Below are positions 1-64,000 of a stretch of 64,000 bases of DNA, piece by piece. Source of the DNA: Vairimorpha necatrix (lineage: Eukaryota); contig CP142728.1 of assembly GCA_036630325.1 (NCBI GenBank), positions 868,001 through 932,000 on the forward strand, written 5' to 3'. The notes below the pieces were generated by a model that did not search any database, had not been told where the DNA came from, and saw only the letters and a list, made by a program, of their open reading frames with translations. How positions within the stretch are numbered: the stretch's first letter is position 1; every line of letters begins with the position of its first letter. The translations under genes were made by a program, and so were the position numbers.

Positions 1-80
1 GCCCCTGACTGAAGAGATTTTTTTTTAATTTTTTACCCCCGGCGTCCAGTCCGAACGGGCGTCCGGTCTGAACGGTGACA
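1..80 (+). mobile_element. Terminal part (TIR) of a second Ginger-like DNA transposon copy extending off the left edge
   Basis: 1-80 is the near-exact reverse complement of 43862-43941 and ends in ...GAACGGTGACA. Confidence 0.85.
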
Positions 81-1369
81 GTAATTTTTATTGAAAACAT
101 TTGGAACTTTCATCTTAGATAGTATTTTTGTTTTTTTCATTTGCCATTCCTAACAAATTCCTATCTTTCCATTTGTGGCAAAAAAGGATTATCTATGTAA
201 GAAAATATCGCTTTGTTTTTGACAATTCTATTATATAATTTTTGATAATTTAAATATAATTTGAGATTTGTTTTTTTAAAATATTAGATGTCCTACCTCC
301 CGTCTAATGTATCTAGCTCATAAAGGGATTTCCGCTTTCATGATTTGGCAGTTACATAGAAGTTATTCAAATGTATATTATGATATTGTCATTCATTCAT
401 TTTAATTTTTATGTTCTCATAAGATATAGATCTGCAACAAAAACAAAATTTTATTAGCTGCAAACTTTTCATATTAAATTAGAGATGAATTTCAGTCTAT
501 AAGTAACATTTATTTATAAAACTTTACGCTAAAAGAGAAATACTTACTCTTTAGTATATAGTTTTTGTATAAGAATTGAATATAATCAAAACAGTACTAT
601 AAAAATGACGAAAAAGCATACTCGGGGTTTTTTATATAAAATAATATCTAATATCTCTTCTATTTTGTGAATTCTAAATAATTATCAGTAATATGGTTTG
701 TGTACATGAGAATCTGTTTATATTTTGTATATATATTATAGAGGCATCTAAACATCTCTTCTCTAGTAACGATGGCTTTGTAAATTAGCTAAATAGAATT
801 ATTATTTTCAACTACTATTCTTATTTCAGGAAAACAATATTTTATTTAACTATTATATATATATTTAAAAATTCCTAAAAGCCCGAAAGCTGCACGAATA
901 AACAAACTTGTTTCTACTATATCCAAGGATAATGCTATAAAAGATATGGATGTTTTCATCACCATTAGTATCCTTAGTTGCCTGAAATTTGTTCAATTAT
1001 TGCTTAATTTCATATTTCTAAAGATATTAGTTAGGTCGAGATCGATTTCTATGTCAGACGTTACGGACTACTAGTTTGTGGAAAAATGAATCAAGAGTTG
1101 TTATAGAGTCAAGTATCATGAATTTATAGAAAAGTTGTTTTTGCGCATATTATTTTGTTATTCTCTATAATGATGTATTTATCCAGAAATTATATGAGAA
1201 AACCTTTGAAATATAGTAATTTTTTATAGAAAAAAGAAAAAAAACTGATGCTTGCAATAGTTCACAAGAACTTTTTACGAATATAAGCTATAAGTTAAAT
1301 CTAAAACTTTTGTTACGAATTACAAGTACGAAGTTCTTTTTCATGCTTAAATAGATTACAAATTATACC

Positions 1370-4307
1370 TGTCACACGACATCTTTCCTGTACTTATTAC
1401 AAGCTCAGTGAGACTCTAATATTTGAATCCCTCGGCTGTCATATCTCAATTACGGCCGAGTCATGGACGTAAACAAATACGTCTCCGCCAACAAACAAAT
1501 GACGAATAAGAAAATGTCTATTCTAGTGAATATGGCCAGAATATGGAAAGCTGTACAAGAGACCAGCTTTCCCTCCAATAAATGATATGCTTGACGTTTA
1601 TTAAAAATAAAACATAAAAGGATGAATTTCTAGCCCTTCACCGAGTCATGAGAGATTATAAAACCAATAAGTAGTACTAAAAACTCATATATAGACACAC
1701 CGAGCAGCCAGGGAGGCAGCCAGTGTCACAATGGCGACAATGCGAATGCCAAAGATAATTTAGAGAATATTATCAAAAAACTAGCAGGAATGCTTACAAC
1801 TGAAAAATACTGCAAATTTAAGGGAACTAGAGAATAAAACCCAAGAGATTTTATCCAGCAATTTACAGAGTTAGAAGGCGAGAAAACACCGGAACAAACC
1901 TATAAAATTATAAAAAAAAACTAGAATTTAAAGCCCTCGCGTGGTTCGAGGCAAAGGAAGGTCACGAAATACACGAGTATGAAAGCTTCATAAAAGAGTT
2001 TGAGGAGGAATATCTGCCGGTATCGGAACCCGAAGATAATGAAAATATGTTTTTTGAACTAATATTCAAAGGCCCAAAATTTCAGGACATCATAACTTAC
2101 GTATACGAGCTAATGAAACGTTCAGAACGAAAGGAAAAGAAACTAATTTACGCAAGGAGGAAGATTAAGGAATACGTCCAGAATGACAACTATCTTTTTA
2201 GATAAACTTGAAGATTGGGAATCCTGGAATGATTTATTGTGGCTCTGTAAGAGATACGAACAGAAGATAAACCTACAAATAAAAAACAAAATCAACGAAA
2301 TTAACTTTAATAATAACAGACGAGAATCCACAAACTCGGAAAAAAGTAACAAAAATAAGGAGGATAGAGTAATAAAGATAGCGACCTCTATAAAGCATAT
2401 TGAAGATATTAGACCAAGAATAAGGTTGGAAAGCGGATCCATAAATATAAACACACTTTTAAATACAGGAGCGACCGACTCCATAATCAGAAAGGATATA
2501 GCTGAGAAATTAAAACTAAGGATAATTTCAGCCAACTCTACAATCAAGGGAATAAGTGGGGAAATGAAAATATATGGACAAACGACCCTATACATCAAAA
2601 AAAAGAAGACATAAAATCTATAAAATGTCAAGTGCTAGAAAACGTCGAGGAGGAAATGATCCTTGATTCAACGAAATAAATGAATCTGGCCTTTCAAAAT
2701 ATATAATCAGAACAGGAAAGAAAAATAATAACGCAGACAAACAAAGGATAGTCTTACTTTCAAAACTAGTAGATGAACAACAAGAAAAAACACCAGAAGT
2801 TAATATAAAAGATTTGAATTTAGATAAAACTGTTATTAAAGAACATATCGATGAGTTACGACACATGGTAAACAAATACAAATCCATATTTCTAGAAAGT
2901 AACACAAAGAATACATTAGATTTACAACACGCAATTGAACTTATTCACTGGCCAGATAAAATAACATGTGTGAAATACAAAAGATCACCGGAAGAACATG
3001 AGTTCATAAAAAAGGAAGAAATAAATTTTTAGAGTGTGGGCTTATTGAAGAAAGTAATAGCAATTTCATTTCACCAGTAGTAATAGTAAAGAAAGAAGGG
3101 AAAAAGCCAAGGGTTTGCATTGATTACCGCAAATTAAATAAATTAACAGTTAAAATGGATTATCCAATCCCAAGAATCGATGAAACCCTAGATACACTAT
3201 CTAGAGCACAGGACTACACCACGTTAGACATGGAGAGTGGTTATCACCAAGTATATCTAAAAGATGGTGATAAGGAGAAATCGGCCTTTTACACAAGAGA
3301 AGGCATCTTTCAATGAAAACGAATGCCGTTTGGATTAATAAACGCACCATTTACTTTCCAGAAAATTATGAATAGGCTATTCAAAGAAATACTACACAAA
3401 TTCGTAGTAATCTATCTGGACGATGTTTTAATCTATTCAAAAACCAAAGAAGAACACCTTTTACATCTAGACACGGTATTACGGATTATAAAAGACATTG
3501 GTTTCAAACTAAACATAAAAAAATGCAATATCTTCAAAACCAAAGTAGAATTTTTAGGCTACGAGATAACGATGGGCGAAATGATGATACCCCCGAAACA
3601 GAAAACCAAAGCTTTAGAATTTGCAGAGCCGAAAACAAAGAAAGACGTTAGAGCATGGATGGGATTTACATCCTTTTCCAGCCGATAATAAAAAATTATG
3701 CGGCCAAAATGGTTCCGTTGTACGAAAGCATCAAAGGGAAAAGAAAAAAAATCAGTAATTAAAAAAATAAGGAAATTTAATATTAAACGCGAAGAAAATG
3801 TTAGACCTGATAAAATATTAAAAAGAGGTAAATTGTACAAGAAATATTCACTAGATGAGAAAGAATATAAAGTGAATAGGAAGGATATCATGTGGATTAC
3901 AGAATCAGATCCAGCAGAGTGGATCCTGCGAAAGGAGGGGAGTGTGTCACACGACATCCTTCCTGTACTTATTACAAGCCCAGTGAGACTCTAATATTTG
4001 AATCCCTCGGCTGTCATATCTCAGTTACGGCCGAGTTATGGACATAAACAAATACGTCTCCGTCAACAAACAAATGACGAATAAGAAAATGTCTATTCTG
4101 GTGAATATGGCCAGAATATGAAAAGCTGTACAAGAGACCAGCTTTCCCTCCAATAAATGATATGCTTGACGTTTATTAAAAATAAAACATAAAAGGATGA
4201 ATTTCTAGCCCTTCGCCGAGTCATGAGAGATTATAAAACCAATAAACAGTTCACTAAAAACTCATATATAGACACACCGAGCAGCCAGAGGGGCAGCCAG
4301 TGTCACA
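1370..4307 (+). mobile_element. Ty3/gypsy LTR retrotransposon (element H), degenerate, internally deleted (RNase H and most of integrase missing)
   Basis: LTRs 1370-1730 and 3945-4307 (TG..CA), 5-bp TSD ATACC, PBS TGGCGACAATG at 1732, PPT AAAGGAGGGGAG before the 3' LTR. Confidence 0.93.
1648..3930 (+). pseudogene. gag-pol pseudogene of element H (gag, protease, RT fragments)
   Basis: Protease-like LLNTGATDS (2183 ORF); RT motifs [13 protein letters not shown] and YLDD (3323 ORF); several stops and frameshifts. Confidence 0.85.
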
Positions 4308-5541
4308 ATACCATCAGGGGGATTACAATACAGAGTGAAAAGAAGGTTTAAATTAAACTATCATATTTCTTAAATTGTCATAGCTTTTAAGTTGGAAATT
4401 GAGCGATTTCAATCTAGATGTTTCTTTTATTTCAAAAAACACAATTTTTTTGCACTTATATAATTTTAATTATTATAGTTTCTTTTTGAATATATTTTTT
4501 CAATTATAAACAAAATTATATTTTATTAAAATCATTTTAAATGAACGCGTCTAGAAAAACAGTTTCTCTAATATATAACAAAAGTACTATATGTTCTAAC
4601 AAAAATATCTTATAGGCTTGTTGAAGAATAAGATAAAGTCCAAAATTACTTTACAACCGGAATACCAATATTAGTAGAATAAAATATACAATAAATATTA
4701 ATGTCATATTAAAGATGATTTGTCAAAAAATACAGATACAACCGATTTATATTACATTTAAATTTATATACGATCCAAGAAGAGTTAGAAACATCAAAAA
4801 GGTACATAATATCTTATGTGATTAGTTCTTGGTTTTAAGTCAATAGAACATTGTTATTTTATTTTTTAATTTGGGTTTATTCCGATTTATAAAAAAATCA
4901 AATAAGTTGAATAGATTTAAGTTTATGAGGTATCATGGTCATTGTTCTTGTCGAAATTGATGCCTTCTATTCTTAAGCTGTACACAATACAGCCCCGAAT
5001 TAACTTTCTGATGTTCTATAAGGGTAAAATTATTGGAAATTCACAAATTTGTCCTATTTATCTCAGTTAGTGCTCTAAATAGATGTTAAATTTTTCAATA
5101 TATTTCTTTATAAGTTTTATTATATAATCAGGATATAATTTAATGATTTTGATTTTAATTGCGATATATTTTCTTAAACAAATTTTTCGTTTGAAAAAAA
5201 AAACTATATTCACGCCCATTACTATGTGGTTTCAATATTAGAATCGCTTTTGGGCGATTCTATAATGTTTAATATGAGATTTGAGAGTAAGTTTTAAGAT
5301 ATGTCCTAATCCGGGCACTTATGAATCTATATATATTTTTATATATCGGTACCTGGTTTTCGGGACGAACACTATTATCAGGATATTGTTCATATTCTAA
5401 ACGACAACAAAGATTAGAACATATTTTTTGGCATTTGACATATATTTAGATGAAAAAAACAATACCAACACAAACCTTTTATGAAATACATAATATAGAG
5501 GTTAAATGAAATTTTTGGTGTTAACATCTGTGTTTTCCTAC

Positions 5542-8500
5542 TGTGATGTTATGCCTAACATCCCAATTAAGTTTTATTTGTTTATTTGTCAAATGATTCG
5601 GGATGACCAACCATGAGGCCATACAAACAAACAAAACGAAATCATATATTTCGTGGTACAATTATTAATACTCATATGTTTGTTGTAATATTGGGAAGGA
5701 CGAATACGTCATCATAAAATATAAAAGGAAACTTCACAAAGAAGGGTACAGAATGTTCAGAGAGGAAAACACTAACAAGAAGGATGAGTCTAGAAATGGG
5801 AAGATCCCATACGCCAAAATAAATATAATAATATAAACAACAATAAAAGTATTTTAAACAATTATTTTAAATTCATGAAACTTCCTGTGATACAGGACAG
5901 AATTGATATCAATTTACATAGGGTATCGCAAGAGCAAGAGTGTTCAACCAAAGAGGGGTTGACATTTAAATATACAATCGAAGAAATCGATTTAGTGGTA
6001 GAAAAAAGAATCAGTCTGATAAGAGACATTAAAGACTTTACAGAAGTCGAGTTAGATAAATGGTTTGAAAATTTAAACAGATAAGTAAACACAAAAATTG
6101 GGACTTTACAAAGGAAAAAATGGCCTTGGAACAATTAATAAGAGATCCAAGTTTACAATCGATTTTTTCACTCACTGATCTAGAAAAGATTTACAGATAT
6201 GTGGGGAAAAGTTTACCACAAAAGCTAAATCCAGAATTATTGCCAATCAAGTTGCAGAATTGCAAACAATCAAAATTTAAATTCATTAAAGAATATTTAA
6301 GCCACCTAAAGGCTCTAATTGACCAATATACTAGAATAGAAGGTCTAAATAAAAGAGAATACGAAAGAGAACTAAGAAAGAGTTTCTTCGCAGGTTTATC
6401 ATTCGAGACAAGAATGAAAGTGCTCGATTCAGGTAAGAATACTATTGAAGAGATAATAACGCATCTAGAAACAGTTGAAGAAAATTTAATTTCAGAAGGC
6501 AGAAAAAAGGGTATCATGTCAAAGACATACGACATAAGAACAGATAAGTTTGGGGATAAAAAGGACAGATACACTAGCAAGAAATGGTGTAGTCTCCACA
6601 AAAACAACACTCACAACTCAAAGGAGTGTTTAGTCTTAAATAATACCACAAGAGAGAAGCCAAGAGAAGGGAATTATAAGGATTCAAGAAGTAAGGCTGA
6701 AAGAACTTACATAATGAGAGAAGCTGGACCAACTATTTTAGACTTAGAATTAAAAGGAGATATAAATGAGAAAGAAGTAAACATAGTTTTGGACACTGGT
6801 GCCTGTCACAACTTTATAGACAGGAAACTAGTAGAGGAGAATAATCTAATAGTCAGGGAAGACAAACCCTTAAAAATAGTAACTGTGACCAACGAGAATC
6901 TTAAAATAAACTCAGTGGTAGATACAGTAGTAAGATTGAAAGGTCTAAAAAAGGAATTCAATAAGGTTTTATATGTGTTAGAGAAATCGGTAGTAGATGT
7001 AATTTTGGGAAATGAATTTATCTTTTCAAATAAGATGGTTCTAAATTTTAAAAAGAATACAATCGGAATCGGGAGTGAAACAATTAATATATTAGGAGAA
7101 AACGAAAAAGTTAAAAAAGATAATGAATTAGATGGGCTTTTCTATGAAAAATTAGGGTTAGTCAAAGAAAAGGAAGGTACAAATGAGGAATTAAATGATT
7201 TAATATATGTGTATAAAGAAGTTAACGAAAATTTCAATGTTTTTAAAATTAAGCCTGTAAAAATAAAACCCATGCACAACTCAAGCGTAAATCTGAAACG
7301 CTTGTCATACAGCGTGCCTCACAAATATGTAGACGCGGGAAAAAGAGAAATTCAAAGACTTTTAAAAGAAGAGATTATAGTAGAGGTAGATGCAGAAGTG
7401 CATAGCCCCGCATTTTTTATCGAGAAGAAAAACAAAGATTTGCGGCTAGTAATAGATTACAGAAAGGTGAACGAAATCAATAACGACGAACAATTTGATA
7501 TACCAAAAATATTTGAGAACCTACAATTAATAGGGAATATGGCATATTACACTAAGATAGATCTAAAAAATGGATTTAATAAAATTCCCATAGAACAAAA
7601 AAGTCAGGGGATAACCGCCTTCAAAATCATAAACAAAACATATATGTATAAAAGAATACCGTTTGGTATAAGATCAGGTCCTAAAATATTTCAAAAGACC
7701 ATTACTAGAATGCTGGAGGAACTTGGAAATTGCTTCGTGTATATAGACGACATCATAGTTTACGGAAAAGATAAAGCAGAACATGACGAGATAGTCATAA
7801 AGGTTTTAGAGAGACTAATGAAATTCGAAGTAAAAATAAATTTCGAAAAGACAAGCTTTTATAATGAAGAGATTAAAATATTAGGCTTCTTCATAAACAA
7901 GAAAGGTATATTCGCAGACACTAAATACTTAGAAAACAAGGCTATGCAAATAATACCAAAGAACAAAAGACAGCTCCAGAAAATAATAGGAGTATTTAAT
8001 TGGTATAGAAGATTTATAAAAAACATGAGCACTAAGTTACATAGTGTTACAAATTTATTAAAAGAAGAAAAATATGTGTGGACAGAGGAACACATGAAGA
8101 TAGTTGAAAACATTAAACAGGAGATTACCAATAACACTAAGTTAGCGTATCCTAATTTTAATGAAAAATTCATCTTAGAATGCGATCCATCCAACGTGGG
8201 AATCGGTGCGGTATTATATCAAGAAGGTGGTATAATTGGTTATTTCAGTAAAAAATTGAATAGTACCGAACAGAACTATTCTATAGTAGAAAAGGAGCTT
8301 TATGAGATAGTGAAAACATTGACATTTTTTAGAGAAATTACACAGGGTTATTATGTAGAAATTTATACAGACAATGAGAATTGTGTGTACGAAAACAAAT
8401 GTTTCACAACAAGAATGGAAAGATGGAAAGTATTACTAAACGATTATAATTTTACATTAAAGAAAATAAAAGGGACTGAAAATAACATAGCCGATAATTT

Positions 8501-9897
8501 GTCAAGATGCGGAAAGTTAAAACTAAGGAATCGAGAAGAATTTTATACAAGAAAAAGCGAAAAGTTACTTAGACGATAACCTAGATGAACTAGGTAGAAA
8601 GAAAATAATTGAAGGGAAGGAAGAAGAATTTCTAAGGTTCATACACGAAGAAAGCGAGCATGCTGGGATAATTATATGCTAATAACATAAAAAATTATGT
8701 GAAAATAAAGAATTTAGAAAATAATTAAAGAAAATCATAGGTAATTGTATTAAATGCAAAGAAAATAAAAACAATAATAAATTTGGAAAAGAAATAATTC
8801 CAATAGCGGCCAAGGAGCCATTTGAAAGAGTGAGTTCGGATATCTACGGACCATTTGAGTTAGAAGATTATAAATGCAATACTCTCAAAGAAAAGGGTTA
8901 TTTCATAACAATTACAGACATAAAGTCAAGAATTACATATATCAGGTTTTCAACGAGTATTACAATAGGAAACATAATTAAAACGTTTAAAAAATAAAAA
9001 AAAACAAGCTTCCGAAGATAATCATATCAGACAATGGAAAGCAATATAGGAATAACAAGGTAAAGGAATTTTTAGAAAGCCAAGAAATAGAGGCTAGATA
9101 TATTCCTGCATACACACCAAGCTCTAATGGAATATCTGAGAGAATAAATCAAGTAATCTCGGAAATGTTAAGAATGAACAAAGGTTTATCTATCGAAACC
9201 ATCAAGAGAAAAATTTTACATAGGTTAAATGAAAATTACAATACCAGTATAGGCTGCTCGCCAATGGCAGCTATTACTAAAAAGAATTATTTTTGCCTTG
9301 AAGAAAAGGTTGAAGAATTCAAAATTAAAGAACGAAAATTAAAAGATAATAGTACAAAAAGCATGTTAAAAACAGGAATTGAGGTGTACAAAAGGTATTT
9401 CTAACGACAAATTAGACAAAAGGTTTATTGGACCCTACCAAATAGTACAGATAGGTAATAAAGGTAGATGGGTAAAGCTAGACAATAACGAATGGATATA
9501 CGTAAAAAACTTAAAACTTTAGGGGAGGGCAGAATGTGATGTTATGCCTAACATCCCAATTAAGTTTTATTTGTTTATTTGTCAAATGATTCAGGATGAC
9601 CAACCATGAGGTCATACATACAAACAAACAAAACGAAATCATATATTTCGTGGTACAATTATTAATACTCATATGTTTGTTGTAATATTGGGAAGGACGA
9701 ATACGTCATCATAAAATATAAAAGGAAACTTCACAAAGAAGGGTACAGAATGTTCAGAGAGGAAAACACTAACAAGAAGGGTGAGTCTAGAAATGGGAAG
9801 ACCCCATACGCCCAAAATAAATATAATAATATAAACAACAATAAAAGTATTTTAAACAATTATTTTAAATTCATGAAACTTCCTGTGATACAGGACA
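5542..9897 (+). mobile_element. Ty3/gypsy element A (palindrome-PBS clade), inserted in the 5' LTR of element B
   Basis: LTRs 5542-5899 and 9535-9897, TSD CCTAC, PPT AGGGGAGGGCAGAA; no TGG-type PBS. Confidence 0.95.
6120..8579 (+). pseudogene. Main gag-protease-RT-RNase H ORF of element A; the gene as a whole (~5753-9522) is broken by frameshifts/stops, integrase in 8580-9522
   Basis: WCSLHKNNTHNSKEC knuckle, LDTGACHNFI protease, PFGIRSGPKIFQ/YIDD RT, LECDPSNVGIGAVL RNase H. Confidence 0.9.
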
Positions 9898-11458
9898 CCT
9901 ACCACATAATTTTTACATTTCTTCTATTTTTTATTTATCTCAATATTTAACAAAAATGAATTTTCTAGAAATTATTTTTTATAAATAAAAAATATTCAAA
10001 GAAGGGTACGACATAATGGACAGGAACAGAAATTATCACTATAAAAATACAACTAATATGGGAACCACAAAGATGATCCCAAACATTAATAAATTAGTTA
10101 AAAAACAAACTTACATTCGCTCCCCGTTGGAGCAATATTTTCGTTTTGGCTCCTTCACTTTAGGATACCACAATTTGAATTCAAATGATAAGAAAGCGCA
10201 ACAAGACGAGAAAAATTTAATAAAGAAAAGGTACAATTTGAAGTCCCAATACCAGGGCAAACTAAAAAATTTATAGAAGAAATTGAAAAAATAGATAACC
10301 TAAGCCAAGCTGATCTATTAGGCTGGTTTAAAAAATTCGATAAAATTAGGATTGGAAATAAATGGAGCGACGAAGATTTGCAGATAATTATGAGCCATTT
10401 GATTACAGATATAGACGTTGAAACTGACATCTTTACCAAGAAGTATATTACTATCAAAGAGGAATTTATGAAGATAATGTACCCAAAGAGCTGTTTAGGA
10501 GTGGTCATCAAGAAATTGGAAAAAAACATAAAAAAGTAATTACACCACAATCAAGTAATTTGTGCAAGAGATAGGGACATGTTTGAAAGTATATGCCTCA
10601 TTGACAAAAATAACCAAAGCCGAATATACGAGAAGGCTAAAACGACATTTCATCAATAATTTAGGAAGAGCTACAAAGATACAGCTACAGATTTTGAAAA
10701 AAGATGATGATTTTGATACGATCGTTAATTATTTGACTAAAGTTGAGAAGAAACTATTCAACTCGCAATTGGAAGAAGAGATCTAAAATTTAAATATTTC
10801 AAACCTACAATTAGAAAAATCAGGAGTATTTTTTAGCCAAAAGAGTTGGAAAGAAAATGGACGCGTCATCAAAGACAATATAAAGAATAATCTTACCACA
10901 GAGAAGAAGGATATAAAAAACACGAATATAGAGAATATAATGAAAACAGAACGACAAAATATTATGTTGTTGAACCCAAAGAGGCCATTACGGATATATA
11001 TGTTAAAATTAGATTAGATAATTCAGAAAAGGTATTAGGTCTAACTGATTTCGCATCGACAAGGAACATCATAAGCGAAACGCTAGTGGATAAGCTAAAA
11101 CTTACTAAAGTAGAAAATAAGGAAGTTAATTTAAAAATAGGAAACCGTGAAGTAATTACATTGAGCGAGACAGTAGAATGAAGTTCAAAATTTTAGGAAT
11201 ACAAGAATCATTTAGATCGGAATTTTATGTGATGAATAACCCAAGACATCCTTTAATTTTAGGGAATGTTTTTCTAGCGAATAATGATAGCATAATCGAT
11301 TATGCTAAATACGAATTACGAGTGAGAGAAGAAAAGATCCCATATTTATATACGAAACAGACGGAAGAAGAAAAAATTACGGAACCAGACAAACTCTTTT
11401 TTGAAAACTTTAATTATCAGAACGAATTTACAACCGAAAAAGATTTTTTAAATAAATT

Positions 11459-11643
11459 TGTAGTATCCACCACTGAGAAACATGTCTAAAATATTATTAT
11501 TTATTTTATCTAGGTTATTTGTTGTTTCTTTTGTCCTCATTATCGTACACTTCTAAGGATAAAAAATTTAAATACTTTTAGGAGGGGAAACTGAGCAATT
11601 TGGAGGGAAATATTTATAATTTTATGATATTTGGAATATCATA
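11459..11643 (-). mobile_element. Solo LTR (185 bp) related to the A/B clade, inserted in pol of element B
   Basis: TSD AAATT; removal restores the frame ..FLNK-LLNNYLYQL..; minus strand has a terminal hairpin, GAAGTGTACGATAATG like the B LTR, and ends GGATACTACA. Confidence 0.7.
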
Positions 11644-11661
11644 AAATTACTTAATAATTAC

Positions 11662-12441
11662 TTGTATCAACTGAATGTAAATCAGCCAATTAAAATGAAA
11701 CCACTCAAACTAAAGTATACGAACGAAGAAATAGTCACAACTTATAAAAATTACCCGGTGCCAGAAAAATTTAAAGAAGCAGCATATGAAGAAATACAGC
11801 GATTATGTAGTGAAGGCATTATAAAAAAGTCAGAAAGTGCGATAGCGTCTCCTGCATTCTTAATCTATAAGAAACCCGGCCATGTCAGACTTGTTGTTGA
11901 TTATAGATATATAAATAACTACATAGTAAATGAACCGTGTGCTATTCCTACTATTTTAGAAAGCATAAAGTCTATAGGATCAAAAAAGATCTTTTCACAA
12001 ATTGATTTAAAAAATAGTTTTAATCAAATCCCATTAAGCGAACACTGGAGACACCTAACCACATTCGTATTATTTAACCAAAGATTTCAATATACGAGAA
12101 TACCTTTTGGGTTAAAGTTAGGTCCGAAATTATTTCAAAGTATAATACAAGAAGTTTTAGCCAACATAAAAAATATATTTGTGTACATTGACGATATAGT
12201 CATTTTTGCAGATACTATTGAAGAACATGGCCGAATCTTAACCGAAGTCATTGATAAACTAGGGAAAAGTAATATATTAATTAATCTTGAAAAGTCAAAT
12301 TTCTACAAAGATAGAATTACGCTTTTAGGATATAACATCTCAAGTGACGGAATAGAACCAGAAGGAAAATATCTAGAACATCAGACATTTAAAGCAAAAA
12401 AAAACGAAAAAGCAACTGCAATGTTTAATAGGAGTGCTTAA
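11662..12441 (+). pseudogene. Reverse transcriptase fragment of element B
   Basis: RLVVDYR, QIDLKNSFNQI, IPFGLKLGPKLFQ, YIDD. Confidence 0.9.
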
Positions 12442-14086
12442 TTGGTTTAGACCATTCTTAAACAATTTGAGTACTAGAATTCAGGGAATAACAGAATTAT
12501 CGAAGGCAGAGAAAATTACACTGTCATAAAACCATTATGAAATAATACGTGAAATTGAAAAGGACATAAAACAATAAACGACGTTAAAATTTCCAGACTA
12601 CAACAGAAAATTTAATCTTGAATGCGATGCCTCAGATACAGGAATCGGCGCAATATTGTATCAAGAACACGGTATTTTAGGATATTATAGCAAGAAGCTA
12701 AACGATACACAAAAAAACTATTTCATAGTAGAGAAGGAGTTATAGGCCATAATAAAGGCAATGCTCTTTTTTAGAAATACAATACAAGGATTTTATACAA
12801 TAATCTACTCAGACTGCCAAAATTGCATCACTACAAAACCATCAACGTCGACAAGAATGAAAAGATGGCAGCTACTTTTAGCAGATTTTAATACGGATCT
12901 TAAGAAAATTGAAGGTAATAAGAATAGCATAGCGCAGGGGTCGGCAACCTTTTTAAAAAAAAAGTTCAAAATGGGCAATTTCAAAATCTTAAAACGAAAA
13001 ACGGGCTACAACTCAAAAAAGTATCTAAGAAAATTAAAATAAATGTTCTGGGAATCTTTTTAAAAAAAACATTTCGTAGCGTATAATACGATTATGATTT
13101 TTTTAGTATTTTTTTAAAGATAGGAATCTTTAACAAGTATTAATTTTTTATATTAAAACGAAAATTATAATTAAATTTTTTTTCAAGAGTTTTTTTAAGT
13201 GTTAAGAGAATCGAAAAAAAAATAAATTTAATGGTTTAATATAGATTTAATAGACATTGTTTTGACACGAATGCGAAGCAAATTTCTTCATAATTACTTT
13301 AAAAGAGGTTTAAATTTTGTTTTCGATTAAATCTCGAAGAAATAACAAAAATTAACAACGTGTAGAGAATATTTAGAAACAATACTTAAAAATGAGAAAC
13401 TTGATTTTGCATGTCATCTGCAATTTGGTCATAATTAATGATATAGGATGAAGTGGCAGCGTTTAAACAGTTATCTAAATGTTTGTCCAGAAGTTGTGTT
13501 CGATATTTTGATTTTAAATACGTCATATAGGAAAAATAAGCTTCACAATTATATGTGGTTCCACAATATGAAAATATTTTGAGTGCACATTTTCTTAAAA
13601 TGAGAAAACTATCATCTAAAACCAATTTCCAAAAGTCCTTGTCTAAATAATACGATTTTAAAACTATATCATTCTTCAAATTAATAATTTCAATTTCAGA
13701 GTCGTCCATGTTAACTATATAAAAAATTAGAAATTTTTGCTGGTAAATCAGAATCAAAAACATTAAAAGGATTAACAAAAAATGGATTTACTTTCTTTAA
13801 TGATCAAAAATCATGAAATCTTTTAGAAAACTCAATCAGTAATAAATCTATTGCGCCTATGTACGATGTAGGATCGAATTCATGAATACTTAAATTTATT
13901 TTTTTCGATTATTAACTTAGTATTTTGAAAATTAGATGAGAATTTCTTCATTCATTTGTATTTTAAAAAGTTCTAACTTATTTGCAAAAGAATTAATAAA
14001 GCTTATAATATGTGTTTATTTTCCATAATGAGGGGTAAAAATAATAAGGATATATAACATCCCCCCTCCAAGACGGTAGTCTCATA

Positions 14087-15675
14087 CTAGAACTCATTAA
14101 TCCCAAGCAGACCTTTTAAATCATAATGCCGCTTTTTCACGATCCTACCATTTTCCAAACTAACTAAGTACGAGTCACCTCCGCAAACTTCCTTGATAAC
14201 ACCATATCCTAAAAACCTTCCTTTCTCATACTTACTACAACCTGATAAGTTCTCTTTCTTCGCTACCCTAACTCTCTGACCTTTATAGAATTTCTCTCTT
14301 TTGCGAGCCACAAACCTCCTACTATAAAATCCTTCAGGTCTATTCTCGATCATAACATGGCCCGTTTCGTCTCTTGAGGCCTCAAACGGTGTACATCTCA
14401 ACCCTTCATGATAGCTGTTATTATAACGCCATATACATCTATTAACCTTGGCTTCAAAATCCACAGCATCATCTTTCAATATTCCTTCTCTTATGGTTCC
14501 TATTACCCTTTCCACTCTTCCATTACTTCTATGACTTTCTACGCTTACTTTCCTATGTAATACATTTTCCTCTGAACACCAATTCCTCATATATTCATTA
14601 CTAAATTCTTTACCGTTGTCAGTAATTATTTCTACCGGTTTCATTCCTGATCCACACAACTGTTTTAAAAATCCTACAACCGAGCTTCCGCGTTTGTCCT
14701 CTATTACTTTTCCCCAAACGATCCTAGTATAATAAACAATCACGACCAACACATATTTCCCTAAATCTCTAAACTCAATCAAATCCAAAGCAACCTTTTC
14801 CAAATAAAATCTTGAACTAACAAAATCACAACCACCACTCTTTTTCCTATTATATATTTGGCAAACTTCACACTTCTTCAAAACATCCTCGATATCCTTC
14901 TTCATACCCGGCCAATAAAATTCAAACTTCATTGCATAGTACACTGATCCTAAACTTCTATGTCCCAAATTTTCATGAGCATTGACAATTAAACCTTCAC
15001 GCAATTCTTTCTTTGGAATCTCCGCTTCTCTACCAGAGTCAAATACCCAAATTTCCTTCCCATCAACAACTTTAACATGCTTGTCCCATTTACCCTGTGC
15101 CTGTTTAATACTTCTCTCCTTATTCATTAGAATTTTCTCATTTTCATGTACCCTACTCAGTGCATCTGCTACAACCATGGTACTAGGCTCTCTATATTCA
15201 ATGCTAAAGTCGAACTCTTGAATCTTTTCAATCCACCTGTTAATTCTATTATTGTTAAATGCTGGTTTATTTCTAATCTCGATCAATGCCTTATGATCAG
15301 TTTCTACCCTAAATCTTCTTCCGCGTAGTTCATATTCAAACTTTTTAATTCCCCAAAAGACTGCATACATCTCCTTCTCACTGATTCCATATCTCGTTTC
15401 CGTAGGCGTAAACTTTTTTGATGCCCACTGTACTGGTACCCAATTACCTTGATCATCTTCCTGCATTAAAACAGCACCCATTCCAACATTACTCGCATCC
15501 GTGCGTAACAAAAATTCCTTATTATAATTAACAATTGCTAAACCTTTTAAATCCCTAATCACTTCCCTTAAACTAATATATTCTTTTTCCATTTCTTCTG
15601 TCCATTTCCAATTACTTCCTCGTCCTTTAAGAGTATCCGTCAACGCCAATGTACGTTTTGCATAATTATCAATAT
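14087..15675 (-). pseudogene. RT connection/RNase H/integrase part of element E pol, cut off from RT by element F
   Basis: LRTDASNVGMGAVL, TDHKAL, HH-CC zinc finger, TDNGKEF, SNGRVER; the ORF-track start at 15739 lies inside the element F LTR. Confidence 0.9.
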
Positions 15676-15718
15676 TGTTGATAATTTTAAATATTTTATA
15701 TGTAACCCCTAATTTTTT

Positions 15719-16362
15719 ATGGAGAATAACAATAAACATATTAACATGGTGGAGAATGAGATAGAACCCATGAATACAGAGATTAGTAGAGATAACATTA
15801 TAAATGAGATACGAAGGTTTGAGTTAATGTCCTTTTTTAAGAATATGGAGGACGAGAGAAAGATTGAGTGGATTATGAGTAGAGCCAGTTACGATTTAAT
15901 CGACTGGCACTACGAGATTATTGTGGGTCATAAAAAAATGACCTTTGTGAAATGGAGACAGTTGGCTTTAGAAGAATTCGGAAATAAAACATTGTCTATA
16001 GCAAAACTGCACCGAATGAAGCAGGACAAAGATGAAAGCATTAAACGATATATCATGAATGTAAAGTCTTCTTCACGGATATTTAAACTTAAAGAAGAAG
16101 AAGAAGTAATTGAAATTATTACAGGTGGATAAGAGATGAACTTGGAAGAGTAAAAAATTTTTTGGAAATTAGTGGATCTTTGGATGAAAAAATTATTGAT
16201 AAGTTGACAATCATAGAAGAAGAATGTTTGGAAGAAAATAAGAGAAAACAAGAAATGCAAGATTTACTGAAGAAACTTGAAAGTTTAAAAATCGAAACTA
16301 CTAAACAAACCATTTAATGTTACAACTGTCAAAAATTAGGACATATTGCAAGAAACTGTCGT
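15719..16362 (+). pseudogene. gag of element F (frameshift near 16130, in-frame stop near 16315)
   Basis: ATG inside the LTR; CYNCQKLGHIARNC zinc knuckle at ~16318-16360 in frame with pol. Confidence 0.8.
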
Positions 16363-19071
16363 ATGGGAACCAATTATAATCAACAGGGAAGTAAGAAAGT
16401 GAATGAAATAAGCACCGAATTATCAGACATTATTAAAAATAAAGAAAATTCAGTTTATTTTTATGGACAAGAGGTTCCTGTTACTTTTGACACTGGATCA
16501 ACGTACAACTTTATCAGTAACGCGGTAGCTGAAAAGTTTAATCTACCATTTCAATGGAATTCTAAAGAAATGATATTTAGGACCTGCCTTGAAGAGCCTT
16601 TTATTGTAAACAAACATACATTTATTGATTTGACGTATAAAGACCAAGTTTATCGTTTTAAATTTTTTATTTTACCCAAAGTGAGAATCGAGAAAGTATT
16701 GATCGGGAAAAATGGGATGAGGGAGATGATGAAAATAGATGATGAAGGATATGTGTGTGAAATCAAAACGGAACCAGGCAAAAAAGTTGTAGAACCCGTA
16801 TATACATTGTCGAAGAACATGGAAGAAGGCGTTGGAATGGCGATTCAGAAGCTTTTAAGCAAGGGATACATTCAGGAGTCTAAGTCTACGTGGCTTAATA
16901 ATATTCGGCCGGTAATAAAACCAGATGGTTCCATTCGAGTGACTACAAATTTAGTGGCGTTAAATAAACTAGTTGAACTTGACAGATATTCCCTCCCCAG
17001 AATAGACGAGATTTTATGTAATTTGCGTGGAATGAAATTTTTTTCAAAATTAGACCTGGAAGATGGTTTTTTTCAAATTAAATTGTTGGAAAGAGACAGA
17101 TTTAAAACAGCATTTAGATTTAAACATAGACTATACGAGTGGAAGGTAATGCCTCAAGGATATAAAAATTCTCCCGCAATATTCCAAAGGTTCATGGATT
17201 TTGCACTTAAAGAAGAAATAGGAAAGAGTTGTTTCTGTTACGTGGATGATATTTTAATTTTTGGCAGAAATGAAAAGGAACACGATGAGGCATATAAAAG
17301 AATTAGAGAAGCTTTGGATAGAAACAAGCTTAAAATAAATGAAGAAAAATCTAGTTTTAAACAGCGTGAAATCGACTTTTTAGGACATCATATAGAAGAA
17401 AATAGGATACTACCATTAGTTGATAAGTTACAAGGAATAGAAGATTTAAAATCACCAAAGGATAAGCAACAGCTACAGGAATTTTTAGGAACAATTAACT
17501 ACTATAGAAGATTTATTAAAGACTGCTCCGGTATATGTAGTCCACTGTATGAATTATTAAAAGACAAGAAACAGTTCATTTGGACAGAGGAAGAAGAGAA
17601 ACTTTTTAGGAAGATCAAAGAGATTCTCAAAATGAACACAGGATTATTCCAGCCAGATTATACTAAAGATTTTATTTTGACAACGGACGCTTCTAAGTAT
17701 GGAATCGCGGCAGTACTTAGTCAAATTATTGATAAAAAGGAGATACCCATTGCGTTTGCTTCTAGGAAACAAAAAGACCATGAAATTAATTATGGTATTA
17801 GTGAAAAAGAGTGTTTGGCTATGTTATGGGGCATGGAAAATTTTAATTACTTTTTATATGGAGCGAACTTTGAGGTAATAACAGATCATAAAGCATTAGA
17901 AGTGCTTAATAAAGGTGAAATTAACTCCCCGAGAATTCAAAGATGGTTAGATAGAATGTCTAGATATTGCTTTAAAGTTACGTACAGGCAGGGCAAAGAC
18001 ATACCTCACGTAGATTGTTTAAGCAGAAATTTTGATTTCGTTGAAAATGAGGAAATAAAGGATGATAATAAACAAATAGAGGAAGACAAAGAATACAGGA
18101 AGAATATTGAAAATAAAAATAACGAAGAAGAAGAAATTGAATTTAAGAAGATTAGGGTCGAAGAAAAAGAAATTGTGCGAGCTATTCATTTAGAACTATT
18201 ACATAGAGGAAAACAATCATTAGAGTATGAAATTAGAAAAAGAGGACTCAAAATTAAAAATGTAGAAAAGCTAGTTAAAGAAGTAGTAAATGAATGTGAA
18301 ATATGTTGTCAATACAATTCAAAAAAGAAAAAAAAGTTTATTTTTGTTACGGCATTCGAAAGAGGAGAAAAGGTTGCGGTGGATATAATAGGCCCAATAG
18401 GAAAGCAATATATCATATCAGCAATTGATTATTTTACTAGAGAAGGTTTTGCAAAAGTTCTTAGTTCAAGAAACGATGAAAAGGTAGTAAGTTTTATAGA
18501 AGATGTCAACGAAAAGGTCAAGATAAAAACACTTATATTAGATCAGTCAAAAGAAAATTTAAGTTCAAAGGTCGTCAACTTTTGTAAGCATCATAATATT
18601 GAGTTACATTATACCTCTCCCTACCATCACCAATCCAATGGTAGAGTAGAGAGATTTAATAGGACACTACAAGATCTAATATTTAAGAATAAGGAAGACA
18701 GTTTTTTAAAAACGAAGTTAAAAAGAGCTATAGAGATTTACAACAACACGTTTCATACTGGAATCTTAATGACACCCCAAGAAGCAACCTTGTTAAATGT
18801 ACAAGACAAACTAAGACAGATTCAAATGGAAAATATAATAAAATACAATAAAAAGAATGGAAAAGGTGAGCAAGAACATTTTTTTAGACCAGGGGAGGTT
18901 GTGCTAATCAGACAAGAAGGAAATAGAGGAAAAGGTAGCCCTAAGTTTAAGGTTCGAGGATGTGTTTATAAAGCTTTAAAAAATAATGCGTTTATAATCA
19001 AGATAGGAAAAAAGAAAATAAAAAGACACGCTTCTCAGTTAAAGCTTTTAGTTGATGAGCCAATTTTGTAG
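16363..19071 (+). CDS. Pol polyprotein (protease-RT-RNase H-integrase) of element F, open throughout
   Basis: FDTGSTYNFIS, MPQGYKNSPAIFQ, YVDD, TTDASKYG, TDHKAL, HH-CC, SNGRVERFNRT. Confidence 0.92.
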   Translation: MGTNYNQQGSKKVNEISTELSDIIKNKENSVYFYGQEVPVTFDTGSTYNFISNAVAEKFNLPFQWNSKEMIFRTCLEEPFIVNKHTFIDLTYKDQVYRFKFFILPKVRIEKVLIGKNGMREMMKIDDEGYVCEIKTEPGKKVVEPVYTLSKNMEEGVGMAIQKLLSKGYIQESKSTWLNNIRPVIKPDGSIRVTTNLVALNKLVELDRYSLPRIDEILCNLRGMKFFSKLDLEDGFFQIKLLERDRFKTAFRFKHRLYEWKVMPQGYKNSPAIFQRFMDFALKEEIGKSCFCYVDDILIFGRNEKEHDEAYKRIREALDRNKLKINEEKSSFKQREIDFLGHHIEENRILPLVDKLQGIEDLKSPKDKQQLQEFLGTINYYRRFIKDCSGICSPLYELLKDKKQFIWTEEEEKLFRKIKEILKMNTGLFQPDYTKDFILTTDASKYGIAAVLSQIIDKKEIPIAFASRKQKDHEINYGISEKECLAMLWGMENFNYFLYGANFEVITDHKALEVLNKGEINSPRIQRWLDRMSRYCFKVTYRQGKDIPHVDCLSRNFDFVENEEIKDDNKQIEEDKEYRKNIENKNNEEEEIEFKKIRVEEKEIVRAIHLELLHRGKQSLEYEIRKRGLKIKNVEKLVKEVVNECEICCQYNSKKKKKFIFVTAFERGEKVAVDIIGPIGKQYIISAIDYFTREGFAKVLSSRNDEKVVSFIEDVNEKVKIKTLILDQSKENLSSKVVNFCKHHNIELHYTSPYHHQSNGRVERFNRTLQDLIFKNKEDSFLKTKLKRAIEIYNNTFHTGILMTPQEATLLNVQDKLRQIQMENIIKYNKKNGKGEQEHFFRPGEVVLIRQEGNRGKGSPKFKVRGCVYKALKNNAFIIKIGKKKIKRHASQLKLLVDEPIL

Positions 19072-19149
19072 AGGGGGATGTTGATAATTTTAAATATTTT
19101 ATATGTAACCCCTAATTTTTTATGGAGAATAACAATAAACATATTAACA

Positions 19150-21873
19150 AATATGATTTCTAAACCATCCAGCCAGCCCAAGAAACTTCCTAACATCTGA
19201 TACACACTACGGTTTGGGAAATTCTAACGCTTCATTTTGCTTTATTTCAGATGGCAGTATCTCCTTGCCATTAACTGTTACTCCTAACAACATCACCTAT
19301 CGTTTACATAATTGTACCTTAGCCAAATTAATTTTCATATTATTCTCCTCTAATATATCCACAGCCTCTTTCAACAATTTGTCGTGACCCTCTCTTGTCT
19401 TACTATGAATCACAATATCGTCCATATAAATTTCGATTCCCTTACCAATAAATTTTTCAAAAATCCCATTCATTATTCTTTGTAATATCTGCGGAGAGTT
19501 TTTAAACCCCATGACCATCGAATTCCACTCGTATACCTTTTTATTAAACTCAAAAGCCGTCTTAAACCTATCCTTCTCTTCAATCTCAATACTATAAAAC
19601 CCCTCCTTTAGATCTATCACGGTAAAAAATTCAGATCCCTGTGTACTTCCAATAACATCTCTTATCCTAGTTAACTCATAAGGGTCCTTCTCTACAATGT
19701 CATTAAGAGCAATTAAATTACTTACTAATCTTATATCACCATTCGGTTTCTCAATCGCTCTAATGGGATTTCTCCAGTCAGATGTCGACCTTCTAATTAT
19801 CTTTCTTCTTTCCAAACTATTAATATAATCTTCCGTCTTCTTCAACAAAGCCTGAGCTATAGCCTGCCCTTTTTAACAACTTTCTTGCCTTCTTGAGTCT
19901 TGATAATACATTTTTCAACCTTACAAAAACTAATATCTTCATCCTCTCTTCCTCCTACCCGTGAAATAATCTCCTCTAAATACGCGATGCCTCTTACATC
20001 CCTTCTCAACAGAACTCTCTTATTATTGTCCCTTTTGCTATAATCTTGTATATCCCCTAAATTTTTCTTCTTACGTTTTCCACCATCAACATTATAATAA
20101 TCACATTTGTCCGAATTGGAATCGTCATCACATTTACCCTCTAAGTCTAATTGCACTTTACGGTTAAGTTCTCGACTTACCCCCCCCCTCCCCTAAAAAA
20201 AATAAAAAAAGGGGAAAAAATAAAAAAAAATAAAAAAAGGGGAAAAAATAAAAAACGTTTAATTCTCGACTTAACCCCCCCCTTACCCCCCCCCAAAAAA
20301 AAAAAAAAACAAAAAAAATTATTCCACAATTGTAAAGTCTATTTCAGGGATAATATCATATGCTAAAATGCTAAAATTACTTATTTCAAAAAATTCTAAC
20401 ATTTTATCTAATAGTTTTTTACTAATATTAATTTGAATCTATTAGTGTAAATCTTTCTTACAAGATTCATAATAGTACCATGACTAGTTCCGCCTTTTCT
20501 TAGTTCTCTTTTAAGAACCGACCACATTCCCTCTATAGTCTGAGTATGCGCACCAGTTATATTATCAACAAAATTTTGGCTGTGATTCACAGTCAAATGT
20601 AGATACTCATATTCTACACAGATTGTTTGAATATCACTATATCCACGCCAACAATCTGTCACAATTGTGGTCCCCGGAGCAATTTTCCTTGTAATTAATT
20701 CAACAAGAGTAGCTCTTGTTCTATTTTCTACGATCTCAAAGAAAAAAGAATTTGCATCCCCTCTCACAACGCCTCCAACTGCCCATACTTGATATTGAAG
20801 AACCCTTCCCGCATGGTTTTTACTTTTTACAAGTAAAGTTTCATCAATTTCAAAAATACAACCGACGCCGCCAATCGTTTGATTGTTTATATATGTTGAA
20901 TAAGAGACGTACACGGCGTTATTAAAACGCGTAAACCAACCATCTTGATACCGTACATTTACCTATATCAAGTTCTAACGTGGCGGCCAAATTACTTGAA
21001 CCCTTTACCCATTCGCAAAGCAATATAAAAAGATCCTCAATAGGCAATTTTGAGTTCTTAAAAACGCTTTGTTTCATTATGGTTCCTTTGTTAGAACATT
21101 TTTTACCATCACGTCTTGAATAACAACGATAGTTTTCAGTGTTGGTCCGATTTTGAGTCATTGGTATATTGCATTTATTGCACATAGGGACCCTCAAAAT
21201 GTTTTTTGCAATTAAAAATTGCATTAACTCATTTTTTTTATAGATGAGTTTTCTAAATTCTTTAATTCTCATTATGGATCAAATTTTTTATTTTTTTTTA
21301 TTTTTTCCCCTTTTTTTATTTTTTTTTATTTTTTCCCCTTTTTTATTTTTTTTAGGGGTGGGGGGGGGGGTAAGTCGAGAACTTAACCCACTTTACATTT
21401 ACCAACATAATTAAAACTACTTTTATTTCTTCTGTCTTCAGAATCTCGCCTCATTCCCCTACAAAATCTAACACTATGGCCTAACTTCCCACAATTGTAG
21501 CAACGCATATTCTTTTTATTTTCCTCACGAGACAACTTATTCTTCTCCTCAAATTTAGCCCATAACGCTAGGGACAACTCTTCAAATTCTTTTTTTCTCA
21601 CTTGTTCCTTTTCCTCCTGAATAGCTAGCAACTCTAATTTTTCCTCAATTTCCTTCCAACTACCCTCTTGCGAGATCCTCTCAACAATAAAATTTCTCAA
21701 TAAAATAGAACCTCTCTTAAAAATTTCTAATTTAAATCCACACTCATCAATTTTCTCTAAAAACAACTCATAAACAATCCTTTTAACCTCTTTTAATAAT
21801 ATTCTAGCCTCTTGGCTACGGTCCTCCTTTGTAGACCCATTTTCTGGTATCGCCCCATGTGTTTATTTTCCAT
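19150..21873 (-). pseudogene. gag and RT part of element E, interrupted by a Merlin element
   Basis: CYNCGKLGHSVRFC (21383 ORF); MVMGFKNSPQILQ and YMDD (19297 ORF). Confidence 0.85.
20162..21388 (-). mobile_element. Merlin (IS1016/ISXO2-like) DNA transposon, frameshifted transposase (20408-21272)
   Basis: TIR GGTTAAGTTCTCGACTTACCCC, 8-bp TSD CACTTTAC, near-identical to 41292-42512. Confidence 0.95.
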
Positions 21874-23084
21874 AATGAGGGGTAAAAATAATAAGGATAT
21901 ATAACATAATATCTGCAATATGTGAATTTTTTTGTTGTAATTTTAGATTTAGTTTGTTAAATTACATTGTGATATCCGCTAAAAATCCAAGATCTAATAG
22001 CCAACTTTTGTTTTCTAATTCTATATAATTTTTATTTCTCATTGCAAAAAAATCCTTTATTTGAGGTAAAAGCTTATTAGAGCGTTCAAGAACTTTGCCT
22101 CGGCTAAGCCATCTCACTTCTGTATGAAGAACTAAATCTTTAAAATCTGCGTTTTCTTCTTCCATAAGCAGTTTAAACAGCCTATGTTAAGTTGCTTTGG
22201 CTCTTATTGAATTTATAATTTTAGTAACAATTAATAAAATATGATTAAAATTAACACTTTTTGAAAATTAAACTTGTTGATGAATTATACAGTGATATGA
22301 AAAAAAAAACTTGGGAAACAAAAAATCTTTTCTACATAAACAAATAAATCCGTTTTCTTTTCCGACCATTGCTCGTGCACCATCAGTAGTAATAGAAGAA
22401 AATTTTGAAGTGATATATTTTTATCGACAATAAATTTTTTAAATAGAAAAAAAAATGTCTTTTCCCGTTGTACGAGCAATTAAAGGTAGAATTTTCAAAA
22501 ATTCCTCTTTAGTTTAAAAGTCATTAAATACCATTTTTATAGAAACAATTAGTTGTGCTGTGTCAACTACATCGGTAGATTCATCAAGCTGAAAGAGAAA
22601 TACATACAATTTCTTAAGTCTTTATCTAATTCTGATTCTAAATTTTTAGCAATTAATTTTATTCTTCTTGATGCAGTTCTAGCTGATTACTGCGACATAT
22701 TAATAGCTTTTAAAATTTCTGTCTTGTTTTCAAATTCTTTAAAAAGAGAATCCGCCGCCGTTATCATAGCCTCTTTTATAATTTCTGCATCAAAAAAGGG
22801 TTTTTTTCTTAGCCAACAGATGTGCAACTTTTATTGAAGCTACAGTGGCCGCCTTCGAAAGCTCTTTTGGCTTTGTAAAATATCTCTGCTGTTTTACGAT
22901 TGCTGATTTAAAAGATATCAACTTACTTTTTCGCAGTTTGGACTTCAGTGGGTATTCAATATTTTTATTTTCATGCAAACCTTTAAAGTGTCGTTCTAAG
23001 TTACTTTTTTGCATATTGCAATGCTTTTGTCGCACAATAAACAAATACACCTACCTTGAAATTCTATAAAGAAAAAATCTATTT

Positions 23085-25064
23085 AGCTAAATTGCACTAT
23101 AGGAATATTTTTTGAACTAGGGTTTTTTTATTTTTTTGCCTCTTTTTTTAAAAAATGGAGGAAGAAAGATGGAGAGGAAAAAAGAAAATTAACAAGTAGA
23201 ATAAAAGTTTTAATAAAGCAGCAAAGACTGAAATAGAAGAATTTCTTTGGAGCATATACCTAAACAGATAAAGTTTTGTACTATCGACTGTTCTGCTTCT
23301 ATTAGGTATAGAATTTTTAGCGAACGCCAATTGCCTTCTATGGTATTGGTATGAACTCCCGTGATTGGGTCTCTAAAGTGTAATGTATGATTAACCATAT
23401 GGTGTTGGCTAAATAAAGTACCTAAAGAATTATAGGCTCTCCTCATGTCACTATGTATGATACTTTTTGTGTTTACATATTTTAATAAAGTTTTGTTAGA
23501 GTTTCATTATCCCTTTTTGATGTGTACAAGTATTATTTTACGTTCCAATGTACGTTCGGTCATTCCAAAACACGGCTAAAGTAAGCATTAGCTACAAAAA
23601 ATCGATATAGGGTTTTTTTGTTTTTTTTTTGCCCCTTTTTTTTAAAAATGGAGGAAAGAATTCGGACAAGAGAAGAATTGGAGATCATATATAATGATCT
23701 AATAATTAAGAAAAAAAATAAAAAATGTAGCGTCTGTAATCAAAAAAAAATGAAGCAAAGAAGTCTCATAAGGTGTCCATTAAGCTCATGTAAAAACACA
23801 ATTTCAATTTGGAATGAAACTTTATTTCAGGATTCTAGGCTAAATCATATCAAAATATTACAAATACTAAATTTATGGATTCTAGGTTATACACGTAAGT
23901 CCATTTCTCATGTCTTAGGTTGTACTAAACCTTCAATATCTTCCGTGCTAAAAAGTTAAAACAAATGAGTCTTTATGATAAGTATTTATCTAATATAGTG
24001 ACTAATGGAGGCGATAATACTATAGTGGAAATTGATGAGACTAATATTGGGAAGAATAAATACAATAGGGGAAGTTAGTAAAAGGATGTTGGTGTTTTGG
24101 AATGGTTGAACGTACCATCCAACGTAGAATCATAGTAGTATATATCAAGAAAAGAGACAAAAGAACACTTACTGAACTTCTTTTAAAATATGTAAGTAGA
24201 AGCAGTATTATATATAGCTATATGTGGAGAGAGTATCATTCTTTAAATACAATATTTAACCAACATCATATGGTTAATCATACATTACATTTAGAGATCC
24301 GAATACAGGAGTACATACCAATACCATAGAAGGTAATTTGAGATCTCTAAAACATTCTATACCAAATAGAAACAGATCATCGAATAGCTAAACTTTATTT
24401 ATTAAGATATATGATCCATATAAACTTTACAACTCCAGTGTTTGAAGCTTTATTTAAATATTTATTCTAGTTTTTATTTTTGTTCCTTCCTCATCATTTT
24501 CTTTCCTCCATTTTTTAAAAAAAGGGGCAAACAAAACACCAAAATCCTTTCACTAGCTTGCCTCTGTGGTTATATTTTTTCCTATCTTCGTCTCATCAAT
24601 TTCTACTATTATGTCCTCTCCGCCAATAATGGTCATTGATGACAAATACTTATCGTAAATGTTCATTTCTTTTAGTTTTTTTAATACTGTAGATATAGTT
24701 TTTTTCGAACAATGTAAAATTTGACAAATATACTTACTGGGATAACCAAGAATCCACAGATTAAGTATTTGTAATGGTAGTAAATGACAAGGTAAGAATT
24801 TTTAAAGAAAGAGTCATGCCAAATAGAAACTGTCTTTCGACATCCCTTCAAAGTACAAGTTAATAAATACTCTTTTTTACTTACTTTACGTATTTTACCT
24901 CCACTTTGATCACAAATATTTATTGTTTTTTCTCTTATCAGTTCATTATATATAGTTTTTAATTCTTCTCTTGTTTTGATTCCTTCCTCCATTTTTCAAA
25001 AAAAAGGGGCAAAAAAAATAAAAAAACCCTAGTTCAAAAAATATTCCTATAGTGCACTTTAGCC
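23085..25064 (-). mobile_element. Merlin DNA transposon, degenerate
   Basis: TIR (G/A)GCTAAA(G/T)TGCACTATAGGAATATTTTTTGAACTAGGG, TSD ATCTATTT, VNH..HTNTIEGNW motif. Confidence 0.9.
23574..24531 (+). mobile_element. Merlin DNA transposon nested in a related Merlin, right TIR truncated
   Basis: Starts GGCTAAAG; CAAAACAC at 23566-23573 and 24532-24539; VEIDE and MVERT/VNH motifs. Confidence 0.82.
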
Positions 25065-28000
25065 ATCTATTTCCCATGAATTATTAAATTGATTTTTTCT
25101 TTTTTTTTTTGAAGGTTCCATTAGCATGTTTTATGGCATAATTATTGTCAAAATAAAATTTGAAGTGCTTTATAATTGAAATATATATATTTATTGTTAT
25201 AATCATCATATGTAAGAAAATTTTTGTTGAAAGGTCTTTTTGCTTAACGAAAAGTACATCAACTCCTTATAATGTACTCCCAATATTTAGCATTAAAAAT
25301 GTAATTGACGAAATTTTTTTCAAAAAATTGAAATTATAAATTTTAAATTTCTTCTCAATGCGAAAAATAAAAACGGGCACACCAAATTATTGAAACGGCG
25401 GACCTGCGCCCGCGGGCGCTTCGTTGTCGACCCCTGGCATAGCGAATAGTCTGTCGAGAATGGCAATTTTGAGCGAAATAAAAAACGCCAAAAGAGAAAA
25501 AGTATAAGGAAACAGTAAAACAGTTTATAACAGAAGAAAAAGATGAAAATAACAGGTACATAATAGATAAGAACAAAAGTTTGGAATTTATTAAATATAT
25601 ACATGAACTCGGCGGACACGTAGATAGAAAAAAAATATAGCAATATTTACAAATATTATAAGATAGACAATATTAAAGTTAAAGTCGCCGAAGTGTGCAA
25701 GGGTTGCATAAAATGCAACTTTTTTAAGATACAAACCGAAAGAAAGAAACAGAATATTAAAATGTATTCAAAAAAAATGTTTGATAAAATATCGACGGAT
25801 ACTCACGGACCGTTTAATTTAGAAGAGATAAAACACGACAGTACACCGGAAAAAGGTTATTTTATTACCATAACTGATATATATTTTAGAGTAACGGAAA
25901 TTATTTCACATAAAGTGCTATTGGTGAAGAAGTAGCTTCATGTTTTAAAAAATGGATTAAAAAGTATGAGAAGCCGAGATCTATTATCTCAGACAATGGG
26001 ACGGAATTTAGAAATAGTGTAGTAGAGAAATATCTTTTAAAAAACAACGTGAAACAGATATTATCCCTCCATATGCACCGTACGCCAACGGAATCATTAA
26101 GCTATCAATAAGACAATTTCTGAAGTAATTAAAATGACAGAAAATAAGGATATAAAGAAAATCACAAAGCGAATCATTTTTAGATTGGCCGAAAACATTA
26201 ATCGAGGATTAGGAATATCCCCCAACTCACTTCTACGCGGATACAACTTCTTCGATTTAGATCAGAAACAAAAACATATAGAAACACGGATAAAGAAATG
26301 GTAACTGTTGGAAAATATCATGTTGGACAGGAAGCATATATAAAGAATCATAATCAGAAATTAACAAGCCAGGTATACACAGGACCCTATAAAATAAAGG
26401 AAATAGGTAAAATGTAAAGATGGATCAAGGTTGACAACATAAATGATTGGATCCATGTGAGGAATATAAAGCCTTGAAAGGGGCAGGATGTGGTATCCTA
26501 CCACATAATTTTTACATTTTTTATTTATCTCAATATTTAACAAAAATGTATTTTCTAGAAATTATTTTTTATAAATAAAAAATATTCAAAGAAGGGTACG
26601 ACAAAAATAGAAATGAACAAGAATAATTATAACAACAACAAAGGCAACATGGGAACCACAAAGATGAGTTCTACCATTAATAAAACATTTAGGAAACAAA
26701 TTTACTTATGCTTCCTGTTGGAGCAATATTTCGGTTTTGGCTATCTCACTAGAGGGTACCACACATATTAATTTATAATAGTATTATTGTTTTAATTTTT
26801 GATTGGGGTTTTATTTAATATTTTAATTTCACACTAGCGCATGCATTCTTTTTTTTATAACGCTATCAACTTGATTCGTTCTTCGTTGTTTTTTTATTTG
26901 GACTTCTCCCTGTGCTGGTGAATTTAAAAAAGAAAGATCATGGTTTCTAAAAAAAAGTAGAAATTCCATTTAAGCAAAACTTAAAATGAAAATTGAATCA
27001 CACCAACCTCAAAACAATAATGGGGTATCTTCTAAATGTTTTAGGTTCAATTGTTTTATGCTTATTATACACATTTTAATGAGTAATATGATTTCGTTTT
27101 TTTTTGTGGAAATGTTAAAAAATTCTAAAAGATGTTCTTATGATATATTGGATTTAAGTTTTATATAACATACTTCGAATAAAAATTTATAAAAATATAG
27201 TACATGCTCTTAAAAAAATCTATTTGAGCGTCTCAACTAGATTAAATCGTAATTACACGATGAGTATAAAGTAATAAAAATGGTATGTTATAAAACACGA
27301 AAAAAATGAAACCTCCATGTAACATTATTGGTGTAATATTGTAGAAATAGATTTATAGAAAATTTAATGCCAGTATTGACTTTATAGCCACAAAAATGGG
27401 TTTGTATAAAAATAGAAAGTTTAATCAGAGTTTGTTAATCCGCTAAAGAACCGACTTTTTGTTAAAATGATCTAAAGGTGGAATTAATCCAAATGTATCA
27501 TATTACAATTTGTTAGTACAAAAAACTATACTATAATGCCAATGCTTTTAAGTCTCATAATATGATGTATGGGCTCTAGGGCCCATTCCCGGGTATTTTT
27601 CTTAAAGGGAGACCCTTTAAAAAAAAATTATAGAAAAAAAAAAGAAATCTTAATGATTTATTTCGAATTAAAAGATTAAGAGAAATTAAAATGCGTCTTT
27701 ATAGGCATTGAAATCATGAGTTTTTAAATTTATTCTCCTCCAAACATATTCTTCTATATACACCCGGCATTGAATAACCTGGTGTTATTTTCCTCGTTTT
27801 GATGTCAGATTTATAATGAGATCACTCACATTCTATTAAATTAGTGTGGTCCCCATCAGCATTGGTAAATCCTTCCTCATGATTCACGATTTTATGTACT
27901 CCGCCAATTTTAGCAACAGCGTATGTGTAAGATCTGTGCCCATCAGTTTTTATTACAAACTTAAGGCTACTATTTATAGAGAAAAAATCGAAGAAAGTTT

Positions 28001-28489
28001 TCTTTTTTCTGTTTGGGATAACTTTAAGAACTAGTTTTCTAGTTTTTGCTTCAACTGCAATAATTATCCAAGTGGCTTTACTAATTGAATCATACATTTC
28101 AGATAGTGACTTTATAAGTTTTCCTTTTATGATAACACTCTCATCCACTTGTATTGAGTGCTCTGGCTTCAATTTCTCCCACGTTGTCATGTTAATGCAG
28201 TTATCATTTCTATAATACTCCTTTTAATTCTTTTTATGAGTTTTAATAAAATTGAAGGGTACATGACCGTTTGGAACCCGCTTTGAAAATTTAAAGGACC
28301 CGTTTCAAAAAATGGCAAGATTGACAAAAACAAATTTTGTTGAAGAAGATGAGCTTTTTAGTGATAAAATGTTTTTAAACATAAAAATAAATGAAAATTT
28401 TATTTTGGAAACGCTATATGATGCTGAGACAGCGTGTATCTTTCTGGCACGAAGTTTATTAATAAAAAACAACTTTTTTTGGGAGCTAT

Positions 28490-29452
28490 GGCAGTCTGGT
28501 GGCCAAAAATCCCTTAAAAGGAATATTTAAAAAAATCACCCCAAAAATGAAAAGTCAAGAGGAAAAACTTTTTGAAATTTTTTTAAAATACATTGAAAAA
28601 ACAAGCAAAATATGTATAAAATGTGGTTCTTCAAGTAAAAAATATAATGAAAAATTTATTTTTAGATGTACTTGGTCTAAATGTAGAAGTAAATGGTCTT
28701 TATTAAAAAACACTCCATTCTACAATAACAAGCTTGGAATTAATACTATGTTATTAATTATTAAATTATGGTCTGTTAATGTAAAGTATAAAGCTATTGC
28801 GGAATTTCTTGGAATTAGCATTAAAAGTGTAAGAAAAATCATTTCTTTAACAGTAAATTCCATCGAAAATTCTGTTTACGTTGAAACAGGTATAATAGGA
28901 GGACCTGGGATTGTTGTGGAAATAGATGAAAGTAAGTTTGGTAAAGTAAAATACCATAGAGGCCATAGAGTAGAAGGAGTTTGGATTTTCGGGATGGTAG
29001 AAAGAACACCTCAAAGGAAAATTGTGTTTGTTCCTGTTGATGATAGAAGAGCTTCTACACTAGAAGAACTTTTAATTAAATATGTTCACCCAGAATCTAT
29101 CATACATAGTGATTGCTTCTCTTCATATTCTAGGTTGTGTTTAATTTTTCAACAACATAAGACGGTTAATCATTCAAAAGAATTTGTTAATAAAAATAAT
29201 TCATGCCATACAAATACTATCGAAGGTAATTGGAGTGCTGTTAAAAGTGAAACTTCCATAAGGCATAGAACAAAAAAATTAATAAAGAGTTCTTTGGTAA
29301 GATTTATGCTTAGAAGAAATTTTGAAGGGGATTTGTTTGAAAAAATTATTAAAATGATTTTTAAGTTTTTATTTTTCTTCCTCTTGACTTTTCATTTTTG
29401 GGGTGATTTTTTTAAAAATTCCTTTTAAGGGATTTTTGGCCACCAGACTGCC
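28490..29452 (+). mobile_element. Merlin DNA transposon (inner of the nest)
   Basis: ~80-bp TIRs beginning GGCAGTCTGGTGGCCAAAAATCCCTTAAAAGGAAT; no TSD seen. Confidence 0.9.
28547..29428 (+). CDS. Merlin/IS1016-like DDE transposase, open frame
   Basis: ATG after CCCCAAAA; VEIDESKFG, HSDC, VNHS, HTNTIEGNWS. Confidence 0.88.
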   Translation: MKSQEEKLFEIFLKYIEKTSKICIKCGSSSKKYNEKFIFRCTWSKCRSKWSLLKNTPFYNNKLGINTMLLIIKLWSVNVKYKAIAEFLGISIKSVRKIISLTVNSIENSVYVETGIIGGPGIVVEIDESKFGKVKYHRGHRVEGVWIFGMVERTPQRKIVFVPVDDRRASTLEELLIKYVHPESIIHSDCFSSYSRLCLIFQQHKTVNHSKEFVNKNNSCHTNTIEGNWSAVKSETSIRHRTKKLIKSSLVRFMLRRNFEGDLFEKIIKMIFKFLFFFLLTFHFWGDFFKNSF

Positions 29453-31347
29453 CTTTAACCCTTTTTTTGTACTGTATGCATCTCTGAAAGGCCAATGAAA
29501 TTGATTAGAAGAATAATACTATTGGACAAATATGTTTGGAATTGTACAAAACCTTGTACGGCTTATAAATCTGTGAGAAAGGACTCTATTTTAAAAATAC
29601 CAAATTAAGTTTTTATAAAATTATAAGAATGATATATAAGCATATCAAAAGAGTTTCCTTCCTCGATATAGCAAATGATCTTGATCTAGACAGAAACCCC
29701 GTAAGTACATATGGTTTGCTCTGCAGAGATCGCATAATCGAGGAAGTGACCAATAATAGTCAGAGGTTAGGAAGTAATGATGAGTTCGGCATTCCTAAAG
29801 TAGTGGAGATCGGCGAGAGTCTATTCTTTCGTGCCAAATATAATCGTGGTAATCATACCACAGGCCAGTGGTATGTAGGAGGAGTTGAAAGAGGATCTAA
29901 AAAAGGTTTTCTTCTCCCTGTAGCTAGTAGAAATACTGCTACTCCTCTTGAGGTAATACAAGATAATGTATTGCCTGGTTCTATTGTGATCACTGATCAA
30001 TGAATAACATATGGTGCTGCATTTAGAAAAATCACAGGGATGGAGCATGGGACTGTGAATTACTCTATCAATTTCGTAAATCCTAACGATCACGAGACAC
30101 ATACTCAACAAATTGAAGGATTTTGGTCTCTTTCGAAGAGAGATATTCGGTCTAGACATGGAATAAACGAGGACGAGCACTATGAGTATCTTTTACAGTT
30201 TCTATGGTCTTATCAAATACCTAAAAACCAAAGAATTAATCGACTTCTTTCATTATTCAAAATAAATCGTTAAGTCTCTTTTTTTATAATTTTTTTTATT
30301 TTTCCCTTTTTTGAAATTTTCAAAGCGGGTTCATTTTCCCAAAGCGGGTTCCAAACGGTCATGTACCAACAGAAGTATTTTTATTAATATTATATTCATA
30401 ATGTTTTCCAGCCATGAATATATTATAAATTAATATTCGCTTGTATCTATCTTTGGACTTGAAATTTTTAGCCCCTCAAAAACTGATTTGGATTTTCGAC
30501 ATAATAAGCTAGAACATCTGAATCGAAAACTGTTCGAATATGAAATGTCCTGTTCCTAAACCATGCTCTCGTAACATTTTGAGCATGTTTTAAATCCTTC
30601 AAGTGAGCTATGGCCATTGAATAAAGGCCATGGCCGCTTCATTAGAAGAAAAAATGCTAGATCTCGAATTTTTTGGTCCTTCTTTAAAATTATTCATTTT
30701 TTAGGGATTGTAAAAATTTCACAGTTTAGGGCCTATTCCTGGGAAATGCCATCTTTTTTACGTTCATTGCCCTGGAATAGGCCCTAGCGCCGATGTATGC
30801 CCCGGTCTCTACGAAATATATCAATAAATATATCGCAGGTCCCATTAGATGCGAATTATAACTAAAAATTTAATTGCTATATTACTGTACATAACGAATC
30901 GTCAATAACAAAATACAATTTGATGATTTAAAATTAATATATCAATTCTAAATCTTCCATAACTCATAAAATTTTACGTCTAATAATACGGAGACCTTTT
31001 ACAACAAAAAGATGATTATATAAGTATATAAGCCAAAAAAAAATAAAGATGATTATGATAAATTTTAATTAAAAATAGGCTAAATTCCAAATTTGTTAGA
31101 TTAGAATTATTATGTTTATTCGAGTAATTATAAAAAAAAAATTAATTAATAATGATTTTCATAAAAATAAATAATGCATATTTCACGCTTGTAAACGACA
31201 TGAGTTCTTTACAAAGACACATTATTATAAGATTCAAATTCAAACTTTAAGTCATTACTTTAATAGTAATATATCAGAAAAAAAAGAAGTGTTAAAGAAA
31301 AGTGTTTTTTTTGTGTATTGAGAAAATATGTTACACTAAGTATTTAT

Positions 31348-32774
31348 TTAATTTCTAAATCTTATGAGATGCAATTGAAGCATTTCCCTATCTTTATTAC
31401 ATACTTCTTTAAGTACTAACTTTCTACCTGTTGTGTCTACGTGATACATCTTATGATTTATCATTACAAATAATAAATCATCGTCAGTGATATATGGGCA
31501 TACGATGCTTGGAACTGAGTTTACTAGTAATTTGATAGAGTAGGAATGGATCATATAATTTTCTAGGAATTTTCAACAGTTTACAATCACATTTGTCAAT
31601 GACTATTTCTTTTTTGTGTGCTGATATGTGTGTTCATTTTCTGCTAAAGAAATGTTTCCATCTTCGACTGTCTTAAATTCAATAGATTTTGATTTTATTG
31701 TCGTCGTTTTATTTTTTCTTTCTTCATCGGCATAAAAAAATTTTTGAAAATATTCATTATGTTCGATAGTAGGAGGTACTAAGCAATTATCTATTTTTAC
31801 GTCACAAGATTCTTCCGAGATCTGAATATAAATGTCCGAAGAAGACTCGCTTTCATGTCTTGATCCATGAGATTCTTCGTGGTGTTCATTATCACAACAT
31901 GATCTTGTAGATAAGCAATATGGGCGATTATCACAAGGTCGTCGCTTATGGTAATTATCATTGTATGACTTTTTATCAATACAACATCTTTTTGTTTTAA
32001 AACAAGGATGTTTATAATCATAACTGCGGCACGGCCTTTTATTTAAATGACATCTACAATTATTTTTACGATCATTGGTGCAAGCTCTCGGTCGTGTCTG
32101 TTTACAGCACGATCTCTTGTCTTTGTAACGCAATGAATCTTTATATCTTTCAAATTGACAGGGCGCTGATTCTTGAGTTAGAAAACACTTTTTGGATTCT
32201 GTCATTTTAGCTTCATGATCTTTAATGCTACAGAATGATGTTGTTTCTTGCGTATTACAACACGACATGGAAGGTTGACTTATTATGGTATTACAAAAAT
32301 TATTGACTAGCATCTGATTGCACGAGCATGGACTTTAGCCCTTTTATCTGTACTACAACAGGTCTTGGATTCTACATTCTTTGTTCCGCAACATGATTTA
32401 GATCTCTCTTCCCTAATAGCACAACATTCTTTAGTAGATTCACCTAGTATTTTTGGTCTACATGGACAACCTCCTATGCACATTGCGTATTTACTACTGA
32501 TTCTGTCTTTGATGTATGGGACAAGAGCTCCATTAGAATACAATACCATAGTCTCTGGGCAATCTTCCCACCCAAACACATAAGCCTTTTCAATGTTCAT
32601 TTTATTCAATAAGTTTACCATGGCATTGATATTTGTAGAATTAGCTACAACCCCTCGTCTACCTACAGCCTTGCAATTTTCTTCAGGTATTTAATCGCAT
32701 GTTCCTTCTGCAATGACAGCAGTAAATGGTCATATTGTTTTAATGAAAAGAATAAGCAAGTTCAAGAAAAACAT
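31348..32774 (-). pseudogene. EnP1: EnP1-like microsporidian spore wall/endospore protein pseudogene with an expanded Cys-rich middle
   Basis: Hydrophobic N-terminus MFFLNLLILFIK. NSTNINAMVNLLNKMNIEKAYVFGW..MVLYSNGALVPY..KYAMCIGGCPC and the C-terminal VCPYITDDDLLFVMI..MYHV..LVLKEV match my recollection of Encephalitozoon EnP1. Stops at codons 15 and 28, frameshift ~32310, further break ~31600. Confidence 0.8.
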
Positions 32775-32997
32775 ATAGAGGTTCGATTGGTTAAGTTCTC
32801 GACTTGCCCCCCCTTACCCTAAAAAAACAAAAAAAATTATTCCACAATTGTAAAATCTATTTCAGGAATAATATCATATGCTACGATACTAAAATTGCCT
32901 ATTTCAAAAAATTCTAACATTTTATCTAATAGATTTTCACGATATATTAATTTGAATCTATTAATGTAAATCTTTCTTACAAGATTCATAATAGTAC

Positions 32998-35900
32998 TGT
33001 AGGAAGTGCTACACATGTCAAATATATGGTGTCATTGTTTTGACATATTTGACATGTCGTTTCTTTAAATATTTTATAATAATTAAACCCATGTTTTTAT
33101 CCCAACAATTTGGCGACAATGTCAAAAACTTTCTCATTTTCAGAAATGAAGAGAAAGATGATCCACAGCAGTTCTTGGAGGACTTGCAGGATGTGGGGAG
33201 GGTGATGGAATACAGTGAGAGTAAACTTGTACTCCTTTTCAGAATGTCGTTAGAGGAAGAGGCGAGGGATTGGTTGATAGCGCAGCCAATTGGTCTTTCA
33301 CTTGAAAGACTGAAATTTTTGTTTCAAGAAAGATTTGTGGGTCCTATGGCGATGAAAGTGAGTATAGATAAACTTTCCGCCCTTCAATATCATGGTGGAT
33401 CGCTCATCAACTATCTAGATAAAATGGCGGGATTGGCGCGCAGGGCGAATGTTCCGGAAGGCGTATTGATTGCCTTTGTACTAAAAGGAATTCCGAACCA
33501 TTTAGCAAATTCGATCTTAATAAACAACAAGGACTCATTATCTTGGGAGTACTTATATAAAGCCATAAGAAATGTTTTGGAAGTGGATGATACAAGTCAT
33601 AAAGAAATTTTGCGTGGAGGTTATGTGGATGTAAAAGCGATTAGCTGCAAGGACCACGATAGAAAGATTTGGACTTCGAAAAGGAACAAAGAAAAGAGAT
33701 GTTTTATTTGCGGAAAGAAAGGCCATATAGTAGCACGGTGTAAATTTAATAGTTACCGTAGAGATATTATCGAAGTCAAGAAAAGTCAAGAGGAAGAAGG
33801 AGAAAATAAGAAGGTGGATGTAAAGGAATTTATTTATAATTATTCTGTTACAGAGGTCAAGGATTATAGGACTACTCTCAAAGAAGCGTCACTAAATGAT
33901 GGGGAAGTTAAATTTAAAGTGCTTATCGATACTGGTGCTGATATAAATTTAATTAGACCAGAGTTTTTGCCAAATAAAACCGTTGTTAATCGTTCTAAAC
34001 AACAGCTTAGGCCAGCCAATGGATCGAAAATAAGGATCATTGGAGAAACAGTAGTTAAAATAAAAATTGAGGGTATGATATTTGAAGATAAATTCATTAT
34101 TACTAGGGATATCACAATTCCCTGCATTATAGGAAAGGGGTTACTCAACATGTACAAGATAAATTTAAAATTTGGAAATAATAAAATGGAAATTGAATCT
34201 GGACTCTTGGCAAAGGGAAAAGCCATAGGATATCATAAAATTATCACAAAGGATGATAACACAATACTATCTCAATTATATAAATTGGGGGGGAGCAAAA
34301 GAGGATATTGCGTCCCAAATAGTGAAAGAGTATCTAAAACGTGGAATAGTTAGACCTAGTGTAAGCGCATGGAGAAGCCCGATAATTATAGTCCCAAAAA
34401 AGAACGGAGACCACAGATTATGTGTGGATTATCGAAGATTAAATGATGCGACTATTAGAGATGCGTATCCAATGCCCCGTGTAGAAGAGTTCATCAATGC
34501 TTTAGAGGGTGCAACATACTTTACTAAATTAAACGCTGAATCGGGCTATCACCAAATAGATATGGCGCCGTGTGATATTGAGAAGACAGCCTTTGCCTGT
34601 AGAGAAGGCTTATTTGAATTTACAAAAATGCCATTTGGACTTGTTAATGGTCCAGCTACATTTCAGCGGGTGATGAATAACATATTGAGGGAATTTTTGT
34701 TTAAGTTTGTGGTAGTATATTTGGATGATATACTGATTTATAGTAAAACTGAAGAAGATCATAAGAAAGATGTCCAGATGGTATTAGAGAAGCTCAAGTC
34801 GGTAGGACTGAAACTTAATGAGGATAAATGCGAATTTAATAAGACCGAATTAAAAATTTTAGGTCATGTGATATCAAAAGAGGGAATAAGTATGGACGAA
34901 GAAAGAGTTAGGAGCATTCAACAGTTACCAATTCCTAAAAATAAGAAGAAATTACAATCTTTGTTGGGGCTGTATAATTATTGCTCTAAATTTATTAAAA
35001 ACGGCCATAAAGTGGTTAGCCCACTATTCGATATAATAAGACTTAAGAATGAGGACGCTGATAACTTTTGGAAAAAGCGGAGATTGATAAAAATTACTGC
35101 AAGGCAGTCGAAGAGGTAAAACAGGCTATGAAGAGAACAGCCTTGTTGACAATACCAAATTTAAAGGATAAATTTATATTGACTACGGATGCATCGAATG
35201 AGGGATGTGGGGCCACATTGGCTCAGATGGTTGAAGGGAAAGAAAAGATTATTTCCTATTACAGCTCTTTACACTCCAAGACAGAAAAAAACTATTCTAC
35301 TACTGAGCAAGAATTGCTAGCAGTTATAAAATCGATTCAAAACTTCAGAGAATATTTATTATTGGGGAAATTTACTCTAAAAACGGATCATCAGGCTTTA
35401 AAATATTTATTTAAGTCCAGAAATGTAAAAGCTAGGTTGGCTAGATGGTCATTACTGCTACAAGAATATGATTTCGATATTGAATATATTACAGGACCAT
35501 CGAACTATACAGATCACCTAAGCAGAGATTTTAAAAAACAGGAGGAGAACGTTTCAGAAATAAGTTCAATACAAAGGAAAATAGTTAAAAAAGAAAGGAC
35601 AATAGTGCTATTAAAGTTTTACCATGATTTATTAGGTCACGGATCAAAACAAAATATGAAATATAATATTGGTCGAAAATTTACCTGGAAGAATATGAGT
35701 AGAGACATAGAAAAATATGTAGATAATTGTGAAATTTGTCAGAAAGAAAAACCTCAGAGAAAATTTAGAGATATTGTACCATTAGTAACAAAGACAATAG
35801 GAGAAATCTGGGAAGTAGACATAGTAGGGCCCTTGAGAGAAAGCGTGCAAGGATATAAATTTTTATTGACAATGATTGATCACTTTTCGAAAATTGCAGA

Positions 35901-36696
35901 GGTGGTGCCGATTTATACAAAAGATATAATACGGTTATTTATCTGATAGATAAACATATAGTCAGGAAGTATGTTATTCCAAAGGCCATTTTATCTGATA
36001 ATGGTAAAGAATTCAAAAATAATATCTGTGATGAATATGCGAAGACCAAAAAATTCATCTGGAAATATGGTTCCCCTTACAAACCTACAGCCACGGGGCT
36101 TGTTGAGAGGTTTAACAGAACAATAGCCATAAAATTAAGGAAGATTATAGAATTCGGGAAATTTGATTGGGCAAAATGTGTCCCTAAAGTAGTCAGAGCC
36201 TATATGCAATCATATCATAGGGCTATAGGGTGTGCACCAATAGAACTCTTAACAGGAATAGTTCCAAATAAGATAGATATACAAGAAGGAATGCATCTAA
36301 CAAAGGATAAGAAAGAGTTTCAGAAGCAGGCGATTAAGAACTTGGAAGTTTACAGACAAGAATATGACACGGGTAAAAAAGCTAATTCTGTTGATAAAGA
36401 GGCCATTAAGGTGGGAGATAGAGTTTGGTATTATTTAATTTTACCGTTTAGAGGAAAACTCGAACCAAAATGGGAAGAAAAAGGAGTGGTAGTAGATAAA
36501 AAATTTCATTCATTTAAGTTTTATTAGATAGTGGGAAGATTGTTACAGCAAGCCGAAATCATGTTAAGCTTTTAAAGGAGGGGTAGTGTAGGAAGTGCTA
36601 CACATGTCAAATATATGGTGTCATTGTTTTGACATATTTGACATGTCGTTTCTTTAAATATTTTATAATAATTAAACCCATGTTTTTATCCCAACA
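32998..36696 (+). mobile_element. Ty3/gypsy element G with 110-bp LTRs
   Basis: Identical LTRs 32998-33107 and 36587-36696, TSD AGTAC, PBS TGGCGACAATG, PPT AAAGGAGGGGTAG. Confidence 0.95.
33091..36575 (+). pseudogene. gag-pol of element G, frameshifted (~34290, ~35070, ~35930)
   Basis: CFICGKKGHIVARC, IDTGADIN, MPFGLVNGPATFQ, YLDD, TTDASNEG, WEVDIVGPL. Confidence 0.9.
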
Positions 36697-37580
36697 AGTA
36701 CCATGACTAGTTCCGCTTTTTCTTAGTTTTCTTTTAATAACCGACCACATTCCCTCTATAATCTGAGTATGCGCACCAGTTATATTATCAACAAAATTTT
36801 AGCTGTGATTCACAATCAAATGTAGATACTCATATTCTACACAGATTGTTTGAATATCACTATAGCCGCGCCAACAATCTATCACAATTGTGGTCTCCCT
36901 GAGCAATTTTCTTGTGATTAATTCAACAAGAGTAGCTCTTGTTCTATTTTCTACGATTTCGAAGAAAGAAGAATTCGCATCCCCTCTCACAACGCCTCCA
37001 ACTGCCCATACTTGATATTAAAGAACCCTTCCCGCATGGTTTTTACTTTTTACAAGTAAAGTTTCATCAATTTTAACAATACAACCGACGCCGTCAATCG
37101 TTTGATTGTTTATATATGTTGAATAGGAGACGTACACGGCGTTATTAAAACGAGTAAACCATCTTGATACCGTACATTTACCAATATCAAGTTCTAACGT
37201 GGCGGCCAAATTACTTGAAACCATTACCCATTCGCAAATCAATATTAAAAGATCCTCAATAGGCAATTTTGTGTTCTTAAAAACGCTTTGTTTCATTATG
37301 GTTCCTTTGTTAGAACATTTTGTACCATCACGTCTTAAATAACAACGATAGTTTTCAGTGTTGGTCCAGATTTTGAGTCATTGGTACATTGCATTTATTG
37401 CGCATAAGGACCCTCAAAATGTTTCTTGCAATTAAAAATTGCATTAACTCATTTTTTTTATAGATGAGTTTTCTAAATTTTTTTATTCTCGTTATGGGTC
37501 AAATAATTTGTTTTTTTATTTTCCCCCTTTTTTTTATTTTTTTTAGGGGTGGGGGGGGGGGGTAAGTCGAGAACTTAACC

Positions 37581-38945
37581 CCCTTTTTAATTAAATAATT
37601 TATGATGAAACCACTTGCATTGGATTGTACTCGTTTTTTATCAAAATTAGGTGTCGCATAATCTTAAGACAGTTTTTGTTTTGGAGGGAAAAGTTCCCTC
37701 TAAAAAGTTTAAGAAAGGCCTATTTTATTTGCCTTTAATGAGTAAAGGTTTGCCACTGACTGAATTAGAAAAATCCATGATAATATATATGAACAAAAAA
37801 AATCAATTTCTCAAATAAGTAAAGATTTAAAGAGATCTAGAACAGTAATCGGTAGTTTTTAAAAGATCCTGCTATTTATGGAGTTAAAAGATCTACTGGA
37901 AGACCAAAAAAGCTTTTACTAAGAACAAGAGCAAGAGTAATTAAACTTGCTTGAGGAAAAAACAAAACAGCAAATTCAATAAAAGGACAACTAGATCTTA
38001 AGGTGCATAAATGTACAATATTAACTGTATTAAAAAACGAAGGAAAGTTGACAAGAAGAAAAATAAAACGAAAGCCGTCTTTAACAAAAACTCATAAAAA
38101 AAACAGAATCAGGTTTTCAGGCAAATATGAAGATCTAGAAGAAGGATGGAAAAATGTAATATTTGTAGATGAAAAAAGTTTAATTTGGACGGTCCAGATG
38201 GATATTCCTACTGTTGGGCTAGTTTAAATATTAAAAAAACATTCTTTATGCGCAGAGCCATGGGCGGACCGTCGGTTATGATTTGGGGCTGTGTTAATTA
38301 CAGCGGGAAATCGGAATTGGCGATTATTGAAGGAAATATAGACAGTAATAAATATCAGAACATACTTGATGGTTATCTTATTCCCTTTATTATTCAACAG
38401 AATCTTGTGGATCCTATTTTTCAGCAGGATAATGCAAGACCACATGTTTTAAAATCAACATAAAACTGGTTTGTAAGCAATAATATTGAATATGTTCTGG
38501 CCTGCACTTTCTCCAGATTTAAATCCGATTGAAAATCTTTGGGGAGAACTTTCCAGAATGGTTTTTGGTGATGGAAAGGTGTATGATGATATTGATTCAT
38601 TAAAAAAAAATCAATCAACGAAAACTGGCATATAATAAGTCAAAGATATTGTCAAAAGCTAGTAGGTTCTATGGAAAAGAGACTTAAAATAGTTTTAAAT
38701 AGCGATGGAGGCTCAACAAAATATTTAACCTTTTATATTCTAAATTCTCTTAAGATTATGCAACACCTAATTTCAATAAAAAACTAGTACAGCACAATGC
38801 ACGTGGTTTCATCGTAAATTTTTTAATTAAAAAGATTTAAAAGATGCAAATACTTGAAAAAATGATTTTATTGTGATGTTTAAGCCATTAAACACGCTAG
38901 TATAATCGAAAAATAGGGGGTGCCTTAAGATTATGCAACGGACTG
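37581..38945 (+). mobile_element. Tc1/Tc3-like transposon with long IR-DR type TIRs, left TIR truncated; transposase pseudogene ~37738-38728
   Basis: VIFVDEK, DGPDG, FQQDNARPH, PDLNPIENLWG; right TIR ~38747-38945 has two CTTAAGATTATGCAAC repeats and ends ACTG|TA; its inner half is mirrored at ~37583-37668. Confidence 0.88.
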
Positions 38946-39299
38946 TATATATGCGTATTTATTAGTTTATATGATTTATTTTTTCTTTAAGTAAATCAAA
39001 GCATGTCTTCTTTATGAAGATTTTAAAACAGAATCATTCTAAAAGTTTCTAGTGTAACCGTGGGCGTTTCACGATGCTACATTCTAACATGAAAATAAAA
39101 TTAATAAATGTATACTAATTAGTAAAAATTTTTATTATAATGATTAAATATTTTAAAAACTCTCCGAAACAATCTATATTTTAATTACAATAAAATCTAA
39201 AAATATATACAAGTCTTTAAGTATCAGCAATATTTCTAATTTTTTTGGCTAATGGAAAGTATAAAATATATATTTTATTTGGGTATAATATTCGGCTTA

Positions 39300-39835
39300 T
39301 TAATTACTTTTCACAAGATACGCTTACAGTCTCATCTGGCAGTTCCAGGACTTCCTTCCGAGATTCACTCATTGGGCTCTCGAAGACCCCTCCCTGATCT
39401 GTATCAAGCCCATGTCTGGCTGGCATAGTTAGGCTTTATAAAGTCATTTTAAGGACTCTTGACTGTATATATGCTTCTGTTCTGGGTTCTAATCTGAGCA
39501 CTTTGATATGCGTACGGTGAAAATTAGTCACTATTCCATCCCACTTCATCACATAAGGAATAATTTTCAGCTTGTATTTGTAGAGAGAAGCCACATGATT
39601 TGCGAGCAAGTCGTATTTATGTTTCTTTTCTGTTTCTACTGCATGGAGGTTGTTAAAACTTGTGATTCCAACTTCTAAAACGATCACTTCTTTCCTCAAC
39701 TTGTCTATAATTAGTATATCAGGCTTGTTATACTTTATTTTAATACTTGAATATATCCTACTGTCGACTCGTATCTCAACATACTCATTAGCTACACATT
39801 CCTGGACTGAATGATTTCTAATTCTTTTGGCATGG
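39300..39835 (-). pseudogene. 3' fragment of an RLE-type non-LTR retrotransposon (restriction-like endonuclease domain)
   Basis: NKPDILIIDK..LEVGITS..EKKHKYDLLA..IIPYVMKWDG: PD-(D/E)xK-like domain at the C-terminus of RLE non-LTR ORFs. Confidence 0.75.
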
Positions 39836-40869
39836 GATATGGAAAGTATAAATGTATATTTGTACATGAGAGAGATAATGAACACGAAAAAAGGGGAAAT
39901 TGACATCTCATAAAACCTATTAAAATAACACATGTAGTATATGTAAGTAGAATGTGAACTTTTTTATTCTAATTAAAACCTTTATTACATACATGATTTA
40001 AATTTTTCTAAAGGGTATCTATCTGCATATATATATAAAAGTACAAAATACAAAACGAAAAAATCAAGAAAAATATACATAAATATTAGTGCAGTGAAAT
40101 TAATTGTATTGAAATAATAGAAATTTCTATATGGTAACAAATAATATATAAGTATTTTTATGTATTTAAAACATTCAATTATATGATTATTGCCGTATCA
40201 ACACATAGAATAAATAGATTTTGAATTAAACAAATCAGAATATAATTTTTGTATAAATCAATAACAAAGATTTTTTGAATTTTTAGATGAATTCTTATTT
40301 TTGAATTACATCGAGGTACATTAGAAAGAATATAATTGTGGATAAAAAACAACCAATACCCTATTGGAAAATAATACTGTATAAAAATACAACTTTTTAA
40401 TATAATATAAAACGAAATTTAAATATCATGAAGATTTTATATCTATTACAATTAATACGAGAGAGCGATTATATAAATGTATCGAGAATAAACACAATTT
40501 CTATTAAGAATAATAGCAAAATCTCATAAGTGCGTATGTATGAATTTTACATTGAAATTATCTAAAAATTATATATTCATATAAAAATGTAGATATTATC
40601 GCAGTCAATCAAATACTGATCAATCATATTCTCACAAATTGGCAGATTTTATTAGCTACAAAAAGTATTTAAAAAAATTTCAAAAAGAGGGCATGGAAAA
40701 TAAGAATAAAGAAATTGACATATTTCAAATAAATAACATCTTATAAAGTCAAGATACTTATATTATATAATTATATAATTTTTTGCATAATTTAATGAGA
40801 ATTTTTAAAAAAATAAGCTTGAATAAAAATTGTGATGTTTATAAAAATTATGTTATGTCGAAGTAACAT

Positions 40870-41050
40870 CCAGATGATCACGCTACAAAGCATTTCTTTG
40901 GACTAGCGCAGGTTAGGTTATGAAGCTGATGTTGAAAGGACTATGGAGACGAGAAGCAACCTACAAACAGGAGACGTCACCGGAACCTATCCTTGTTAAA
41001 CTATAAATATAAATTACAATAAGCATTCCCTAATTAGATTCATTTATTTT
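40870..41050 (+). pseudogene. Possible extreme 3' remnant of another RLE non-LTR element
   Basis: GC-richer island translating ITLQSISLD*RRLG, resembling MTL*SLTMPARHG at the end of the 39436 fragment. Confidence 0.3.
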
Positions 41051-41291
41051 TATGTCGAAATATAACTATATCCTAACGAAATCTTATGGTAGTATAACAT
41101 AGAATTTTGCGACCCAATATAGGATATTATAAAATTAGTTATAACATCTTGATCTTAAGATATCTCATGATTTTACGAGATCAAAATTACTTTTAATAAA
41201 AAATAGTTTAAGAAAAACTTACTTCTAATATATGATAATATTGGCAAACCTGTTCATGAGATGTTAAGACCACTTTCAATTAAAACGAAAT

Positions 41292-42512
41292 GGTTAAGTT
41301 CTCGACTTACCCCCCCCCCCCCCACCCCTAAAAAAAATAAAAAAAAATAAAAAAAGGGGAAAAAATAAAAAAAAATAAAAAAAGGGGGGAAAAATAAAAA
41401 AATAAATTATTTGACCCATAATGAGAATTAAAGAATTTAGAAAACTCATCTATAAAAAAAATGAGTTAATGCAATTTTTAATTGCAAAAAACATTTTGAG
41501 GGTCCCTATGTGCAATAAATGCAATATACCAATGACTCAAAATCGGTCCAACACTGAAAACTATCGTTGTTATTCAAGACGTGATGGTAAAAAATGTTCT
41601 AACAAAGGAACCATAATGAAACAAAGCGTTTTTAAGAACTCAAAATTGCCTATTGAGGATCTTTTAATTTTGCTTTGCGAATGGGTAAAGGGTTCAAGTA
41701 ATTTGGCCGCCACGTTAGAACTTGATATAGGTAAATGTACGGTATCAAGATGGTTTACGCGTTTTAATAACGCCGTGTACGTCTCTTATTCAACATATAT
41801 AAACAATCAAACGATTGGCGGCGTCGGTTGTATTGTTGAAATTGATGAAACTTTACTTGTAAAAAGTAAAAACCATGCGGGAAGGGTTCTTCAATATCAA
41901 GTATGGGCAGTTGGAGGCGTTGTGAGAGGGGATGCAAATTCTTTTTTATTTGAGATCGTAGAAAATAGAACAAGAGCTACTCTTGTTGAATTAATTACAA
42001 GAAAAATTGCTCCGGGGACCACAATTGTGACAGATTGTTGGCGTGGATATAGTGATATTCAAACAATCTGTGTAGAATATGAGTATCTACATTTGACTGT
42101 GAATCACAGCCAAAATTTTGTTGATAATATAACTAGTGCGCATACTCAGACTATAGAGGGAATGTGGTCGGTTATTAAAAGAGAACTAAGAAAAGGCGGA
42201 ACTAGTCATGGTACTATTATGAATCTTGTAAGAAAGATTTACATTAACAGATTCAAATTAATATATCGTGAAAATCTATTAGATAAAATGTTAGAATTTT
42301 TTCAAATAGGTAATTTTAGTATTGTAGCTTATGATATTATTCCTGAAATAGACTTTACAATTGTGGAATAATTTTTTTTGTTTTTTTTGGGGGTAAGGGG
42401 GGGGGGTTAAGTCGAGAATTAAACGTTTTTTTATTTTTTTTTATTTTTTCCCCTTTTTTTATTTTTTTTTATTTTTTTTAGGGGTGGGGGGGGGTAAGTC
42501 GAGAACTTAACC
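41292..42512 (+). mobile_element. Merlin DNA transposon, apparently intact
   Basis: TIR GGTTAAGTTCTCGACTTACCCC, TSD AACGAAAT. Confidence 0.96.
41421..42371 (+). CDS. Merlin/IS1016-like DDE transposase (316 aa)
   Basis: CCC just upstream of ATG; N-terminal CxxC..C..C; VEIDETLL, TDCWRGY, VNHS, HTQTIEGMWS. Confidence 0.93.
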   Translation: MRIKEFRKLIYKKNELMQFLIAKNILRVPMCNKCNIPMTQNRSNTENYRCYSRRDGKKCSNKGTIMKQSVFKNSKLPIEDLLILLCEWVKGSSNLAATLELDIGKCTVSRWFTRFNNAVYVSYSTYINNQTIGGVGCIVEIDETLLVKSKNHAGRVLQYQVWAVGGVVRGDANSFLFEIVENRTRATLVELITRKIAPGTTIVTDCWRGYSDIQTICVEYEYLHLTVNHSQNFVDNITSAHTQTIEGMWSVIKRELRKGGTSHGTIMNLVRKIYINRFKLIYRENLLDKMLEFFQIGNFSIVAYDIIPEIDFTIVE

Positions 42513-43506
42513 AACGAAATATATGTATATATATATATATATCTGATTGTTATGTTAGTATCTTTCTATTAAGAAAATATTTTATATCTGATCGTATAAT
42601 ATATACTCGTTAAATCAGTAGTAGTTCAAAAAAAGTAAAAAAGGACTCAACATTTTAAACTAATATTTTTTTGTATATCTTTTATATAGAAACCTCATTA
42701 ATAACAATTTCTAATATATATATATATAAAGTACTTTTTTGTTAAATATTTTGTTTTCGATATTTCTAAAATTTTATCCTTATACATCTGTTTTAAATAA
42801 AAAGTAAATTGAGAATTAGGAATATTTATAAATACTTCCTAATTAAAAATATTCGTTGTTTATATTATAGTGTTATAACACTAAATATGGTAACGTTTTG
42901 AATTTTACCATTTATTTATATCAGTATATGGCGGGACACAAAAAATTTAACAATTCTAAAAGTTTTCATAAATTATCTATTTAAATTCTCATAATCATAA
43001 ATAATAAAACTAAAAAAATCATCAACATATTCTTGTTTACACATATCACACAATTCAATGTTTAGTTACACAATTCATCAGACTGATGCTCTATGAATAA
43101 TATTAGTAAGTGGGATTATTTAAATACTCTAAAGGTCTAAAATTGCACCTTTATTCTACGTAAAACTGTTTCTAAATAATCTAATATTCATAAGTTTGAT
43201 CTTAATTCTAATATCCCTTTTAATAATTGAATCATTTATTCAGATAATGGTAAACTTATATCTATAGAAGTTTCCGCATACATTCTTCTCAATGATTATG
43301 TAATAATCATACTTATGTTTGATTAAGCATTAATTAGGTATAAATGCGATCATTAAAACCATTATTTTCTACGGACTAGAAATATATGACCGGAGAAACC
43401 TTATGTTTATCAATCGATAGATTATATGACTAAATTTCAGTAAAGCTAATGTAGCGGAAGAGCTTCTATTATGATTATAGTAAAAAGCTGCAATTACAAT
43501 TCTTGT

Positions 43507-43817
43507 GACAGCCCGTGTTTTTTCACTGTTAATGTAATTTTTTTTATTTTATGCTCATGATCTTATTTATCAGCAAATGATTATTATACAATTTAATACT
43601 TCAGAAATTTGAGTATACAACTGTATTCCAACTTTTCAACTTCTCGCGACACGTGGGATGCGCAAGCGCTATAAGGTCTTGTCCATTGAAGTTGGTATAA
43701 CTAACGGTACTCAAATTTCTGAAGTATATAATTCGTATAATAATCATTTGCTGTTAAAAAAGATCATGAGCATAAAATATAAAGATTTTTACACTAGCAG
43801 AAAAAAAATTGACTGTC
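43507..43817. repeat. Long imperfect inverted repeat (~130-bp arms, ~45-nt GC-rich loop)
   Basis: Arms 43507-43640 and 43686-43817; e.g. TATTTTATGCTCATGATCTT/AAGATCATGAGCATAAAATA, CAGCAAATGATTATTATAC/GTATAATAATCATTTGCTG, ATACTTCAGAAATTTGAGTA/TACTCAAATTTCTGAAGTAT. Confidence 0.9.
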
Positions 43818-44343
43818 TTGGATTAGATATTGTATAATACTCTATTTTTTAAAATACTATATGTCACCGTTCAGACCGGACGCCCGTTCGGACTGGACGC
43901 CGGGGGTAAAAAATTAAAAAAAAATCTCTCCAGTCAGGGGCGAACCAGAAAATAAGAACAAATAAATGTTCGTCTTTAAGACAGCTCAAATTTCTTCTGA
44001 TTTTTTGAGGGGGGAATTTTTGTTTTTTTTTTATAATAATGGGAGGGAATAATGAAAAAAGGAGAAAAATAAAATAAACAAAATTTTTAGTACTTTATTC
44101 ATTACTGAGGTGGTCACGAGGGATGAACCCTCGTTGAAAGTAGGCCTCTAGCAAACTACTTGTAAACGGCTCCTTGGGCCTTGTTTGTTTATTATTTAAA
44201 AAATGTTTATTGTTGTTTTTCTGCATCTACTTCTTTCTTTTTGTTGGGGTCGAAAAATAATATTTTTTAAAAAAAATATTTAAGAAATTCCATTTTGGGG
44301 AAATGGAATTTTACATGTGGTTGTAATACCACATTCTGCCCCC

Positions 44344-44798
44344 TTAGAGTTTAATGTTCTTAATATGCGTCCATCCACTATTTCCTTTCAGTTTAATCCA
44401 GTACCCTTTATTGCCAACACATAATACCTTCTTCCTCTTGCTCCATTTTGGTCCTAATTTTTTAGCATTATATATTCTTTCCCTACAAATGTCTCCAACT
44501 TTTACCAAATAGATTTTTTCTTCTTTTAAGACACTAATATGATTGTAATCTCTCTGTAATGGGTCATAAATATTAAATCCATTAATGATTGAAAATGGAG
44601 AAGATTTTATCGTTCTATTATAATTGAAATTAATCGCATTTTCTGCCTTCATAACGACTTCTCGTATATTTAAACCTTTGTTGAAGCTCAGGGCGAATGA
44701 AATTGTTTTATTTATTGCTTCCGATACACCATTAGAGCTTGGTGTGTATGAGGGTATCAAGGTATGTAGTATTTTTTCTTTTATTAAATAATCTTTAG
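44344..44798 (-). pseudogene. C-terminal integrase part of element C, separated by a Merlin insertion
   Basis: PSYTPSSNGVSEAINKT and GPKW; continues the 46051 ORF across TSD ATCTTTAG. Confidence 0.88.
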
Positions 44799-46056
44799 GG
44801 TTAAATTGCGATGTTACCCCCCCCCCCCCACCCCTAAAAAAATAAAAAAAAAGGGGAAAAAATAAAAAAAAGGGGAAAAAATAAAAAAAGGGAAAAAATA
44901 AAAAAAGGGGAAAAAATAAAAAAAAAGAGGAAAAATTATACCCCCTAAAATGAACATAAAGAATTTTCGAAAATTAATATATAAAAAAGAGGAATTATTA
45001 TTATTTCTTCTTGAAAAAAATAAATTAAAGGTACCAATGTGCAATAAGTGCATGACTCCCATGACCAAAATTAGAAATAATTTGGACAAATATCGTTGTT
45101 ACTTACGACGAAATGGGAGAAAATGCTCAAACGAAGGTAACATTTACAAAGAAAGCATTTTTAAAAGTTCTAGATTAGATATCGAAGATCTTTTAATTTT
45201 GCTGTGTGAATGGGTTAAAGGTGTAAGCAATGTTTCGGCTACTATCGAATTGGATATAGATAGTAGTACCGTATCTCGCTGGTTTACGCGTTTTAATAAC
45301 GCTGTATTCTTATCCTATTTCAACTACATAAAAAACAAAACCATAGGAGGTTTAAACTGCGTAGTTGAAATAGACGAGACATTGCTTGTTAAAAGTAAAA
45401 ACCATAACGGTAGAATCCTTCAATACCAAGTTTGGGCCGTTGGTGGAGTTGTAAGAGGAGACAGCAATTCTTTTTTTTTCGAAATTGTTGAAAATCGATC
45501 AAGAACTACTCTTGTCGATTTAATAAAACGGAAAATCGCACCTGGATCTACAATTATTACTGATTGTTGGCGGGGTTATGAAGGGTTTTCGGAACTATGT
45601 CTGGATTATAACTATTTACATTTAACTGTAAATCATAGCCAAAATTTTATAAATCCAACAACAGGCGCCCACACCCAAACAATTGAGGGAATGTGGTCTG
45701 TAATTAAAAGGGAATTGCGCAAAGAAGGAACAAGCCATGGTTCTTTAATGAATTTAATTCGAAAACTTTATATAGCTCGTTTTAGGTTAATTTATAGAGA
45801 ATCACTACTTGAAAGAATGTTGTGCCTTTTTGAAGTTCAAAATATATGGTTGTTAAATTACGATTTGGCCCCTGAATTTGATTTTGAATTAGTTGAATAA
45901 ATTTTATTTTTCCTCTTTTTTTTTATTTTTCCCCATTTTTTTATTTTTTCCCTTTTTTTATTTTTTCCCCTTTTTTTTATTTTTTCCCCTTTTTTTTATT
46001 TTTTCCCCTTTTTTTTTATTTTTTTAGGGGTGGGGGGGTAACATCGCAATTTAACC
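44799..46056 (+). mobile_element. Merlin DNA transposon, apparently intact
   Basis: TIR GGTTAAATTGCGATGTTACCCC, TSD ATCTTTAG, subterminal A/G-rich tandem repeats. Confidence 0.96.
44950..45900 (+). CDS. Merlin/IS1016-like DDE transposase (316 aa)
   Basis: VEIDETLL, TDCWRGY, HTQTIEGMWS; paralogous to 41421-42371. Confidence 0.93.
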   Translation: MNIKNFRKLIYKKEELLLFLLEKNKLKVPMCNKCMTPMTKIRNNLDKYRCYLRRNGRKCSNEGNIYKESIFKSSRLDIEDLLILLCEWVKGVSNVSATIELDIDSSTVSRWFTRFNNAVFLSYFNYIKNKTIGGLNCVVEIDETLLVKSKNHNGRILQYQVWAVGGVVRGDSNSFFFEIVENRSRTTLVDLIKRKIAPGSTIITDCWRGYEGFSELCLDYNYLHLTVNHSQNFINPTTGAHTQTIEGMWSVIKRELRKEGTSHGSLMNLIRKLYIARFRLIYRESLLERMLCLFEVQNIWLLNYDLAPEFDFELVE

Positions 46057-49000
46057 ATCTTTAGTTGTGTTACTTATAAACTGGCGTCCCCTGTCTGAAA
46101 TTATAGATGTTGGTTTCCCAAAAGTTGTAATCCAATTTTCAAAACATCTTAACACCGAGTCTGAATTTATAGTGTATAAGAAATAAAGTTTAGTATATCG
46201 GGAATATATATCCGTCATGGTAAGGATATATCCTACCTCTTTCCTTTCTGAAATAATAAAATTATCAAGACTAAAAGGGCCGAAAATATCGGTACTTACC
46301 TTTTCAAATTTTCTTTGTGCTACTATATTGCCAGTGATATATTTTTTAGGATGCTTATTTTTATAAATTCCACAAATTTTACATTTGCTAATGGTATTTC
46401 TTATTTCTTTAAAGATTCGTTTTATATAGTAATAGCGCTTTATATTGTAATATAGGGTAGAAATTCCTCTATGAAGTCCAAATTCATGCATAAATGATAT
46501 AAATTTTTTTACTTGGTTAAATTTAACTATGTAGCGCTTTTCTTTATCAAATATAAAGTTACCGTTTTTGTCTCTGAGACAACATTCTTGGTTTAGTTCA
46601 ATAATTTCTTCGTGATTATTGTTTTCATTATTTCCGATTCCAATGAAATTTCTTGATAGATTATCTGCCATACAATTTTTATTACCATCTATATGATTTA
46701 GTGAAAAACTAAATTCATTTAACAACAATTTCCATCTATTAATTCTTGATGTTTCTATTTTATTTTCATAGATACAATTTTTACTATCAGTATAAATCTC
46801 TACATAAGATCCTTGGATTATGTTTTTAAAATTGAGCATAGATAAAACAATTGCCAAAAATTCCTTCTCAACAATACTGTAATTTAATTCTGGACCAGAA
46901 AATTTTTTACTATAATATCTAATGATTTTATCCTTTTGTGTTAGTGTACTTCCTAAACCTATTTCGCTCGCGTCAACGTGTAATGTAAATTTACTATTGT
47001 AATCGGGAAATGATAACATATGATTACCTAAAATCCACTCTTTAATTCTGTCAACTTCCTTTCTCATTTCGGTCGTTATTTTAATTTTATTTTCATTCTT
47101 GTTTTTTAACATATCTGTTAATTTATTAATCCTTATCGAAAGATCTGGAATAAACTTTCTGTACCAGTTTATCACTCCTAACAGTTTTTGTAAATCCTTT
47201 TTCGTTCTTATTTCTTTCTCGAATATTCTATTATTTAAATAATTGGTTTTTGGAAAAATTCCTTCGTGATTTATTTTGTAACCCAAAACTTCAATTTCTG
47301 GTTGAAAAAACTTCGATTTTTCGAAATTTATTTGGACATTTTTGCTATATAAAGTTTCTAGTATTTTTTCTACGGAAATTAAATGACTTTCTTTTGTTTT
47401 ATTATAAATCACAATATCATCTATGAAAACAAATACATTATCGAAATCTCCTAAAATGTTTGAAATATTTCTTTGAAATAATTTTGGGCCAGGCTTAATT
47501 CCAAAGGGAATTCTCTTGTATTGCCACTGTTGTCCTAATAAAAAAAACGATGTATATTTCTTGCTTTGTTCATCTATTTTTATCTGATTAAATCCGTTAC
47601 TTAAATCAATCTGCGTAAAAAATTTGTTAGATCCCATTATTGTTAGACAATCCTCAATTTTGGGCAATATCCATGGGTCATCTTGTAAAGCTTTATTTAC
47701 TTCCCTATAATCTACTACTAAACGTAAATCTTTATTTTTCTTTTCTATAAAAAATGCAGGGCTTATTATATCAGAAGAACTCTTTTCAATTATATCTGCA
47801 TCTAAAAGTCTTTTAATTTCCATTTTCGCCTTTTCAATATATTTAAATGGAACTGTATAGGTAATCTTCTTTGTTTTTAAAACTGGTTGTATTACATTAA
47901 ACGAAGCTAGGTTTGTTTTCATAGAGGTAAATTTTTTGTTTTCTTTAATATAGAAGTCTAATAGTTTATTAAATTCTTCGCTTTCGCTAACCTGACATAA
48001 TTTATTAACTATTTCTTTATCTAGCAATTCCTCAGCATTTCCCTCTTTATGTACCATGTCAATTCGTAGTCCATCTAATTCTACCGTTCCTTCGGCGTAA
48101 TCTAACTTTGCACAATGCATGTCAAGAAATTCGTTCCCTAGAACAAAATTAACGGGTAATTTTTCTAAAACGCAAAATTTTACTTCAAAAGGTTTTTCTT
48201 TTATCGTAACAACAGTATTGACCATTTCATTGGATTCTGCTGTTTCATTATTTCCAAAAATGGTTTTAATTCTAGCACATTCTTCTTTCTTTAAATTAAA
48301 TTCATTAACTGCGCTTTTAGTAATATAATTTCTCCTTGATCCGCTATCTAATAGCATTTTCACATCCTTATTACCTATTTTTCCTATTACAGTAATGTCT
48401 TCGGGACATTGGCTACGTTGTTTAATAATCATATTTTTATCCTTGTGATCTGCAAATTCAGGCAATCTTTTTTTATTCTGTAAGGCGTAACAACGCCTGG
48501 TATCATGAGTATAGTTACTCTTATGAAGTGAGCACCATTTCGGGTTATTAAATTGAGTATTTCTGTTATAATCAAAATTTTCTTTTTCATAATGGGTATT
48601 GGGTTTCTCGACTTTAGTTAAAATTTCATAAATTTCCTTACTTATCATATTTTGTCTTGTTAATTCTAAATGTGTGAAATCTCCTAGTCCCTTTAAAAAT
48701 ACTTCTTCCATTTTATGCAGAGCTTCTCTTTTTTTTAGATCATTATAATATGAATAACTGTTAAGTCTTTCCTCGATTGTTTCTTTATATTCTTTGATAC
48801 TAAAATAACTTATTTGGCTTGTATTATCTAATTCACGTATCGCATGTCTTTTTTGTTCCGGTGGATAAATAAAATTCAACAGTGACTTTCTTAATGCAAT
48901 ATAAGAATCTGATGGTAAATAATCTTTTCTTGGATCGTGTATACAATCCATGTAAATCAAAGCCATTTGTTCGTCATTCCAATCATTTGCTTTAGCTAAC

Positions 49001-49290
49001 ATCTCAAATTTTTGGAGTTGATTTATGGTTAAATCTTGTTGAATATCATAAATGTTATAAATTTTTACTTTGCTCTTAACTGCAGTTCCTTGTATATTTT
49101 TTTTAAATTCTGTATGTTCTTTTTCTTTCTTTTCATCTTTGATATGAGTTTTCCTTGTTGAATTCAACTTGAGGTGGTCACGAGGGATGAACCCTCGTTG
49201 AAAGTAGGCCTCTAGCAAACTACTTGTAAACGGCTCCTTGGGCCTTGTTTGTTTATTATTTAAAAAATGTTTATTGTTGTTTTTCTGCAT
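46051..49290 (-). CDS. Single-frame gag-pol polyprotein of element C, truncated in integrase by the Merlin insertion
   Basis: WCSLHKSNYTHDTRRC, LLDSGSRRNYI, PFGIKPGPKLFQ, FIDD, HVDASEIG, HH-CC, SDRGRQF. Confidence 0.92.
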   Translation of the reverse strand: MQKNNNKHFLNNKQTRPKEPFTSSLLEAYFQRGFIPRDHLKLNSTRKTHIKDEKKEKEHTEFKKNIQGTAVKSKVKIYNIYDIQQDLTINQLQKFEMLAKANDWNDEQMALIYMDCIHDPRKDYLPSDSYIALRKSLLNFIYPPEQKRHAIRELDNTSQISYFSIKEYKETIEERLNSYSYYNDLKKREALHKMEEVFLKGLGDFTHLELTRQNMISKEIYEILTKVEKPNTHYEKENFDYNRNTQFNNPKWCSLHKSNYTHDTRRCYALQNKKRLPEFADHKDKNMIIKQRSQCPEDITVIGKIGNKDVKMLLDSGSRRNYITKSAVNEFNLKKEECARIKTIFGNNETAESNEMVNTVVTIKEKPFEVKFCVLEKLPVNFVLGNEFLDMHCAKLDYAEGTVELDGLRIDMVHKEGNAEELLDKEIVNKLCQVSESEEFNKLLDFYIKENKKFTSMKTNLASFNVIQPVLKTKKITYTVPFKYIEKAKMEIKRLLDADIIEKSSSDIISPAFFIEKKNKDLRLVVDYREVNKALQDDPWILPKIEDCLTIMGSNKFFTQIDLSNGFNQIKIDEQSKKYTSFFLLGQQWQYKRIPFGIKPGPKLFQRNISNILGDFDNVFVFIDDIVIYNKTKESHLISVEKILETLYSKNVQINFEKSKFFQPEIEVLGYKINHEGIFPKTNYLNNRIFEKEIRTKKDLQKLLGVINWYRKFIPDLSIRINKLTDMLKNKNENKIKITTEMRKEVDRIKEWILGNHMLSFPDYNSKFTLHVDASEIGLGSTLTQKDKIIRYYSKKFSGPELNYSIVEKEFLAIVLSMLNFKNIIQGSYVEIYTDSKNCIYENKIETSRINRWKLLLNEFSFSLNHIDGNKNCMADNLSRNFIGIGNNENNNHEEIIELNQECCLRDKNGNFIFDKEKRYIVKFNQVKKFISFMHEFGLHRGISTLYYNIKRYYYIKRIFKEIRNTISKCKICGIYKNKHPKKYITGNIVAQRKFEKVSTDIFGPFSLDNFIISERKEVGYILTMTDIYSRYTKLYFLYTINSDSVLRCFENWITTFGKPTSIISDRGRQFISNTTKDG

Positions 49291-49343
49291 CTACTTCTTT
49301 CTTTTTGTTGGGGTCGAAAAATAATATTTTTTAAAAAAAATAT

Positions 49344-50783
49344 TTAAGAAATTCCATTTTGGGGAAATGGAATTTTACATGTGGTTGTAATACCACAATT
49401 ACCAAGCAACCTTAGATCTCTAGTACTTATTTCTTCTATTATAATGCCATTATCATCTTCTTTGCATAATTTTACTTTATTAAATTGAATTATGTCTGTT
49501 ACAATATAGACTTCAGCATCTAAATGTTCATAAAGAGAATGTCTTCGGGTATTTACGTTGTTGTCCAAGTAAGGTCTTATAAGGACTCTATCTCCTATTT
49601 TAAATTCTAAGAAATCATTTCTCCACATACTTCTTTGTACCATTCTATCTGCAGCAGTTTGTGTATGAATTCTAGCTGCATCATGATAAATTTCATTTAA
49701 AAAAAGGTTTGTGTTATTAAGAGCATAGAGTTGCTGTATTTCTTCATTTGTATTGCCATCTAGAACATCTGATAAACTTTCCTCAGCTATTTTTTCTTCC
49801 TCTAACTCTTGTTCATGATTTTCGCTATTGATCGTATCTAGAATGCCCGTGATTCTAGACTCGTCCATTATGTCCCTAATGGGTCTACCAAACATTAAAG
49901 AGAATGGTGTTTGTCTCGTAGTAGAGTGTCTTAAATTATTATATGACCAGGTAACTTCTTCTCTTACCTTGGTCCATTGCCCCATAATATTTTTTGTCCT
50001 GAGAGTAGATGCAATCATCCACTTTATTGTTTGATTGCATCGTTCTATCTGTCCTTGTATCCATGGACATCTAGCTCTCCCCCTTACGTGTCTTATTTCA
50101 TATTTCTGACATAAATCGACGAGTGTTTGATTTACAAATTCTCTGCCGTTATCAGTATGAAGTATATAACAAGAACCAAATGTTCTAAACAATGTTTCAA
50201 AGGCATTCCCCACACTAATACCTGTTTTGTCAAACAGTGGTACCGTCCAACAAAATTTGGTAAATGAATCTACAATATTCAATAACCATTTATATCCTTC
50301 ATTGAGTTCGTGATATAGCCGAAGATCAATCAAGTCTGCAACATATCTTTCCCTTGGATACTTTGCTACAATTGGTCTAATAACTGGTCTAGTTACTAGA
50401 TTTCTCTTTGATTGACATATATCACAGCTATTCAAGACCCTCTGAATATCTTTTTGTGAAGCGTCGTAGACTTTTGTTTGCAATAATGGAAACAATCTGT
50501 CCCGTCCCGCATGCCCATTTGAGACGTGGATCAATTTTATATAATCGATTTTGAATCGTTGCTCGTTGGTGGTAAAGAATCTTAATGATCTATATAGACC
50601 TACTTTAAATCTCACCGTGAGCTCTGTGATGCCGTCAATTACATCCTCAAAAAGGATAAATTTTTGTGCTTTTTTTTTGAAAGCATCTCTTTCTTGTTTT
50701 GTTACCAACCTTGTTGGAACAACACCAGTCTGTAAAAAGACAAAAACTTCTTGTCTTTCATTGTTATTCAATTTTGTTTTCAT
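49344..50783 (-). CDS. Ginger-like (KRBA2/SCAND3-like) DDE integrase/transposase; last ~16 aa come from the inserted LTR
   Basis: HVSNGHAGRD..CDIC, YVADLIDL, HTDNGREF, QGQIERCN; removing element C gives the native end LRLLGNE*. Confidence 0.88.
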   Translation of the reverse strand: MKTKLNNNERQEVFVFLQTGVVPTRLVTKQERDAFKKKAQKFILFEDVIDGITELTVRFKVGLYRSLRFFTTNEQRFKIDYIKLIHVSNGHAGRDRLFPLLQTKVYDASQKDIQRVLNSCDICQSKRNLVTRPVIRPIVAKYPRERYVADLIDLRLYHELNEGYKWLLNIVDSFTKFCWTVPLFDKTGISVGNAFETLFRTFGSCYILHTDNGREFVNQTLVDLCQKYEIRHVRGRARCPWIQGQIERCNQTIKWMIASTLRTKNIMGQWTKVREEVTWSYNNLRHSTTRQTPFSLMFGRPIRDIMDESRITGILDTINSENHEQELEEEKIAEESLSDVLDGNTNEEIQQLYALNNTNLFLNEIYHDAARIHTQTAADRMVQRSMWRNDFLEFKIGDRVLIRPYLDNNVNTRRHSLYEHLDAEVYIVTDIIQFNKVKLCKEDDNGIIIEEISTRDLRLLGNCGITTTCKIPFPQNGIS

Positions 50784-50979
50784 GCCCTTATTTTTAAAAT
50801 AATTTTAAAAACAAATAAAAAATAAACACCAATTTTTTTTAATTTTTTACCCTTCTTAAGTAAGCATTTTTCCCGGCGTCCAGTCCGAACGGATATTTTT
50901 TTTTTAATTTTTTACCCTTCTCAAGTAAGCATTTTCCCCGGCATCCAGTCCGAACGGGCGTCCAATCCGAACGGTGACA

Positions 50980-52039
50980 TTAAATAAAATCTTCTCTTGC
51001 TCTTGCCTTTTCTAGCCAGCCTATCATATTTCTGTAAAACGCAGGACACTCACGGTTATAATCTAAACTCAAAACGTTCTCAATAATTGTTTCAATTAGA
51101 CTTTCTGATGAATAAAATGATGAAAATCTTGCCTTGAGCATTGAAAAAAACTCTTCAATGGGATTTAGTTGTGGTGAATAAGGAGGCAGAAATTTGTGAT
51201 TAATGCCTAGATTATTTAATTTTTGTAGAATTTCTCGCGAATGATGAAAACTGGCATTATCCATTATAAGAACTTTACCAGGATTATTCCTAAAGAACAT
51301 AGATAATTTATTTTTAACAAAGTTCATAAAACTCTCGGAATTATATGATCCGCGTTTATACTCAAATGCCAATAATCCATTTATAGTAATTACACACATA
51401 CAGTTTATAGTTGGGCCACGATTTGCTGGCACATTCTTATAGGCTTTAGTATTCTTTTCTGATATCCGTAACTTCGCGTAGTATGAGCGTTGAACCCAGT
51501 TTCATCGTGAAAAACTAGGTTTTCGGCCGAGTACCTACTAATTTCGGAGGCATAAATACTTCTTTTGTTATTTTTGTCCAACGAGTTACGTTCAACAGGA
51601 ATCAAACTGAGCCTTTTTCTTGTTATACCGAGTTTTTTGAGTTTTCTCGATATTGAAGATTTTGACAAATTTACGTTTGTTCGTAAATTTAACTCATTAG
51701 AAATTTCCTGTAAAGTCATATCGTTTGCACAATCAACTATGTTTTTAACAACCCGGTCTGTATTCGAAAGCATTTTATTTTGATACAACTGCCGAATAGA
51801 CCTTGTAGGTTGTTTGTGCTGAGTTCGAATAATAGATGCAACGGTTTTACGATGTAAATCAACCATAGTCGATATTTCGGCTATGGATCGCTTTTCATCT
51901 TTTGCCAATTCGAAAACGATATTCTTTAATTCGTTGGTTATTGTTTTCCTTATTTTTCTTACTATTAAGGGGATTAAAAAATTCAAATTTTTATGGGAAT
52001 ATAGAAATGCAAACAGGGGAATATAGAAATGCAAACCCC
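50980..52039 (-). pseudogene. IS630/Tc1-like DD34E transposase, frameshifted, both element ends truncated
   Basis: FHDETGFN, LIMDNASFHH, LPPYSPQLNPIEEFF (34 aa between D and E); upstream direct repeat GGAATATAGAAATGCAAAC x2. Confidence 0.85.
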
Positions 52040-53464
52040 TGTAATATTCTTATATTTTTATAACCCCATTATGGAAAATAAATACATGGGGGCGATACCA
52101 AATCGTGAGTTAACAAGTGTTGGCTGTGGTCAAGAGGCCAGAAAACTATTGCAAGAATATAAGATTATTATGTATGAGATCAAAGTTATTGAGTGTAGAA
52201 GCAATGAAGATTTGAAGAAATTTATTTTTGAAAAGGGAAGTTTGGAGCTGAAAAATTTTATGGTTATGAATATAAGTTTAGAGGATCATCATGACATGAT
52301 AGGAATACGACCAAAAGAGATTGTAAAAGATTATGAAGACGGAGAAGAGAGATTTAGAATGATTGAAGAGGTCACAAATAAATTGACAAAAGAAATATAT
52401 ACAGAGGAGATAGAGCGTAGGAAACGGTATTTGAGGACAATGAGATGTTTTTATTGTGAAAGGTTAGGACATAAAAGTAATATATGTTATAATAGATACA
52501 GAGAGGAGAGAAATAAACAAGAATGTGAGAAGATATATCAAGAGGACAGTAGTAGCAGCGATGGAAAATATTACAGGAATACGTAAGCTGGTAAACGGCA
52601 AAAGAAACAGATAGAAGTTAGGCCAGGTTTACCTTGAAAACGAACTGGAGAAGTAAAAGATATTAAGAAGAGAAGTTATGAGACGACAACATTCAAGGGG
52701 CTGACTTTAGAAGATGTTAAGAAGAAATTTAAAAACGTTATTGATGAAAATAAGGGAAAAATTAAAAATTGTAAAATAGGGAAATGTAAAATCAAGACAG
52801 AAGCAGGGGGAAAGGTCGTTAGGAAGGGACAGATGATTCCTCAAGCGCATAAAAACGAATTAATATAGCACTTTGAGGATTTAGAGAAAAGAAATGTAAT
52901 TAAAAGATCAACCTCTGAATGGCGGAATCCGAGAAAGGCTATAGTTAAGCCGGATGGGAGCGTACGTTTGGTCAGTAATCTTATGGCCCCGAACGATTTA
53001 GTAGAGAAGGATCCATATGAGTAGTGTAACATCAGGGATATTATTAGGTTTACGCAAGGCTCGAAGATTATGAGTGTTATTGTCCTTAAAGAAGCCTTTT
53101 ATGGGGCTGAGATAGAAGAAGCGTATAAGCATAAGACCGCGTTTGGGTTTGATAAGAAAGTATACGAGTGGAACAGCATGGTCCTGGGGTTCAAAAATTC
53201 GCCACAGATCATGCAAAGGATTATGAATAATATTTTTGAGAAGTATTTGGGAAGAGGAATAGAAGTTTACATGGGTGATATTGTGATACATGCAAGACGA
53301 GAAAAACACGACAAATTGTTTTTAGAAGCAATGAGACGGTATGAGAAGAATAACATGAGATTAAACTTGAAGAAAATACAGTATCGTCAATCAGAAGTTA
53401 AATTATCAGGAGTAACATTGAATGGGCAGGATATGATGCCATCCGAGATAAAAAAGAATGAAGC

Positions 53465-53733
53465 TGTGGTATCCACCACAATTATTTTTTAAATTTTTCA
53501 TATTTTTTAATTTTTAGAAATAGTGAATTTTTAGAAAATATTTTCTATAAATAAAAAATATGAAAAGAAGGGCACACAAAAAATGAAAAGATATAATAAC
53601 TCAGACAGACCACTAACAAACATGACTCCACAGCGAGATCAAACATTTAAACATTTAATTAAAAAGAAACCATTTATTTGTTCATTTATAGAACAACAAC
53701 TTCGTTTCGGACACCTCACCCGAGGTTACGACA
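53465..53733 (+). mobile_element. Solo LTR (269 bp) of the A/B/C clade
   Basis: TGTGGTATCCACCACA...GAGGTTACGACA, TSD GAAGC, similar to the B LTR (TATAAATAAAAAATA..AAGAAGGG, EQ..RFG.LTRGY). Confidence 0.88.
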
Positions 53734-53912
53734 GAAGCATTAGAATTTCCGAAGCCGCAAAATGTAACCGACGTAAGAAGATTTTTAGGATTAAGTGGTT
53801 GGTTCAGAGGGTTTTTAAAGAACTCTCAGAGAAAACGATACACATGACAGATTGCTTAAGAGGGAAAAACAAAAGTTGGAATTGGATATTGAATTTTAGA
53901 ATATGAAAAAAG

Positions 53913-55167
53913 GGTTAAATTGCGATGTTACCCCCCCCCACCCCTAAAAAAATAAAAAAAAAGGGGAAAAAATAAAAAAAAGGGGAAAAAATAAAAAAAA
54001 GGGGAAAAAATAAAAAAAGGGAAAAAATAAAAAAAAAGAGGAAAAAATAAAAAAAAGACAAAACTAAAATTTATTCAACTAATTCAAAATCAAATTCAGG
54101 GGCCAAATCGTAATTTAACAACCATATATTTTGAACTTAAAAAAAGCACAACATTCTTTCAAGTAGTGATTCTCTATAAATTAACCTAAAACGAGCTATA
54201 TAAAGTTTTCGAATTAAATTCATTAAAGAACCATGGCTTGTTCCTTCTTTGCGCAATTCCCTTTTAATTACAGACCACATTCCCTCAATTGTTTGGGTGT
54301 GGGCGCCTGTTGTTGGATTTATAAAATTTTGGCTATGATTTACAGTTAAATGTAAATAGTTATATTCCGGACATAGTTCCGAAAACCCTTCATAACCCCG
54401 CCAACAATCAGTAATAATTGTAGATCCAGGTGCGATTTTTCGTTTTATTAATTCGACAAGAGTATTTCTTGATCGATTTTCAACAATTTCGAAAAAAAAA
54501 GAATTGCTGTCTCCTCTTACAACTCCACCAACGGCCCAAACTTGGTATTGAAGGATTCTACCGTTATGGTTTTTACTTTTAACAAGCAATGTCTCGTCTA
54601 TTTCAACTACGCAGTTTAAACCTCCTATGGTTTTGTTTTTTATGTAGTTGAAATAGGATAAGAATACAGCGTTATTAAAACGCGTAAACCAGCGAGATAC
54701 GGTACTACTATCTATATCCAATTCGATAGTAGCCGAAACATTGCTTACACCTTTAACCCATTCACACAGCAAAATTAAAAGATCTTCGATATCTAATCTA
54801 GAACTTTTAAAAATGCTTTCTTTGTAAATGTTACCTTCGTTTGAGCATTTTCTCCCATTTCGTCGTAAGTAACAACGATATTTGTCCAAATTATTTCTAA
54901 TTTTGGTCATGGGAGTCATGCACTTATTGCACATTGGTACCTTTAATATATTTTTTTCAAGAAGAAATAATAATAATTCCTCTTTTTTATATATTAATTT
55001 TCGAAAATTCTTTATGTTCATTTTAGGGGGTATAATTTTTCCTCTTTTTTTTTATTTTTTCCCTTTTTTTATTTTTTCCCCTTTTTTTTATTTTTTCCCC
55101 TTTTTTTTATTTTTTCCCCTTTTTTTTTATTTTTTTAGGGGTGGGGGGGTAACATCGCAATTTAACC
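53913..55167 (-). mobile_element. Merlin DNA transposon (44799 family)
   Basis: TIR GGTTAAATTGCGATGTTACCCC, TSD GAAAAAAG. Confidence 0.95.
54137..55021 (-). CDS. Merlin transposase, last ~22 aa lost through a frameshift
   Basis: Near-identical to 44950-45900 up to MLC. Confidence 0.85.
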   Translation of the reverse strand: MNIKNFRKLIYKKEELLLFLLEKNILKVPMCNKCMTPMTKIRNNLDKYRCYLRRNGRKCSNEGNIYKESIFKSSRLDIEDLLILLCEWVKGVSNVSATIELDIDSSTVSRWFTRFNNAVFLSYFNYIKNKTIGGLNCVVEIDETLLVKSKNHNGRILQYQVWAVGGVVRGDSNSFFFEIVENRSRNTLVELIKRKIAPGSTIITDCWRGYEGFSELCPEYNYLHLTVNHSQNFINPTTGAHTQTIEGMWSVIKRELRKEGTSHGSLMNLIRKLYIARFRLIYRESLLERMLCFF

Positions 55168-57042
55168 GAAAAAAGTGCTTAAGAATTTAGGAAAATTGAG
55201 GATTGTTAATTACGAGAAAGAATTTTTATTAAGAACGGAAGTGAGTAATATTGGTATGGGAGCTGTACTTATGCAGAAAAATGAAAAAGAGGAACGGGCG
55301 CCGGTACAATGGGCATCAAAGAAATTTACTCCGACTGAAACTAGATACGAAATTAGCGAGAAAGAGATGTATGCCGTATATTGGGGCATAAAGAAGTTTG
55401 AGTATGAATTGAGAGGAAGAAAGTCGAAAGTTGAAACTGATCACAAGACTTTAGCAGAAACAAGAAGAAAGCCATGTTTTAATAATATTAGGATTAAAAG
55501 GTGGATAGAGATGATCCAAGAGTTTGATTTTGAAATTGAGTACAGGCAACTCGATCAGATGGTTGTTGCTGATGCATTGAGCAGAATCCATGAGAAAAAT
55601 GAACTTAAGAGAGAAATAATTAGACAAAGAACAGTGAAACAGGTGGCAGGAAAATGGTATAAGCACGTTGAGAAAGTCGGGGACAAGGAGTACTGGAATT
55701 TTGATTCTGGTCGTAGAGCTGAAATACCTGCAGTAGGTGATAGGTTAGAGTTAATGAAGAGGTACCACGAAGAACAGGCCCACAGAGGACTAGGAAGTGT
55801 CTATTATGCTTTGAAGTTTGACTATTATTGGCCAGGATTAAAGAAGATATAAAGATGATGATAAAAAAATGTGGAAAATGCCAAAAATACAACAGGAAAA
55901 AATCAAGAGGATACGATTTTATTGCGACAAGTAGATACCTAGAAAAGGTGGCAATAGATTTAATCGATTATAGAGATTTGGGAAAATTCGTTACAGTGGT
56001 TATTGGTTACTATCCGAGAGTCGCATAAAGTTGCGTGTTGAAAGATAAGCGTGCTAGCTCGATAATTGGATATATAGGAAATTTGTGTAGAAATGGTAAA
56101 AGACCAGAAGAAATCATATCGGACAATGGAAGAGAATTTGCAAATGAGGAATTTCGAGAGTTATGCAGAAAGTAGGATATAACTCACAGAAAGACCAGTA
56201 TTGAATCACAATAAAGCAATTGGATATTTGAAAGAGTTATTGGTACGTTTGTGAGAATCTGTTTTAAAAATGAATCCCAAAAATAGCTTTGAAGAAAGAG
56301 TTATGAAGGCCTTGGATTTATAATAATAGTTACCATGAAGGTCTAAGATGCACACCATTTGAGGCAGTTAAAGATAATACGGGCAATGTAATGCCAAGAA
56401 ATGGACCAGAAGGAGATTATAGTAGGCGGTTTAAAAAGAGAAATAGAGACAAGTTCGTCGAAGGACTGAGAGTGCGAGTTGCGAAGAGAGAAAATTTAAT
56501 GGGGTCTAATAGGTATGAAAAAGGTAAGTTTTTGGATATTGGGACGATTAGGATTGTGTGTCCGGGGGATTCTTATGTAGTAAAATTAATGAATGGACGA
56601 TTAGTAAAGAAGAGGCACTATGACTTAAAAGATCTGCTTAGGGCCGATGATGACGTAGGAGACTAACCGTCTTGGAGGGGGATGTTATATATTCTTATAT
56701 TTTTGAACTCCATTATGGAAAATAAATACATCCAATAATATTCACTTACGTTGAAGTAGCAGGCATTAATTCCTGCATGCGCACTTTTTCTGTGGATGTA
56801 TTTTATAAATTCGCTTGCATGTTTTTCTTTGATTATGTATCTACCTTTCTCATCTTTGGTAGAAAAATCACACCAATTTCTTATCTTGTCTTTTAGTTTG
56901 TCATTCACTTTTTTTCTTCACTAACAATAAATGATCGCGATATAGCGCCTGCCACATTGTTCTCAATACAATTAATGTTTTTTATTTCATAGTTAAAGGT
57001 GTTCATGGGGAGTATCCAGCGCCTCATTCTATTAGAAAATAC

Positions 57043-58135
57043 GGCTCTAGGGCCTATTCCCGGGTATTTTTCTTAAAGGGGCCCCTTTAAGAAAAATTAT
57101 AGAAAAAAAAAATCTTAATTATTTATTTCGAATTAAAAGTTTTAAGAGAGTTAAAAATGATCTTTATAAGCATTGGAATCATGAGTTTTTAAATTTTTTT
57201 TCCTCCAAACATATTCTTCTATATACCCTGGCATTGAATAACCTGGTATTCCTTTCCTCGTTTTGATGTCCGATTTGAAATGAGACCACTTACATTGATT
57301 AAATTAGTGTGGTCTCCATCAGCATTGGTGATTCCTTCCTCATGATTCACGATTTTATGTACTCCGCCAATTCCAGCAACAGCGTATTGGTAAGATCTGT
57401 GCCCATCAGTTTTTATTACAGACTTAAGACTAATATTTTCAAAGAAAAAGTCGAAGAAAGTTTTCTTTTTTTTATTTGGGATAACTTTAAGAACTAGTTT
57501 TCTAGTTTTTGCTTCAACTGCATCAATTATCAAAGTAGCTTTACTAATTGAATCATACATTTCAGATGGTGACTTTATAAGTTTTCCTTTTATTATAACA
57601 CTCTCATCCACATGTATTGGGTGCTTTGGCCCCAATTTCTCCCACGTTGTCATGTTATCTGCAGTTATTACTTCTATAATATTCCTTTTAATTCTTTTTA
57701 TGGTATTTAATAAAACAGAAGTATTTTCATTAATATTATATTCATAATTTTTTCGAGCCATGAGCATATTATAAATAAATATTCGCTTGTGTCTATCTTT
57801 GGACTTGAAATTTTTAGTCCCCTCAAAAACTGATTTGGATTTTCTACATAAAAAGTTAGAACATCTGAATCGAAGACTGTTCGAATATGAAATGTCATGT
57901 TCCAAAACCATCCTCTCGTAACATTTTGAACATGTTTAAATTCTTCAAGTAAGCCATGGCCTTTGAATAAAGACATGGCAGCTTCATCAGAAGAAAAATG
58001 CTAGATTTCGAATTTTTTGGTTCTTCTTATAAATTATTCATTTTTTAGGGGTTGTAAAAATTTCCCAGTTTAGGGCCTATTCTCGAAAAATTCCATCTTT
58101 TTTACGTTCATTACCAGTGAATAGGCCCTAGCGCC
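57043..58135 (-). mobile_element. Merlin DNA transposon, degenerate (27572 family)
   Basis: TIRs GGCTCTAGGGCCTATTC / GAATAGGCCCTAGCGCC; flanks GAAAATAC/GAAAATTT (6/8). Confidence 0.9.
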
Positions 58136-59237
58136 GAAAATTTTCTTTTCATAAAGGTACAATTTCGATTGTCCGCATAAACTTCTATATAGTATCCTTG
58201 TATCAATTTTTTGAAATGTATTAAGCTTTAATAATGGCAAACATATCTTTTTCAACAATTGAATAGTTTCTTTCAGAATCAGTAAATTTTTTTACTGTAG
58301 AACCCTAGAACTCCATGTTCTTGGTACAATACCGCACGCATACCATCATTTGAGGCATCACATTTAAAATAAACTATTTTGTGAAGTCGAAGTAACTTTT
58401 ATGTTCTTTCTTGTTCTATTTCGTTTTTAATGCTATAAACTGTTTCTTTAATATCTTCTGTATATTCATATTTGTCTTGTCGAAGTAGATCCGAGATCTT
58501 TTTACTTTGTTCGCTCATATTTATAATGAATCTTCTATACCAATTTAAGATTCCTAATAACTTTTGTACATCTTTTTTACTTTAAATTTCCCATGAAAAT
58601 ACCGCGTTTGCAAGATATTTCTCATCAAGTTTTAATCCTTCTTTGTTTATAATATATCCTAATAGTTTAAACTCGACCTATCTGAATACTGATTTCTCAA
58701 AATTTATTCTTACCGTGTTCTGTTTTAATAATTCAAAACTCTTATGACGTTTAAATCGTGTTCTTCAAAAGTCTCTCCAAACACTATAATATCGTCGATA
58801 TACACATAAAAGTTTTTTGCTATGCTAAGTATATCATTTACATATTTCTGAAATATCTTTGGTCCTGATTTTATTCCAAACGGAATCCTATTATAAGTGT
58901 ATATTTAGTTAAATACTATGAATCCTGTTAACCTACTGCTTTCTGTATCGATTTGTACTTGATTGAACCCATTCTTTAGGTCTATTTAGATGAAATATTT
59001 ACCACTACCCATCAACTGTAGGTTTTCAAATATATGTGGTATTATAAACGGTTCGTCTCTGATAACCTTGTTTAACTCACGGTAATTTATAACTAGTCTT
59101 AATTCTCCAGTTTTTTTTTCAATTGGGAATGTAGGACTAAATCTTTCTGTGTTGTCCTTTTTTATTATGCCTTCTTTTAGCAATCTTTCTATTTCCAATC
59201 TTGCCCCCTCGCAGTACTTATGGGGAATCGGATAAGC

Positions 59238-60421
59238 GGCGCTACTAAATTATCTCGGCCACTTTCCAAAAGAGGGGTAAAAAAATAAAAAGTTGGTAGA
59301 TAGAAAATTTTTAAAAAAAATAGAAAAAAAACTGAATTAAAATTTTAATTGGAAGATGTAGAAAAAAAGTAATATTATCTTGAAGAAGGTTAAAGGAGGG
59401 ATTTTGGGTCATAATTATTTATATTTATTTTTTTCCATACGAATTCATTTAAAAATATTTGGATTCTCTTTTTATTTACACCACCTCGTGCTCGATATTG
59501 CTGCTTCAAATGAGACCACAGGTTTTCAATCTGATTGGTGTTTGTTCCTCCCTGTGTACTAAACCCTTCATTGTGATTTACAACGTAGTGAACTGGCCCA
59601 AATTGACGCAATGCCCATGGATACGAAGGATATCCATCTAATACTATTATAGAACCCGGCCTAACATATTGTTTAAAAAACTCAAATATTGTTTCTTTTT
59701 TTCTGTTTGGAATTATTTTTAAAACAAAATTTCTGAAATTATCCTTCTCTACGCCGCCTAAAATCCACTGTATCCCAGGAATATCATCATCTACACTTGA
59801 TGGGTTTTCGATTATCAACCCATTACAGATAGCAGTTTCGTCGAATTGTACTTCGACGCCTTCACCGCCAATCTGTTTCTCCTCTTGTTCTCTTTTCCCA
59901 ATCAGTTCATCAATTATGTTTTTTAGTTTTATGTAGGTTGGCTCAGATATTTGGCATAAATTTACTGCGTGATAGCTGCTGGCGTTAAAAATCCAGCAAT
60001 GTATTACTTTTAAAACTTTGTTTGCATCAATTCTTATTTTTTCTAACTTTGAACCCTTCCTTGTGGACATCCTTCTCCTACATGATGTGTTGACACATCG
60101 GAAAACTTTCCCGTCTAGTGCTTTTCTCTCGGTTTGCAAGTGATTAGCACAATACCACACTTATCACAAATAAGAGAACTCCGAAAACCATTATGTCTAG
60201 TGAAAAATTCCAATGCTCTTTCGTTGTTTTGGAATATTTCGTGGGAGAAGTCTAAGCTTGTTAGCTCGTCAATAAGTCTTTCCATGTTTGGGCGGATTTT
60301 AACCCTTTTACCCCTTTACTCAATTATCTCGGCCAAGAAAAAGTTATCCTTTAAATTTGAACGAATTATTTATTTTTTTGCCCCTATTTTCACCCCTTGG
60401 CCGAGATAATTTAGTAGCGCC
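59238..60421 (-). mobile_element. Merlin DNA transposon; transposase 59390-60285 with a 5' frameshift
   Basis: TIR GGCGCTACTAAATTATCTCGGCCA, TSD GGATAAGC; VQFDET, LDGYPSY, TNTNQIENLWS. Confidence 0.93.
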
Positions 60422-61751
60422 GGATAAGCTTTATTTTTATAATCATCAATGTGATCTTTAACTTTAAATTTAAATGGTTTCACCGTTATTTCTTTAAATT
60501 TGTTGTTAATCTTTAAATAATCAGTAATATTTTTATTCAACTTAGCCTCTGTAGATTCTTTCATATGCAATATAAATCAAAAAACAAATTATCAATGGGA
60601 TCTTGAAGTCTTTCTTTCCCTATTTCTATAGCTTTGTTTCTAATATATATAATTCTTCTTGATAGATCTAGTTTGCAATTCTGATTCAATAAAAATTCAT
60701 TTCCTTTTATGACGTCTTGTGGAGCGTTCTTTAATACATAACATTTCATCTTATAGACTTCTTCGTTGTTGTTGAATTTAATTAATATTTCTGTCGTCCT
60801 GTCTATTTTTATCTTTTGATTATTAGCTACGGTGGCTGTTTTTTGGCTGTCTTCTCTAATTTCAAGCTTAGCTTTGTTGGCAAGCTCTTGTGAAATATAG
60901 TTCCTAGATGAACCTGTATCTATCCCCATTTTGCCACAATTTCATTAACTCTTCATTCTATTTGTAACTCTAGGTTTGTTATAGGATCTTCTTTAATGAG
61001 GTAATTACTTTCTTTGTTTTGTGCTGCTGTTTGATCGTTGTTTTTCTTTTTATCTTTATTCTTAGACCAACACTTTTAAAAGCTGTAAGTGGTATTTTGA
61101 CAATAGAAACACCATAATTTCTTTCTCTCTACTTCTTGTTTTTCTTCGTGTATTGCGGTTTTTGTAAGGTTTTTTTCTGATTGTTGATTTTTGAGCATTG
61201 TATGGTAGTAAGTATCTTCTTTAGATCCTCTTCTAGGTCTAAAAGATACTCCATAGCTTCTTCAACTTCGTATATTTTTAAATCCTTTAGTTTTCTTGCA
61301 GTATTGAAGGCAAGCGAGTCAAAAAATATTTCTCGCAGACGCTTATTAAATTCCTCCTTCTCGAGATTTTCGATATTGGCATACTGATCCAAGTTTGTTT
61401 TAATAGTTTCATATGATTCTAATATGATCTCGTATTGCATTTGGCGTACATATTTAAGATTGTGAATGAATTCAGCAGAATTCATCTTACCGCCAATCTT
61501 CGCCTTTAAATATTTAGCTATTTCTGTAAAGTTTTTTATCTATTCCTTCTCTCAAAATGGGGTCTAGGATAACTTCATTTAGAACGGTCTTTTGCTCGTC
61601 AGTCGTCTAGTTCAGGCTTTTTGATATCCCGGTGAAGTCTTCTATCCAATCTTTAATGTTAATTCTATTAATTTCCTGTATCTTCTTAATTCGTTTTATG
61701 GGGCTGCTTTGAGTCCTAGTACTTTTATCTCAAATTCGATGTAATCACCTC

Positions 61752-64000
61752 TGTTAATTTGTTTATTGTTATTCTCCATAAAAATTGGGGGTTACATATA
61801 AAATATTTAAAATTATCAACATCCCCCTCTACAAAATTGGCTCATCAACTAAAAGCTTTAACTGAGAAGCGGGTCTTTTTATTTTCTTTTTTCCTATCTT
61901 GATTATAAACGCATTATTTTTTAAAGCTTTATAAACACATCCTCGAACCTATAACTTAGGGCTACCTTTTCCTCTATTTCCTTCTTGTCTGATTAGCACA
62001 ACCTCCCTGGTCTAAAAAAATGTTCTTGCTCACCTTTTCCATTCTTTTTATTGTATATTATTATATTTTCCATTTGAATCTGTCTTAGTTTGTCTTGTAC
62101 ATTTAACAAGGCTGCTTCTTGGGGTGTCATTAAGATTCCAGTATGAAACGTGTTGTTGTAAATCTCTATAGCTCTTTTTAACTTCGTTTTAAAAAAACTG
62201 TCTTCCTTATTCTTAAATATTAGATCTTGTAGTGTCCTATTAAATCTCTCTACTCTACCATTGGATTGGTGATGGTAGGGAGATGTATAATGTAACTCAA
62301 TATTATGATGCTTACAAAAGTTGACGACCTTTGAACTTAAATTTTCTTTTGACTGATCTAATATAAGTGTTTTTATCTTGACCTTTTCGTTGACATCTTC
62401 TATAAAACTTACTACCTTTTCATCGTTTCTTGAACTAAGAACTTTTGCAAAACCTTCTCTAGTAAAATAATCAATTGCTGATATGATATATTGCTTTCCT
62501 ATTGGGCCTATTATATCCACCGCAACCTTTTCTCCTCTTTCGAATGCCGTAACAAAAATAAACTTTTTTTTTCTTTTTTGAATTGTATTGACAACATATT
62601 TCACATTCATTTACTACTTCTTTAGCTAGCTTTTCTACATTTTTAATTTTGAGTCCTCTTTTTCCAATTTCATACTCTAATGATCGTTTTCCTCTATGTA
62701 ATAGTTCTAAATGAATAGCTCGCACAATTTCTTTTTCTTCGACCCTAATCTTCTTGAATTCAATTTCTTCTTCTTCGTTATTTTTATTTTCAATATTCTT
62801 CCTGTCTTCTTTGTCTTCCTCTATTTGTTTATTATCATCCTTTATTTCCTCATTTTCAACGAAATCAAAATTTCTGCTTAAACAATCTACGTGAGGTATG
62901 TCTTTGCCCTGCCTGTACGTAACTTTAAAGCAATATCTAGACATTCTATCTAACCATCTTTGAATTCTCGGGGAGTTAATTTCACCTTTATTAAGCACTT
63001 CTAATGCTTTATGATCTGTTATTACCTCAAAGTTCGCTCCATATAAAAAGTAATTAAAATTTTCCATGCCCCATAACATAGCCAAACACTCTTTTTCACT
63101 AATACCGAAATTAATTTCATGGTCTTTTTGTTTCCTAGAAGCAAACGCAATGGGTATCTCCTCTTTATCAATAATTTGACTAAGTACTGCCGCGATTCCA
63201 TACTTAGAAGCGTCCGTTGTCAAAATAAAATCTTTAGTATAATCTGGCTGGAATAATCCTGCGTTCATTTTGAGAATCTCTTTGATCTTCCTAAAAAGTT
63301 TCTCTTCTTCCTCTGTCCAAATGAACTGTTTCTTGTCTTTTAATAATTCATACAGTGGACTACATATACCGGAGCAGTCTTTAATAAATTTTCTATAGTA
63401 GTTAATTGTTCCTAAAAATTCCTGTAGCTGTTGCTTATCCTTTGGTGATTTTAAATCTTCTATTCCTTGTAACTTATCAACTAATGGGAGTATCCTATTT
63501 TCTTCTATATGATGTCCTAAAAAGTCGATTTCACGCTGTTTAAAACTAGATTTTTCTTCATTTATTTTAAGCTTGTTTCTATCCAAAGCTTCTCTAATTC
63601 TTTATATGCCTCATCGTGTTCCTTTTCATTTCTGCCAAAAATTAAAATATCATCCACGTAACAGAAACAACTCTTTCCTATTTCTTCTTTAAGTGCAAAA
63701 TCCATGAACCTTTGGAATATTGCGGGAGAATTTTTATATCCTTGAGGCATTACCTTCCACTCGTATAGTCTATGTTTAAATCTAAATGCTGTTTTAAATC
63801 TATCTCTTTCCAACAATTTAATTTGAAAAAACCATCTTCCAGGTCTAATTTTGAAAAAAAATTCATTCCACGCAAATTACATAAAATCTCGTCTATTCTG
63901 GGGAGGGAATATCTGTCAAGTTCAACTAGTTTATTTAACGCCACTAAATTTGTAGTCACTCGAATGGAACCATCTGGTTTTATTACCGGCCGAATATTAT
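61752..64000 (-). mobile_element. Second copy of Ty3/gypsy family F (3' LTR 61752-61821 plus frameshifted pol), runs off the window
   Basis: Near-identical reverse complement of ~16900-19149. Confidence 0.95.

Follow-up and report, generated by a model that had tools for sequence, protein, structure and literature searches.

The elements at the locus

The 64-kb stretch of DNA analysed here (the window) contains the LTR retrotransposons A, B, C and D, of which A and B lie on the plus strand and C and D on the minus strand. The 5' LTR of A, of the TG...CA type, occupies 5542-5899 and ends in ...GGACA; the 3' LTR occupies 9535-9897, and the target site duplication CCTAC is found at 5537-5541 and 9898-9902. 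The ends of the LTRs of A are thus set independently, by this 5-bp duplication and by the polypurine tract AGGGGAGGGCAGAA at 9521-9534. A single open frame (6120-8579) encodes a Gag knuckle, protease, RT and RNase H, and remnants of the integrase are present at 8803-9068. At 5901-5914, 1 nt (G5900) past the LTR, lies the perfect palindrome AATTGATATCAATT, which reads (R)IDIN in the Gag frame.

Because A sits inserted in the 5' LTR of B, the first 13 nt of that LTR (5529-5541) are separated from its main part (9903-10172), which ends in ...ACCACA. The palindrome of B, ATTTGAATTCAAAT (10173-10186), follows this end with 0 nt between them, and is read as NLNSN in Gag. An open frame at 10016-10273 begins in the LTR and crosses the palindrome, encoding the Gag N-terminus ..LEQYFRFG..GYH/NLNS... 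The LTR end of B matches those of two further B-type LTRs on the plus strand: a 3' LTR at 26489-26763 (82% to the B 5' LTR), which is preceded by GAAAGGGGCAGGA and encodes the same Gag N-terminus, and a solo LTR at 53465-53733, which has the duplication GAAGC, encodes the same N-terminal peptide and has empty-site counterparts among the contigs of runs X1 and X2.

The 5' LTR of C (49170-49397) ends in ...CCTCA at 49170 and is 100% identical to the 3' LTR (44106-44333); the duplication GTAAT lies at 49398-49402 and 44101-44105, and the polypurine tract AAGGGGGCAGAA at 44345-44334. These features set the LTR ends independently, and they are backed by an empty site seen in run X2 (loose end at 49398). 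The palindrome GTTGAATTCAAC is situated at 49157-49168, 1 nt (A49169) past the LTR, and reads (K)LNS(T). The polyprotein frame of 1079 aa (46051-49290) starts with an ATG within the LTR, 120 nt upstream of the LTR end, and contains Gag, protease, RT, RNase H and integrase in order, being interrupted by a Merlin/IS1595-like insertion at 44797-46062.

Element D is degenerate (58132-61521), with Gag at 61521-61222, protease at 60932-60576, RT/RNase H at 59237-58132 and an IS1595-like insertion within its body. Its LTR end is more weakly defined, since another element's 71-bp LTR abuts and only a 12-nt remnant (61751-61740) is left. After this inferred end comes TCGAATTTGA (61730-61739), a palindrome with one imperfect (G-T) pair, as the first-pass annotation had described it; this site is a decayed version of the palindrome of A, B and C.

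The TG...CA LTRs, the 5-bp duplications (CCTAC in A, GTAAT in C, GAAGC at the solo LTR), the order protease, RT, RNase H and integrase (Pfam) and the polypurine tract before the 3' LTR identify these elements as Ty3/gypsy; the integrase comes after RT/RNase H, which excludes them from Ty1/copia. With regard to the motifs earlier listed as shared by the clade, the RT motif PFGIKPGPKLFQ is present in C, and the WCSLH..H..C knuckle in both C and A. A chromodomain was looked up in one relative: the precomputed Pfam annotation of the full-length protein P0002 does not include PF00385, and the integrase of C is interrupted.

A palindrome in place of the tRNA primer-binding site

In all three elements whose LTR boundaries were verified (A, B and C), a perfect palindrome of 12-14 nt with the core TTGA-NN-TCAA begins 0-1 nt after the 5' LTR; the coordinates and spacing first reported are correct, the LTR ends having been obtained from duplications, polypurine tracts and the empty site. 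As a measure of chance occurrence, the window holds 49 palindrome centres of at least 12 nt (approximately 8e-4 per position). TTGANNTCAA is present 4 times in the window (3.55 expected), three of these copies being at the element junctions.

No TGG, the start of a tRNA-type site, lies within 90 nt of the LTR end in A-D: the first one appears after 97 (A), 152 (B), 189 (C) and 95 nt (D, counted from about 10 nt upstream of the inferred LTR end), in agreement with the earlier description of the clade as devoid of such a site. As also stated there, other Ty3 families do have one, and it was found in the three of three checked in the window, as TGGCGACAATG twice and as TGGTGGAG once, the latter at 15747-15754 (plus strand) in a non-clade family with 71-bp LTRs (15676-15746). 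The window contains no tRNA gene.

Other primer sites were also sought. The reported absence of a Tf1-like complement in the LTRs of A, B and C was borne out, as exact matches of 6-7 nt were equalled in 54-95% of shuffled LTRs, and the energies of the LTR-complement duplexes were equalled or beaten in 71-89% of shuffles. A second site of at least 10 nt was not found inside A or C. Similarly, no downstream box of the GalEa type (CHSeq2) was found, with shuffles folding equally well or better in fractions of 0.34, 0.44, 0.086 and 0.70 (A-D).

The symmetry of the site is maintained while its sequence changes. Across A-D, pairing holds in 89.3% of the cells, and both sides have changed in 3 of the 7 pairs, a level of pairing or covariation matched by 2 of 500 shuffles, while slid registers pair at 21-58%; the proposal of compensatory change thus stands. 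The central pair also stays complementary, being TA in A and AT in B, C and D. The predicted energy of the self-duplex ranges from -14.0 to -17.2 kcal/mol.

The palindrome is translated within Gag

Since Gag starts inside the LTR, the palindrome is translated, as x-L-N-S-x; this location within Gag is new in this analysis. The first-pass annotation had contrasted the residues IDIN and LNS: A does read IDIN, while LNS turns out to be a family-wide motif, as the palindrome lies in a Gag frame that starts in the LTR, with A and D in another register. In A, the palindrome is one base off this register, so that IDIN is read instead of LIS. By keeping the palindrome in another register, A indicates that it is not a protein motif.

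A phmmer search with residues 1-300 of the C Gag as the query gave 88 relatives. The 33 distant relatives aligned from query residue 40 or earlier were judged, together with B, C and P0002 (36 in total); 11 named relatives among the 33 belong to five microsporidian genera. These 33 are known from proteins alone, so that palindrome compatibility denotes a possibility at the unseen nucleotides and LTR junction. In this sense, the pentapeptide fits an in-frame palindrome of 10 nt and of 12 nt at the same centre in 33/33 relatives (36/36 with B, C and P0002), and one of 14 nt in 23/36. Most other members had been expected to lack the palindrome if the proposal were wrong, and the outcome was otherwise. 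The background fit over 3450 positions is 5.0% (10 nt), 4.0% (12 nt) and 2.7% (14 nt); with shuffled columns the averages are 21.6 and 14.5, and none of 5000 shuffles attains 36, counts that overstate independence because the relatives share ancestry. The other 55 matches fall short of the motif column, 30 of them starting too late to be judged, 13 with the motif and 12 without it.

The residue pattern points the same way. Where the first residue is L, the fourth is one with a codon beginning with A (27/27); where it is M, the fourth has a codon beginning with T (6/6). The residue before the first varies in step with the second base of the fourth residue's codon. The middle residue is N, S, I or T in 35/36 (including A+AT, A+GC, A+TA and A+CG); K, R and M do not occur there. 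The palindrome observation is confirmed, and is wider than first reported.

Proposed priming and alternative explanations

The way in which LTRs are formed places the 3' end of the primer at the 3' end of U5, and hence the 5' half of the palindrome is, by position, the primer-binding site. A self-complementary site at the position of the tRNA primer suggests that DNA synthesis is started by pairing with the element's own RNA rather than with a host tRNA. Furthermore, the palindromes of A and of B and C differ within one genome, and no single host RNA can match them all. We infer an element RNA as the primer, a pairing between two molecules and a cut. Specifically, and with confidence approaching an even balance, we propose from the sequence comparisons that a Ty3/gypsy lineage of microsporidia has abandoned tRNA priming and uses the palindrome as its primer-binding site, at which two element RNAs would pair and one would be cut to prime the other.

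The two packaged RNAs would form a duplex of 12-14 bp abutting U5, and one strand would be cut where its palindrome ends on the 3' side, possibly by the element's own RNase H, by analogy with Tf1. The new 3'-OH, paired with the base at which the partner's palindrome begins, would then be extended into U5-R, yielding minus-strand strong-stop DNA; priming would thus take place in trans inside an RNA dimer. As plus-strand strong-stop DNA would copy the primer, progeny would inherit in the 5' half any change that had arisen in the 3' half; such rewriting would make the palindrome self-correcting, which would explain its perfection. Points against this reading include the spacer between LTR and palindrome, which is 1 nt in A and C and 0 in B, and a duplex that is short and AU-rich.

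The palindrome might instead be a dimer-linkage or packaging signal, with priming by another primer, such as a host RNA fragment, that pairs with the first few bases only. Dimerising palindromes are established in retroviral 5' leaders (also discussed in PMC5445492), the predicted self-duplex is stable, and the complementary central pair suits a dimer. However, the gap of 0-1 nt between U5 and the palindrome leaves no room for a separate primer site, and there is no TGG nearby. The bases adjoining U5 also vary by lineage in one genome (GAATTGA, ATTTGA, AGTTGA), and the only bases common to them, TTGA, are too few for a host primer used by all. We regard this explanation as unlikely, if still deserving attention.

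Trans-priming between two RNAs is to be weighed also against snap-back self-priming of one molecule, in which the RNA would be cut after the palindrome and the 3' half would fold on the 5' half, the hairpin being extended into U5. Geometry and cut site are identical in both cases, and minimum-energy folds give a palindrome hairpin of 4-6 bp in A, B and C within a larger U5-leader stem (z of -1.5, -1.9 and -2.5). Nonetheless, these stems amount to 4-6 AU-rich pairs only, and the flanking stems show no conservation from one element to the next and are lacking in D (z of -0.48). Moreover, the central positions cannot pair in a hairpin, although compensatory change has preserved their complementarity; this points to a duplex of two molecules and makes snap-back priming improbable. 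Of the earlier suggestion that the palindrome pairs with itself or with the second packaged RNA, it is the second RNA that is favoured, and the earlier priming interpretation is partly supported.

Slightly less probable again is that the palindrome acts as double-stranded DNA, as a symmetric site for a dimeric protein (half-site TGA, bZIP-type TGA-NN-TCA) controlling transcription or integration. Such a site would look palindromic too, T2/A9 and A4/T7 are invariant and G3/C8 mostly kept, giving a TGA..TCA core, and the inferred variant TTGACGTCAA contains the classical CRE octamer. On the other hand, pairs 1, 5 and 6 are free to vary and yet complementary, which a protein ignoring them would not enforce; A/T replaces G3/C8 in several inferred variants, and the missing primer site is left unexplained. 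Finally, a conserved Gag peptide motif x-L-N-S-x with the palindrome as a by-product of codon choice, in keeping with its location in the conserved N-terminal block ..LLE.YF..G..P.., is very hard to credit, given that the palindrome of A is in another frame and encodes IDIN, that the choice of L or M at the first position tracks the first base of the codon for the fourth residue, and the preceding residue tracks its second base, and that I joins N, S and T at the middle, K, R and M never do, and the flanks are otherwise unconserved.

If reciprocal priming between two RNAs is correct, dimerisation and priming would be one and the same event at the self-complementary site, and the element would no longer depend on host tRNAs, which might in turn spare it silencing based on tRNA fragments. 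LTR-annotation tools that insist on a tRNA primer site will overlook such elements in microsporidian genomes or score them wrongly; the signature x-[LM]-[NSIT]-S-x offers a simple lineage marker.

Comparison with known systems

Minus-strand synthesis of LTR elements has only two known starts, a host tRNA (whole or half) or the Tf1-type fold-back of the transcript's 5' end. Self-complementary sequences in the 5' leader, such as the HIV-1 DIS and the MLV PAL, are able to pair two retroviral genomes; they come in addition to the tRNA primer site and usually lie in a hairpin loop, whereas the palindrome described here occupies the position of the primer site, with no separate site. In yeast Ty1, Gag translation starts inside the 5' LTR, and the primer site thus lies in Gag coding sequence; Ty1 is a copia-type element primed by initiator tRNA-Met (TGGTAGCGCC). 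The present elements resemble it in the Gag start and differ in being Ty3/gypsy without a tRNA-type site.

In Tf1, the primer site is complementary to the initial 11 nt of the transcript, within the LTR; the Tf1 RNase H domain reportedly cleaves the RNA duplex to make the primer, and trans priming is said to occur. The likeness to Tf1, Tf2 and Tj1 (Tf1/sushi) lies in tRNA independence, the use of the element's own RNA and a cut in an RNA duplex, all three being proposed for the present elements; the Tf1 complement in the LTR is absent from A, B and C, and the Tf1 site is not palindromic (PMC5445492). Skipper of dictyostelids, another Ty3/gypsy lineage, has lost the TGG site and shows no LTR complement, and a novel self-priming has been suspected; it has a polypyrimidine stretch where the present elements have a palindrome (PMC5006619).

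The closest parallel is found in the GalEa Ty1/copia elements of fungi, whose Conserved Hairpin Site is a palindrome directly after the 5' LTR, with no tRNA primer site (Donnart, 2017; PMC5445492). The first-pass annotation knew of no prior description; this does not hold for the palindrome at the primer site, since the GalEa elements already show one, and the idea of a palindrome replacing that site has a precedent there. The authors found no U5 complement and proposed the palindrome as the replacement of the primer site, leaving the mechanism unknown (PMC5445492). The two cases share this position right after the 5' LTR and hosts of fungal lineage. They differ in that GalEa is Ty1/copia and the present elements are Ty3/gypsy; in that the GalEa palindrome has 10 nt and takes in the last A of the LTR, compared with 12-14 nt placed 0-1 nt after the LTR; in that GalEa carries, 12-41 bp downstream, another complementary box with a fixed A/A mismatch, a partner lacking in A-D; and in that the GalEa site is called a non-coding region by its authors (PMC5445492), whereas the palindrome of A-C is translated within Gag. 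If correct, priming between two RNAs would give a concrete model for the unexplained GalEa palindrome. More tentatively, reverse transcription of LTR elements may have a third mode of starting, a reciprocal trans-priming in an RNA dimer at a self-correcting palindromic site translated in Gag. This mode would go back to the ancestor of a Ty3/gypsy lineage found across Microsporidia, and the GalEa copia elements may have arrived at it independently.

A Palindrome in Place of the Primer Site

In the Ty3/gypsy elements A, B, C and D, a palindrome stands after the 5′ LTR, at the position of the primer site. The coordinates in the first-pass annotation are correct: 5901-5914 in A, where a single G lies between LTR and palindrome; 10173-10186 in B, directly abutting the LTR; 49168-49157 (minus strand) in C, after a single A; and 61739-61730 in D (TCGAATTTGA). 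None of the four elements has a TGG in the first 90 nt past its LTR; in the three other Ty3 families checked, ordinary primer sites lie 0-3 nt past the LTR (TGGCGACAATG at about 1732 and 33111, TGGTGGAG at 15747). Palindromes of at least 12 nt occur at about 8 × 10⁻⁴ per position (49 centres in the window). Across the window as a whole, the core TTGANNTCAA shows no enrichment (4 copies vs. 3.55 expected), but three of its four copies are clade LTR junctions. Two long perfect palindromes were also observed away from LTR junctions, one of 32 nt at 57066-57097 (ATTTTTCTTAAAGGGGCCCCTTTAAGAAAAAT) and one of 20 nt at 11288-11307, within the body of B.

Clade Membership and Anatomy of the Elements

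The window (31% G+C) contains nested transposable elements, among them a number of Ty3/gypsy families and numerous Merlin/IS1595-like DNA transposons, and the named proteins closest to its elements are all microsporidian. The 64-kb window holds no tRNA genes, and searching it against Rfam gave no match. The A-D clade is real: RT/RNase H identity to C is mostly 44-48% for A, B and D (36% in the RNase H half of D) vs. 24-37% for other Ty3 copies; the lower range comprises all other copies in the window and, except for the two shortest, 18 metagenome loci. These metagenome-contig loci, with 25-41% identity to the RT/RNase H of C over the matched stretches, were placed outside the clade, together with three loci from prokaryote genome contigs (31-38%), and an alignment-based scan of viral contigs for clade DNA yielded no relatives. 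Primer site aside, the clade is ordinary Ty3/gypsy in each structural respect tested.

Element A is bounded by LTRs at 5542-5899 and 9535-9897, which share 97.8% identity and have TG...CA ends; its target-site duplication is CCTAC (5 bp) and its polypurine tract AGGGGAGGGCAGAA. Its insertion splits the 5′ LTR of B (5529-5541 and 9903-10172), whose end, ...AC(C/G)ACA, is fixed by two further B-type LTRs: one at 26489-26763, preceded by a polypurine tract, and a solo LTR at 53465-53733, with the duplication GAAGC and empty-site contigs in two sequencing runs. C lies on the minus strand between LTRs of 228 bp that are 100% identical; GTAAT is its target-site duplication and AAGGGGGCAGAA its polypurine tract. 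Comparison of run contigs with 48600-62400 confirmed empty sites, the target of C being uninterrupted in contigs of run X2; this target, into which C (44101-49402) is inserted, is the integrase gene of a further Ty3 element (frame 49344-50783). In D, a degenerate relative, the 3′ end of another element has shortened the 5′ LTR to 12 nt.

Among the neighbors, a non-clade Ty3 family is represented by a complete element of about 3.5 kb at 15676-19149 with LTRs of only 71 bp, whose start codon spans the LTR end, taking its A from the last LTR base and its TG from primer site TGGTGGAG; a partial copy, 98.7% identical, lies inverted at 61743-64000. A short LTR element at 1370-4309 (LTRs of about 361 bp, 96% identical; 2.2-kb body with an RT fragment) has the primer site TGGCGACAATG in common with an unrelated family at 32994-36697. 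Six Merlin/IS1595-like transposase frames (Pfam DDE_Tnp_IS1595) were found at 28547-29428, 41421-42371, 44950-45900, 54137-55021, 57219-57911 and 59390-60070, and three full copies of about 1.25 kb at 20162-21388, 41292-42512 and 44799-46062, the latter with inverted termini GGTTAA...C-run and adjoining repeats spaced 19 nt. One such insertion breaks the integrase of C and another lies in D.

Covariation and the Gag Reading Frame

When A-D were aligned on the centre of the palindrome, standard pairs filled 89.3% of the pair cells (four sequences), slid registers gave 21-58% pairing, and the observed pairing or covariation score was matched by only 2 of 500 shuffles. The compensatory change proposed earlier is indeed seen, with both members altered in three of the seven pairs: at the central pair, A has TA where B, C and D have AT; at pair 4, D has CG where the others have TA; at pair 6, A has AT, B has TA and C has GC. 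In four related sequences this covariation is suggestive, supporting kept pairing short of proof.

The palindrome is also coding. B and C each have an open frame whose ATG lies within the LTR and which continues across the LTR/palindrome junction. Gag begins in the LTR, because homologous LTR-encoded peptides (..EPFT..LLE.YF..G..) are shared by B, C, both further B-type LTRs (the 3′ LTR and the solo one) and the related database protein P0001. The Gag N-terminus with its start in the LTR is encoded at 10016-10273, 26613-26763, 53583-53733 and 49290-49170 (minus strand); the peptide ..LLE.YF..G.., from the 3′ part of the LTR, is retained even by the solo LTR. In B and C the palindrome is translated as (N/K)-L-N-S. 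The same Gag frame crosses the LTR of A (..SILNNYFKF..), where the palindrome lies one base later and reads R-I-D-I-N, so that different residues are encoded, as had been noted; the palindrome of D is in the register of A. The Gag N-terminal block, including SLNSS, was also observed at residues ~115-391 of P0044, an 834-aa Vairimorpha necatrix protein annotated as ERO1 oxidoreductin, whose gene model may be fused or wrongly annotated.

Spread Among Gag Relatives

A phmmer search with residues 1-300 of C Gag as a single-sequence query against 1.84 billion representatives gave 88 matches (E ≤ 1e-3). The MAFFT block LLE.YF..G..P...x-[LM]-[NSIT]-S-x was present in all 33 matches aligned from query residue 40 or earlier. 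The other 55 comprise 30 that start past the motif position and 25 more, with a family-type motif in 13 and none in 12; the background of this stricter motif is 84/30,466 positions. Of 20 relatives looked up, 11 had names, all in Microsporidia (Vairimorpha apis, V. necatrix, Nosema granulosis, Dictyocoela muelleri, D. roeselum, Anncaliia algerae and Pancytospora epiphaga).

A general test, asking for any 6-mer peptide able to encode a palindrome of at least 12 nt, was rejected as too unspecific, with 15-18% of positions fitting. A register-specific test asks if the aligned pentapeptide can be encoded by a same-frame palindrome centred at the same place; it was applied to 36 sequences (the 33 matches, B, C and database protein P0002), relatives being judged at the protein level by back-translation. 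A palindrome is possible, from the protein, in 36/36 at 10 nt, 36/36 at 12 nt and 23/36 at 14 nt; across all 3450 positions in these segments, the background is 5.0, 4.0 and 2.7%, respectively. Per-column permutation gave means of 21.6 and 14.5 and reached 36 in none of 5000 trials, a statistic inflated by the relatedness of the sequences, with the same outcome for the 29 distinct pentapeptides. A first residue L goes with a fourth residue having an A-starting codon (27/27) and M with one having a T-starting codon (6/6), and the middle position holds N, S, I or T in 35/36 and K, R or M in none. The variants predicted by back-translation include TTGAATTCAA, TTGAGCTCAA, TTGATATCAA, TTGACGTCAA, ATGAATTCAT and ATGAGCTCAT, as well as ATGATATCAT, TTAAGCTTAA, TTAAATTTAA, GTAAATTTAC and ATAAGCTTAT. 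The palindrome is a real, conserved and covarying feature, wider than first reported.

Priming Interpretation

Within the LTRs the search for a Tf1-like complement agreed with the first-pass annotation in finding none, the longest exact matches (6-7 nt) being equalled in 54-95% of shuffles; by duplex energy, 71-89% of shuffled LTRs pair with the palindrome at least as well as the real ones. No GalEa-like second box was present in the 150 nt downstream, and no second matching site of at least 10 nt elsewhere in A or C, with matches of 7-9 nt only; both outcomes are at chance level.

The 3′ end of the minus-strand primer sets the 3′ end of U5, and the palindrome begins 0-1 nt beyond it; by position, then, the primer-binding site is the 5′ half of the palindrome, and the primer must terminate in the sequence found in the 3′ half. 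Only the element's own RNA is certain to carry that sequence in every lineage; the palindromes coexisting in this genome differ, and no single host RNA can match them. Judged from sequence, priming would be the best available interpretation of the palindrome, and trans-priming between two element RNAs is our tentative proposal, with a probability somewhat short of even. Two RNA copies of the element would pair at the palindrome, and a cut in one strand at its 3′ edge would leave a 3′-OH positioned to copy U5. In Tf1, the RNase H domain reportedly makes the primer by cutting an RNA duplex, and priming in trans is reported as well. tRNA primers are copied into plus-strand strong-stop DNA; were the palindrome primer so copied, a change in one half would be passed to the other, and this would explain the perfection of the palindrome.

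The palindrome could instead be a dimer signal, with priming left to some other primer; given its place at the end of U5, we consider this unlikely. Self-priming by a snap-back hairpin is improbable: local folds of A, B and C do place a small hairpin at the palindrome within a U5-leader stem, with modest z-scores (-1.5 to -2.5) and stems not conserved between elements, but the central pair stays complementary though unable to pair inside a hairpin, which favors a two-RNA duplex. A symmetric DNA site would account for the symmetry as such, and has little probability in our view. A pure peptide motif is hardly credible, since the A/D palindrome is one base out of the B/C register and nucleic-acid symmetry therefore outlasts the peptide.

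Comparison With Known Systems

In the main text of open papers, no literature linking Microsporidia to an unusual primer site was found, and the words “PBS” and “primer” are both absent from the main text of Parisot 2014 (PMC4202319), the principal survey of microsporidian elements. The first-pass annotation knew of no description of such a system; outside Microsporidia, a comparable palindrome is reported in GalEa, fungal Ty1/copia elements (PMC5445492). The LTR complement that defines Tf1-type self-priming is absent from A, B and C. Skipper is another Ty3 lineage without TGG, but has a polypyrimidine stretch (PMC5006619). The GalEa “Conserved Hairpin Site” is described as a 10-nt palindrome at the LTR junction instead of a primer site, without U5 complement and fitted by no model (PMC5445492). 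On that description, the clade palindrome resembles it in taking the place of the primer site after the LTR without a U5 complement, and differs in belonging to Ty3/gypsy rather than copia elements, in having no second box, in excluding the last base of the LTR and in being coding.
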